Below are positions 1 to 64,000 of a stretch of 64,000 nucleotides of DNA, piece after piece (within the stretch, counting starts at the first letter, position 1; each line of letters opens with the position of its first letter). Source of the DNA: Lepidodermella squamata (lineage: Eukaryota > Animalia > Gastrotricha); the NCBI GenBank assembly GCA_047495785.1, contig JBLDXI010000017.1:3534001-3598000 (forward strand), in the 5' to 3' direction. A model generated the notes under the pieces. It did no database searches and was not told the DNA's origin. It worked only from the letters and a program-made list of their open reading frames with translations. A program made the translations under genes and the position numbers.

Positions 1-1490
1 CAAAAATCATATTTCTCGATAACCGAAAGTAGAGAGCAGGAGTCATTCTAAATAATATGCTGGTAGCTGTCAGTCAAGTATAGCTATCAATCGATCGACT
101 ATCAATAATCAAGATTCAGAGTTAAAGACATCAAAAACGATAACAGATCAGATCTGGGATAAAAAATGCACACTGAGCTTCTCTAGCAGAGAAGAGAAAG
201 CTTGCTTTCATGAAAATAAGAGACAAGATAGGAGAAATGGCTGCGGTAACACTCGAAAACTTGAAAAGAAGCATTCAGCTTGGTGATCACTTCTTCCAAG
301 ACAGATAAAGGTTTTCCATATACCGAATAACGAAGGCCCCGTTTGGACGATCGCCAAACACCAAGGGAGGAGAATATCGGTGTCGCAGCGCTCAGCTAAT
401 GGAGCGAGCGTTCGCGCCATCTCATCTCAACTCTGTCGCAACTGCGACGTCCCCTTGTCTGAAAACTCATTCCGATTAACCACTGCGAACCTTTCGTTTC
501 CCAAATATCTTTGAAAGAGATTCATGAAAAACGTATTGATTTGACTCATTTGCAAGCCGGTGATTAGGCAAGTTCAGTATAGCAAGAAGGACACCAAACG
601 AGGAAATAGAGACGGAAACAAAAACCTAACCGGTTCCACCCTAAAATTCGGTCAAGTTTATTTGAAGAAAGATGTTTTAGTTAGCTTTCATTGCTTAAGG
701 CCAGTTGATTTTGATTTTATTAGAAATATTGTGACAAAAGCTTTGCATATATAGTAATAATTAGTACCAATCAGCTATATTGGGAACCTTGACATATGTT
801 GATGTCTTGATGCGCGCGCCCGCAGTTTTGGGACTGGGTTATTCGTTTCCAACCTTCGCGAAGACCGATCCCCTACGGATGCGATGGATCTAAATCTATC
901 CTAGATCTAGAACATTTACTGCCAACTGCCTAATCTACTGACGACTGAGTGTGTGCGTGCAAGAGATGGCCTGACAATCTGATGACAAACGACGATGTTA
1001 ACAGTCAACTGAGCCAGTTTACTTATTCGCAATTTGCAGGGATTTCATGATTTTCAGTTTCAACATAACTCGTACCTAGACGCCGAATAGAAACGATCGA
1101 TGATGTTGAGCTCTCTTGGCTTTCCCTACAGTTTACATGTTCCAAGATTGCTTCATTATGATCGAAGATCGCACACTTTCTCTGTAAACGGTGGCTAACA
1201 CATATTCAATGCTAATAATTATTCATGTGGGTTAGCATTTGGCACAAAGTATCGCTTAGCGGCTATAGTTTGTTGAGGCTCATGCATATTCAATTTTAAT
1301 GCTTGTTTACTAGCTAGTGCAGCGATGCTGGTCTTGCTTTTCGCAAAATGATGCTCGGTAATCGAGTTTTGAGTAGGTATTACTTTTTGCTCCAGCACTG
1401 TTAAAGGTTTTGTACTTTTTGGTTGCTGATCGCCCTAATTTCTGAGAAGTAATTTGATTTGAATTAACGTAAATAGGTTTTAAAACGATC

Positions 1491-2831
1491 ATGCCCAGCC
1501 AACCAGTTGTCATTCGCGAGCTTGCAGGCACATTCGACAATCAGGCTGATGTGTGGTTCGATTTCGAAAAGTCGTTTCCTCACGATGCTATTCGCCATTG
1601 GTTCCAGAACCATAAGCACTGGAGCATATACCTGGGCATTGCTTACATCATAATCACATTGGCTGGGAAGCGTCTGATGGAGAAGCGCGAACGCTTTGAG
1701 CTACGATCTTTATTGCTGCTGTGGAATTGTGTTATGGCTGTTTTCAGTCTTTTTATCGCTGTACGTGTTAGCCCGTTTTTCTTTCGGCGTCTATATCATT
1801 CAACTGTGGTAAGATCAAGCATGCCAAAATGCGCGTTATCTCCAATTTAATCATTTTCAGTATGGAGCTGTATGTGACGGAAATTATGGTATTACAGCTT
1901 TCTCTTTTTTTAATAATTTCTTGAATCAAACTTTTATCCGCCGCCAACAGAAAATACAACCCCGGTAATATCTAAGCGTTTTTAATATGCTAATGCTAAT
2001 AAATTGCCTTTCAGATTGTTATGTGGCTGGAAGTATTTGTCATGACCAAAGCAATCGAATTCATTGACACGCTATTCATTGTTCTGCGGAAGCAACATTT
2101 GGCGTTCATTCACTGGTATCACCACGCCACAGGTTGCTAATTCTAATCTTGATGTTGCTTAAAACGGCAAATATTTTGTTGATTAAATGTAGTCGTGATC
2201 GTTTGCTGGTATGCCCAAGGTGCCACTCAAGGTAAAAATCAACTATCAGCAAAGCGTTTTTATACGAAAGTAATTACTCAGGTCCAGCAAATTGCATTTA
2301 CTACGTCGCCATGAACTCGATCGTCCACACAAGTAAAAATTGTTCATTGCTTTATATTTAGCTAACTATTTTTGATTTATGGCTAGTTATGTACACTTAT
2401 TACGGACTTCGAGTAAGCAAGACCCTTTTCAAATTTTGAGACATAATAACGAATTTTTTCTTAGGCTGCTCGTATCAAAGTGCCCAAGTTCATAAACATG
2501 ACAATAACCTCGATGCAAATAGGTTTGTGATATATTCAACTCGCGATCAGCAGATGTGATGTAATATTCCCTGTTAGGTCAAATGATTGTAGGAATAATC
2601 ATAAATGCTGGAGCAGCTTATTACACGTTCTTACGAAATGATAGACCCTGCGACGATGAGCCTCTTCAAATTGTCGTGGCTAGCTCGGTTTATTTGTCAT
2701 ACTTCTTCTTGTTTTGCCGATTTTTCTATCAGACCTACATCAGCCCGTCATCAGCGAACAAAGGCGCAGATATGCGATCGGGTGTAGCTTGTGCCAACGG
2801 TGCCAACTACAATCGCTCCAAGTTCGAATAA
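1491..2831 (+). CDS. ELOVL6: Very-long-chain fatty acid elongase (ELO/ELOVL family, ELOVL6/3-like), 9 exons, 301 aa
   Basis: Exons 1491-1808, 1861-1888, 1951-1964, 2015-2132, 2193-2231, 2282-2332, 2387-2412, 2465-2522, 2578-2831 join in frame (906 nt) via GT-AG introns. ELO motifs [42 protein letters not shown]. Exact paralogue uncertain. Confidence 0.93.
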
Positions 2832-5266
2832 AAACGCAACGGAACTAGCGGTACGAATCTGGCTTTATCAAGGCTGATGGCTTGCATAAGAAGTTGACTT
2901 AGTCTCTTTCCATGTAATCTTCATATTCTTATTGCTCATAAGGCCGTGGACGCATTTTAAAGTATATAATTGCTGAGAATTTCGTTTTCCATGTTGTGCT
3001 TGAAGTTTGGTGCTGACGGCTTGATTAAGGTGATACTTTATGTTTTTGTTAGGATAAAATCTGCGATTCTCACCTTTTTGCCTGGCTTATGCTTGAAAAA
3101 TGAGTTCACATGGTACTCGCTCGCTGTTCATAACTTAAGGGCGGATATTGAAGAGTAGTCAGAAAAAATCAAACCGCTAAGTAATAGATTGCTTGAGCTG
3201 CTGGTTTCATTCAATATTGCAAGTCCACGCTTCAGGTTATGATGATTTATATCCTACATAATGGAAGTATATTAGGAATATTGCTATACCTAGGTGTATT
3301 TCATATCAAGGGGGTCGATCAAGGCTGACTATTCTAAACAAATATTCATGCGCAAACTCGCTTGTCACCAATTACCACAACGTGTCGTTTCATTGGAAAG
3401 CGTGAACAATATTAAGTGCATTTAGTGCAACCCAGAGTAATATGTCTAATGATGCCCGTGGTAAAGCTAGTTTCGTGGAAAGGTCTCGAAACTAGCCTCA
3501 CCTAGGGCCGAAAGAAGGGAGCCGAAGTGGCGTTAGGCTAGATCACCTCTAAAAGCCAAGCCGATGAACTCCAGTATTTTTCTGATCAGTGTAATATGTC
3601 TCGAAGGTCTCACTGACCATAACTATATAGCGATTCGGATATTCTGCTAGTTACCCCGATAATGCCTGATGAGAGCAGCGAGCGAGCACTACTATTTCCA
3701 AGATTTGAAATATTCTTTGTATTCTTCATTTCTATGCATCAAGTGCAAGATTGTTGGGTCTAAGTTTTGGAACTATTACCAAATTGTTAACTAATGTGTA
3801 ATATTTTATGTGGTTGTAATACGGCAAAGATTTCTTTCTTCGCATTGCATTCGAAGACTTCGATTTATCTTGAATAAAGAGAATCTTGAAATGACAGAAT
3901 CTTGTATTTATTCATTCGCTCTCCAAGACGCACGCTGAGAAGAAAGCACCGGAATTATTTTTCCGTCGAAATCGGTAGCGCTCGCTCCGTAGAACAGACT
4001 GTGGTTTTTAACGGTGGACGGTGGAATTTAAGGCGTCAATTACGTAGCACTCTTCCGCACCGTAGCATTTTCGAAATATATTCAATCGATCAATGACATA
4101 CGAATTTTTCCAATTTATCATCAATGTTGGCGAGAAGGTGAATGCGAACATTTTGTTTGAAGAGAAGAGCCTAGAACAATTGACTCGCGTAAAACAAATA
4201 CCTAAGAAACCAGAACACTCAGGCAACATTTTCGCTGAATTAATCGTGTGTGACTGATTCCGAGACATTAAAATTACACAGTGAATTCAGCCCAGCTCCT
4301 CGACCACCTAGGCGTCAACAAGACACTCGAGCAACATTTTCTATTTATGCCCGCGTTGAGAGCTTTCACATTAATCAAACCCGCTCCGATATGGATTCTC
4401 TGCTAGGGCACCCTGGGCTCCCAAGTACCAAGGTAGGGTTCCAAATAGGGCAAATCAACCCCGAACGCATTTCTTCAAAATGTGCTCCACTTTCACGGCA
4501 GACCCTTCGTGACAATGTCAGGGCATTGGGTGACACGCACACTAATCTTGTGAACTCAGCAAAATTTGCTTCCATATCAGCATAAATAACCAACCAATAA
4601 AACGATAGCGCATACGGTTTTGCATGACACAGTGACGACAGGTAAGGACGAAACGAAAACGAAACGAAAATGACTGATTCGTAATCTATCTACTTATTGC
4701 GCTCAACAAAAATGTGAAAGCCCGGTTTCAATATTCCTCAAGGATCAAAAGAGCCATGTCCACTGGGTTCGTCGTTTTACAAGGTCATTTTTCGATGGGC
4801 TAAGCCCACAACATGGTGCCAAGTCCACACAAAGGTGAATGCGCACACACACATATGAATGCATCGTAAAACTTACCTATTGGCGACCATTATTTTTTGC
4901 AAAAGTTCATATCAGCATTCACAAGTGAATGATTCATAGCTACCTAATGCAATTGCGAATTTGTCCCATAACAGCCTTAGCACTTCACGAATAAGCTGAA
5001 AATTTGAAATTGGGTTCATCAGGCTACCTAATGAGAAAGCCGTAAAGAATCGAACCCGAATCGCCCGCAAACCGCAAACCGCAAACCATGTTTTCTTGCG
5101 AAAAATGAAACACGCCACTTACCTACCCACTTATGTCCTATGTCCTTTTTACCTGTAGCGCAAAAATTACGCTAAATGGAAAATGATTCGAAAGAGTGGG
5201 GTTGATTACCCCTCAGGTATTGGTGGCATTATAAAATTGGTCATTTCGATGAGATGTTTGCAGATT

Positions 5267-5501
5267 TTCAAGATATATATGCCACCAAGCCTTCTTGCAT
5301 GCCGGAATGGTAGGTACCTACTTGTAAGGTATTCCTTACAAGTATTCCTTACTACTATTCCTTACAAGGGTACCTAGGTACAAGGGTTCAAGATATATAT
5401 GCCACCAAGCCTTCTTGCATGCCGGAATGGTAGGTACCTACTTGTAAGGTATTCCTTACAAGTATTCCTTACTACTATTCCTTACAAGGGTACCTAGGTA
5501 C
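5267..5501. repeat. Perfect 115-bp direct duplication (period 120) with internal hairpin
   Basis: 5267-5381 equals 5387-5501. Each copy has the palindrome TAGGTACCTA and the stem ACTTGTAAGG-tatt-CCTTACAAGT. Confidence 0.9.
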
Positions 5502-5540
5502 TGGAAGGGAATACAAAAACTTAAATACCTTATACCTAGG

Positions 5541-5702
5541 CTGACTCCGGAGTCATTTGGACTCTTTTGAGACTTTTTCTGACTCATGGCTGACTCCGAT
5601 ATATAATACTAAATAATTGTTGACTCCGAAACGAGTCAGACAATCAGTCAAAACTGACTCCGGGTCTGACTTTGACTCCAAAAGGAACTGTCTTTGACTC
5701 CA
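5541..5702. repeat. GACTC(C)/GAGTC motif cluster, probably subterminal repeats of a non-autonomous DNA transposon
   Basis: About 10 GACTC/GAGTC copies in ~160 bp, in both orientations. The transposon assignment is inference. Confidence 0.55.
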
Positions 5703-6899
5703 CACTGCTTATTTACACTCGCCATAATATATCCCTGGTCCAAAAAATCTAAGGAATATCGTTAGCTAAAGCTCGCTTCGCTCGCAGGTGGCTATTTTGA
5801 GGTTGCAAAGGCGCAAAAACAAAGAATTTTGTTGAAAAACCAGTCGAATCCCGCCAAAAGTCGTAGCGACGGGTGAATAGAGAGCAATTTTCGCGCTAGA
5901 AGGGGAACTGAAGTTATTTATACTCGTGATATTCACTGGTTTTTCGGCATTTTAATGGTTTTGACTCGTTGGCCAATTTTTTACTCTAGCTTGTGACTCG
6001 CGATTTTCAGACCACAGTGCTTAAGGAGACGGTGGACATTTGAAAGTAGAAGAGCCAACCAAACCGAGAGGCAGGTCGGCCATCCACCGGTTTCGTTCAA
6101 GTTCAAGCCGGGTGTACCGTCTTTGACCGGATGTCTTCAGGCTTCGGATTTCATCACATCACCATCGTAAGCCACGCCATGTTACGTGCTGCTGCCGTGT
6201 GCAAATGGGATCCCAAATCGATGCACACTTTTTGCGTAGTAAAAACTGAAAAAGTTAGGAATTTTTGCCAATGGAGGGTGATACAAGGATGATTTTTCTT
6301 TTCCTAATCTAGTATTGAGCCTTAACAACCCATAGCAATCGATGGGACTCCCACGATAAGTGGAGGTTGGTGTTGATGAAAACCCGCTACTAAGTTCTGT
6401 TAGGTTACCACGGTCCGCTCGAAATGATCATCGAGAAAACGAATCGAATCTGCGCTGAAAGTTTGTAAAAATGTACAAGCTACTCTCAGATCTAGGAAAC
6501 TTCAAAGCGGGATAGGAATTTCACGCTTAAATGTTAATGAACTTATCAAATAAGGCATGCTAAACACGAGAAAAAGCAAATGACCCGACTTTTTTTGTGT
6601 CGTGAGAAAATTCCATGCGGCAAACCATGCGTTTAATGCAATTGCATAGTTTAATTAATTTATAAAACAATTGTTGTTACTGAAATTATTGTAAAACAAA
6701 ATCTTCGCGATGATTAATCACGAGGATGTTTCTGGTTTATGAATGCGCTGATGTTCCGCGGCTGACAGCAGGTGCAGGGTTTCCTCCCGGGTGTTTTTCC
6801 GTTAAACGTAACCAGAGGGGTCCGAGGAAAGTTATCTCCTATCGGGCTGTTTCATGCGCTATTATTTAGTCCTAACAGGGTAGTTTACTAAACCGCAGT

Positions 6900-9800
6900 C
6901 AGTTTTCGCGCATCTGTTTTACTTTTTCAGAACTCGGCCAAGCCAGTTCAGCTGTGACCGCGAATTTCTGACTGTCGAATTTCGACCAACTTTGACTTAG
7001 CCGTTCTTCAGTCTCTGAAGGACTGGAAGTAATTGGACCTCGTATTAGTGTTCACTAGGGTACCCTCATCAATATGTGTGATTGCTGTCGCGCTAATCTG
7101 TTTTTTTTACCCTGGGGACTCCTAACAAGATGTGCACTTTTCGCGTCATCTACGTTACCGAAAATTTTGTTTTTTCTCCAGTGTCACCAAATGGCGAAGG
7201 CAACTGAAATGAATATACGTGCCTCAAATAGGGATTATTAAGGGCTATCCATAGACCCCACTCTTGCCGGGCTGTGATATCCAGATTTACAACACTGACC
7301 CTCTGAAAAAGTGAAAAAAAATCGTCATCTACGTTACCAAAATAGGGGTATCCGCCAACACGGATTTTATCAAGTTTTTACTTCGCCCAGGTCTTTCTTT
7401 TGTGTTATAATGATATAGTAGTCATGTATCGTACCGCCTATGATAATTTTAGGTCGATTTAACCGAGATTCGGAATACACCGGGGTCTCCAAACATGAGA
7501 AAGCGTTATCGTGGTAGGGGTACCCGCCAACTCGGATTTTTTCAAGTCTCTACCTTTATCAAGTCTTTCTTTTGTGATATAATGATGCAAGAGCAATGCC
7601 CTGTAAGGTATATGTCTTTTCCAGATCAGCCGTGTTGAGTTTTTGACTGCCCCGAGTTCTCAGACTTGGGAAAGAGCCACGTTTTTAGCTAAGTAATTGC
7701 GGTCATCAATCGTCGAACTTTCGTCGATGCGCTATTCGAATGACGTTTATTGTCACACAAAGTCTTATATCTGATGTCCATTGGCATTTCTTTCGCATTT
7801 CATTGGTTCACTCGTTAGTTTGCCACCTATAAAACTCATCTATTTCGAATTTGTTTACAATTTATGAACATTGCAGCTCTTCAAGACTGAAAAGCGAAGT
7901 TGGTTCCTCAACACCGAACGTCAACGTTACGCGTTCAACAGGTATGGGGTATGGGGTATGGGGAAAATGTTCCCCAGCTGGCCATACAATGGCTGCTGCT
8001 GGTAAGAAGATCCCAGCTCTGCTAGAAGTGCAGACTGCACCCTGGTTGATCGCAACATTGCCGTGTCGCGCTTTTTTAAGGATGCTTGTTGATATGCATG
8101 CGCAACATCATCGATCTGTTTGTCGATATGTTGCTTGTCGATGCAAATGATCAATGGGAGGCCCCTAGTTATCAGTGGGCTGATCATTGTTACTGAAATT
8201 TTCGTAATTTATCGATTAACTTGATCGAGCATCGAATTAAAGATAATTTTCTTCAATTTTATTTTGCGTTATGTCAATTTTTCTTGCTTTCTTTCGAATT
8301 GAGATTGCGTACATGATAAAATCATAGCCTGGAATGGGATAGGTTGATATTTCGGGTTGGATTCATAGGCTACGCACAATAATGACGACATTAAAGACGA
8401 TGATGAGGTTGATACGTCGCTGTCTCAAAAGACAATATCGACGACAATTTCCGTCATCTGAAGTGGAACGTCATAGATTATATTCACAGATACGACTGCG
8501 GAGGTGAAATGCCGAAGCAAGGAGTACACTGTTCATATTGTGCCAAGGTCTTTTTCGATTCATATTGGGATTCAACTTGGTCATAAAATTTGCCTCTGTC
8601 TTTACGCATTTGAACGACTACAACAACTAAAATCAGAAAAGCTGATATGAGGCTTTGTACTTATTTTTGACACATTTCAGCTCCACTGTTCGACGCATTC
8701 GATTTATCTATATTTCACTCCTACACGAGCTCTACGTGACGAAAACTGCAGCATTTTTCAGTATGACTTTGGTCACCCTCTCGACAAGGTAATCAAGGTA
8801 CTCCCATTAGTCCATCATGTTCAGTCGTGCTTCTATTGCATGCTCTTTGAAGAGTTACATGATCCCATAGTAAAAGTCATCTATCAGCTTAGAAATAACG
8901 AGAAATTTTCGCCCGAGATTGATTTTCTTTTCTCACCTTGATAACCAAAGGTAAGCAAGGTCGAAAAGGGGACATTATGTTCAATTTCTTTCTCAATAGA
9001 TGCGCCTTGAAGCGTTGCTTACTCTCTGCAAGTTTCAGCCGCCAACGGGCTTGCAAAGACGAGAAATCGCGCTCTAAAAAGACTTATTCGGGTCCAGCTT
9101 CGATGAAGCCCCCTGCCTAACCAAGGTAACCATAGGTGTGAATAAGGGGACATTATGTTCGATTTGTGTTCCACGAGATGCGCCTTAAAGAGTTGTACAA
9201 TCCCACCAAGTTTCAGCTCTCCGCGAGCTGTCCTTGACGCGCAAAATGTAAATGAAAATACTATATTTCCGCGTCATCAAGGCGCTAGTCACGTGACTAA
9301 GCTGGTAATTTTTATCGACTATTTCGTCCCCCAGACGCGCCAGTTTGACTCTGAACATAGTCATGTTATATATATTTCTTCTTGTGCTGATGAGGGGAGT
9401 ACGGCCCGGCTGAAATTTCGGCGTCTCGTTGCCGAGCCGGGTACTGCGTCATCTACCTGACTTTTTTTCGTCATCTACGTTACCTTACCTTTCAGCTCGG
9501 TTCTCCACACATGTAGGGGCTGCGCTCGCGTGCTAGGCGCCAAACGATAGAGGACATCATGGCGCGTCTGCTGATATGCGACATGAGGGGCGAAACCTGG
9601 TGGCGGGGTAGAATTTTTGACATATATATTGGTGACTCTAAAAGTACTTCTAATTTTGCGTCATCAATTTTTCGCGCGGGGCTTAAGTTTTACAGCTCAA
9701 TTTAATTTTTTTACCCCAGTTTTTGGTACCGTTAGATACCTCTAGGGGCCCTTCGTGCAAAAACGTTGGCGCACTTTTACTAGCTAACCCTTTTCCGGTA

Positions 9801-9990
9801 TTTTAAAATTAGCAAAGTTTACACACCGTCATATACGTTACCCGAAAAACACCCTCACCGCGATCTGCCGTGCTGTGCACCTGCGTTTCTGGTTACGCAT
9901 CGCTAAGAGCTCATCCAAATTTGCAGAGTGGCCCCATTTTGCGTTTTTACTTGCTTTGAGTTACGATTTTGCGTCATTCCCCCATGTTAC
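6900..9990. repeat. Non-coding region of diverged ~172-179-bp repeat units (satellite-like or foldback element; boundaries approximate)
   Basis: CGTCATCTACGTTACC at 7144, 7323, 9469 and 9827 (1 mismatch). 7343-7412 resembles 7515-7584. AAGGGGACATTATGTTC at 8966 and 9144. Confidence 0.65.
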
Positions 9991-10215
9991 CCCGTAAACG
10001 CGTTTCTTGAAAGTTAAAGATTGATCGCTATCAATAGTCTTTTTCTGGGTCATTGAACATTATAGAAAATAGAAACTGAACTAGCTGCTTCAGCTTACGC
10101 GAATAAAGATGATCATGGATCATGGATTACGGTCACAAGCTATCGAATATTAGGCGTTAGTGGTTAGGGGTCCTTAATGCGAACTCACCTCTCCCGTCTT
10201 CGACTTCATTACGAA

Positions 10216-10243
10216 CGTAATGCGTAATGCGTAATGCGCAATG
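10216..10243 (+). repeat. (CGTAATG)n short tandem repeat
   Basis: Three perfect heptamers plus one variant, preceded by an inverted copy CATTACG at 10207. Confidence 0.7.
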
Positions 10244-12017
10244 CACGAATGTTTTGCATTTTTAGCTTTATAGGCTATATGCTAAATATCAGCCTTGAGG
10301 ATAAAGAATTAGGAAGCTAGCTTATGTGCAAGGGTTGGGGCTCAACACTCGCTGACCTGTCGATTTGAGGTTTGAGAACTACCGTTAATTAGTATAAAAG
10401 TTGATACTGTAGTGCAATATGGAACAACCTCTCGGGGCTCTCTTGGATTAGAGATGCACGCTGGAAGAGTGCTTGGGGTCATTGCTCGTGATCCAGAATA
10501 GCTTCATGGGGACGCGATCCTTCTTAAACATTGGTGTCGTAGCTAGGCCGACGTTTGCCGTATGGCTTTCACCGGCCCTCGGCGTAACGTACGATGCGTT
10601 AGATTTAAAATAGCATACAGGATAAGGAAAAAATTGGAAGCATTTGTGAAAAAATAAGAGGGTTTTATCACAAGACGCCTATTTTTCATAATTAAGCTGT
10701 CAACAGTCGTTTGACCTCGCGACTTTCATGAGATGTATTTATCTGTGAGTTTTGAGTTACAGTCGTTTTGATTGCTGCGTGACATGCGATTCGCATTGCA
10801 GCTTGATAGGGTGGCTACATCACATCGTACATCTCTAACGCATGTCATCAACATACAGGCTACATCTTCCAATTTCTTCTTGCGGTTTAAAGTCAGTAAG
10901 ACTTAGTGGAATTTTTTCATCGGTGGGAAATTGTGAAACAACCCCATGATTCCTTATTGTGCGAGTGTCCATTTATTTACCGGGAGGGATACTCGCCTGA
11001 GTGATTTGTATGACCAATCATTCGTCATTTAGAAGTTTGCACGTGAATTTCATTTTTAGCACATATTATAAGTTTAAGTTAGCATGCGTAACTTATGATT
11101 TAATATATCACAGGGCGGTCAATATTCGAATTAGTTGGCTGCATCCACTGCCACCCCGCTCTATTAGTCATTGCTGGCAGGCATGTTGTCTATAAGATCG
11201 CCTCCCCCGTGTAAATTTAATTCCCACCTACGATATTTAATTCATAAAATTGTTGTGTTTAGTAGGATTGTTTCTATCAGTGCGCCTGAAAACAAAGACC
11301 TGCGCGGGTTTTCATCAATGAATTGAGTTTTTTTTGTCGTTGAAGTAATAGCAATGTTCACGTGAATTGTTTCCCGGGGATTGTTTCTCTTATTTACAAA
11401 AAAATAACGTGCTCCTCTACATTCATATTGGCCGTGCATTTAAGCATTATTTGTGCGTAGAAAACTAGCTTGGAGCCGCTCATAAACCGTTGGTGGCGTG
11501 ATTCTTGAATGGCATGAGTGAAACAACTCCGGCTACACTAGGATATTCGGTCTCCTGTGCTAACTGCTTGATGCATATTACTCAGTTATGTCACCACTAA
11601 GACAGCGGATTCGAGGACAAATTTTCTCCCTAGCACTTATGTAGCGATAAATTTTTAGGTTTTGGAGGAAGTCGTTCGAACTTGGCAACCTGTATTAAGC
11701 GTGCTCTCTTTAGAGTTTTTTCTCATCCCATCTTGACGGAATGAACACGCACTGGAATCGTTTTTATATTATGCCATTGAATCGTAATGTAAACTGTTTT
11801 TTACCGGCTTGCGTATTTTTACATTCCCGCTCTGTGCGATGTTGCGTTGTACATAGAGAAATAGCTATGGTCTCAATAACTACTGCATTGCTGTTTTTTT
11901 CATTTTCTATAGAGTTTCCGGCAGGGTCTCTTAAGTTAGTGATACTGGTGGCTGTCTGTGCAGCTCTCATTCCAACAACAGCTCATAAACGATAGTTGGG
12001 CTGCATCAACTTCATCA

Positions 12018-14153
12018 ATGTCTGGTGGTGCCTGTGCCGTTGAACAGCCGGTTGGGAATGGTATTGGTTATTTTAACAAGCAGCCTCTGCTAAGTACTTC
12101 ATGCCGGTCAACAATGTCTCAAATCACCAATGGTCACCCGAAAAATGGTTTAAACGGTACCCTCAAGAACACCGCCCCAATACAAGTGTCTAATGGATTT
12201 GGTCGCACCAAATCGACACCTGTTCAAGTTCCAAAAGTCGAAGCTAATGGAAAATATCACGAAAAACCTATCGAATCAGATAAAACAAACGAGGTAAGAA
12301 TTATTCGAGCTGCTGATCCTCGTTTACTGACCTATTTGATTTTTAGCTTCGAAATCGTCGAGGCATTACCGCCGAGACATCTACCGTTTCGCTCAACAGC
12401 AACAAAACTGAAAAAACGAAGGTTCATATCGAGTCCGGTGAAACGGTCGACTATCGTGAAAGTTTCGAAGAGACGCCGCTTTGGCCTGCCGTTCTGACCT
12501 ATCTGGGTTACGCTATTGTTATCCTTTTCGGTCATTTAGCGGACTTGCTGCGTCGGTGGGGAGTAGATCGTCGTGGCAAGAGAAAAGACCCTCTTGAGAA
12601 GGTACAGTCTCTAACAATGCGCGTAAATATTTGCTGCGCTCACGTCGTGTAATTACGCATTATAATAATCTCTTCTATAATACACAGCATGGCTTTGTTC
12701 CTCTCTACGCCGATTTCGAGTCGTTTTACACGCGCAACTTGTACCGCCGAATTCGTGATTGCTGGAACCGACCGATCGGCAGCTGTCCCGGTGCTGTCAT
12801 CGATGTTTTGGAACGTGACACTCCCGACGAGGGTTGGACTTTCCTTCGCACTGGTCGGAGAATCCGCGCTCTTAACATGGGCTCTTACAATTACCTGGGT
12901 TTCGCGGAACAGGCTGGTCCTCGCGCCGATGCAGCGAAAGAGTCGATCCGCCAGTACGGTGTTGGCGTTTGCAGCCCTCGCCAAGAAGCTGGGTCATTGC
13001 AACTGCACCGCGAGCTCGACAGCCTTGTCGCGGAATACCTCGGTGTGGATGACGCTGTAACATTCCCGATGGGCTTTGCCACAAATGCTTTGAATCTGCC
13101 GTGTTTGATCGGCAAGGGTAGTCTAATTCTTTCTGACGAGCTGAACCACTGCTCGCTGGTCCTCGGCTCTCGTCTCTCTGGTGCCACCATTCGCACGTTC
13201 AAGCACGGCGATGTCAGTGACTTGGAGCGCAAGATTCGCCACGCAATTGTCGAAGGCCAGCCACGAACCCATCGTCCGTGGAAGAAGATCCTGATCGTCG
13301 TTGAGGGCATCTACAGTATGGAGGGTTCGTTGGTGAAGCTGCCCGATGTCATCCGCCTCAAGAAGAAGTACAACGTAAGAGTAGACAATTTTTAAATGCT
13401 ATCAATTATTCACTGTGAATCTTAACATAGTGCTATCTGTACTTGGACGAGGCTCACTCGATTGGCGCCATCGGTCCATCTGGCCGTGGTGTTTTGGATG
13501 TGTATGGCTGCGACGCCAAGGACATCGACATTTTGATGGGAACATTCACGAAGAGCTTCGGCTCTGCTGGCGGCTACATCGCCGGGAACAAGAAGCTCAT
13601 TGACTTCATTCGTGCGACCTCTCACGGCTCTGTTTACGGTGGCTCCATGTCGGCACCAGTTGCAATGCAAATCATTGCGTCATTCCGCACGATCATGGGC
13701 TTGGATGGCACCAACGATGGTCAACGACGAATCCGTCAGCTGGCTTGGAACACCCACTATTTCCGCTACCACTTGCACCGCATGGGCTTCATCATTTACG
13801 GCAGCCGCGACTCGCCCATCGTCCCGCTGATGCTGTTCCAACCGGCTAAGATCGCCGCCTTCGGCCGTGAAATGCTCAAGCGAAACATTGCTACTGTCGT
13901 TGTTGGTTTCCCTGCAACGCCCATCATCGAATCCCGCGCTCGTTTCTGTCTCTCTGCAGCTCACACGAAAGAAATGCTAGACGCGGCACTGAACGCCATC
14001 GACGAGGTTGGCGACCTGCTGAAACTGAAGTACTCACACAGGCCAGAAAGCGTACAGCGCGAGCTTGCGTGTCCACCCCCGCCCATCGATGACTTTTTGA
14101 AACAATTCGAGGGCAACTCGACTGAGTCGGTGCTTACGGATCAAAAGCAGTGA
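12018..14153 (+). CDS. SPTLC2: Serine palmitoyltransferase subunit 2 (LCB2), 4 exons, 646 aa
   Basis: Exons 12018-12293, 12347-12601, 12688-13374, 13431-14153 in frame. Motifs [49 protein letters not shown] and the PLP-lysine motif GTFTKSFG. Confidence 0.96.
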
Positions 14154-15811
14154 TTCCTGTAGCAAATGACTCGCATCGCATCACATTCATCATAAGCAAA
14201 ATATGCGAATATGATAAACGTTGAATTTGTGTGTTAACGTGAAATTATGTCTTCATTTCATTATAAAACGCTTCTTTTATAACAGATCGCCTTTTGCGCC
14301 CGAGATGTTCGTCAAAAAGAATTAAAACTGAGAGTTTATAAGCGAAGTTTGTTTTGAATGAGTCTGTGACGGCGCAAAAGCTTGACGTGAAGTTGAAGGT
14401 TCGCGCTGCCTATTAGCGCTCGGGCTTTTGTTACGCACGAGTGCTGTTGGCCATGTGCGTCTCATCACCATCATCGTCGCCACAATTTATAATAACGTTG
14501 ATACTAAAAAATGATAACTTGAAGCGAATGGTGTCTTTCTTTCTCGTGTGAATATCACCAATGTTCTGACCTTTTGAATGTGGCGCTAGGAACTGGCAAT
14601 ATGGCGTCCGCTGGCTGAATGTAAATTCATGCTAGGGCGTTTTACCACTCAAGAACAAATGAATAATCAGCATAAACTCTGTTGCAGCGCTCATTGAAAC
14701 TATGTCACCTTCGCTTGATAAAACCGAAATTCTAAGACCATCATAGGGTTGATTGCTCGTAGTTTTTCTATCAGATGATTTGTAGCTGTATGTTCTCAAC
14801 AACAAAATAAGATTTCAATCACTTACTGTTCCTCTCGTGATGTCTGTTTTATAGCGTTTCCTGTATCTTGTTGTGCCGCTTCGTTGTCACCTGTGTGTGA
14901 GACTTCACTGTTCCACCGGACACACCAGACACAGGAGAAAAATTCTATACAAATGCGTTCATCATCTTCTGTTAATGTGTCTTTTTTGTCTTTTTTACAT
15001 ATAAAAACACATCATTTTTACTTACTTATGTCTCAATGACGCAATTCACGCGATTCGTCGCATTTGTATTTGGTGGCATGGTGTTCATTACGCGAGGATT
15101 GGCTCCTCTTTCATTCGAATGGTAGATTGACTGCAGTAGTCTATGCTATATTGCGTTGCTGGCAAGCCTTTTTCGCTGGTAGTAGAGCTGGCTTGCGATT
15201 GGAAATTATATTTGAAAATGGTGGACTAATTTATGAAATATTCATATAATAGCAACAGCCCTGTGCCTCGGTTGCAATCGGTTGTGTTCTGCATTGCGTT
15301 CTCATCACCGTGATCATCGCGTTCGAATTCTCGCGTTCGTGGCTTCTTTGTGTCACACAACGCTTTTCTATGTGTTTTAACGCTGCTGATCGTGCGCAGT
15401 CCCTTGAAAGAAATATCTACCTGCGATGATGTACTTTTTCCAAGCTTGCACGCCTAATGTACCGTCATGTGCGACCTTAGCTTGGCTTCTACATAAAGGG
15501 AACATTTCGTTGTGCGACATCATTCTATCGGCTCATATCTTGGAAAATACAGTAAAGTTTATCTTTTAAATCAAAATTAAAGAAGCAACTATATTCTATA
15601 TAAGAACTCCTTTGAGCAGTTGATTCATTTATTCGTCCCTAGTTTATAATAACTTGACTGATTTATCAACTTGAAAATATTGCGAAGTACCTGCTGTTTT
15701 GTGATTTGAATGTTTAATGCAATTATTATTAATTATTACTATTATTGATAATAAAGCAGTTACGTTGATAGAACCATTTTTATTTTCCAAGTAACGTTAA
15801 ATGACAGCTGA

Positions 15812-16697
15812 TTAATCGGAAAAAATGTTGTCGGTCCTTTCGTGAATCGGACTCGGTTGAACAACCCGCAGCGCGGTATTGTGTTGGAGATGGCGCCGCT
15901 TATTGTGGGCTTTGTCTCGGCCATACATTGAGCGAATGACCGAGTCCTACAAAATCACCGTTTTTTCTTAAGATTAGCAAACAAATCACGAAAATTAAGT
16001 TATAACAATTGATTAAATTGCTTACGTCGATCAGGAGAATATCACGGTATTTCCTGCCTTCGTCTCGCCGCCTTCGTCGAAGCACCGTCTCGCTAGGTTC
16101 GTCATCAGATTCACTGTAATCGTACACATCTGGCGGCGCTGAGCCAGGTTGTTGAGGCTGTTGATTTGCGATTGGAGGTAGAATAGGTGTCGACCAAGGC
16201 GCGCCCATAGATTTGTTTAGCTGCTGCATTCCCATGAAAGACATAGGAGCTGTCTGTGTCGACGTCATCACTGTGCTGGCATGGAGAGGCATCATCGACG
16301 GTAGACCGAAATACGGGAATTGCGGTGGGTACATGGGCGGGTACATGGGCGGATAGCAATGAGGGTGGTGACAATGCGGCCAAACTGGTGGCTCGGGAGG
16401 TGCTAGTGAGAGATTTTGTTAAATTGGGTTTAAAACGACTAGTTGAGAGCTTACTGATTATTGAAAACGGCTGATCGACGTAGTGTACTAAAACAATGTT
16501 GGCCCAATATTGTCTTTGCACAAAAATTTCTGAAACTAACCTGTTTTGTTTTTCTGAGGCACACTCATCTCCGCCATTTTCCTATCATTATCTGCTTTAA
16601 CGGCAACACTCTGGTTGCGACTAGGAAAGACTGCTGTCACTTGGGTCTTTTGCCCAGTCAACGGTTCTTGCGTTGTCACAAAATATACACCTGGCAT
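15812..16697 (-). CDS. Orphan Pro/Met/His/Gln-rich protein, 4 exons, 233 aa
   Basis: Exons 16697-16541, 16487-16455, 16402-16026, 15946-15812 total 702 nt with no internal stop. GT-AG introns of 53, 52 and 79 nt. No family recognised. Confidence 0.7.
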
Positions 16698-17062
16698 ATT
16701 TCGGAACTTGGAAGGTTATGTCGGTAAAAAAGGCAGTGTCTTGGGTATGTCCAAGGTTGGTGCACACTCAAAACGAATGGCGTATTACTTCTAAGACGCA
16801 GCAGCGACGCATCGCGCGGATATCAAAAAAGTAAATTGCGCTGCCTAGGAACCAAAAGCAAAAATTAGACTGTACTAGTGATACTTCAGGGAGTACTCGT
16901 CTCATTAGGAGGCTGAATAGGAATGCTGAATAAGCCCGAGACCGCCAGGAAAATAAGCGAAGACCCATTCAAACATTAATTTTTCAATACAGCAGTTGAC
17001 GCATATAAACCCATTTTCCAAAGCATCGTACGGCAACAATTTATTAAATCTAGAAATTGTCC

Positions 17063-18337
17063 ATGGCTTGCTCGTGGGGTGAAGATTACAGCCATTATCA
17101 CCACGATCCTATGTGGGATCATCATCAGGCTTACCATCACCATTTGCATCATCACCAACATCTTGGCTTTCAGCCGATGTTGCCCCCGCTCGTACAACAG
17201 ATTGCCCCACCAGCTTTTGATGCTGGCGCAATGACTAGTTACTTCATGCAAAATGCTCTAATGATGCAGATGCAACAGCAACAACAGCTTCAGCAACAAC
17301 AACAACAACAGCAGCATCAGCATCAACTTCAAGCGACTCAACCGCAGCCTCTACCCGCGATTAGTATGCAGACATTACTTTTTACTAAACAATACTCTGT
17401 AAATTAAGAGTCTACTGTATATTTAGACGGTTATGATCAGGGGCCTCATTATAACTTTGCATTTCACTTAATACGCGGTAATGCTTAATCCAGGTATAGT
17501 AAGGAAATATTAGAATATTAGAGCGCGTAATTTAGGCTAATGACAAAGTAGAGCTATGATTTAATTTGACCGCAAAAATGGGACCCAAAAAGCGATTTCG
17601 AGCCAATTTTTTTCCTGTCAAATAATAAAATAAAATAAGCAAGATAAGTAAGGTATGACTCTATACGTAAACTCTTATCTTTTCAAATATCTATAGAGGA
17701 AAAGGATAAAAAGGAAAATATAGCCGCAGAATCGCTTAAAATGATTCTCACATTTCCAACAATTGTTCCATGTTGTGATTGCTTTCAAGCTCAAGGGAAA
17801 AAGAAACGATTAAAGATTCGAAGCAACCCTGTACTGGAACCAATCGATATTCGTAGCAAAGGAAGCATTAGCAAGATTCCTGTTACAATAATTGACGATC
17901 AGCCAAATCAATTAGATGTCAGGTCTGTATTCTCTCAACTTTATTGCATTATAAGCTCTCCATTATTTTGCAGTCAAGTAATTGTCTTCGACGACGAGGT
18001 ATAATAACGAGTGATTTCAAGTTTACCACGTCTATATTATCTTTTTTGAAAGGGTATAATGGAACTTAACAGTTTAATTCGGGCGCCATGCAAATGTCGG
18101 TGCTGCACAGCTGCTCGAAAACATCGCAGATATGGCCAAGATCTGCTTCACGACGAAGATGAATGCGAGTGCGGCTCTTGCTACCATCACAACCGGCCTT
18201 ATGTTCACGAGAACGATGGGCGTAACGTGACAGGAAAACTTCAAGGCTCTGCCGAGGAAGATGAAGAGGATAATATAGTCACAACATCTATGAGGCGTTC
18301 GAAGAAACACGGAAAGAAACATAAGCGAAAGAGGTAG
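17063..18337 (+). CDS. Orphan His/Gln-rich protein with Cys clusters and basic tail (join of exon 1 to later exons uncertain)
   Basis: Exon 17063-17363 (His-rich, polyQ) ends in phase 1. Exons 17697-17922, 17974-17998 and 18053-18337 join in frame via 51- and 54-nt introns and start in phase 1. Could be two genes or have extra exons. Confidence 0.55.
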
Positions 18338-19349
18338 ACGTGGCTGGGTTGAGCTTAAAATGTGTTGTGTACGTCTTTGGCTCCTTTCAAGAAGAGATAA
18401 CGAATAAATCATGTTGATAAAGGCTAAGCTATACTTGGTTTCGCTGCATGTCTGGTCACGAAAGGTTCGTGTATGGCCCATCATGGTGGTCGAAATTTCA
18501 GTTGCGCGAAAATTAATTGCCCGCAAACAATTGTTCACAAAACTAAAATAATTGTCGAGATTTTTACTGATAGCAGTGAATGAATCGGCCAGCGTTTGAT
18601 AGTGAGGAACAAAACTGCGTTTGATTTGAAAGAGTAGGGCTCTTTTGCTTGGGTACCTGCGAACAGAAGAAGGAGAAGTTGAGAAGTTTTCTTGCTCATT
18701 TCTTAGTACTTGGTATTATGAAAAACTACCCAAGCCGTTTAACACGAGCAAAGCTGGATACCATTTAGAATTTCCGCTGATTGGCTGAGACAAATGAGAC
18801 GAGGCATCTGATTCTTGCCCTTATCGGCACATTTTTGTCAAATGAAAATGGGTGTTGCGGAATGATGAATTAGCTGGCAAAGCATTCGTTTTGATGCTCA
18901 GAAAAGAGAAAGGGCCTGCATCCCTTGCCTCGTCTCAAAAGAGCCAATGAAGAATCGCTGCCATTTAACTGATAGCCGATTTTCCGTCCAGTGGTTCTCA
19001 AATAAACGAGCCGCGCATGCCCGATCAATAGCCTTCGATAATTGAAGCTTTAGCAATCACTTTATTAAGCAAAAGAAGGACTGAAATTGTTCGGTTGTGG
19101 AACCAAGTCAGAGGCTCTTAATGCCATAGAGAAACTTTTAGATGCTGAGATTTCTAAGGGGTGCGGGCAGACAACCCGAACGCCTACCCGCAAGAGCCTG
19201 CAACAAATTTTCGGGAAAAATTCTTTTATTTGAATGCGGCCCAAAGAATATCCGTCTTGATGTTAAGACCTGGAAATATATTTATGTATGTATTTTGCGT
19301 GTAATTTTTAATTTTTTAATTTTGCTTACAAGGCTAGCGTCCATAGTGA

Positions 19350-19892
19350 GCCTTCCTGCGCAGCGCAAACTTTCGCGTAATTGAAGGCAGCCTCCATTCG
19401 ACTCGTTCGACGCCACCGCTCTCCTCAAACAATTAGGTTGGCTACCAATGGACGGAAAACGCCTAATCCACGAAATGACTCTAGTTTGGAAATGTTTGCA
19501 CTCTCAAGCACCTGCTCTCATCAACAACTTGATCAACAAACCATCGTCCGATCACAAAACCAGGCTTAGCATTTAGGATTGCTTATTTAGTAAAACCGCA
19601 GGCTTAGCTGCTCTGACGGCGTCGAAACCCCTCGACAAGCTCACCATCTCAGCTTTCGATTTCGTGCTGCTAGCAAGTGGAATGATTTACCGCTATCGAT
19701 AACCCGAAAATCCGAAGATCCTCAGAGACGAACTCCTGAAAGTACTGCTGAAAGCAGAATACGTGGACGATTTCGTCTACGCAAAGAAGAGGTAACTTGC
19801 CACCTTACCTCGACGCGCCCATCTGCGTCCGTTGGATGGAAGACCGCCTTAGTGCGAATCCAACGCTATTATACATACATACATACATACAT
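19350..19892 (+). mobile_element. 5'-truncated, degraded CR1/L2-group non-LTR retrotransposon
   Basis: Translates to LLKQLGWLPM...HEMTLVWKCLHSQAP and SFRFRAASKWNDLP, typical of CR1/L2-group ORF2 C-termini. Contains stops. Ends in a (TACA)5 tail at 19872-19892. Confidence 0.8.
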
Positions 19893-20874
19893 TAACATTT
19901 CGCTTTCCTGTCAGCATTTGGCGCCTCTCCCGTTGCTTCGAACTGAAAAACTTATTGAGATACTCAACCCATGGCATCTAGCATCTAGTATTTCCCAAGG
20001 TAAAAGATAGCCCCTGTCGTTTACGCCGCGTTCTCTTCGGTGTTTTTTTCTGATTACTGTACAGTGTACAGTGTACAGTCGAGTACGGTTGGCTGACTGT
20101 ATTTTCCCATTATCTTACGCTTGCTGTACTCGGTGTACAGTCGGACTTTTTCCGAAGTGCGAGTTCTTCCCCGACGTGGACAATGTTGCTCACATCTAAA
20201 TGCGCAGCAGAAAACTTCGTATTATCTTGAACACATCTTTCACTCGTGTGAAGGATGCGTTTAATGAGATACTGAGTTTCATTGGGCTAACTCGAGAGCT
20301 ATTCTTAGCGTAAATTTCTCGGCGTGAATTCGAAATATTAGCATGGCTGATACATCGAACATCGAACAAATACAATTGAATGCTCAAACTAGATTTTTAG
20401 TTGCACCTTTTGTTCCGAAGGAACGAAAGTGACCTCTTGAGCATTTTCCGTGTTGCCCTTTCCCCTTTTCTACATCAGCCATATGGAAGATGGAAGCACC
20501 TCCGAATTCCAAAAGGGCAGGGTTTTTTATGTTTGATCCGATTACAATGCAACTAATCACTAATCACTAATAGATACAACTTTCACAGGCGTTGTACACT
20601 CTGTACGACGCATGTATGTGTCATGAGCACGCCATCCTCATCGCACGCATTTTATATGTAATCACTATATATGTCTTGGTGGAGCTCTAGCTTGAAAGCA
20701 ATTGGGTGATTTCAGCGAAAAGATTTTGGTGGCTCGATCATATTTGCGTCAAATCACTGTCCAATATTACGAAAAACCGTTATACCCAAACGTTTCTCCC
20801 GGCGCGATCGTTATTTTCTCAACACTGATCATGTAGTATTGACTAATTACAATATTAAGCTAGGTAGTATTTAA

Positions 20875-21521
20875 ATGGCGGAGCTGCACGTATTTGGTCA
20901 ACTTGTTGGCGCTAGCGGGTTTCCAAACGACCATCGGCTATTTTGTAAATGGGGTGTTGCGGCTGGTATGTTTTTCTTGCTACGATATTAGTTAGATCTA
21001 TTTATATCTCTTGAAATTTATTAAGGAAATGCTTGGCGGGTCCTGGAAGGAACGAAAGAAGGCCAGACACAGGTTGATCATCCTGCTAACCAATCATTCG
21101 CCGTCTGGGCACATCCTATTGATGTTCACTTCGCCACAAAGGGTCTTCAAGGTAAGATCAAATGCTATTTTTATGAAATAGCAGCCCTATAATTATCATT
21201 TTATCAGGGTGGCCTAAGCTTTATTTTCAAGTTTGGAGGCATGATGAACACGGTAGATCTGAAATTTGTGCATATGGATTCTCGCATGTTCCGACGGCGC
21301 CCGGTTTCCATTCAATCGACACCCCTACATGGAGGCCTGTGGGCTCATTCTGGGAAGAAATTCAAAAGCGCTTTGTTGGAGGCGGCCCCGAGCTTCGTGA
21401 CATAGATAATGTGTACAGCAGCCCTGAAAGATTCAATCTACAGACTGCTACTATGGGCAGAATTCACATGACGTTGAATGTGGTACTGCGACACTTCGAT
21501 AAATTTGCTGTTGAATATTAA
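20875..21521 (+). CDS. B9D2: B9 domain-containing protein 2 (ciliary transition zone), 3 exons, 176 aa
   Basis: Exons 20875-20965, 21026-21151, 21208-21521 in frame. [17 protein letters not shown]...[41 protein letters not shown]. Confidence 0.95.
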
Positions 21522-21644
21522 CTGAACCCGGAAAGGCTCGCCTGACTATCTGCTCACTACTCACTTTTGTCACACCTAATGTCACATATTATTACCGAAA
21601 GTTACAAAATAAACAAGTAAACGAGAAATAGGTATATTTTTATT

Positions 21645-24600
21645 TCAGAGGCAATTAACAACACCATGACATCTGTTACATAATTTGTCGCGGTCAACTG
21701 ACCATCTTCGACACCTGATACACTTCACATCATGAGCCAGCTTAGTCCACGATAGCGAATAATTCACGCTTGTCCCGTGCCAAAGGATAGAATCTCGGAG
21801 TTGTCCCTCAGCATTACTAACTGGATCGCTGGAAGCTTCAATAATTTCGCAACTGTTTGTGTGGAAAACTTCCGACGCCAAAACGTTCACGGCACTTTTT
21901 TCAACACCGGAATTAGCAATGTCACGCAGATGTTCAACTAGTGATTTGCCATTACTATCGAAAGATAAAAATAGCCGATAATCAGACGAATCCGTGGGTG
22001 CCGCTGTTTGGAGCCATCTTTCACGAATTTCAAGAAGTGCGGTGATTGTTGCAGACAACTGATATTGCCATGATGACAGAACGTCAGCGGCGGTATAGTT
22101 CTGTTCAAGAATCGTACTCGGATGCGCCTTTGAAGTAGCAAGTGTTAGATGACGTGATATATCTTCCGAGGTAAACGGAATCAAGGGTGCTACAAGGCGT
22201 GACAAAGAGTCGGCAATCAACTCGAGAGTTGTAATGCAGGATTGCCGACGATGCGAGGCAAGGGAATCACAGTACAGCCTGAAATATAACGAATAGGGAA
22301 GCAATCAAGGATTTTAGATGAGCAATGACAAATGAACAGACCTGTCTTTCACAGTGGTGAAATAAAATTGAGACAAATCGGCAGTAAGAAAGCGCTCAAA
22401 TAGATGAACAGCTTTCCGAAAATTGTAATCATCATATTCCTTGATTACCTGGAAATTAGAAGACAGCTGTAAAGTATTTTCTCAACCCATATGTATCAAG
22501 TTAATATAGCTATAAGGTTGAATTTTTCTATTACTTGCCAGGCTTAGATAATATATCTTTCATCCGGCTTTTGTTACACATAGTTTATTATCCTAATTAC
22601 AGACACCAAGTAAGCTGAAACTGAAAACGTCAGGTAGAAATTTGAAGATTATTGAAGAAAAGAAATTATATACCATACTGCCCGAAGATGTTACAAATTT
22701 CAGTGTATTTTGGGACTATCTTCTCTGAAAATTTCTCAGTAAGCTCGTTGGTTGCTGGGTCCATCATTCGAAAAACAAAAATGTCAAGGCTTTAAATTCA
22801 TTGCAGTGCGGTATTTGAAAACAGCTGAATGAAAAATATAGATGGTAATATTAACAAGGGTGTTGCTATTGGCACATAATTATGTGCCTCTTATTGGCTA
22901 TTGGCACATACATTATGTGCCCCTTAATGGCTATTGGCACATGACGCTAATTTAAAATTTCGATGTTTTAGAAAATCACGCATCGAATTGTTCCAAGAGT
23001 ATTGATACCAGGGTTTTCGTCAACGGGGAATCGAATGGCGATATCGAAATTGCAGTTAAGGGCCCGCAAATTGGGGTATCCGTCATCTAATGGGTAGCCC
23101 AAGTAGAGTATCTGAGGTCTGTCGCACAGCTACGTGAAATCCGACGATTCCAGTGAATTCGCCACCCCTAGATTGCTAATTCAAAGTTGAAATGCTGGTA
23201 TCTAGGAATTAAACTCCCGAAAAAAGCAGTTGAATGAAAAATTTTATGTGCCAATAGCCAATAAGAGGCACATAATTATGTGCCAATAGCCACACCGTAT
23301 TAACAATAATATTCATTACCTCGTTGTTAAGCTGAGCAAGCCGATGAAGAATGTAGCGATCCAAGTGGATAAGCTGATCGACGTCGATGTTGTAATTATT
23401 TCCAGCTTTCAAATTTCCCAACATAAAGGCAAAGGTGTTCCGAAATCGAATCAAGAGCTGGCGACATTCACTCAACGACGAAGTTCCTAAATGACGAGGG
23501 TTTCAAGATTACGGGTGAAACATGAAAGGTGAATTATATTACCAAGTTTTACGAGAGTTTCATTCATACTGCGAGCTGCCCAGAGTCTCATCCCATCGAG
23601 CCCAACCGCGGGAAGCTGTCGAGTTTTCGAACCATTTATGCAATCGGTAGGGTCAACAACGTTCCCGACAGATTTCGACATTTTCCGACCTGATTCATCG
23701 ACAACAAAGCCATGCCACAACAACTGCCTACAAAAACTTGAGCTTTAAACAAATGAGTACAACATCAAACTTACTTATAAGGCGCTCTCTTTTGAGTAGC
23801 AACGGAAAGTAACAGAGAAGACAGAAACCAACCACGGAACTGATCGATACCTTCCACGTATACATCCGCAACGCGGTGTCCGTCTCCTTTAAAGGGCGTA
23901 CCGGCGTACCATGATGCGCCGCTGTCAAACCAAACATCTAGAATGTCTCTCCCTTTCACCAGATCACATAGCGATAGCTAAATTGTGGGTAATTTCATCA
24001 ACAACATGGCAAATTATCTGGGAATTATTACGTTTGCCGCTGCGGCCTCTGATTCAGAGATGAATTCGCTGACGGGAAGTGTCCACCAAACATCGGTTGA
24101 TTTGTGGCGCTTGAAGGTTGCCAAGATTTTATGAAGGATATTTGTATCCAACACTGGTTTCTCATCTGGAACTTGGAATAATACAGGAATGGGGACGCCC
24201 CACGCTCTCTGGCGAGATATACACCAGAAGTCACGAGAAGATATCAACCTCGAAAATTCACGGCGTAGTGACTCGGGGTGAATTTTTACATCACGGAGAA
24301 TTTCCTGGTAAAAATCATCATTTATAAAATATAACTTCAACGTGACTTGAAACGTACCAGAGCTAATTCTTTGACTGGACGTAGATCTATGAACCACTGT
24401 TTTGAGGCTCTTATCATTACTGGAGCCTTAGTTCGCCAATCGTACGGATAGCTGTGAACAATGCGATCGATTGCCAACTGATGAGCATCGTTCACATTTT
24501 CTTTTAAATGCGCTAGAATTGCAGCCACGCCGTCTTTTTCGTCCATCGCCGTACGCCCCACAAGACTGGGAACCTGCGATGCCGTCGTGAATTTCCCAGA

Positions 24601-25940
24601 CTCGTCGATTGGACAAATGTTAGGCAGGTCATGTTTTACGCCAAGTTCCCAATCTTCATGTCCTAATTAATCCAATTTTTTTCTATTAAAATGATAAAGG
24701 AACCTTGAAGTTTGTTACCATGCACAGGGGCAATGTGTACAAGGCCTGACCCAATATCACTGGTGACATGGTTGGAAGGAATTAGTGGACACAATCTAAA
24801 AAATGTATAAGTTCGACCTAGCAAATTTTCACTGATGAGCGACTAACTTAGTGGAATTGAATGGATGGCGATATCGGATATTTTCAATCTCAGACAACAA
24901 CATCGAGTTACTGCTCGAGCGCTCAAAGCGAAGCCCAGTTGTTGAAGAAATGCGATCAGCAACAGCAGTTGCCATCAAGTAACGTCGCGTCTCACATGTT
25001 GACGGTTCGCAATACCAAGCATACTCCATATTAGGGTTAAAAGCCACAGCCTCATTAGCAGGTAGCGACCATGGAGTCGTTGTCCATATCACCAAGTAAT
25101 CGTTAACCTTAGTGCTCATGGACGGTGACAAGCCGAGGGCTACGTAAGCGGAGAGACTAGAATGCGAGTTGTTATACTCCAGTTCAGACTCTGCTATAGC
25201 CGTTCGTGATGTTGGCGACCAATAAACTGGCTGCAAATTCTGAACAACCAATCCACTCTCCGCTAGTTTACCGAAGAGATCAAGTTGCGCGCTTTCGTAG
25301 CCAAAGTCGACTGTGCGGTAGGCATGAATCCAATCCGCCATAATACCCCATGACTTGAAGTCAGACATCTGACTTTTTATTGTGGACAAAGCGCTCTCCT
25401 TACAAGCAGCCCTGACGTCAACAGGATTATTCCGTGGCGATTTGTGTGACTTTTGAACGGCCATCTCAATGGGCAGGCCGTGGCAATCCCACCCAGGCCG
25501 GAAGAACACCTTTTTTCCTTTCATTACTTGATGACGAATGATCATGTCTTTCATCAGCTTGCGTAGTTAAACGGCATATTTAGTACTTGACAAGTTAACA
25601 AGGCAAAATTACTTTGTTGAGAGCGTGACCAACGTGCAATTTCCCATTAGCATACGGTGGCCCATCATGAAGAAAGAATGAGGTTGAGGCATGTTTTTCC
25701 AACTGGCGCTGATAAAATTCATTCCACTGAAAAACTATTGATTTTGCCAAGGATAAAAATTGCCATGGTTTAACCACTCACTGTCTCCGAAAATTTGATG
25801 GATTGCGCGCTACCGATTTTCGCCAAGTCGTGCACGTTGAATGATGTTTTAGGTAATAGAATTGTCTTTTTCCAACGGGAGTTGACTTCAGCAATATCCG
25901 AATATGATCGATTAATGACAGTTAGACAGAGTCTAGACAT
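21645..25940 (-). CDS. IARS2: Isoleucyl-tRNA synthetase, mitochondrial type, multi-exon
   Basis: [25 protein letters not shown] (HIGH motif), [62 protein letters not shown]-terminal CxxC...CxxC. Junctions checked are GT-AG. Confidence 0.95.
22858..23297. mobile_element. Mutator (MULE)-type MITE inside an IARS2 intron
   Basis: 52-bp TIRs (22859-22910 / 23245-23296, one mismatch) flanked by the 9-bp TSD TATTAACAA (22849-22857, 23298-23306). No ORF. Confidence 0.9.
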
Positions 25941-27272
25941 CACTTGGCTTTCTAGGAATTGAAACCGTTGTGGATAGAGACAAATAAAATGCAGCTCAAC
26001 TGCTTACTATTCCAATAGAGCTCAACAACCGCAAAACCTATGGTAATGTGCTATTGATGATTAGAGGGTCTGAATTGTCATCTAATAGCCTGACGAGGAA
26101 ACGACTGAACGATGAAAGATGCGAAAGTAGTCTCGAAGTTTGGCAAAATCACTGAATAAATGTTGGAACCATAAAAGGCTTTTCTCCAGCTACCAAAAAT
26201 GTAGGATGAATGGATATTAGACCCTGCCACCTGCCACCAATTCTGGTGATTTAACAGGGCTTCGGTGTGGTTGATAGTTGATATGAGGAAAAAACTGGTC
26301 ACCGATGATTCGGTGTTCGGTGTTCAAAGTGCAAAGATGGCAAAACAGAATGTAACAGAAAAGTATACAAATGCAGCTACTATATGTCAAGTCCTTACGG
26401 ACAACGGACACCTGCTTGGCAGTGCATTAATGCACGTAGCTGGTTTTGCGGCAAGTCGAGCTTGTCAGCTTGCGAAAGGACAGCTCAACGTTCAACAGTG
26501 TCTGACATCAGGGTCGGGTATGAGGACTAACATTGTCAGAGCTGCGGAGTTCGAGGTTCGGAGATTCGGAGGTTCACCTCGGTTTTCGGTTTGAACAATT
26601 GAACTAGTTCGATCGTCACTTCACCACACGGAGGCCGTGAAAATCCATTTTAGTTTCGAGCACGCGTTTCTGATTCCGGTAGAGCCATTTCAGCGAACAC
26701 GAATCAGGAAGAGCGAACACACGAGGTCAAGCTTATTTGAACAACCCGCCCTATCACTTCACAGTTCAAGGCCAGCAATTAATATTAAAAATATGTTTTC
26801 TTCGATAAGTTCAACCGTTATCAGCCCAATAGGATTCAACCTAATTTTATATAATGTGTTTTATGATTTAAAGTATGCGGTTTTGGCATTTTTGGCTGGT
26901 CGAAAACTTCGCGAACTTCGTTATTTGAAGTCCAACGTCCAACTTTTTGGTTCCTCAGCCTAACGACACCGGGTCGAAGTTCACTTTACACTTTTGTTAC
27001 ATGCTGTTACATTTTAGGTGTTACATATTCCTTTCTAACCCACTCCCATCCTAAACGTATGTGCATCTCTTGTGGCGTTGGTAGAATGTCGCCATCTACA
27101 ACCGCAAATCACAGTACTTATTCATCACCAGTCTCCCTCTTTGCCTTTTCATCAAAGATGAGGGTATCTTTTTGTGTAGCCTTTGCATATTTAAAGACAG
27201 CAGTTTCAATTTACCCATTCACTTTATCGCTCCTTTTTATTGTTTAGTTGCATTTATCTTAGTCATTTTATC

Positions 27273-28115
27273 ATGGAGGACAAGCCAACTTACATCAATT
27301 GGTGTGATCATGTTGCATTACCCATGCTGAACCAAATGACAGTCCTTGACTATTTTTGCAAGCCTACCAACCCATTTTACGACAAAACGTGCAATAATGA
27401 ACATCTCAGAATGCAAGGTTTTGGTTTAGTGTCAGAGCAATTAAGGTGGAACGAAACTATTTAACTTCTTCATGTTTTGAATCTTGGTATTAATATCCAG
27501 ATCAATGGAGGGAATCGAATTTATACTTCTACATGCTCAACCTCCAGATCTCTATGTGGTTCGCAAGCAGCATCGCGTGTCTCCGACGACAGGTTTTTTA
27601 GTTACGATACTCATCAAATAATCATTTCGTTTCGCGTTTCAGAGACTCCTCTTGTTGACTACTATATAATCCGCGGTGTTGTTTATCAGGCTCCTGATCT
27701 CGCTAGTGTTTTGAATGTCAGATTGCTGAATGCTGTTCACGCAATTCGCCGAGCGTTAGAAGAAGCTAGCAGCAGGGGTCGTTTCTCTCTCACTAAAACA
27801 AGTGGATCACTTTGGACCAATGACGTTGCTCTTCAGGCAGATTCGAATGTGGGAGCTAAGCGCAACGTTGGAAATTCTGTCAAGAGTCGCCAAAACGACC
27901 CTGATCGTCCACCAACTGCTTTTCAAAAAGGCCACACCGACCACGCTATTGCCGAACTCTATCGGAGGTTCCCTCCTAGTGCTGCTAATTCGAATTCAGC
28001 CGCACCTCCTGCCGCTCCTCAACCAGTACAACAAGCCGCTCCTGACAAATCACAAGCTAATGCAGCACCGGATGCTCAAGCTGCTGCTAACTTGAAGCGA
28101 TCCAAGTTAACCTAA
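27273..28115 (+). CDS. MED6: Mediator complex subunit 6, 3 exons, 245 aa
   Basis: Exons 27273-27445, 27501-27592, 27643-28115 in frame. VLDYF...NPFYDKTCNNE, MEGIEF...QPPDLYVVRKQ, YYIIRGVVYQAPDL. Confidence 0.94.
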
Positions 28116-28198
28116 TTGTATTTTGTCACCGTCTAACTAATTCACACTTTTCTGAAGAAACCCAAGCTTCAATAATTTTCTTATTTAGTGCTTTAAAA

Positions 28199-29390
28199 AT
28201 GGTTTGTGTGAAATCAGTCTGCTCAACGGCGTGGTGTTTGACTCGCAGGGTCGCCACGTTTTTGATCTGCATTGCCACTGCTATTTATGTAATTCTGCCT
28301 TATTCGCTCAACAACTATCCGCATGTTGTGGACTTCTTTGTCTTTCTAAACCATGGTAGGTAAATGCTTTTGATTCGATTTTTATAATCGTGTTTCCTTA
28401 TAAGTTGCCATGCCATTCACGAGAAATTTCAGCGATTTGGCTCATTTTGGTCTTGATCATAACCACGCAACTTCGCATCACGTTCCAACACCTGATGGCG
28501 CTCTTCTTGGGGCATGGTTGATTCAACCACCGCCGGGTGTAAAAGCTCGAAACCAGGTAATCCTATACCATCATGGTAACAGCGGCACCCGAGGCACTCC
28601 GCATCGCATAGCACTGTATAAAGTCTTGGCCGATGCCGGTTTCGACGTTGTAACGGTATAAAAAGCGATAATTTAATCCGATATACAATTATTGTTGCAT
28701 TTGTTGTAGTTCGATTATAGAGGATATGCTGATTCTGCTTGTGTGGCAAGCTATTGCGAGCCAACAGAACAAGGTCTGATCACTGATGCAACTACTATGT
28801 ACCAGTGGACTCTTGGAAGCATTAAAAAGCGCTGGGATGGCCACAAAAAGTCAGTGATAATTTGGGGACATTCTCTTGGCGGTGGTGCTGCAAGCAACTT
28901 GGCGCGCACTTTGTGTTCCGATACGTCGAAGAACTGCGATGAAGCGCGAGCTTTAGTTCTAGAATCAACTTTTTCTGACGTGGTCCAAGCCGCTATCCAG
29001 TACCCTCTCGCTTGGTTAGATTGCCTTAAGTTTCATTGGGTGTTGTAATTTTTGTTGAAAATTTCCAGGGCGTTGCATGTGTATAAACCTGCGCTTGAAA
29101 CGTTAATAAATGCGCTTGCCGAGAGAAATCTTTACTTCAACAACACAGCTTCGTTAGCGAAACTGCGACTGCCTGTGCTATTGGTTCATGCTGAGGATGA
29201 TCTGATTGTACCCGCTTCTCTCAGCCATCACGCTTATACCCATGCAGATTCTGTTCGTCCGGATGATTGGCCAGCTATGGAATACAAAATGTTCCCATCC
29301 TCCTACGGCTATGGTCACCGGGCGCTTCACGACGCTCCTGATTTGGTGCCTACTCTCCTCCAGTTCCTGGAGAAAAATACGAAAACTTGA
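28199..29390 (+). CDS. ABHD12: ABHD12-like alpha/beta-hydrolase (lysophospholipase), multi-exon
   Basis: N-terminal TM segment, ILYHHGNSGTRG..HR, DYRGY, nucleophile motif GHSLG, LESTF, HAEDD, GYGH. Confidence 0.88.
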
Positions 29391-31334
29391 CTACTGAGAT
29401 TATGAAATGTGACTTACAACTACTATATCCGAGTTTTTATATTTTGTTGATTTGCGATGTGTCTCGTCAAACATCCTCGTAGTCCTTCAGCATCGCTCAA
29501 ATTTGTGGGTAAATTGTAACTTGATACGAAATGGTTTGATTCTCTACCATCCTGATTATTGACACGTTTTGTTGATTATTTCATGATCAAAGTTTTATTG
29601 CCAACAGCAGCGTGTGTATTTTAATGTTATATTTCGTTATTTTGACAACCGATATCATTAAAGTAATAAGGGGTACGTGGCAGCGATACCCCTAATTGTG
29701 CGATCATTTTTTGGAAAATAAAACAGCAGTGTGATAAAAATAATGGTTCTTGAAAGTTGGTTCTCCTATCCAATCAACTCTATTTTCTAGCCCATCTGAA
29801 ATATGATCCAATCCCCTAAATGGTTCAAGGTTCCAGGTCTTTTAAAAATTACCCAGAAACTTTTCGGATTTCATGTTCAAATTATATACGAAAGAGCAAC
29901 TAACCCTAATGGAAAACTGGTACGAGGTACCGGCTGAGAACATCGCGGTATCAACCACGGCTTTGGAATGGATCAGCTACCTATGTACATTGGCGAGCGG
30001 TATCCTAAAGTTTTCAATGCCTAGCAGACTTGAGTTAAACCAATTGCGAGCTAGGTTTGGCTAAGAGGTTCAGGCTAATTTCTGAAGCTAAAATTTGAGC
30101 GGCGGTGTTGAGCAAAGTTCACCAACTAAGCACCATCATTGGCTAAGCATAGTTTACATAGCTGCTGAGTACAAATAATTAGCTGATCAAAACAAATCTG
30201 AATCCAGTAAAACGTGGAGTGCCCAATAACTTGGAAAAATTTACGCCAAGCGTCTATTCACGAAATAACGAAATCGTCAACTTTCCAACTTTTTTTAATA
30301 ACGGATGAATGGCTCATAAATAAATAAATAGAAAGATTGGGTCAGTGAGTAATTACAGCAACATTTGTCGGCATGAAATTTTACTTTGCGATGGCAAAAT
30401 TATAAATAAACTGAAAGCATATTTTCTTGCTAGGTGCCTATGCTTGGGATTCTTTTTCGCCGGTAGCTTTCGCCTGAAAAGCTTGCAAGAAGCGCTGAGA
30501 ATCCGCCGAATGACAAATGTTTTGGTAATCATCATGTTGCTTGTAATCTCTGCGAGAACCTGCCTATATGACGACCATCGCGGCTACCTCAACTTAAATT
30601 CTTTCCATTTTAACATAGCGGTCGAAATAATTGCCGGTGTAGGTACGCTCAGATTCGCGCTAATAAGATTACATACATTATTCCGGCATTGTAAAGACGC
30701 AACAAGATGACAGCAGACAGCATGCTGCTGGAAAGCCGTGCCGCTTGTGGCGCTGCTGGGCATTGACCACGAGTGTGAAAAATGAATGCATCGTTGTCTT
30801 TGTCGTAGGAGATATTCATTTGACTTCAACGTTACACTGAGGCATTGTTGAATTATTATGGATATTACTGTTCACAAGAAGACAACACCCGCTGCCGTAA
30901 AGAATTGCTCTACAATTGTTTGCTGCATCAAATTTCACTTGACAGTTATGTGCGCCGGTTGCCTCTATCAATTATTAGTACAATAGCACCGAATTTTGTG
31001 CAGCGCTCACCTTATCTTCACATGTATCCCACGTTCGGCATCGCCACTTGAGCGCTTGTTTACAATAAATCTAGTAGTAATTGCTTTTCAACAATATTTA
31101 ACATTTTTGAGATTGTGTTGGCGTCGAACACGAGATGGTAATTACTTTACGCTATTCTTGGTAGGACATCAGGATGCGAGCCGGTGCTTGCGGCCAACCA
31201 CATTATGCTGACACCTTGACACCCTGGCACATGATTACATCTATAATTCATCATATCATTTTTTCCACACCCGAGAGTGCCTTGAGAGAAAGTTAATGAA
31301 TACCTACTTGTATCGCATAAGATAGGGCTTTAAA

Positions 31335-32819
31335 ATGGTTTCATTATTGTTTTGCGGAGTGGTCGCGTTTATCGCAACCGCCAACGCTGAGCAAAGTAAG
31401 TTATTCATCCCGATCTAAAAAACCCATTCCCTTATTGAATATTTCCAGCACATGAGCAGCAGTTCAGTGGTAAATGCGGCAAGAGCTTTATTCCGCCACC
31501 AAACGAAGTACCCGGCCGCAACTGGACAGTTCAGATTCTACCAGCCAGCACTGCGAAAGCGAATGAAGTACCTTGGCAGGTATAACTGCGCATAATTAAT
31601 ACCTATAGTTGGCTTATCGAATATTCATTGCTAGGCTCGGATATTGGTCGATGGACTGTTCGCTTGCACGTAATAACCTTGTCAGGTTGACGCGATGTTT
31701 CTTACTTTTTAATTTCTAACATGCAGTGGCGCAATTGTCAGCAGTCAGTCAGTAACCACGTCGGCCAACTGCTTGGAACGCGCATTAGGGGATGATGCTG
31801 GCGGTCCGGCTGGTCTTCTACGCCTGCGAGTTATCGTTGGCGCTGCTTTCGATTTCAGGGCCGGTCGCTATGGAGAATCTATTTTCAGGGCGTCGCGCAT
31901 TTCGACACACGGCAACTACATCGAAGATCCTAACAAAAATATCAATGATTTGGCTTACATCACTGTGGAAGGAAGCATAGGTATGCTTTTCTGAAGAATT
32001 TCAGGCACTTATACTAGAAAAATTCGTTATAGGCTCATCTAGCTCCACGGGACAGACCGATGGAAAGCGTTTTGTTGACCAGAGCTATGTTAGACCTGCC
32101 TGCGTTGTAAGCGATCCACAGGCAGATATAGCCAAGCCTGGTCATGTTGCTGTTCTATCGTATTGGAAGCGCCAGGATGTCAAGAAGAGCGGGGTTGGAG
32201 GTGAGTTCAAATTTGTCATTTGTAAATGTACCTATAACATCTCCAATTCCTATTAATAGCTCTCAGTTATGATCAGTGCAGTTCTGTTGAAAACATATCA
32301 GCGTCCTATCTGCCTTTGCCGAATAAGGCTTGGTTGAGAATTGTGCCAACTGAAGACTGCATGGAATATTTTCCCGTTTACCGGCGCCTATGGCCAGCAG
32401 ATCATTACTTGTGCGCTGAGGCAAATCCTATCGCTCTCAAGGCCAATATTTGCTGCGTAATTTAACACATTTTGTCTCTGTTACTTATTCTGATAGCTCT
32501 TATTCCTAATTCATAGGCTGAAGGAGGAGCGCCATTGGTTCAGAAGTATGGCGACCGTTGGTTCTTGATTGGAGTCTTTTCGCAAATAGCCGGCTGTCAA
32601 TACAACCCTGATGAAGATAGTGTAGTCCAACCCCCGCTCTTGCTGTTTGCCGGCACCACTGGAACTCAGGTATCTTGGATGACTCTGCATCAGCCTGATG
32701 ATCCTGAAGTGACAACAGAGCGACCTAAAGCACTCATCTTAGCTGCTTCTGGGGCTAGATATGGATTATCTACTTCGCTCGGCGCTCTGTTAGCGTTTAG
32801 CCTTTTCTTCAGGCTATAA
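31335..32819 (+). CDS. Secreted, probably GPI-anchored, catalytically inactive trypsin-like serine protease homologue, 7 exons
   Basis: Signal peptide MVSLLFCGVVAFIATANA. S1-fold landmarks CG, EVPWQA, CTGAIVS, TSANC, NDLAYI, VRPAC, LCA, AEGGAPLV, WFLIGVFS. Hydrophobic C-terminus LGALLAFSLFFRL. Confidence 0.82.
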
Positions 32820-34486
32820 AAAATAGAACAATGAAAACCGCCATCGAATCATAAAAAAATGTTATATTTGTCAATGCAGCTTAATTTTATTTACAAACAA
32901 TACGCCTTGAAGTCTTGTCGCTACCCGAACGTGCAAATTGAGTGTTCAAATTTTTGACGTTCGAAATTCGAGTCGGACCCCTTTGTCCGAAGTTGGAGCA
33001 ACCTCACAGCTCTTGACATTCCTGATGTTTTCGAAAATCAGGAGAAAATGAAATGTTTCGTCTTACATACGTTGTGTTCTCCGAACTCGCGGAATTAGTT
33101 CTACTCGATAGAGAGTTATAACTTCCGACAAAATAATTCCGCAGGTTATCATAAAACTCGTTTCCATCCCCATCAAGCAATCAAGTGATGTCAGCAGCTC
33201 GAAAAACACGGAAGAATGTCAATTATTATCAATTTCGCGCGTTCGTACCTAAAACATCCGTTTGGAAACTATTTCTTTAATCTACACGTGGTACATGGTA
33301 TGAAATTTCAGCTTTTGATGCCCTGCAATGATCACGGTATGTTTCTACACGGCCAGTTTATCCGATCTACCGTCGAGGTCAAATTTGAACTAGGTTAAAA
33401 GCTACTTTATATGAAAATTCAAAAACAATGCGAAGTAATTGCGAGTACAGGGTAACCGCAGGCGAATAGCTTTGCAGCGCCGAAAGGTAAAAACAGAGGG
33501 CTTGTTGCATAAAATTCTCCGTTGCTCAAGCAGTTGAATGACGGTAACTGGAGTGGTAACTAATTTTTGGAAATTTTATACGTTAAATTTCGGACAGATC
33601 CTAATAAATTTTTAAATGAATTTGCCGTGGGCATTCCCTTAGCGATACTCTCTCTGTAATTGAAAGAACAACAAAAAAGGGACTACCAGGGCACTCAATT
33701 GAATATCAGGTGCGATTTGCCTTCGTTATGTCACGAAACTGGAAACTGAAGATACCGCGCTGCTTTTTCGCTATATGCTATTTGTCGTAGCGCGCGTCCG
33801 TTCATCTAGCGCTTCCCCTAGGTGAACACGCGCCTTTTTTAGGGGAACGCGCTTTCGCCTTAGTGAACAGCATGGTCGTTATTTATTTGCCTGTCCCAAA
33901 TCCCAAGCTACCTGACATAGGTACTCTGGAATTTTGTTTTGCGATTTGAAGTTTCTTTACTTGGCAAATGCCATTGGCAAATTTAATTTTTCAACTGCGA
34001 TTCGATGGTAAAATCGAACAGGTTAAAAGCCGGTTATTTCATGTTCACACCAGAATTTATTTTCCGATTCTAGCGCTAGTTTTATTTTACGCACATATAG
34101 AACAATGTGTATGTATCATTCAGACAATCATTCGCAACATTTCAAGAATTCAACACATTCTACAAGTAATATTTTACATTCTTTTACACAGCCCCTGGCG
34201 AATGAAAATGGTGCAGGTAGAAAGATGCCGGCATGGTTATATATAAATTTCAAAGCATGCGATACTGATAGAAAATTTATCAATTAATAAACTGAGATAA
34301 GTAATAAGCATGACGCAAACTTCTTGGCACGTTGTTCTCAATAATTTTACATCGAGATAAAAGAAGATACATGGAGAGCGATCAATTTGTTGCACAATAA
34401 GAAAGAATGGAATAGATCATAAATAGCATTGTAAAATGGAATTTTTTTTAATTTTTTGGAATTATTTCGATTTCGGCTGGAATCAA

Positions 34487-35885
34487 TCAGTTAACAGCAG
34501 CGGCCGCTGCGACAAGGCTGCCAATATAATTCGACTGCTGCGGTTGTTGTTGAAGCGTGGCAAGTTGCGCGGCCAAGTGCGACGCAACATGCGCGCGAAA
34601 ATCTGCCCGGTTCGAGCATTGAAGGCCACACATCGGGCACACGCTCACGGTCGCCTCAGCACTCTGCATCGAAATCAACGCATTTGCGAGATCGGGCTCA
34701 ACCCGACTACTGCTAGGCGCCGAGGTGGATTGCGACAGGCGGGGTTGCTTTGAAGAAACGCTGTTTTTCGAACTAGATGGTGAGCTTTTCGAGGAAGCTG
34801 AGGGTCGTTTCGAGGGAGGTTTGCTCGAAGCCGAGGTTCGATTACTGACAGTTTTATCGGCTTGGTCACTTGCCCCACTTGGACTCGAACCCGGCAGCTG
34901 ATCGACTTTTGGGCGGTGCCATCTCCTGTTGAAGTAATTAGTTTAAAATTAATTTAAAATTTAATTCAATTTAAAAATTTGCTAACCTGTGAGAAGCGAG
35001 ATTCGCCGGGCAGCTGAAAACTTTATTGCACTCGGGGCAGCGATGTTCGGTTTTTTCCAACTTCGGGCAGTTGTGCGCAGCCAAGCAGAACGCGTCTTCA
35101 AATTTAACGGAGCATAGCGCGCAAACGTAGTCGCCAATAATGTTAGGCATCGATGCCAACTTCCGCCGAGCTTCGTCCGAAACAGTCACCAGTTTAGCGT
35201 AGACGTTGTTAGCATCGTAGTACCCGCCGATGCAGACGCTTTTACTCGGGGTTGCTGCTTCATCGCTGAAAGTTGGCGTCAAAGCGTCGTTACTCAGCTT
35301 TCGAGACCGTTTCCGGCTGTTGGATTTCGCGCCGATGATGGTAACCGGTACCGTTTTCGGCAATTGAGGAACAGCGGCTTCTTCCTGGTCGAAATTCAGC
35401 ACTGGAGTACCTGGTTCCAACTTGGTGCCAGCCCCGGAACCGGAATCGTCTTCGAATCCTGTCGAAGGTGTGCGGTTGAAATTCGGCTCGATTGGAAGCT
35501 GCTGCTGGTCCCGAATCAACGACATCTGACTCTTCAACTGCTCGAGATGATTTTTCAGGGTTAGAAACGCTAGTAACTGTTGCTGCTGTTGTTGCGCCTG
35601 TTGCTGCTGCGCTTGTTGTTGCTGCTGAAGGTGGTGAAGAAAATTTATGGCACCGCTTTGATTATTGAAAGCAAAGGGTGTTGTATTGGCATTGGCAGCG
35701 GCCGGCCGAGAAGCAGTACTGTTTAGCAGGAGCTGGCTCCAGATTGAAGATAGTGCGGATTCTGCGCTGGATCCTGGTAGCTGGAGGGAATTTGGCGCTT
35801 TCGCTACGGCACCGATTGACAAATTCAACGGCTCAGCGAAATCGCCACCATTTGAGGTTGGAGTGTTGAAAAAATTACCGAGCAT
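34487..35885 (-). CDS. INSM1: INSM/Nerfin/EGL-46 family C2H2 zinc-finger transcription factor
   Basis: IGDYVCALC...FCLAAHNCP...HRCPECNKVFSCPANLASHR|RWH across intron 34926-34986. Third finger CPMC...H...H near the C-terminus. N-terminal polyQ. True start may lie upstream. Confidence 0.88.
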
Positions 35886-35989
35886 AGTAAATTCGCAAAA
35901 AATCTAGTTTTTCAATGAAAAGTAATGTTGGCGTTAAATAATTGTAGTGAAGCTTAAGGTGGATGTTGCTATTGTTAATCGCGAGAGGG

Positions 35990-38300
35990 GTCACGAGTCA
36001 CATTGACAAGGCGACGCGTTCGATTATTGCGATCGCGATGCGGAGAGATGCGCGCGCGCACAGTTTGGCGAAAACAAATTCCGGACATCCGAGGCGCGCG
36101 ACCACCAGAAACAGCGTCGAAACGCGCTGTGCTGCTATAGGTCAAATTCGCGATGACACACGCGAGCGGATGGGCCATGAGCCACGTGGAAAAAGGTGAG
36201 CAATTATTATTACAATTATCGATAACCCACGCGCGCGCGCCTCACATGTCAATGGTGACATCATGACGATGATGTCTCGAGACTCGCTTAATCCCGTCGT
36301 GTTTTATTATAAAGCAAATAGTACGCGCGGCTTGGTAGCGACTAGGCTCAGAATTGACACACACACCTTTTAACGATTACATTACAAATGTGTGTCAAGC
36401 ACGGCCGGATGAGGCCTTACAGTGCCACGATGACAACGGGGCCTAATATAAGCGCCGGATTGATTTTGCCCACCGCCCTACTGCTGCTAATATGTACAGA
36501 CGACTTGACACACTTGGTGATTGGTGTTCAGCTGCCGTGATGCTGTAATCGAACGCATGTAAATTGACAGCGCGCAGGTGTTAGCTACCTTAGATGGGTC
36601 ATTATTGCCACCTCGCCGGAAAATGATAACACAGGGCGCGCATGCAACGATTAGACAAGGTGAGTTAATCCTCGAGTACGCAGTATCAATAAATACGTAT
36701 CTATCTAAACGCGAGACACCACAGCAATGCGTAATCGAAGAAGCCTTTGACGAGCGTATTGTCTGTGTTAACTAACGTACATGCCACATGATTGTCCAGC
36801 CAAAAAAATGCGTGCTGATCCAAACACGCTAGAATGCGGCGCCTGGACGGAAATCGGAAGTTGCCACGCATTAAGGTGTTGCGATTAAAGTATTCGACAA
36901 TTGAGACTAAACTCGGAGGGCTACACCTAGCTATATGAAGACGCGCGCGTGAAGAGGCACGCGCGCTCGCGCTTCTAATTGACAGCAATTTAGACGCGCG
37001 CAAGGGCGATCCAGCTTTGTCTCTTTGAAACTTCCGCCGCGGCATTTCGATAGCTAACAAGCCGCAATTAGTCGCGTGCTGGAGAACACGCCGAAATTCG
37101 AGCCGCTGTTGTAGCGCCTGGGCCATGTGCAAGATGAGACGGGTGCGCGAACAGCGAGCCTAAACGCGGCCAATGAGCACCGGTGCCAAAAATCGATGAT
37201 TAGCGGCGTCTCGGCGGTTCCAACCGGCGGCGCCTAGGCGCGCTATCGCCACCCTGATCGTTAGGCTATCACCCGTGGCTATCTCCTTTTGACGGCGCGC
37301 GGAGTCTCGCTAATAGGTCATAAAACTGTAGTACACGGAGTGCGCGCGCCTTTGATTATCAACACCGCAACAGGGTGTCTAAAGTTGCAAATAATTGCTG
37401 AGCGCTCTCGTTATTCTTCTTGCCCGGCGACTACACTGCGGACTCAAGAAAGCAATTACGAAATTTTGACAGGAAACAAATGTTGGCGTGATTAGGGAGG
37501 AGAAAGTCATCAAGCACGAGGATTAAAACGGTTTTGCATGGACGCGCCTGCATCAATTTTCGTCGTACCAAAACTGATGGCTGTGATGATTGTAAGCTAT
37601 ACCTAATTTACTGCTACCTAGGATTTAGCGGAGATTAACGTGTTGTGTGTTGCGAAAAATTGACAGCGACGGGTCCCAGCGCGCGCGCGAGCACCTGGCA
37701 GTTTTGCGCATCAGGGTGGCTACAAAATTCAAATTACAGTTCGGTGGAATTAACTTTTACGGCGCGACGCGCGCGCAGCCAAATCCTAGCAATCAAAATT
37801 GTGCGCGTGTTTACATGGAAGGTAGATATTTCGCGGCAATTGGTGGCGAGACATATTTCGAACTTGCTGATCGCCGGATTACATTTATTGTGCGTTTCGT
37901 GTGTCATTATTAGCGAGACGCCACAAGGCGGCTAACGCCCTTCTCTGGGGCAGCAGCGATTTTTAGCATTTCAATCGACGACGGAACTGCTTCTATCATT
38001 TCTTGCTGTCTCCGCGAACAACGGCTGCGAATAATGGTACAAAGCGCGCCGCTGTCGGAAATCCTGCCTTGCCACTTGTCACCTGAGTGTTCCAAAGTCC
38101 AGGTCTTAATATAGAAATGAGAGGCTGCAAGCACATTCGCGCACGAAGAATTTGCACAAATTATGATTTCCAATTTACCCAAATTTAATTTTAATTTTAA
38201 GATCAGAGGCGCCGTGACGCCTGTGAGCTTTCAAGTGCCAGCGCACACGCCCCTTCATGTGGTACACTTCCGCCACCGGGAATATGAAACGAAAATGTAT
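35990..38300. promoter_or_regulatory. CpG/GCGCGC-rich putative cis-regulatory region upstream of INSM
   Basis: No coherent ORF. Dense CGCG/GCGCGC runs and repeated TTGACA(G) and TAAT(T/G) motifs, 5' of a neural transcription factor. Function is inferred. Confidence 0.45.
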
Positions 38301-40416
38301 TCATTCTGGGGGACGTGCGAGATGCATATCTGTTTTCGTCAACCGTTCATTTTATTACTCTGATATACATTAGTGCTGACCGTTTTGGAAGGACATACCT
38401 CTAATACATGAACATACACAAGCTTACTGTTGTGATGAAAATCATCCGGTGAAGTCCGGTGAAGTTCAGATAGTGGTTTCAAGAATGAATTTCCGAGCGG
38501 ACTTCAGTTTTTAAGATTCGAAAGTTCAGAAGCGCGTCGTCCTCAAAAACAAGACAACACGACAATCAGCCTGAAAAAAGTTAGCAAAACAAAGCGACAT
38601 CAGTAGAAAACAATTTTCTATCGGCGTGAAATCTGAAAATGAAACTATGCTACGGCGACGCTAAGGCGGTGAAGTGACAGCACGACTACGGCAAAAAAAC
38701 CACGACGCGCGAGTGGACCGTATGACTAGGCTCAGTATTACCATAGAACATTACCAAATTACCAAATTGCCCGCCCCGAGATCTATATTAGCTCCAACCT
38801 CCAACTTAATCTCCTGAGCATTGACGGTTATGCTAGAGAGGGCGCCGAAAACTACAAAAATTCGCGTTTTCGTCTAATTCGTTTCTAATTTAATAACACC
38901 TCAAGTTCTTGAATCAATATCAAAGGCGATGCACAAGCGTAAGGCAAAAGAGCCAGTTTCTAAACCGGCAGGTAGTCAAGTGCGGATACCAACCATGCGT
39001 TGTATCAACGTATTAATGTACCACAAATATCAACATATTAGACACTAATTCTATTCTTTTCGAACGCCTGAAACCCTATCATTTAAATTCAGCGTCTGCG
39101 CTCTATTTAGGCCTTATTCTTATGAAAAATAATGAAAAATTCTACTTTGGCATTGGCATACGTTGGTTTGACTCCTGCAGTTGACTTCAACCGAACTCCG
39201 TCACGTTGTAGCTGATTCTGTAGGCGATTCGAGGTATTTGCCGATCAACAAAAGCAATACATCTCACAAGAAGTTTTTCTAATGACTGCGATATTCGCTC
39301 GAAAAATTAATTCCTAAAATTTTCAGCAAAAAGATACCAGGAAATGACGCCAAAATATGCATGCGCTATGCTCCGTTCGAATAACTGAAAACTGACACTA
39401 ACTTCCTCCAAGACTTCGCTTTACACCTGAGCACAAATTTTTGAGTCGCCATCGCGTTACAGATGCAGCCGCAACGTGACCTAAAAGTCAGATCTTGAAA
39501 TTTACTCAAGGTCGAATTTCCGTGGAATGCGTTCGCACCGGAACTGATCCAATAGGACACGTATTGTGATGTTTAAAGAAATTTATTCGACGTATTAATA
39601 TCGTAATATAATTGACAGTATTTGCAGCATAACTCAAGGACACGATTAACATATCTTGCTTTTATAAACATATTTCATCTCAGAATTTTTCACTAAATGA
39701 ATCTCGAAATGTCAAAAAGCACAGACGTTTATTGTCTGCTAAGAGTAATGCGAGAATCTATTAGGATAAAATGAGTAACATTTTGAAGCGAATCGATATC
39801 ACGATTTCTTCGCAGTAGATTCTCTACCATTCGAGGCAGTTAATGAGACTCTGCTCACATCGGTCTATCGAAGGGACTGGCCACCGAGTTTCACTCGATG
39901 TAATACCCCCACATTTAGATTTTGTCGGCATTCATACCATTTATAGAACCTTTTAAGCCTTGAAAAACGCCGTTGTCCGTTTTTCGAAATATGTCCCGAA
40001 GGTCGAAAAACATAATATAGTGTTTTGACGAAAGCCGAGCTTGTCAAAATCGTATCCATTCGCTAAAATCGCTGCCTATCGAAGGCCTATCGTTACCAGG
40101 TGACGCAAATTCGACACAGTTTGATGCGCTTTATAGAAACAATGGCCACTGAAGAGTCGCGGCCGAGAAAAGCGGCATTGCGGTCGGCCAGGTACCACAC
40201 CTGGAAGCTAAATGCGCACTAGTTCAATGCATACCTTCAACCTTGACTTTGAAGGGGTAGCAGGCTGTTTCAGATGTTAGCATTGGTACCATTGGATTCA
40301 ACGTGAAATTCTGCGCATTCTTAGCATGGAAACCCAATTGCACTCCACCGTTTTTGTGCAGTGATTTCTTTGAATATTGGAAAAATATCGAAAATTTGTT
40401 TGTCCCAAAATTCGAA

Positions 40417-41001
40417 TTATTCTTTACAAATCGACACAGAACAGTATTTCAGGCTAGGCGCTACATTTTCCCCGACGGTAAAGCTCAATCGTGGCTCTGG
40501 AAATTGAGTGTAGATGCACAACATATTTGAACTCTGACGTATCTTGAAATAGCCATTTAACTGTAATCTCTGTGCTCGTTGCATGTGCATGTGAGAGATC
40601 ATGTGAGTGATGTAAAAGGTCAGCGGCGATATAGATGAGATCATTTCATTGACAATACTATCATCGCCATCACTAATGCCCAGCCCCATTAATTCCTCAT
40701 CTTTCAAAGCATTCAAAGTTTTGTTGACTACAACCGAGATTCCGCTGCTGTTGTTGCGATTGTAGCTGATATTGCCTGATGAGTCTTCTAAAAACCGTAC
40801 AGAACCGTGGCTTCGGGCTAGAATGTCATCAACCTCAGCTTTGGGCAGTTTCGCCAGAGAGCGTCGAGTTCAGCCATGCGCCAACCGCCAGTCTGAGCAG
40901 AGGCGGAGGCGTCGAAACGCTTTGCCCCGAGTTCTTCCTCCGATCGACGCAAGCGAGACATCAGTAATGCATTTTCAGCTCTTATACGGTCAGTTTTACT
41001 C
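40417..41001 (-). pseudogene. Protein-like exon with an apparent 1-nt frameshift (possible 3' exon of the upstream Ser-rich gene)
   Basis: Acceptor at 41002. SKTDRIRAENALLMSRLRRSEEEL...AELDAL continues as LAKLPKAEVDDILARS... only after a frame change at ~40857. Confidence 0.35.
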
Positions 41002-42131
41002 CTGCCGAACAGAAAAATAGGAACTTTTTATCGTATGTTTTCAAAACATAGGAAGGAAACGCTGGAAGTAGTACATTTTGCTCAGGAACTTTTTTCAGCA
41101 CTGAACGTCGAAGTTGACGGAAATGCAACGACATACAAAAAGTTTACTCGTAAAACAAGAGTTTTATGTCTTATCAGCCTCCACGAGACATCACTACGCG
41201 CTATTCATCGCGGGGTATTACACACACTTCCCTCTCAGAGGCATTTATCAGATCGTAATAATGGTTGAGAACAGCAGACCTCGCTAAAAGTAACAACCGG
41301 ATGAGGTAGAACTTGCCAGGAATTTGTCATCTGACATCAGTCTAAAATTGCGTCTCAGCTATATGACTATCTGACGTCTGCGGCAAATACTGATCATTTC
41401 TATCCTTAGTATTTCATTTCGCTGAAAAATTGTTTCGAGAAAATCTATGTGCTGTCAAATTCTACGATGAACAAAATAAGTCCAATGCTACTGGCCCGTT
41501 TTCAGCTCATTTTTGCCTCATTAACAGCGTTGGAGTTATAATAAAGCGGAACGGTACCTGACAGAACCGCAGCTATTCTACTTCTGGGCAGTTGTTGGTC
41601 ATGGCTGACGAGCGCGCAGATTGCGAAAAAAATTAAAATGTGCGAAATAAGAAAAAAAAATCAGAAAGTTGTTCGAAAAGACGAGAAAATTGTTCTAGAC
41701 GAGTCGCCTTAGCCCACGCATTCGTCCAAGGCCTAAGCAAATCTGTATTACATCTGAACCTGTAACATTGCTACTTGACAGCGCTGTATGTATTTAATAT
41801 TAGGAATCGAATAGAAATCTTTGCGCCGACTCTAATTGAATACCTCTGATTGAATTCGATTTCGTCTTTTATTTTCAATGCTTTAAAAAGTATAATTATC
41901 AAGCACACAGTACCAAAACTTGAAAATATAAGTCGTGCAAAGAGCTCTTCTATAAAAAAAAATAGCGCAAAAAAGTTGATGAGAATTTGTAAAAAAGAAA
42001 TGAGGATTCTATTTGAATTGGCGATTAGCAACACTTATTTTCGTTTGAAGAAGACGCTACTACGTATAGAGATTTCTCCAACAGAAATAATTTTTATCAC
42101 AAGCTAGCTATCACAAATCGAAAAGATGATA

Positions 42132-43364
42132 TCAACATTTTTCTAAAAGCCTGTACGTTTCCATGTAAAGAGCTGTGAGGCGCTTAAACTGATCGTCGAA
42201 CTCCGCAAGTACAGACTAAAAAATGACATTTTTGAAAAATTCATCAGTTTTTACTTTTTTTTTATGTCAAACCTGTGGAGCAGGATTCAACCGAGATCGA
42301 TTGTTCACAGGTTTGCTAACTGGAACGTGGTGCGGCGCAGGTATTATCACTGGCGCAATTGGCTGTTCTGGGGTCGAATCTGCCTCATTTTCTTGAGATT
42401 GACGTATTTGATCTTTGATGTTGATATTCACTTTCAAGGCAGAGGGCGTCTTAGCAGCGTTTCGCTTAGCGTAAGTGGTTGCCGGAGGCTTTTTTGCTGC
42501 TGCAAGGTATGGCAACGGAGTTGCGAACGATGTCACTGGCTCAGACTTGCTGACTATACTCATTTTCCTTGCTCTAGCTCTTTGAGCAGCGACAGCAGAA
42601 AGCACATCGCCAATTAATACGCTGCTATTGCTATTGGCGTTACTGATTGGCGATGAACTTCGATCTTCGAAGCTGGCGGCGTCCCTGCTGTTGTTGCGTG
42701 AGATTATGCTTGTACGATGGCTATTTGAAATTTTTGAAATATTGCCTTGGCTAGACGTCGTAGGTAGAATTGGAAGCCTCAATTCGTGTCGCTTTCTGAT
42801 AGGTGGGCTAACAAGTACGTTGCTGGAATGTCCCGACGGGTTCGACGATGGATCGACAGATGGCCGTTCCGCGTTCGATACCACGTTTACCTGAATTCCA
42901 GACTGGACAGCCGCGGTTTCAAGACTGCCGGATTTGTCAGCAGACGAGGCATCCTGTGAGTTTTCTAAGTTGGTAGCCATATTATTGCCGTGCGTGATGA
43001 GCGGAGGTCGTCTAGTCGAAGGCATTAGTAGTTCTTGATCATTGGGTGACTTCTCCTTTGCTTTATTCGTAGCTTTGCTGGGACCCCTGAATTTAGACGA
43101 ACCTGAAGAAGGGGCCGAATTTTCACACTCGATTTTTGGGAATTTCCGAAGTTCAACGCTAGACCTACAGAACGTTGCACCAGGCAGCGAAGAAGATCGG
43201 CGATGAGAAAGAGATGGCAGAACGTGTTGACTTGGGGGTGCCGAAATCTTTTGCAGGACGTTGTATGAACGGTTTAATAACGGGTCAGTCTGATTGGAGC
43301 TATTGCTATTTAACAATACCGATGTTGATATCTGGTTACCTTCAATCCGGGGTGGTGCTAACAT
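42132..43364 (-). CDS. Uncharacterised Ser/Pro/Asn-rich disordered protein with a C-terminal helical segment (ends uncertain)
   Basis: 366-aa ORF ends at donor 42272. The next exon from 42215 reads SVLAEFDDQFKRLTALYMET in frame. No family recognised. Confidence 0.65.
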
Positions 43365-44549
43365 CAACCCAGATTTGTAATAGCCAACCCCATAACACCT
43401 ATATGTGGAAATTTACGTTTTCATATTCCGTGGCAAAAATGCGGCCTGCAAAACGATATGTGCATTTAAAAAACGAAAAAATATATATCTGACTGTTTAG
43501 CGTCGAACAGGCATTGGCGCCTCGCTGCGGTATTATCTATTATTGAAGCAATGAAATGTGTGCACTGCGTGTGATGTGTACCTTAGCAACTGCCCTGTAC
43601 TAAACTACGCTTGCGCCAATAATTGATGTTTACTATTATATTGGCTGGGTCTATAATACTATTTTTGCTGCTCGTGCCACCGCTAGTACTACCTATAACT
43701 ATTGTAAAAGGCAATGCTGCTCTTCGAGTTTCGTTTTATTCGGAAATTATTTCGTTTGTTGCGCCTTTGTAGACCGGAAGCGTGCCACTAGCCAGCGTTT
43801 TGAGGATCCATCTCAACTATTGACCTACATCCGGTCGCTGGTTTCGAAGTCGATTTATATAACACTTCTATACGTCTACTGCAGCTCTGAAATGCGACCT
43901 TGAAGAGGTTGGATCTCAGCGGCAAAGATTACGATTGCTAACATTTCCGTTGCCTAGTTGATGCCTGGGCAATAACCCTAGAAACACCAGGTCGACTCAT
44001 CCGCTCCCCCGCCGTTACTACACAAGTCTCATTAACAAAATAAGAATATAGCGCGTTTATTAAACAAAGAGGTTCCCACAAATATTACAAGAAGGAAAAT
44101 GTATTTACGAGAACATGGATGAATTCGAGGCAGTGGACGTTAGGAGCAGCGTAAAAACAAAAATAAACGGAAAATATTAATAAAATAAAAATATTTCGAC
44201 AGCTGCGTCAGATGAAAATAAAAATAAGTACAGAAATGAGATGAGGTTAATTTTGATTATCTTTTCGAAGCACCCATGAGAAGCAGATCTGTGGAAAAGC
44301 ATAAACAATGTCGATAGAAGCTCTTCTGTGGCGTATAAAATAGCACTCGGATATCATTCTAGCAGATCGTTGTGTAGTGTCATGTCAACCTCATTCGCTT
44401 CAGCAGGAATTATACCGCCGAGAAACAACACGAAATGACACCGTCTTGAAAATATTCGAACTTCAGTATATAAATTATTCGCACAGTTTTAAAGTTAGCA
44501 GGAAAAGGAGGCGAAAGGAAGGCAGCAGCTTTCTCGTTGTTGATCCGGT

Positions 44550-46139
44550 TCAATATTCTTGAGTGCAGTTAGCCCGACTCCACTGATCGGTCTTGGAAGA
44601 TTTAATTACTGCTTGAGGTACAGCTGAAAGAGAAATTAAAATTACACGAAATCGAACAAGTTTCAAGGAAAACTGACAGATTTCGTAATATCGAGCAGCA
44701 GTCAAGTGACGTTGACAAAACGCGCAGATGAATTCTTCGTCGAATTGACGTGCCATGGCGGCCATGCACCGCCCAACAATACGACGCCCGCAATGGCAAC
44801 ATTCCCTGCCGACCCTTTCTTCGTAATGATGCTTGCAAAACGGCTGACCTTCATGCGCGAAATAATACAGGCCAGCCTCGTCGAAATTGTTAACTTTCTT
44901 CATGCCGTTCAAATCGAACGCGAGCGTCGTCCCATCGTCTCCGCAATCAACGCAGCGAAAGCACTCGCGATGATACGGTTTGTCGAAGGCCACGACGTAT
45001 CGATCTGCAATAGGTGTCTGGCAGGCGCAGCACTTGGGCGAAATCTTGTCATGGAAACAGTTCCGACAGCAAGGGTGTCCCTCTTGTTCCATAAAAACTA
45101 TCAACACAACATTGGTATGAGAGGCAATAAAAAACGTCTGAGATTTTACCCTGTGCATCGCCAATAAGATTGTGACACCAATGACAATCAAAACAGCCCG
45201 CGTGATATACTGCGCCAAGTGCAGCAATCGCACCCCCTCGATCGTTGCCGATAGGAGCCGAGCAGGCTTGGCACTTGGGCGCAAAAGCAGTCAAATAGCA
45301 GGCAGTACAAAACGCCTGACCGTCCTTTTCGTAAAACGATGTTTCATGTGGATCTTGAATTTCGCCATGCTCGTAATTTTTATCAATATCAAACATAACA
45401 AAGCAGCTGGAACACGAAAAATGATGCGGATGATAAGTTCTACCACCCATGCCCTTGATTCCCTCGTTGTAAATTGGCTCCTTGCAGTGTTCGCACATTC
45501 CGACAAGTGAACGCCGCAATTTATCCATTTGCATTCGAACCCATCTAAATTGAAGCGGTAAAAAGTTACTGGCGGCAAGGAATATTGGCACTTACGGGTC
45601 CTCAGTATAGATAACGCGAAAGTCTTTCATTGATTTGGTCAACCGGTCAGCATCGCTGGGCAGCAAAGCAGCAACTGCAACTGCAGGAGGCAGAGGTTGG
45701 AAGCCACGGGTTTGTCTAACTGTTTTCTTGACAAAATGCTCGTCAGCGCGCCGACCATCCCAATCAGCACAACGCTGAGATGCCTCCCACTCCGATGGTG
45801 GCGCAGGTGTCTTAAAAATGAACAACAGTCAGAGCGGTGGTCATAATTTATCACGAGATCTAACCAAAGCAGTGGTGTATACGACATCTGTTATTTGCTG
45901 GTTTGCGGAGTTGTCGTCAAATATCTGTTGCGTTGTACCCGTCTGCACAGCTTTGGAGTCTTGCTTGATTGGTTCAGGGGGTGGCTTGATCATCAGCAGT
46001 TTTTCTGAAAATTAAAATGTTGCATTAACAGACCGTTGCACTGACTGAAATGTCAATATCAATCAAAAGGGAACATACTTTTTTGACGCCATGGCATGCA
46101 AGACATTATCACGTCATTCAGCCTTTTCATAGGGAACAT
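44550..46139 (-). CDS. Four-LIM-domain protein, paxillin/leupaxin-like
   Basis: CxxC-x-HxxxFxCxxC-x-CxxC/H LIM repeats (CEHC, CQAC, CCAC, CCHC). 5' exons assembled from ATG 46139 through GT-AG introns. LIM4 is degenerate. Confidence 0.82.
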
Positions 46140-48279
46140 TTCGGATGCTAGTTAGTAAATTAATTAGTATTTCCCTATATTAAAAAATGGAACAGCAGCT
46201 AAAAATTTCCATCGCAAACATTACGATACACTCTTTTTGGGAAATAGGCATTGTCTTACTAGCAGCCTGAGGACCTAGCCAGGATGTGATCCCATGCGTT
46301 TCAGCGCAAACATCAAGTAATATAGGGACGAGCCCAAACGCATAAACACGCATGCTCAAGTTGTACACAAACAAGCTAACTTCATAATAACCAGTTTACT
46401 TTATGGACAACGAGGGTGACGGTGCGTGTGAGACGGAGCACTAATCGTAATTCGGGGCGTAAACAGTGGCGGTATGATGATGAGAGTCACTTCATATAGG
46501 TCTCCAATTTTATAATAAGGCTGAAAACAATCGAGATTCCAACGATCATTCATCGCCCGCATAAAACCTGCGATGTTGGGAAAGCTGAATGCACAATAGG
46601 CCAACGATCAAATAGAAAGGTTAGCAACAGGTTTCTCGATACTTCATTTCATGCTTATGCCTCAAAAGATACGTACTTGACACATTTGGAGCTACGGTTT
46701 TCGGCCGATGTCGGCGCCATCGAAATTTTTTAGCACACGCACACGCAACTTTGAACTTCATCGATTAATCCAAATATTAAATAATCATTTAGCGTATGCG
46801 ATCAAATCGATTATTGATTATCGATAAAATCGATTTTGCCACGATTGAACTTTTTCAATTCTCAACGCAAACACTGCATATATAAGACAGCGGCATGTCA
46901 CCTAGACCCCATGTTCTTATCCTATGGCTAGAAAAGATACAAATACAATGGCATGCAAGAATTCAAAAGAAGTATAAAATGGCGCCGAATATTCAACAGA
47001 GGCGTACTCCAAGATAAGGTGGCAAATTAAACATATTGTTTTTAATAAAAAAAATGCTGAAGCGTATTTATTACTGCGCAAAACTCTTTCTTAACGAATG
47101 AAAAAAGTAGTGCTTTCTTTGGCAAGCGTCCAAAATTTTCATCAAGCTAGACACTTTCAAACTACGTGAAATGGGCATACAAAACGTCAAATTAATAAGT
47201 ATTCTTGTGACGCATTTGTTTAGGAGTTCAGAGTCCGAAAGGGCGATCTTTCATGCAAAGGTCGGGGTTTTCATGTTTTGGACTTTAGACTGCAAAAAAA
47301 CATAAAGCTATAATATTGGAGATGTCTTAAATTGGCATCATCCATTAGCCATTAGCAATAGTTTTGGCTAAAAATCGCCATTATTTTCATAGGTTATATA
47401 TTACCGCCGATAACTTAGTTTATGACTAACGCCAATATACTTATTAGAACTTGTTGGCCTTAACAGTTGGGTGAGGTAAACGTAGACATTTTAAAAGGTG
47501 TTAGCTAAAAGGATCCTACAAAAAAGCAGCGAGACTTGGTTTTGAATGCAGAATAAAGTCTTGATAAGAAAACGCCGGCGTCATACATCACTGAACATAA
47601 CAAAAATATACAAATCTGACAGCGACTAATGACGCCGAATGCAGCACGAAAATGTTTCTTATCCAAGCCAGATGATTACTTGAAAAAGCCGATCGGCAAG
47701 TAAGTTTTTATTTGTGCAACAGAGAAATAAGGCATCTTTTCAATCGGCGGGTTTCCTGATCGGAAAATTTCTGACAAGTACAACAGTGAATCACAAAGAT
47801 CAGAAAGTCTGACAAAATCTCAGATCTCAGCTAGTCTTTTACTCGAATTCTTTGTTTGAAGCAAAACTGAACTGACTAATAGCCTGGTATGGAATTACTT
47901 TAACCGTTGTTGGAATAAGCAATCAACAGGTGGTTTGAAAATGAATTATCAGATTACGTCCCCTCCATGAATTGAAGCTTCGATATGCTGCAAAACGTTG
48001 AGCTAGACTAGTCAAAAACTTCAAAGCTACTGTACCATAAGTCGTCCGGTACCCGGTATTAACACGATTTCGTCTCAGCTGTCTCAGCTGATTTGATGGG
48101 ACGACAACGATCACAGGTAACAAGGGGTTTCGTGCCCTCGATTTGTCCCCAAATCAGCTGATTTGTTGGCACCCTCTAATAATTTTCCTACCAAACATCT
48201 GTTTGAACGAATAGTCGAAAAAAGAATAAAGAATTATTAATTACGTAAGACTTTAATTATAAGTCAAATTGATCTGTAC

Positions 48280-48287
48280 GCGGGAAA
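48280..48287 (-). promoter_or_regulatory. E2F consensus site (TTTCCCGC) in the MCM6 promoter
   Basis: GCGGGAAA ~130 bp upstream of the MCM6 ATG. MCM genes are established E2F targets. Confidence 0.55.
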
Positions 48288-48412
48288 AATGAAGACGAAT
48301 TTTGTTGCGACCTGGCCGCCGCCGCGCGAAGTTGCTCCTTGGCTATCTCGACTACTTTTCGAATCAGTTAAGGATTTACAGAACTGTTTTTCGTCATCAA
48401 ATCATTAATAAG

Positions 48413-51211
48413 ATGGATGTTGAGCATCAAGCTTTACAGAAACCAGTTGTCCACGACCGTGCTGCTGAAAAAATTCAAGCTGTTTTCACATACTTCTTGG
48501 AAACGTAATTGATTATAAGTTATAGTTTCGCGTTGTGTTTCACTTTGAATATGCCTAGATGGAAAGAAGGCGACGCCTTGAAGTACATGCCTGCAATTAC
48601 GCAGCTGGATACTCAACCAGGCCGAAACACCATGTCTGTGGCTTATGCTGATGTTGAAGCTTATGATAACGGTTTGGCAACAGCAGTGAAGGAAAATTTT
48701 TATCGATTTTATCCTTATCTCTGCCAATCGGTCCGCAATTTGATGAATGAACGAACCAAACGCGGCGGTTCTAATGCTGATATTAACATTGCGTTCAACG
48801 GAGTTCCAGAAAAGTTGAAGTATGCCCTGTTATTCTCTAATTATACTTGAAATATTGTTACGAAATTTCCAAATTAAGGATTCGCGAACTGCGGTCGAAG
48901 CATGTTGGAACTCTCACAACAATCACAGCGCAAGTTACGAGGACACATCCCGTTCACCCTGAGCTAGTTCTGGGATCTTTTGTGTGCGGCGACTGTCAAA
49001 CAGGCATTAAAAATGTCCCTCAACAATTCAAATATTCAGAGGTTAAACTGGGAAACTGTTGCTAACGACACACTTGTATTAACCTAATTTTTTGAACTAT
49101 AGCCTGCTATCTGTCGTAATCCCGCGTGTGGCAACAAAAAGCGCTTCAAGTTGGATTTGGATTCCTCGGTTTTTGTCGATTTTCAGAAGCTTCGAGTACA
49201 AGAAGTCCAGGAAGAGCTTCCATGCGGTAGCACTCCGCGAACGTAAGGCATGTGTGTTATTTCATTAAGTTGACTATGTTGGATGTTATAGTTTGGAGAT
49301 AATTGTTCGAGGAGAATCAGTCGAAGTAGCTCAGCCCGGTGACAAGTGCGAATTCACTGGTACGCTGATTGTGGTACCTGATGTCTCTAAATTGAGCTTA
49401 CCTGGCTCTGTTGCGAAGCCGGAACAAGGACCACGGGGCGTTGACTCGGCAGAAAGCGAGTCCGGAATTCGTGGACTGCAGTCTCTTGGCGTGAGACACC
49501 TGAACTATACCCTAGCTTTCCTAGCCACGGCTGTGCGCCCCGTAAATATGCGCCTTGGCAATGTCGACTATAATCCTGAGCAAGTGGTTCCCGAATTTTT
49601 GGAGAAGACATTGGATCCTGAGCAGTGGGAGAAGATTTTCCGCATGTCGCGCGATACTGATCTATTGCCAAACATTTGCAATAGCATTTTCCCGACCATT
49701 ATCGGGAGCGATGAGATCAAGCAGGGCATTTTGTTGATGCTTTTCGGTGGTGTACCTAAAATTACTGCCGAGGGTAGCCATCTTCGTGGTGATATCAACG
49801 TGCTCATAGTAGGCGACCCTAGCACTGCCAAGTCTCAATTCTTGCGTCAAGTCGCTGCAGCAATGCCTCGTGCTGTTTACACTAGCGGTCAAGCTACATC
49901 TGCCGCTGGTTTGACTGCTGCTGTCGTTAAAGATGACGAAACGGGCGATTTTGTCATCGAAGCGGGTGCGCTAATGTTAGCTGACAACGGTATCTGCTGC
50001 ATTGACGAGTTCGATAAAATGGACATCAAAGATCAGGTAGCGATTCACGAAGCCATGGAACAACAAACGATTTCCATCACGAAAGCCGGTGTCAAGGTAT
50101 TCCTATTACGTTAACCTCTGTTTGTGATTAAAGTGTTGTTTTATTGAGAAAAGGCTACTCTGAACGCCCGAACTTCCGTCTTAGCTGCTGCTAACCCTGT
50201 CGGTGGTGTGTACGATCGTTCTCGCCCGCTACGCCACAATGTCAACTTCAGCGCTGCTATCCTTTCGCGTTTTGATTTGTTCTTCGTTCTTCTTGATGAA
50301 TGTGATCAAGTAGTTGACTACGCCATTGGACGTGAAATCGTTCAACTTCACGCGTCACGCGGCCGCTCATCTGCTGTTCATCGTATTTACTCGAAAGAGG
50401 AGATACAGTCCTATCTGATGTTTGCAAAGCATTTCAAGCCACGCATGACCAAGGCTGCCGCTGAGCATTTGTGTGCTGAGTACAAGCGGCTGCGTCAACG
50501 CGATGCCACTGGAGGTCAACGTTCTGCTTGGCGAGTTACTGTTCGTCAGCTGGAATCTCTCGTTCGCTTGTCAGAAGCATTCGCTCGCCTCCACTGCCTT
50601 GACCGCGTCGAAGTCGGCCACGCCGAGCAGGCTTGTCGTCTTTTGAGCAAATCAGTCATCCGCGTCGAACAGCCGGAGGTCTGCCTGGACGAAGAGGAAG
50701 AAATCGTCACTCCGCCACTTCCGCCAGTTGAGATTCCTGAATCTGCCCCGGTCACGCAAGGGGAGCAAGCGCCTGCTGATGCCTCAACTGGAAAGGAGAA
50801 AGTCAAGCTCACTTTGGATGAGTACCGCCGCATTAGCAACATGCTCATATGCCAACTTCGTCGAGTCGAGCGGCAGGCTGAGCAAGAAGAGAGTGCGGAT
50901 GCCGAGCAGGCTGATGGCGCCCCACCGACTGGACTCTGGCGCCGCTCCCAGTTGGTTAATTGGTACCTCGGTCAGGTTGTAGATGCCGTGGGCAGTGAAG
51001 AACAACTGCTTGCCAAGAAAAAACTGATCAAGGCTGTGATTTCCAAGCTGAAAAACGTTAGTTGACGCAACCATTTTTTCATGCGACATCTATTGTTCCC
51101 ATTTTTTAGACCAACGTTGCGATTGAGCTCAAGTGGCCGGGCGGCGCGGCAGAAGAAGATTCAGACGACCCTCTTATTACGCTGCACCCCAGTTACTCTG
51201 CTGATGACTAA
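48413..51211 (+). CDS. MCM6: DNA replication licensing factor MCM6, multi-exon
   Basis: [21 protein letters not shown], Zn-finger CxxC...CRNPAC, Walker A GDPSTAKS, Walker B IDEFDKM, SRFD arginine finger, [11 protein letters not shown]-terminal [10 protein letters not shown]. Confidence 0.96.
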
Positions 51212-52124
51212 CGTTGCCGGCATTGACTAATTTTGACCCAATGAAATTTTACCGTGTTTCCTTATTATCAATTGATAGATCTGTTCCTTTGAAGAACTGC
51301 TGTAATCTGCCATTTTCTCTTTATTCGCCCATCAAAGGGGCTTAATGCCGAAATAAATGCATGCTATCTGGTTCTTAAATACTCGTAACCATACTTTTTT
51401 ACGACAAAGACTTCAAAGTGAATTATCGGTTGTTTACTTCAATCTCGAATCCAACTACAAAGAAAGTAACGGTGATGCAAGCCATCTTCATTGAGTGGCA
51501 AACAAAAAAGCGTGTACCTGCTGCGCTCCAATAAACTTTTTTATAAATTGTTATAAGGATAAACACAACAAAACGTCGGAGAAAAGTAAATTGCATGGCT
51601 AGCATGTCAAAAATGGTACAAAGCCATGTGAAGGTGCACAACGTAATCAGTGTTTGAACCAGATCCTTCTTCCACTACTTGGATGACTGCTAGCACTAGG
51701 GTTGGGGAAGACTCAACGAGCTGTGATGCTATCGAATAGCCGAGCAATAAGCGAAAAAGTTGATTGCGATAATGACAAGAAGTTGCGAAATACTATACAG
51801 ACTAGCATCATCAGCCGATGCCGAATACTTTCGAAAAGGCATAAATTATCCAATAAAAACAACTTAATTGAGCAAATAACAATCAGACCGCCAAAAATGC
51901 GGAACATAAGATACTCGTTAACGATCAACTCAGAAGCAGCTAGTTACTATCAAGGGTGAGACTTTCAAAAAGATATAATGCACAATGTAATTGCAGCGTT
52001 TGCGATGGGCAACAGCAATAAATAAATGGGCAATGCGAAGAAAGTATTTCTGAAATCATTACGCGGCGATGAGAGGTTATCGGTTATCATAACTCAATGA
52101 GGTTCGTAAAACAATCAAAACATG

Positions 52125-53933
52125 CTAAAAGCAACATATTGTTCGAAACTTGTGCCGCGTCGGCTTTGGTGTAGCCGGCGGCGAGTTTGCGCGCACTGCT
52201 GTGAGATTACTCATACGCCCTCCCGACTTCGATTTCGAATCGGCAATACCAAACGACTGCGATGTGCACGACGCTGAGGCCGAATATTTGACACCGGACT
52301 CTGCAACTGTGCCAGGTGCCGTCGCAGACGAAGTCGATTGCGATCGTTTTTTAGGGGCCTAAACATTAATCTATAGAAGCAGCCTCAACAACAACGACAA
52401 AACAAACCGTAGTGACAGAATAACGAGATGAGGAATGATGCTTCACGTTTCGGCTCTCTAACTGGTGTTCCATCGCGACTAGAAGCGCTGTGTCGAATAC
52501 TGATTTGAGATTTTTCGACGTCAGGGCTGAGCATTCGATGTATCCGGCTGCATTGATTGACTTGGCCAAGTCAGTGGCCTCGCGCTCGCTGATGGCTTTT
52601 TCTCCCGCATTTGCTAGATCTATTGATATTTTGACGTCATCGCGTAAGTCGGACTGTGTGCCGACTAAAATTATCGGTACCGAGGGCGGCCCGTATTTTT
52701 TCAACTCGGGATACCATTTATGCTTGATGTTGGCGAAGGAAGACGGCGCAACAACAGAAAAACACAATAAGAACGCATCTGCATTAGGGTAACATAGCGG
52801 CCGCAGTGCATCGAAGTCTTCCTGTAAAGATAACAAACAAATATAACACTAGCCGAAATTCAGCGTAAAAGGCAACATGATAGTGGAGTGGCTCCTACGG
52901 TAAGCACCTAAATAAGCACTTGGATGACGCCCTGGTCCCGGCTACATTAATACTGGTAGCATCAACAATACACTCTAAGCCCGCCGTGGCTTTGATATAC
53001 AGATCATTTTAGAAAAGTGGCTTCCGTCTGATGCTACATAACGAGCAACCGTCACCTCGCCCTCTTCAATCGCGACGATCTTGATGGGTCCAAAGTAGAG
53101 GCTGTTTGAGAACGCGCTACAAACACCATTCCATTAATAGTAATTCGTGAAACGACATGCCTGTTTCGCTTCTTGGCAAATCCTAACATAGACGCAAATT
53201 TAGGCTGTTAATTAGTCTATCGGGCACTAAATGCTAATTATTTGAGAGTTATAATCCGATCAAGATTTGAATTCCAACAGAAGCCAGCACCCATGTGCCT
53301 CGGATTTTCAAAATTAAAGCTGGCAATCTAATGTCACAGATGTAAACGAAAAAGCAGTAAAATTAAATGCAAAACTGCCATTTGATCATCTACATCTTCC
53401 AATACTGGTGAACCACCCACGATAATGAGGTTTAAATGGGAATATTCACGAAATTCGTCGCGTTATACAAGAATTTTGAGCGCGAAACATCAAATAGATT
53501 GCAAATGAAACAGACATACCTGACCAGCCGTGTCACAAATTTCCAAATGAACAGGTCTGTCTTCCACTTTCACATCAACTGAAAAATAATGACAGTGAAA
53601 CCGAAATCCAAGAAAAACTAGTAACAATACCTTTAAATGTATCAAAAGTTGTGGGAGTGTAATCTGATGGATATCCATTCGTAGTGTAACTAATAATTAG
53701 GCTGAAATAAAAATGCTAAGAGTGCACGACTCTACATAAAAATAAACCAACCTTGTTTTGCCGACAGCGCCATCCCCAATTAGAACACATTTTATGTGAT
53801 CGTAATTGAGGCTTTCTCGGGTGACGTTATTCGACTCCGTAAAATAACCTGATGAGCAACTGCTGACTCTCAAATTCGAACTTGGCTGCCCGTGGTGAGC
53901 AGATGTACAATGAGATGCACTTCCGCGTATCAT
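52125..53933 (-). CDS. RHOU: Atypical Rho GTPase RhoU/RhoV (Wrch/Chp)-like, 5 exons, 319 aa
   Basis: Exons 53933-53752, 53701-53631, 53578-53520, 52821-52408, 52358-52125 in frame (960 nt). [43 protein letters not shown]. Ends ...RTICCF*. Confidence 0.9.
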
Positions 53934-55360
53934 CAGGGTATAAAATATTTAAACCATTCTATACATTGAATGAAAAACGCAAGTAAGAAATAAGCTAGAA
54001 GTTAGCTAGAATACCGCAAAATCCACGTTAGCTGGTTGCAGTATCTTTTAAAAGGCAGAGGCTTGGGTTCGATTCACAGAATAAATGGCAGTGACTTGTG
54101 TAAACACAGCAGTATGTAAAGCACAAAAATCTACTCGTAAACAGCGCATATGTAAGGCAAGATGTGATAAAATTGCAGTGTTTTAAAAGCAGCAAAGGTA
54201 ATTGCGTGAAATGTAGAAGCTGTCTCGTGTAATCACTTGAAAAAAGGAAAAATGAACATTCCGCGTTCGAAAATCGCAATTGTTGATTCTGTATCGGGAG
54301 TTGAACACTGAACACCACTAAAGCGTAATTGGCATTAATAACTAATAAATGGTCACGGTTGATTCGAAATTATGATAAAAAAAACCGTTAACTTCATAAC
54401 AGATCCAAAACGACAGACGGCAGTAATATACCTATTCACAACGATTGCGAGAATTTACCTGGCTCAACATAACTGTTGAGCTTCAAAGCCGACTAAGTAC
54501 TCGAGAAACCCAGAGTTCATCCTGGTTTTTGAGGACTCAGAAACGAACGAAGCAGTGGGCGCGAGACTTCCAAACTTCCAAAACCGCAGAATCAGGGGTG
54601 AGCAGTTTTGCCATTTATCGCAACTTGACGCAAATATAACCTGAATATCATTTTCTATTATATGTCAATAATTTACAACATTATAATTTTATTGCTTTGA
54701 ACCTATATCCCGTATCTCGAAGAACGCTTCATGCGAGCATGCACGCCAGTTGTTTCTCTTTTGGAGGAAAGAGGTTTTTCTCCCTCTTGAGTATTGAGTC
54801 TTGAGCTCACTCCTGGCCGGCTGTCACCTCTTGTTGAATGCTCCGGTCATTTCAGCCGTATTTCAATGTTCAATGCCAGCATTGTTTTCGGTGGTATTGG
54901 GTATTGATTGTCCTCTCTGATCGGTCCAATTTAGGGACGAAAAGGGAAGATTTTGCTTGTTTGGGGCATTCTTGACTTCTGGCTTGGATCAGTCATGCTC
55001 CTCCTGATAGGTCGTCATCGGCGTCCCATGTACCTGCAAGGGCAATTTGAGGAAGAAAAAAATAAGACTTGCTCATTTCTTTACTATGCGTTAAATCTGC
55101 CTTTGGAAAAAGCAAAACAATCGATATACAGCCTTGATGTAGGTGCAACTTCATCCAATTTATAAACTGATTTTAACTTCTTAAATAGCCTTTCTATGCT
55201 AACATTCTAATCTCGGAGGAGTAGAGAGGAATAGGGAATTGATATTCCTCCAATATTCTAACGCCCCGTTGATAAACGAAAAATGTGCATTGTGCATAGT
55301 TGGCTTTATTTTCAGAATATTCAATACTTGTTATATGCTTTAGGAGCTGACATTTTTGAA

Positions 55361-57284
55361 ATGGCTGAAAAAGTTAAAAAGCCGGTTCGCGTCAATAAAA
55401 CTAAAAAGCTGCAGAACAAACTTGGCTCTAAAAAGGCCAATAAAGTTGAGTTCAAGCCTAAGAAAGATGGAAAAGAAGATGGAAAACCAGCAGCGAAACC
55501 TTTCACCAAACGCTTGAATCGTAAGGAGCGAGCAAGACTGAATAATCCTGAGAAGTTTGATTTAGCGGACAAAGTGAAGAAGATTTGGATTGAACTACGT
55601 GCGGGCGACCTTTCCAAGAAAAAGCGACAGGCACTCGCCGGTGAGATGCTCGACACTGTCAAAGGTGAATGGTCAATTACTTGAAGCTTCAACTATCTCT
55701 ATAACTCTACCTATATGTTATTTAGGTAATGCTGCCAAGCTTGTGACGGCACACGATACATCGCGTGTTTTGCAAACCTTGCTCAAATATGGCTCAGCTT
55801 CGCAGCGCGACGAAATTTTTGAGGAATTGAAGTCCAGCTTTGCTGCCCTCCTGGTGCAGAAATATTCTTCTTTTTATTTGCTGAAAGTTTTAGAATATGG
55901 ATTACCGGCCCATCGCGAGTTCATCGCCAAATGTGTTATTGGAAACACGCGAAAACTTTTGAAAATAAGTCACTCCGCCAGAGTGGTTGAAGAATTGTTT
56001 GCAAAATATGCGAAACCCAAGGAGCGCAAGCTTCTGATTGCAGATCTCTGCGGGTCCGCATTTCGTCGACTAATGGTCAATGGAGACGAGACATTCCGAT
56101 CGATTTACGAAAAGTCTGACGCAGAAACAAAGGAAATGATCTTGCGTTCGGCAAAATCGACGTTAGTTGCTCTTGCCAACTTCGGCAGGGGCAGTGTTGC
56201 TCAATTCTCGCTCACACATTCGGCTCTTGACGAATTTCTTTCGTGCTGTCCTGTGGATAGCCCGCTCCGCCGTGAAGTGATGGATGCCTGGCGAGATAAT
56301 CTGCATGGGCTTCTATCCACTAAGATTGGTGCTCGATGTGCTCAACATTTTGTGTGGGAAAGCAACGTTAAAGATCGTAAATTGTTGATTAAAAGCCTTA
56401 AACCAATCAGCGAGAGACTGGTCGAAGATGCCGACGCGACTAATTTTATCCTATCAATTTTCGACAGCTTTGATGACGTTGTGCTTGTTAACAAATTCAT
56501 CGTCAAGTTCCTATTAGGATCCCGCGGAGAAAGCGTTGTCGATGCTGATGAGAGTGCTGAATTGACCGAAATGACAGGCGGAAGCCTTGAGGAGCGATTC
56601 ATGAATCCAACCAGCCGCCGTTTGTTGCTCTACATTGTCAGCCCTCGTGACCCTCATCATTTTTCGCCGACCTTTGTCAAACAGTTGCAGTCGCCTGTTT
56701 TGCCTAACGGCGAACCATCTGGGACTAAAAAGACATTGGAAGAAAGGCACGCTGATTTGCGTCGAGTATCTCGCATCGATGACGTACTGCTGAACTTCTT
56801 AGTGAAGCAGCTACCATTACTCATGAAAGAGCTGGACAACGAAGGTCTGTTGGCGCTAGTGACAATGTTGAACAAGTTCGAGGATATTGAGGGTAAGCGC
56901 ACGAAAGCGCTCACGCTTTTTGCGCTGCTCATAGAACCTGCTAACGATTCTGAAGAACTGCTCACTTTTACCAGCGCTCCCATGAGTATGGCGATCAGGC
57001 GATTGATTGAGGGTGACAAAGAGCGCGTTAAATCAGGTGCTAATGCCGACCAGTTGTTTGCCACCAAGCTCGTGGATCGTTTGTCGAAAGACGCTGCAGC
57101 TCTAGTTCCTGGCTTGATCGCATCTAATCGTGGCTGCCATTCATTGGTTCAGTTGCTCGAGTCGGGTATCGAGCAGGTTGTGTCGAAGTGCCGTCATGTC
57201 ATGAAAAATTTTGTAAAAGACTTGCGTAATCACACTTCAGGTGGCTCCAAACTGCTGATTGAGAAAATGAATAGCACTTCCTGA
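55361..57284 (+). CDS. PUM3: Pumilio homolog 3 (Puf6/Penguin-like nucleolar PUF protein), 2 exons
   Basis: Lys-rich N-terminus, KKIWIELR, AHDTSRVLQTLLKYGS, KDRKLLIKSLK, FDSFDDVVLVNK, NRGC. Intron 55665-55725. Confidence 0.88.
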
Positions 57285-57376
57285 ATTTGTGCAGCGATGC
57301 TTACATATATATAAATTGTTGGGATGCGGCATTGCAGCTTTAATTTCTTTGTTATTTAGAGCTATAAAAAATATTG

Positions 57377-58384
57377 ATGGCGACAGCCGAAGCCAATCCC
57401 GCCCCAGTGGAGGTTCCAGCGGAAGCTGCTCCTGTGAAAGAAGGTAATTTTTTAATATTTTGTTGGAGTGCTAACTAAAACTTTCAGTCCTGGCGACTGT
57501 TTTATCAGAACGAGGAGTAAGAGCCGAGAGCCGCTCTTCTTCCTCCTCATCAGTTCTTTCGCCCACGCGCCGTAAAACCGCTCCAGTTAAAAGAGGCGCT
57601 CAATTAATTCCTGGGAATTGGTTGAAGCTTCGCAGTGGTGGGAATTTGTGGTTTGAATATTCAAAATCACTATATCGCATGTAAATCAAGAATGTCAACT
57701 CACTTCCGTCTTTATTATTTGCATATAAACATGAATCTATTTCACGTTTCGTTTTCAGATCCTTACCTAACAAGAATTCAAAAACAAATCACTGATGTAT
57801 TTAGCCTATTCGACAACGACAATAACAGTAAGGCTAAGATATCCCTTACAATTGTTGGTAATATTTTTATTTCATAGATACAATCGACAAGCGAGATGTT
57901 GGCACTGTCCTGAGAGCTCTGAATTGTTGCATGAGCGAAGGCGAATTACTAGATATTGTAAAAGAAGTCGAAGAAGATGAATCTGCTGATTACATACATC
58001 TGAACAGATTTCTTCCCGTAGCCACGAAAATTCTGGTTGAGAAAAAGTAATTTGAACGAAATTTTTGAAGCAAGTGTTTTAAATCGCGCCATCTAGGTTT
58101 CAGCCGGCTCCGGAAGAAAGGCTGTTGAAGGCATTTCAAGTACTCGATCACGATAAGAAAGGATATTTGACTACTGAAGAAATCACCAAATATTTTACTC
58201 AGGAGGGAGAACCATTCATTCAAGGTATTTCATTAAACCCTAAACAGCAAACTTTTTGAGAACTGATGTTATTTCTTTTACAGAGGAACTTGAGGAGATG
58301 CTGTCTTTGGCCATCAATCCGGACAAGGGTGTCATGATTTACAAAGATTTTCTTCCGCTGCTTGTTGTGGAGGAGAACGATTAA
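57377..58384 (+). CDS. EFCAB2: EF-hand protein EFCAB2 / dynein regulatory complex subunit 8
   Basis: Spliced product ...FSLFDNDNNNTIDKRDVGTVLRALNCCMSEGEL...RFLP...EERLLKAFQVLDHDKKGYLT...QEGEPFIQEELEEML. Confidence 0.85.
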
Positions 58385-58541
58385 CGCGAGCAAACTCGAT
58401 CAGCAACAGCACTCTTGCGATTACATTTGAAAACGATCTCACATCTCACTTATTGTCAGAAAATAACTACTTATTCGTGCCTTGCCCATTAGAAAACAAT
58501 TTTTTCAATAAATTATATCCAGACTGATATTTCATCCTGAA

Positions 58542-58981
58542 TGTTTGAAGGAAATGGTCGCCTACCCACTTTGATGATACAGCAGTGGCAAAGTGTTTAT
58601 TGAACATCGAACCTTGGTTATAGGATCAGTCATCAGGGAACAAAATTTTATTGTGCCTTGTTCTGTTCGTACGAACAACATCGAATACAATAATTCTCCA
58701 AATGTAATTAAAAATCGACTACACAAATGCTGGAAGGTTGTGAGAAACAGAAAGGATGAAGGTTGCACGAGTAAGCCGCGCTCATCGACGACAGTATGCG
58801 CAGAGAGACCGATGAGGAGACACCCAGAGAATGCTAGGAAAGGGAAGAACGCTAAGAGTAAAGAAAGAAGTCTGTGAAAGATAGCAGAAGGAGAGAGGCG
58901 ATCGAGAGAATAGGGACTGGCCGAAATAGTCGAACGAGGACCAGGAGGAAGCCTGTGCTTCAGTTATATCATCTGGCAACA
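58542..58981 (-). mobile_element. Possible solo LTR
   Basis: 440 bp bounded by TGTT...AACA. On the minus strand it is CT-rich with AATAAA near the 3' end. Only a 3-bp flank match (GAA), no canonical 4-6-bp TSD. Confidence 0.35.
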
Positions 58982-59399
58982 GAAGCGGCCGAACATTTCA
59001 AGTGCTGGATTTTTTCTGCGTAATTCCAAACTCACTTTTCAATGTGAGCCGTCTTACATACTCTACATACATACGTATACTACGATAAAATCTGCTAAGG
59101 TTCGAAAAAATCCAAAAGTTTACTATCGTATCGTGGGCTCAGAAACTTCTAGAGCTATGAAAATATGACCAAAACATTTGAAACACTAATAGGACATTTT
59201 TCAATAAACGTTGTGTAATAGCACCTGAAATAATTTCGAACAAATAAAACAAAAAATTGATGCTCTCTTCGTTCACAACCTCAAACTTTACAAGAACGCG
59301 CCTTTTTATTTTATTTACAGTAACTTTCGGGCGCAACCCTGGGTCATTCATCTGAGCTTGGGAAACAAGACTTTCATTCGATTTTTGAATTCCGTTTGA

Positions 59400-60000
59400 A
59401 CGATACCTAGCACCTAGCTATTGTCGATTGTTTGGAACGATTTGATGTTCAGCCGTTGGGTTGATGGCTTCGTCAGACGCCAGACATATTTGGTAAGGTA
59501 TTTGATGGTGATGTTTCGATGTCGAGGCATGAGTAACGCCGCGCTGTATGAATATTCTCGTGAATTTTGAGCGAACCTGCTTTGCTCCTTGCCTTTCTAG
59601 AATGATCTTGTAAAGGTAGGACACCGCGCCTCTAAATAGCCTTGCACCGGTGGTTGCGCAGAAACGATTCTGTATTGCGTCAGGTTTTCGACCTGACTCA
59701 ATTCGGAAATAATATTCGTACAATGCGCGTCCCGCCTTACATATACTTTCGATGGCTTATTTCAACTTCTTGAATCGAGTATACGGGACAAGCTATCGCC
59801 AAAGCGCCCAAAATTGCTAAGAATCAACTTCAACATAGACAACACACCCAGCGACTCATTGGTCCGAGGCAACCTTCAGTTTACAACCGTCGCCCTTTTA
59901 CAGTACGTTTATAGCTGTAAAATTAGCACTAAGATGCGACATCTGAGTTTCTTAACGGACCCCGTAAGTGTTGTTAAGTAAACTTGAAACTTTACCTATT
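59400..60000 (-). mobile_element. Highly degraded LINE reverse-transcriptase remnant (CR1/L2-like)
   Basis: Broken frames give LGVL, LVPY, ALYEY and DAIQNRF in the order expected at the end of a LINE RT domain. Confidence 0.35.
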
Positions 60001-60430
60001 GAAATATGAGGCGGCCATCATAGCTTTCTAGGACTCAATTTCAACATCCGTACTACTCTCAAGCAAAGAATTGATAACTCAGCGATTGTTCGGTCATTTT
60101 ACTCAAAACCCATGATTCTGACAATCACGTGTTGACGTGAATCAAGACAGAACGCTCCAAATGATTTTCAGTATTTCGATGTTTTATTGAAGAATGCTTG
60201 AAGCTATTGCAAAAATGTTGTATAACAAATCAACAGTTTGTAAACAAATATCAATTGATATCAAACGTCGTGAAGCTACAAAAATTGAGCTAGTAATCAT
60301 GCAGCCATTAAGTTGACAATAAGCATCATGAGATGAAAAAAATGCTAGGTTCAAGAAAAAACAAATGAGAACTAGTTAGGTACAGATGTACCATAATGAT
60401 CAGGAACGAACTAGTGTCTACCAGCCATGC

Positions 60431-60709
60431 TCATTTCTTAGCAGGACGGCCTCGTTTTCGAGCAGAGCCTTCGGCAGCTTGCGATTTTTTCTCTACTTTC
60501 CCACCTCCAGCCCTGAAATAAATAGATCAATTTAACTTAGGTATATCAGTCCTGAACAGGAATTATTACTTAGGAGGACGACCGCGGCCACGCTTGACAC
60601 CATCCTTCGCTACAACTTTAGCAGATTTCTTTTGATCAGGACTTTTGGGAGGACGACCTCTGCCGCGCTTGGCAGGCGAGCCAGTGTCAGCGGATGCAGC
60701 TTCAGCCAT
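60431..60709 (-). CDS. HMGA: HMGA-like small AT-hook chromatin protein, 2 exons, 73 aa (missed by the ORF track)
   Basis: Exons 60709-60570 and 60512-60431. Three AT-hooks: KRGRGRPPK, KRGRGRPPK, RKRGRPAKK. Confidence 0.88.
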
Positions 60710-61152
60710 CAAAATCGTCAATAAACTTCTAAATTAACATAAAAAAGATAATGACCACCACCGAATTTAATAAACAATATCGATGTATAAAGACAACAGG
60801 GAGTGGAGCAAACTGGATTAGTACCCAGATCGACGAAGATCATCTGTGAAGATCATGAAAATATAAAATTCATAACCAAAACCAATTAGCACATTTTGAA
60901 TAAAACCAGGTCACGTTTGGCAACAATATGCTGACTACAAAATATGACATAAAATAAAGGGCGTTCAGGGACGGCTTTAGCCGACTAGCACTAGACTGAA
61001 CATATACAGAAGAAATTTCTGGCGATATTATCAAGTTTGGCTAACGCAGTTGCCGTCAAGATCATATGTGTTCCAACAAGCATGTGAATCAACAAACTTT
61101 ATCACAGATCTCAAACATGCACTGTTTTGAAAATGTCACGGAATGGCATAGT

Positions 61153-62509
61153 TTACATCAAGAACATCCCATTTCCAGCATTGCCGATGAGAGAGTCACC
61201 TTCTTCTTCGTCTGTCGCAGAGAAAAGACTTTTAACACTACGCTGTCCTCTGTCCCGGGAGCCATGGCGACGGATATTGTCCGCCAGTCTCCTGCGTCGA
61301 AGACTTAATCGAGACGCACGGCAAATGCGGCAACAAACCACAAAAACAGCAACAATTGCAATTAAAGAAGCCAACACAACAGCAGCAATAGCTGCTTTGG
61401 TATCACTAGTCGTTGCACTGTCAAATATTGGAATAAAATCGTTGAATTTGTGAGCCAGCTTAGCTGCAAGTCCTATCCCAGGACTTATGGTGGTCTCGTT
61501 TCCATTCGCCGGCTCAAGCGTTGACAAAACGGTCATGCCAGAAGAATCAGAACTGAACAAATTACAAAATAATGAATGTCAATGCAGTCAGAACTAGGGA
61601 TTAGTAAATTACTTGGTGGCTGAGACACTTGTCGAATTCGGTTTACCACAACCAATCTCGTCGGAGTTATCAGCGCAATTTTGGATTCCGTCGCACCTGT
61701 CGTAGATCGCAATACAATGGCCAAAGTGAGGAGATGTCTCCTGGTCATCTTTACACTCCCATTCCTTTCCATCCTTGCACTTTTCAACTGCAAATGAAAT
61801 CAATTACTGGTATCTCTCATATCTTAGAAGCAATGCTTACCACAAATCCCATTTTTGCTCTTTTTATTAAATGGACATTTACAAACTCCCATGGAACATT
61901 TTGCCCCTAAAAGAACCGACTTGCAATCGCGGTCCCTATCGCATTCTATTTCACTCGAAGTAGTCGTTCGAAGGTTAATAAGATGATTCGAACTAGGCTT
62001 GTCGTCGTCATCCTCTGGGAACTCACTTCCTTTCTTGTAATGTATGGCATTATCGTCTTTGTCGTCATCAACAATAGCATAATTCGAATCCAAAATATAC
62101 GAGATATAACCAGATCGCATAATCAAATCGCAAGACAAATCCGTTGGGCAGCTGTAGAGAGAGCAAAAACGTTTCTAGAGAATATAAATATGGTCAACTA
62201 CCAATTGCAAATGGAATGCTATGCTACCTGTTGGTGCCACACGGCAACTGTACATTGCTCCTCCGATTCACAGCAAAGTCTAACATAATATATTTACATA
62301 TAAGATCAGCTCGTGAAAGTGCGTTGATTGCATTACCTCTGACAAGCAGACGCCGAAATGTCAAATCTGCGATCGATCAGCTTGCCTGCCGCACTTGCAA
62401 TTTCAACGGCAAAGCCTGAATTGCCATCACCTCTGCATCGAGTGTTAGAGGCGCAAGATGATGTCGTAACTTGGAAAATTAAAGTCGCGAGAAACAATGC
62501 TAATTTCAT
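61153..62509 (-). CDS. Type I membrane protein with MANSC, Cys-rich EB-like and LDLa domains (LRP11-like), 5 exons, 377 aa
   Basis: Exons 62509-62337, 62279-62228, 62174-61841, 61787-61613, 61552-61153 (1134 nt). Signal peptide [12 protein letters not shown]; CQRLCC...CTVAV...CSLYSC; LDLa [23 protein letters not shown]; TM segment followed by an Arg-rich tail. Confidence 0.85.
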
Positions 62510-63825
62510 CGCGCGGTGTCAAACTAATATCTAACAATACCAAATAGCAATTAGCTTTTCATAACCATATAGCGCATAGAGCGAGTAAATCAAGAGCGCA
62601 CTTGATGCTTGACGGGTAGACGCAAAACGCTGTAAGCTAGTTTCTTCGGCCGATTTAAATGCAATGTAAAGAATAATAAAGAACGAAGCCAAACAAAAGT
62701 GTAAGATAGCCAAAAGATATACATAAAATCTAAAGGGCATTTACCAAGCAGAGGGCAGAGGTGTTAGACAAAACAGAAAACAGACACTAGGCACGCTCTA
62801 ATTTGGCAACGCTACGCCGTCGATCAAGAATTGTCTATACACTTCGAAATTTAACCGCCCAAACTTTTGTCAGGTCCTAGTTCCCAAGTCACGACATGCA
62901 ACCAAACTACAATAAAGCTACCTTCAATCGATCAACGATTTGTCCTCACGAAGAAATTCGCGCGCTTTTCTCAGGCAAGCGCAGTAAATTTGAAAAGTTT
63001 TAGCCCTTGACAGAATTTTTGTCGGCACGTCGGTCAACTATTATTATAATCTAAACCTATTAAAATATAATTATAAAATGTTGGTATTAGTATTGGCTTC
63101 ATTGACGACCTGAGCCGCAGCCCTAAACGTCAGAAAGCCCGAAGTCGTCTTCCTGTTGACCACTGCTACAGCAACACCACTATTCAACGAACAGTTTTCT
63201 ACCGTGGCATGGCGGCGCGGAATAACGCAAACTGCTTCATCCGGCAAATGAACTCGTTCAAACACACGCGTCAAGCTGCCTACGTCGTCAAATTCGTAAA
63301 ATAACAACTAGGAGAAATTATTTTATTAGATCCGTAATCTATGCTTGTGATTAGCTTTTTGTACTCTATTGTGCCCCCCTAAAGATTGTTGAAACCAGCC
63401 CTTACGCTGACCTTATGATCAATGGTCATACCACTGAGTAGTTCGCGGTGTATATGGCTTGTCATTGCCCTACCATACCCTATCATATTCAGTTCGACAA
63501 CTATACAACTCATATTCCCTTCCCTGCCTTCGGTCTGCGGCAAAGAGAAAGGTCTGCAACTTTCTTGCATCCACCAACCACTGGATGCTGGAAAAATTCC
63601 ACCTCATGCCTGACAAGTACTGCCATTTAATCACTTGATTAGGCTATACAAGATTTCTACAATAGGTATATCAGTAAAAATATCAAAAATCTCACAAGAT
63701 TAAATAGTCTCGAGTACCTAATTGACTCAATATTTATAATTAATATCATTGTATTACTATCAGAGCAAAACTAGAGTTCCACCTTACACCACGATATTAC
63801 GTTCTTTTCTCTAGTAAGATTTATT

Positions 63826-64000
63826 ATGGATTCTTTTTCGGGCAAGCCCACTGTCCGATGTCAGCTCGGCCGCCATCTCGCAGAGACTCCATACACTCAT
63901 GGCGTTTCCAGCTCGGATGCTCATAACCGAGCAATTAAATCTGAGCCATCTGATGCGGAGTTTCGAAGAGCTGGAGGCACTCCAAGTTCTGCTCTCGAGA
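63826..64000 (+). CDS. Possible 5' end of a gene running off the window
   Basis: Pyrimidine-rich acceptor TTCTTTTCTCTAG (63814), then ATG 63826 open to the window end. A second frame is also open. Confidence 0.3.
   Translation, partial: MDSFSGKPTVRCQLGRHLAETPYTHGVSSSDAHNRAIKSEPSDAEFRRAGGTPSSALE

Follow-up and report, generated by a model that had tools for sequence, protein, structure and literature searches.

A spliced leader joined to mRNAs of the gastrotrich Lepidodermella squamata

Introduction

In the stretch of Lepidodermella squamata DNA analysed here (64,000 nt, hereafter the window) an AT-rich tract ending in TAG lies shortly upstream of nearly every start codon, which raises the question of whether these TAGs are 3′ splice sites to which a spliced leader (SL) made elsewhere in the genome is joined. 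SL trans-splicing is scattered over the animal phyla, and whether it had a single origin or multiple origins is still debated. Recent lists of trans-splicing lineages comprise nematodes, flatworms, rotifers, chaetognaths, tunicates and perhaps ctenophores, with gastrotrichs missing from them, and cnidarian leaders have been published too (PMC3795323). The first-pass annotation of the window had suggested that trans-splicing here would be new if the lineage was not already known for it, and this holds in that we found no published gastrotrich report (the search, which produced no literature linking gastrotrichs to trans-splicing, left out the main survey of phyla, Douris et al. 2010). The published L. 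squamata genome paper leaves splicing, introns and operons unmentioned. In the genome analysed here each arm of Lsq-Mir-Novel-6 (PMC6468455), a sequence specific to the species, has exactly one copy and the arms are separated by the published 102 nt, as fits L. squamata or a closely allied strain or species. The best explanation of the results below, and one that we consider very probable, is that many mRNAs of this gastrotrich are capped by SL trans-splicing.

Results

Seventeen TAGs had been listed ahead of 16 genes (two of them at the LRP11-like gene) and all are present, 8–25 nt before the ATG. Those at MED6, the protease homologue and ABHD12 are described with the RNA evidence; the others are predicted acceptors, called from sequence alone except at IARS2, where the RNA contigs are fold-back chimeras:

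1474–1476, + strand, ELOVL acceptor TAG (ATG 1491)
11993–11995, + strand, SPTLC2-like acceptor TAG (ATG 12018)
17051–17053, + strand, orphan gene acceptor TAG (ATG 17063)
20861–20863, + strand, B9D2 acceptor TAG (ATG 20875), with further AGs at −7, −15 and −38
25952–25954, − strand, IARS2 acceptor TAG (ATG 25940)
35904–35906, − strand, INSM-like acceptor TAG (ATG 35885), the sole AG within 60 nt upstream
46148–46150, − strand, LIM gene acceptor TAG (ATG 46139)
53959–53961, − strand, RhoU-like acceptor TAG (ATG 53933), with a two-codon upstream ATG after the TAG
55341–55343, + strand, PUM3 acceptor TAG (ATG 55361)
57357–57359, + strand, EFCAB2 acceptor TAG, TTTGTTATTTAG/AGC (ATG 57377; here and below the stroke marks the junction)
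60729–60731, − strand, HMGA-like acceptor TAG (ATG 60709)
62524–62533, − strand, LRP11-like gene with two acceptor TAGs, 62531–62533 and 62524–62526 (ATG 62509)
63812–63814, + strand, acceptor TAG of the ORF at 63826

Pfam matches support the identities of MED6, PUM3 (CPL/PUF), the SPTLC2-like aminotransferase, MCM, the class I tRNA synthetase, ELO and LIM. In positions −33 to −1 of the 16 starts, with −333 to −34 of the same genes as background, TAG was the most enriched of the 64 trinucleotides (19 against 6.4 expected) and CAG the most depleted (0 against 5.5), and TGA, GTA, GAT and AGT, which have the base content of TAG, were not enriched. In 15 of the 16 genes no other in-frame ATG comes between the upstream in-frame stop and the start, so the starts were not picked to suit the TAGs. 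The first-pass annotation had put the chance of a TAG at roughly 0.3 per gene; the computed value is 0.29 (TAG in 26 positions, flank background), at which the probability of a TAG in at least 16 of 18 genes is 1.9e-7. MCM6 too has a TAG, 6 nt past its AAG, and the 43364 gene has no AG within −5 to −30.

These figures have to be weighed against the possibility that trans-splicing affects only a minority of genes and that most of the TAGs are a by-product of AT-rich flanks, of 5′UTR stops and of TAG being this genome's commonest 3′ splice word. The AT content rises from 59% in the more distant flank to 72% in −33 to −1, where TTA, TAA and ATT are themselves enriched 1.9–2.8-fold. However, TAG tops the enrichment in a region depleted in G, while words of the same composition stay flat and CAG is absent, and even with the local composition (T.40, A.32, G.15; p = 0.39 per gene) the probability of at least 16 of 18 is still ~2e-5. 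TAG is frequent in cis introns as well, which also suits the minority reading, so that the distinct acceptor class claimed earlier, with trans-splice TAGs set apart from cis acceptors, is only suggested.

Annotation-free scans of the window and of 200 kb from seven contigs were made in four designs, which took the initial ATG of long ORFs scored by codon usage, noncoding-to-coding transitions, every NAG followed by an ATG-initiated ORF, and strata by distance to the upstream stop (this last being confounded by in-frame TAG stops). None of the four recovered the TAG signal, which taken at face value would favour trans-splicing in a minority of genes, but they missed the known in-window signal too (the transition filter picked up just 2 of the 16 starts), so the scans were without power and carry no weight in either direction. 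A greedy exon-chaining gene modeller was rejected, having over-extended genes via spurious introns, and from its output strong-donor introns of 45–62 nt alone were kept. Reversed-sequence controls showed that the strict cis-intron predictor made many false calls (47 against 69; 5 against 18 at the best setting). A search of the record for transcript contigs encoding the single-exon INSM-like and orphan 17063 products found none.

Direct evidence comes from one public run, which is RNA, its contigs skipping six GT..AG introns of 49–55 nt. The contigs of MED6 and of the protease homologue, which are unrelated genes, both begin with an identical non-genomic 5′ tail of 22–24 nt, ending ...ATCTGCGAATTTGATTTGTGTCTAAG, joined directly after a genomic AG. 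The features concerned are:

27245–27247, + strand, MED6 trans-splice acceptor, TTGTTTAG/TTGCATTT, from an RNA contig and the reconstructed junction
27260–27262, + strand, TAG listed for MED6 by the first-pass annotation, inside the 5′UTR of the trans-spliced contig, the junction being elsewhere
31319–31321, + strand, protease homologue trans-splice acceptor (AAG), CGCATAAG/ATAGGGC, from an RNA contig and the reconstructed junction
31323–31325, + strand, TAG listed for the protease homologue, differing from the RNA-contig junction
28186–28188, + strand, ABHD12 candidate acceptor, TTCTTATTTAG/TGC, a spliced RNA contig ending exactly at 28187, on the AG

The MED6 contig (437 nt, placed on 27246–27443) has a loose 24-nt 5′ tail, ATCTGCGAATTTGATTTGTGTCTA, and its exon begins at 27248, 25 nt ahead of the ATG at 27273. 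That of the protease homologue has a loose 22-nt 5′ tail, ATCTGCGAATTTGATTTGTGTC, at 31318, with the exon beginning at 31322, 13 nt ahead of the ATG at 31335. RNA depth is 0 over 590–790 nt upstream of both acceptors. Instead of running on through the AGs, which would have told against trans-splicing, the contigs stop there and bear a shared non-genomic leader. The positions of the junctions had been misplaced in the earlier annotation, since the RNA puts them at the TAG ending at 27247 and the AAG ending at 31321 and not at the TAGs ending at 27262 and 31325. Of the AGs clustered ahead of each of the two genes, the one furthest upstream is used. As both proven junctions differ from the listed TAG, some of the other listed TAGs may be bystanders as well, a point in favour of the minority reading. 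The ABHD12 contig has no leader letters listed, so that its end fits a junction without showing one, and the contigs in the IARS2 region (25928–26411) are fold-back chimeras. The leader was thus seen on two of the four genes in the stretch tested by RNA contigs, which again lends something to the view that only a minority of genes is affected. It should be noted that these are assembled (de Bruijn) contigs, which give no proportions, and un-trans-spliced forms may coexist. The suggestion that most mRNAs are trans-spliced therefore stands on RNA for two of four genes and otherwise on sequence statistics, from which the SL would also be used at the other 14–16 genes and the share of genes affected would be large. 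We regard restriction of trans-splicing to a minority of genes as improbable.

The whole genome (121.2 Mb in 151 contigs) was searched for the leader, which from its predicted 5′ end would be 30 nt long (AACCATCTGCGAATTTGATTTGTGTCTAAG, with the donor AAG/GTATGTATC). It occurs 45 times, the reversed control giving 0, and there are 44 junctions of the leader with GTATGTATC, of which 38 are exact (the control again giving 0). At least 38 exact gene copies are present, in tandem arrays of ~680 bp units, and the SL RNA would be ~92 nt long. Within the window the leader is absent at up to three mismatches. The arrays on the window's own contig are over 1.78 Mb distant and on the other strand than MED6 and the protease gene, which excludes cis-splicing as the source of the leader on these two mRNAs. 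The common leader together with the multi-copy genes supports the SL trans-splicing reading.

Such an arrangement also bears on whether the TAG motif might instead be a core-promoter or initiator element, or the acceptor of a cis-spliced 5′UTR exon, so that the 5′ ends would be local. The motif does keep a short, fixed spacing to the ATG, like initiators in compact genomes, and at least 12 genes are without reads. The window, however, does not encode the leader of the two genes. Only small genes elsewhere, present in multiple copies and having a GT donor, encode this leader, and where the contig is shared they are on the opposite strand. RNA depth ahead of the acceptors is 0. Local 5′ ends are refuted for MED6 and the protease gene, and as a general account we find them highly improbable. 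To an origin of the common tail in contig assembly, or in template switching onto an abundant small RNA, we give almost no credence; the contigs are de Bruijn assemblies from a single run which does contain chimeras, but both junctions fall exactly at the GT donor of the SL RNA and exactly after a genomic AG, and dispersed LINE-like elements in the genome carry the leader at their 5′ ends, stopping at exactly the same base (...CTAAG).

The leader and GTATGTATC do not vary among 25 distinct gene copies except at leader positions 14–17. The middle hairpin region is variable among arrays, a hairpin appearing there in single-sequence prediction alone, and the 3′ hairpin of 7 pairs is kept via one-sided changes and one two-sided change; the fold of the whole SL RNA is no better than that of shuffled sequences (z = −1.26). 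Upstream, conservation starts at TTAACC and there is a GGGCGGTTGAAAATT box at about −33 to −18. The predicted SL RNA gene was found as regards leader, GT donor and copy number, but its intronic canonical Sm site is missing, none of the 25 copies having R A U4-6 G R downstream of the donor. The closest Sm-like motifs are two within the leader, AAUUUGA and AUUUGUG, and one at the 3′ end, UCUUUAA. As divergent Sm sites occur in known SL RNAs (PMC7986045), the likeness to SL systems is weakened by this but not lost. In the five arrays scanned, Rfam covariance models (SL1 and SL2 included) gave no family match save one chance lncRNA, and there was no 5S rRNA gene.

Two same-strand gene pairs in the window are operon-like:

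28116–28188, + strand, MED6–ABHD12 spacer of 73 nt, from the MED6 stop codon to the ABHD12 acceptor
57285–57359, + strand, PUM3–EFCAB2 spacer of 75 nt, from the PUM3 stop codon to the EFCAB2 acceptor

In the former an AATAAT lies 15 nt ahead of the TAG. As the acceptors are a mere 73–75 nt past the upstream stop, trans-splicing probably also separates polycistronic transcripts at these two pairs, judging by their geometry.

Discussion

In the mechanism that we propose an SL RNA of ~92 nt would be transcribed from the array copies on other contigs and far off on the window's contig, and would give its first 30 nt to an unpaired 3′ splice site 8–25 nt ahead of the start codon, the outron upstream of the acceptor being thrown away. 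The AT-rich tracts ending in TAG would serve as 3′ splice sites for the leader, and where AGs are clustered the upstream-most would be used.

The nearest comparison is with flatworms, beside which gastrotrichs are placed (PMC6468455). Schistosoma mansoni has a 36-nt SL and a 90-nt SL RNA (PMC7986045) made from tandem multi-copy genes, so that SL RNA size (~92 nt here) and clustering of multi-copy genes are alike. Flatworm acceptors are UUNYAG, with UAG preferred in some groups (PMC12582326), and an AACC start (predicted for the gastrotrich) and GAUUUGU are common to the leaders of both. On the other hand the gastrotrich leader is 30 nt and ends UAAG whereas flatworm leaders are ~36 nt and typically end AUG (PMC3795323), and the long flatworm Sm site AGUUUUCUUUGG has no gastrotrich counterpart. 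Similarity to four flatworm leaders (PMC3795323) was not significant (p 0.07–0.57, best 0.07–0.13).

Caenorhabditis elegans and the gastrotrich have in common acceptors placed a few nt ahead of the ATG, trans-splicing that apparently reaches a large part of the genes, operon-like pairs with spacers of ~70–75 nt, introns of ~50 nt and a compact genome. The C. elegans acceptor word is UUUUCAG, that of the gastrotrich UAG. The 22-nt C. elegans leader is shorter than the 30-nt gastrotrich one and not significantly similar to it, and unlike the SL1/SL2 system no second, operon-specific leader was seen. We take the AUUUUGG of the dinoflagellate leader exon to be an Sm site. The gastrotrich Sm-like motif has three U, not four as in dinoflagellates, and the first occurrence of the motif differs between gene copies; dinoflagellates are unrelated in lineage and sequence. 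Placement is what is shared, the dinoflagellate SL RNA having its Sm-like element in the leader exon, AUUUUGG (PMC3795323), where the gastrotrich has AUUUG. Tunicates (Ciona, Oikopleura), rotifers and chaetognaths are patchy SL lineages that have operons, one or a few leaders and, in many cases, a compact or rearranged genome (PMC12460157), and the Ciona leader differs in sequence from that of the gastrotrich. An early idea of likeness to the Oikopleura leader was dropped given the gastrotrich host. Homology to flatworm, nematode, cnidarian, Ciona, dinoflagellate and euglenozoan leaders was not significant.

A bolder proposal, which we put forward as a rather doubtful one, is that the acceptors form a class of their own (UAG after an AU-rich, not a pyrimidine-rich, tract, with CAG excluded), by which outrons would be told from introns, and that the SL RNA, lacking an intronic Sm site and having an Sm-like element in the leader alone, would form an SL snRNP built unlike that of other animals. 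A second reading within this same doubtful proposal is common ancestry with the flatworm system; if true, trans-splicing would be ancestral to the gastrotrich–flatworm clade.

The mechanism is a known one, and the gastrotrich adds a new lineage to it. As gastrotrichs are usually placed closest to flatworms, their leader, SL RNA family and acceptor map allow a direct test of shared versus independent origin. Unless the leader is considered, gene models, transcription start sites and operon structure in the L. squamata genome would be wrong, and the leader would provide a universal 5′ primer for full-length cDNA of single tiny animals.

RNA junctions at MED6 and the protease gene

The RNA evidence covers positions 25700–31600 of the window, which hold four of the sites listed in the first-pass annotation, and comes from assembled contigs of a public 2015 run (X1). 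These contigs jump six GT..AG introns of 49–55 nt each and X1 is therefore RNA. At MED6 and at the protease homologue (the protease gene) an X1 contig carries loose 5′ letters which, joined to the following genome letters, read ...ATCTGCGAATTTGATTTGTGTCTAAG and then the gene.

Junctions in RNA contigs
MED6 (ATG 27273): contig at 27246, loose letters ATCTGCGAATTTGATTTGTGTCTA; exon start 27248, preceded by TTGTTTAG; junction TAG at −25, listed TAG at −10
Protease gene (ATG 31335): contig at 31318, loose letters ATCTGCGAATTTGATTTGTGTC; exon start 31322, preceded by CGCATAAG; junction AAG at −13, listed TAG at −9

X1 depth is 0 across the 590–790 nt upstream of both acceptors. The proposal of spliced-leader (SL) trans-splicing, made from sequence, is supported by a non-genomic leader common to the two genes and joined exactly after an AG. 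The junctions do lie at an AG close to the start as had been claimed, but in both genes the AG used is the one farthest upstream in a small cluster and not the TAG that had been listed. These two are the only proven trans-splice junctions, and the contigs give presence, not proportions. At ABHD12 a spliced X1 contig stops precisely at the AG of the TAG that had been listed and has no leader letters, which fits a junction but shows nothing; at IARS2 the X1 contigs are fold-back chimeras.

SL RNA genes

The leader was not found in the window (with as many as 3 mismatches allowed) but has 45 matches in the whole genome (121.2 Mb) and 0 in a reversed control. The leader–donor junction ATTTGTGTCTAAG/GTATGTATC was matched 44 times, 38 times exactly, across at least 14 contigs, and many of these copies are arranged in tandem at intervals of about 680 bp. 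Those tandem arrays that share a contig with the window are over 1.78 Mb distant and on the strand opposite to MED6 and the protease gene, and therefore cis-splicing is excluded for these genes.

Among 25 distinct copies compared, the 30-nt stretch AACCATCTGCGAATTTGATTTGTGTCTAAG is invariant apart from positions 14–17 (TTTG, TTTA, TTAA or TATA), and the GTATGTATC that follows is invariant. The middle of the RNA varies and forms a hairpin in single-sequence fold prediction, a 3′ hairpin is conserved in spite of one-sided changes and a single two-sided one, and the RNA ends in a UUUAAAA-like tail at a total of about 92 nt. Upstream conservation begins abruptly at TTAACC, and with a GGGCGGTTGAAAATT box at about −33 to −18 this looks like a small-RNA promoter; because of this edge and box the RNA likely starts at AACC. 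A canonical Sm site, one of the defining features in its usual form, was not found in the intron part, AUUUG motifs being found in the leader only. Neither an Rfam match nor a 5S gene was found in the five arrays scanned.

Positions 14–17, the sole site at which the leader differs between gene copies (loci L003–L030), lie inside the first AAUUUGA motif; both leader-bearing RNA contigs have TTTG. Of two metagenome contigs (JACCDR010895355.1, L053; OGCL01009087.1, L052), one has an intact SL RNA gene whose 30-nt leader, donor and 3′ hairpin are the same, and the other has head-to-tail partial units, the leader running into GTATGTAT and then another truncated leader.

TAG sites upstream of start codons

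All the listed TAGs are present at the positions assigned to them, 8–25 nt 5′ of the ATG and preceded by an AT-rich stretch (every site was read; minus-strand sites occupy plus coordinates p to p+2). Pfam confirms the identities of MED6, PUM3, an SPTLC2-like aminotransferase, MCM, a class I tRNA synthetase, ELO and LIM. In 15 of 16 genes the ATG is the first in frame past an upstream in-frame stop, and the starts were therefore not selected to suit the TAGs.

Trinucleotides at −33 to −1 of 16 starts (expectation from −333 to −34)
TAG: seen 19, expected 6.4
CAG: seen 0, expected 5.5
AAG: seen 6, expected 6.1
GAG: seen 2, expected 4.6

Among the 64 trinucleotides in this region TAG shows the strongest enrichment and CAG the strongest depletion; TGA, GTA, GAT and AGT, which share TAG's base composition, are at expectation. 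The earlier chance figure of 0.3 per gene agrees with the 0.29 computed here (P for at least 16 of 18, 1.9e-7); with the local, richer AT content our own arithmetic gives 0.39 per gene and P of about 2e-5. The start-proximal TAG observation stands. Our attempts at an unbiased genome-wide TAG test were without power.

MCM6, listed with AAG, has a further TAG 6 nt on (TATAAGTTATAG; 48526–48553), 25 nt 5′ of ATG 48551. The 43364 ORF (minus strand, 365 codons) has no AG at −5 to −30; it is either without trans-splicing or has its true start in an upstream exon.

Start-proximal and cis acceptors

Acceptors by class
RNA-confirmed cis introns: CAG 5, TAG 0, AAG 1
Strictly predicted introns, 264 kb (18, of which about 5 are expected to be false): CAG 10, TAG 6, AAG 2
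Strong-donor introns of our window gene models, hand-filtered: CAG 0, TAG 10, AAG 2
Start-proximal sites of the first-pass annotation: CAG 0, TAG 16, AAG 2

TAG makes up a third to half of cis acceptors as against 89% of start-proximal sites, which are without CAG. This contrast is suggestive of the distinct acceptor class that had been proposed for trans-splicing, but TAG is frequent in cis and AAG serves at one of the two junctions proven for trans-splicing; such a class is not established. Flatworm trans-splice sites are UUNYAG, with UAG preferred in some groups (PMC12582326).

LINE-like elements and local repeats

Dispersed LINE-like elements start with the leader, which stops precisely at ...CTAAG; their ORF1 is gag-like and has a CCHC knuckle, and an endonuclease-type ORF2 comes after it.

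Leader-bearing LINE-like elements (genome contig:position)
L002: C4:652785
L019: C19:3601625
L022/L023: C54:552112 and 564230
L029: C7:4113104
L001: C2:993644

Their leader copies are full-length or 5′-truncated (ACCATCTG... or ATCTGCG...), and their upstream flanks are unlike SL gene promoters. Either LINE RNA is trans-spliced prior to retrotransposition, or it is read out from master copies that had inserted into SL genes at the leader/donor junction. Such an insertion lies inside an SL array of the window's contig (L005, position 746).

Within the window, a short multi-copy element at 26230–26266, where many contigs stop with differing loose ends (TGGATGGATGGATG...), raises depth to about 1300 in a DNA-like run (X2; 2024, second organism). 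At 30281–30330, between ABHD12 and the protease gene, a second short repeat lifts X2 depth to about 4000 (at 30295); eight contigs lie here, and there are loose ends on both sides. X2 is 90–95% alike over 25700–31600, with intergenic indels at 27132–27134, 31250 and 31301 and zero differences listed at the acceptor clusters 25952–25954, 27245–27262, 28186–28188 and 31319–31325. Three 'opposite strands' joints in X1 contigs at about 25928–26411, adjoining the IARS2 5′ end, are either fold-back chimeras or antisense RNA.

Comparison with known leaders and implications

In the full texts searched, no report of a spliced leader or trans-splicing was found for gastrotrichs or Lepidodermella, the one match being a review on another subject; gastrotrichs were not among the matches for Spiralia spliced-leader literature, and the leader sequence had no match in these texts. 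The L. squamata genome paper has no word starting 'splic', 'intron' or 'operon' (PMC11660948), and a 2025 paper gives the trans-splicing lineages as nematodes, tunicates, rotifers, platyhelminths, chaetognaths and perhaps ctenophores (PMC12460157). Against published flatworm, nematode, cnidarian, Ciona, dinoflagellate and euglenozoan leaders (from PMC3795323 and PMC7986045) similarity is not significant: the closest flatworm leader is that of S. mansoni (p = 0.07–0.13), and the free-end alignment with the 46-nt Hydra leader (p = 0.005), the lowest of 30 tests, is not counted as similarity. Both arms of the species-specific microRNA Lsq-Mir-Novel-6 (PMC6468455) match the genome exactly once, at their published spacing of 102 nt, and GC is about 43% in the window against 43.3% in the published L. 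squamata assembly (PMC11660948); the genome is that of L. squamata or of a strain or species very near to it. New here are the proof of two junctions, the correction to the first AG, the statistics, the test of species identity and the leader comparison.

In the mechanism we propose, the SL RNA would give up its 30-nt exon, which is joined at the first AG past an AU-rich tract just 5′ of the start codon, and the outron upstream of this acceptor would be thrown away, leaving a 5′UTR of 13–25 nt plus the leader. From stop codon to downstream acceptor there are 73 nt between MED6 and ABHD12 and 75 nt between PUM3 and EFCAB2, and the ABHD12 and EFCAB2 acceptors are alike (UUAUUUAG); these spacers and acceptors suggest that the two pairs may be operons resolved by the same leader.
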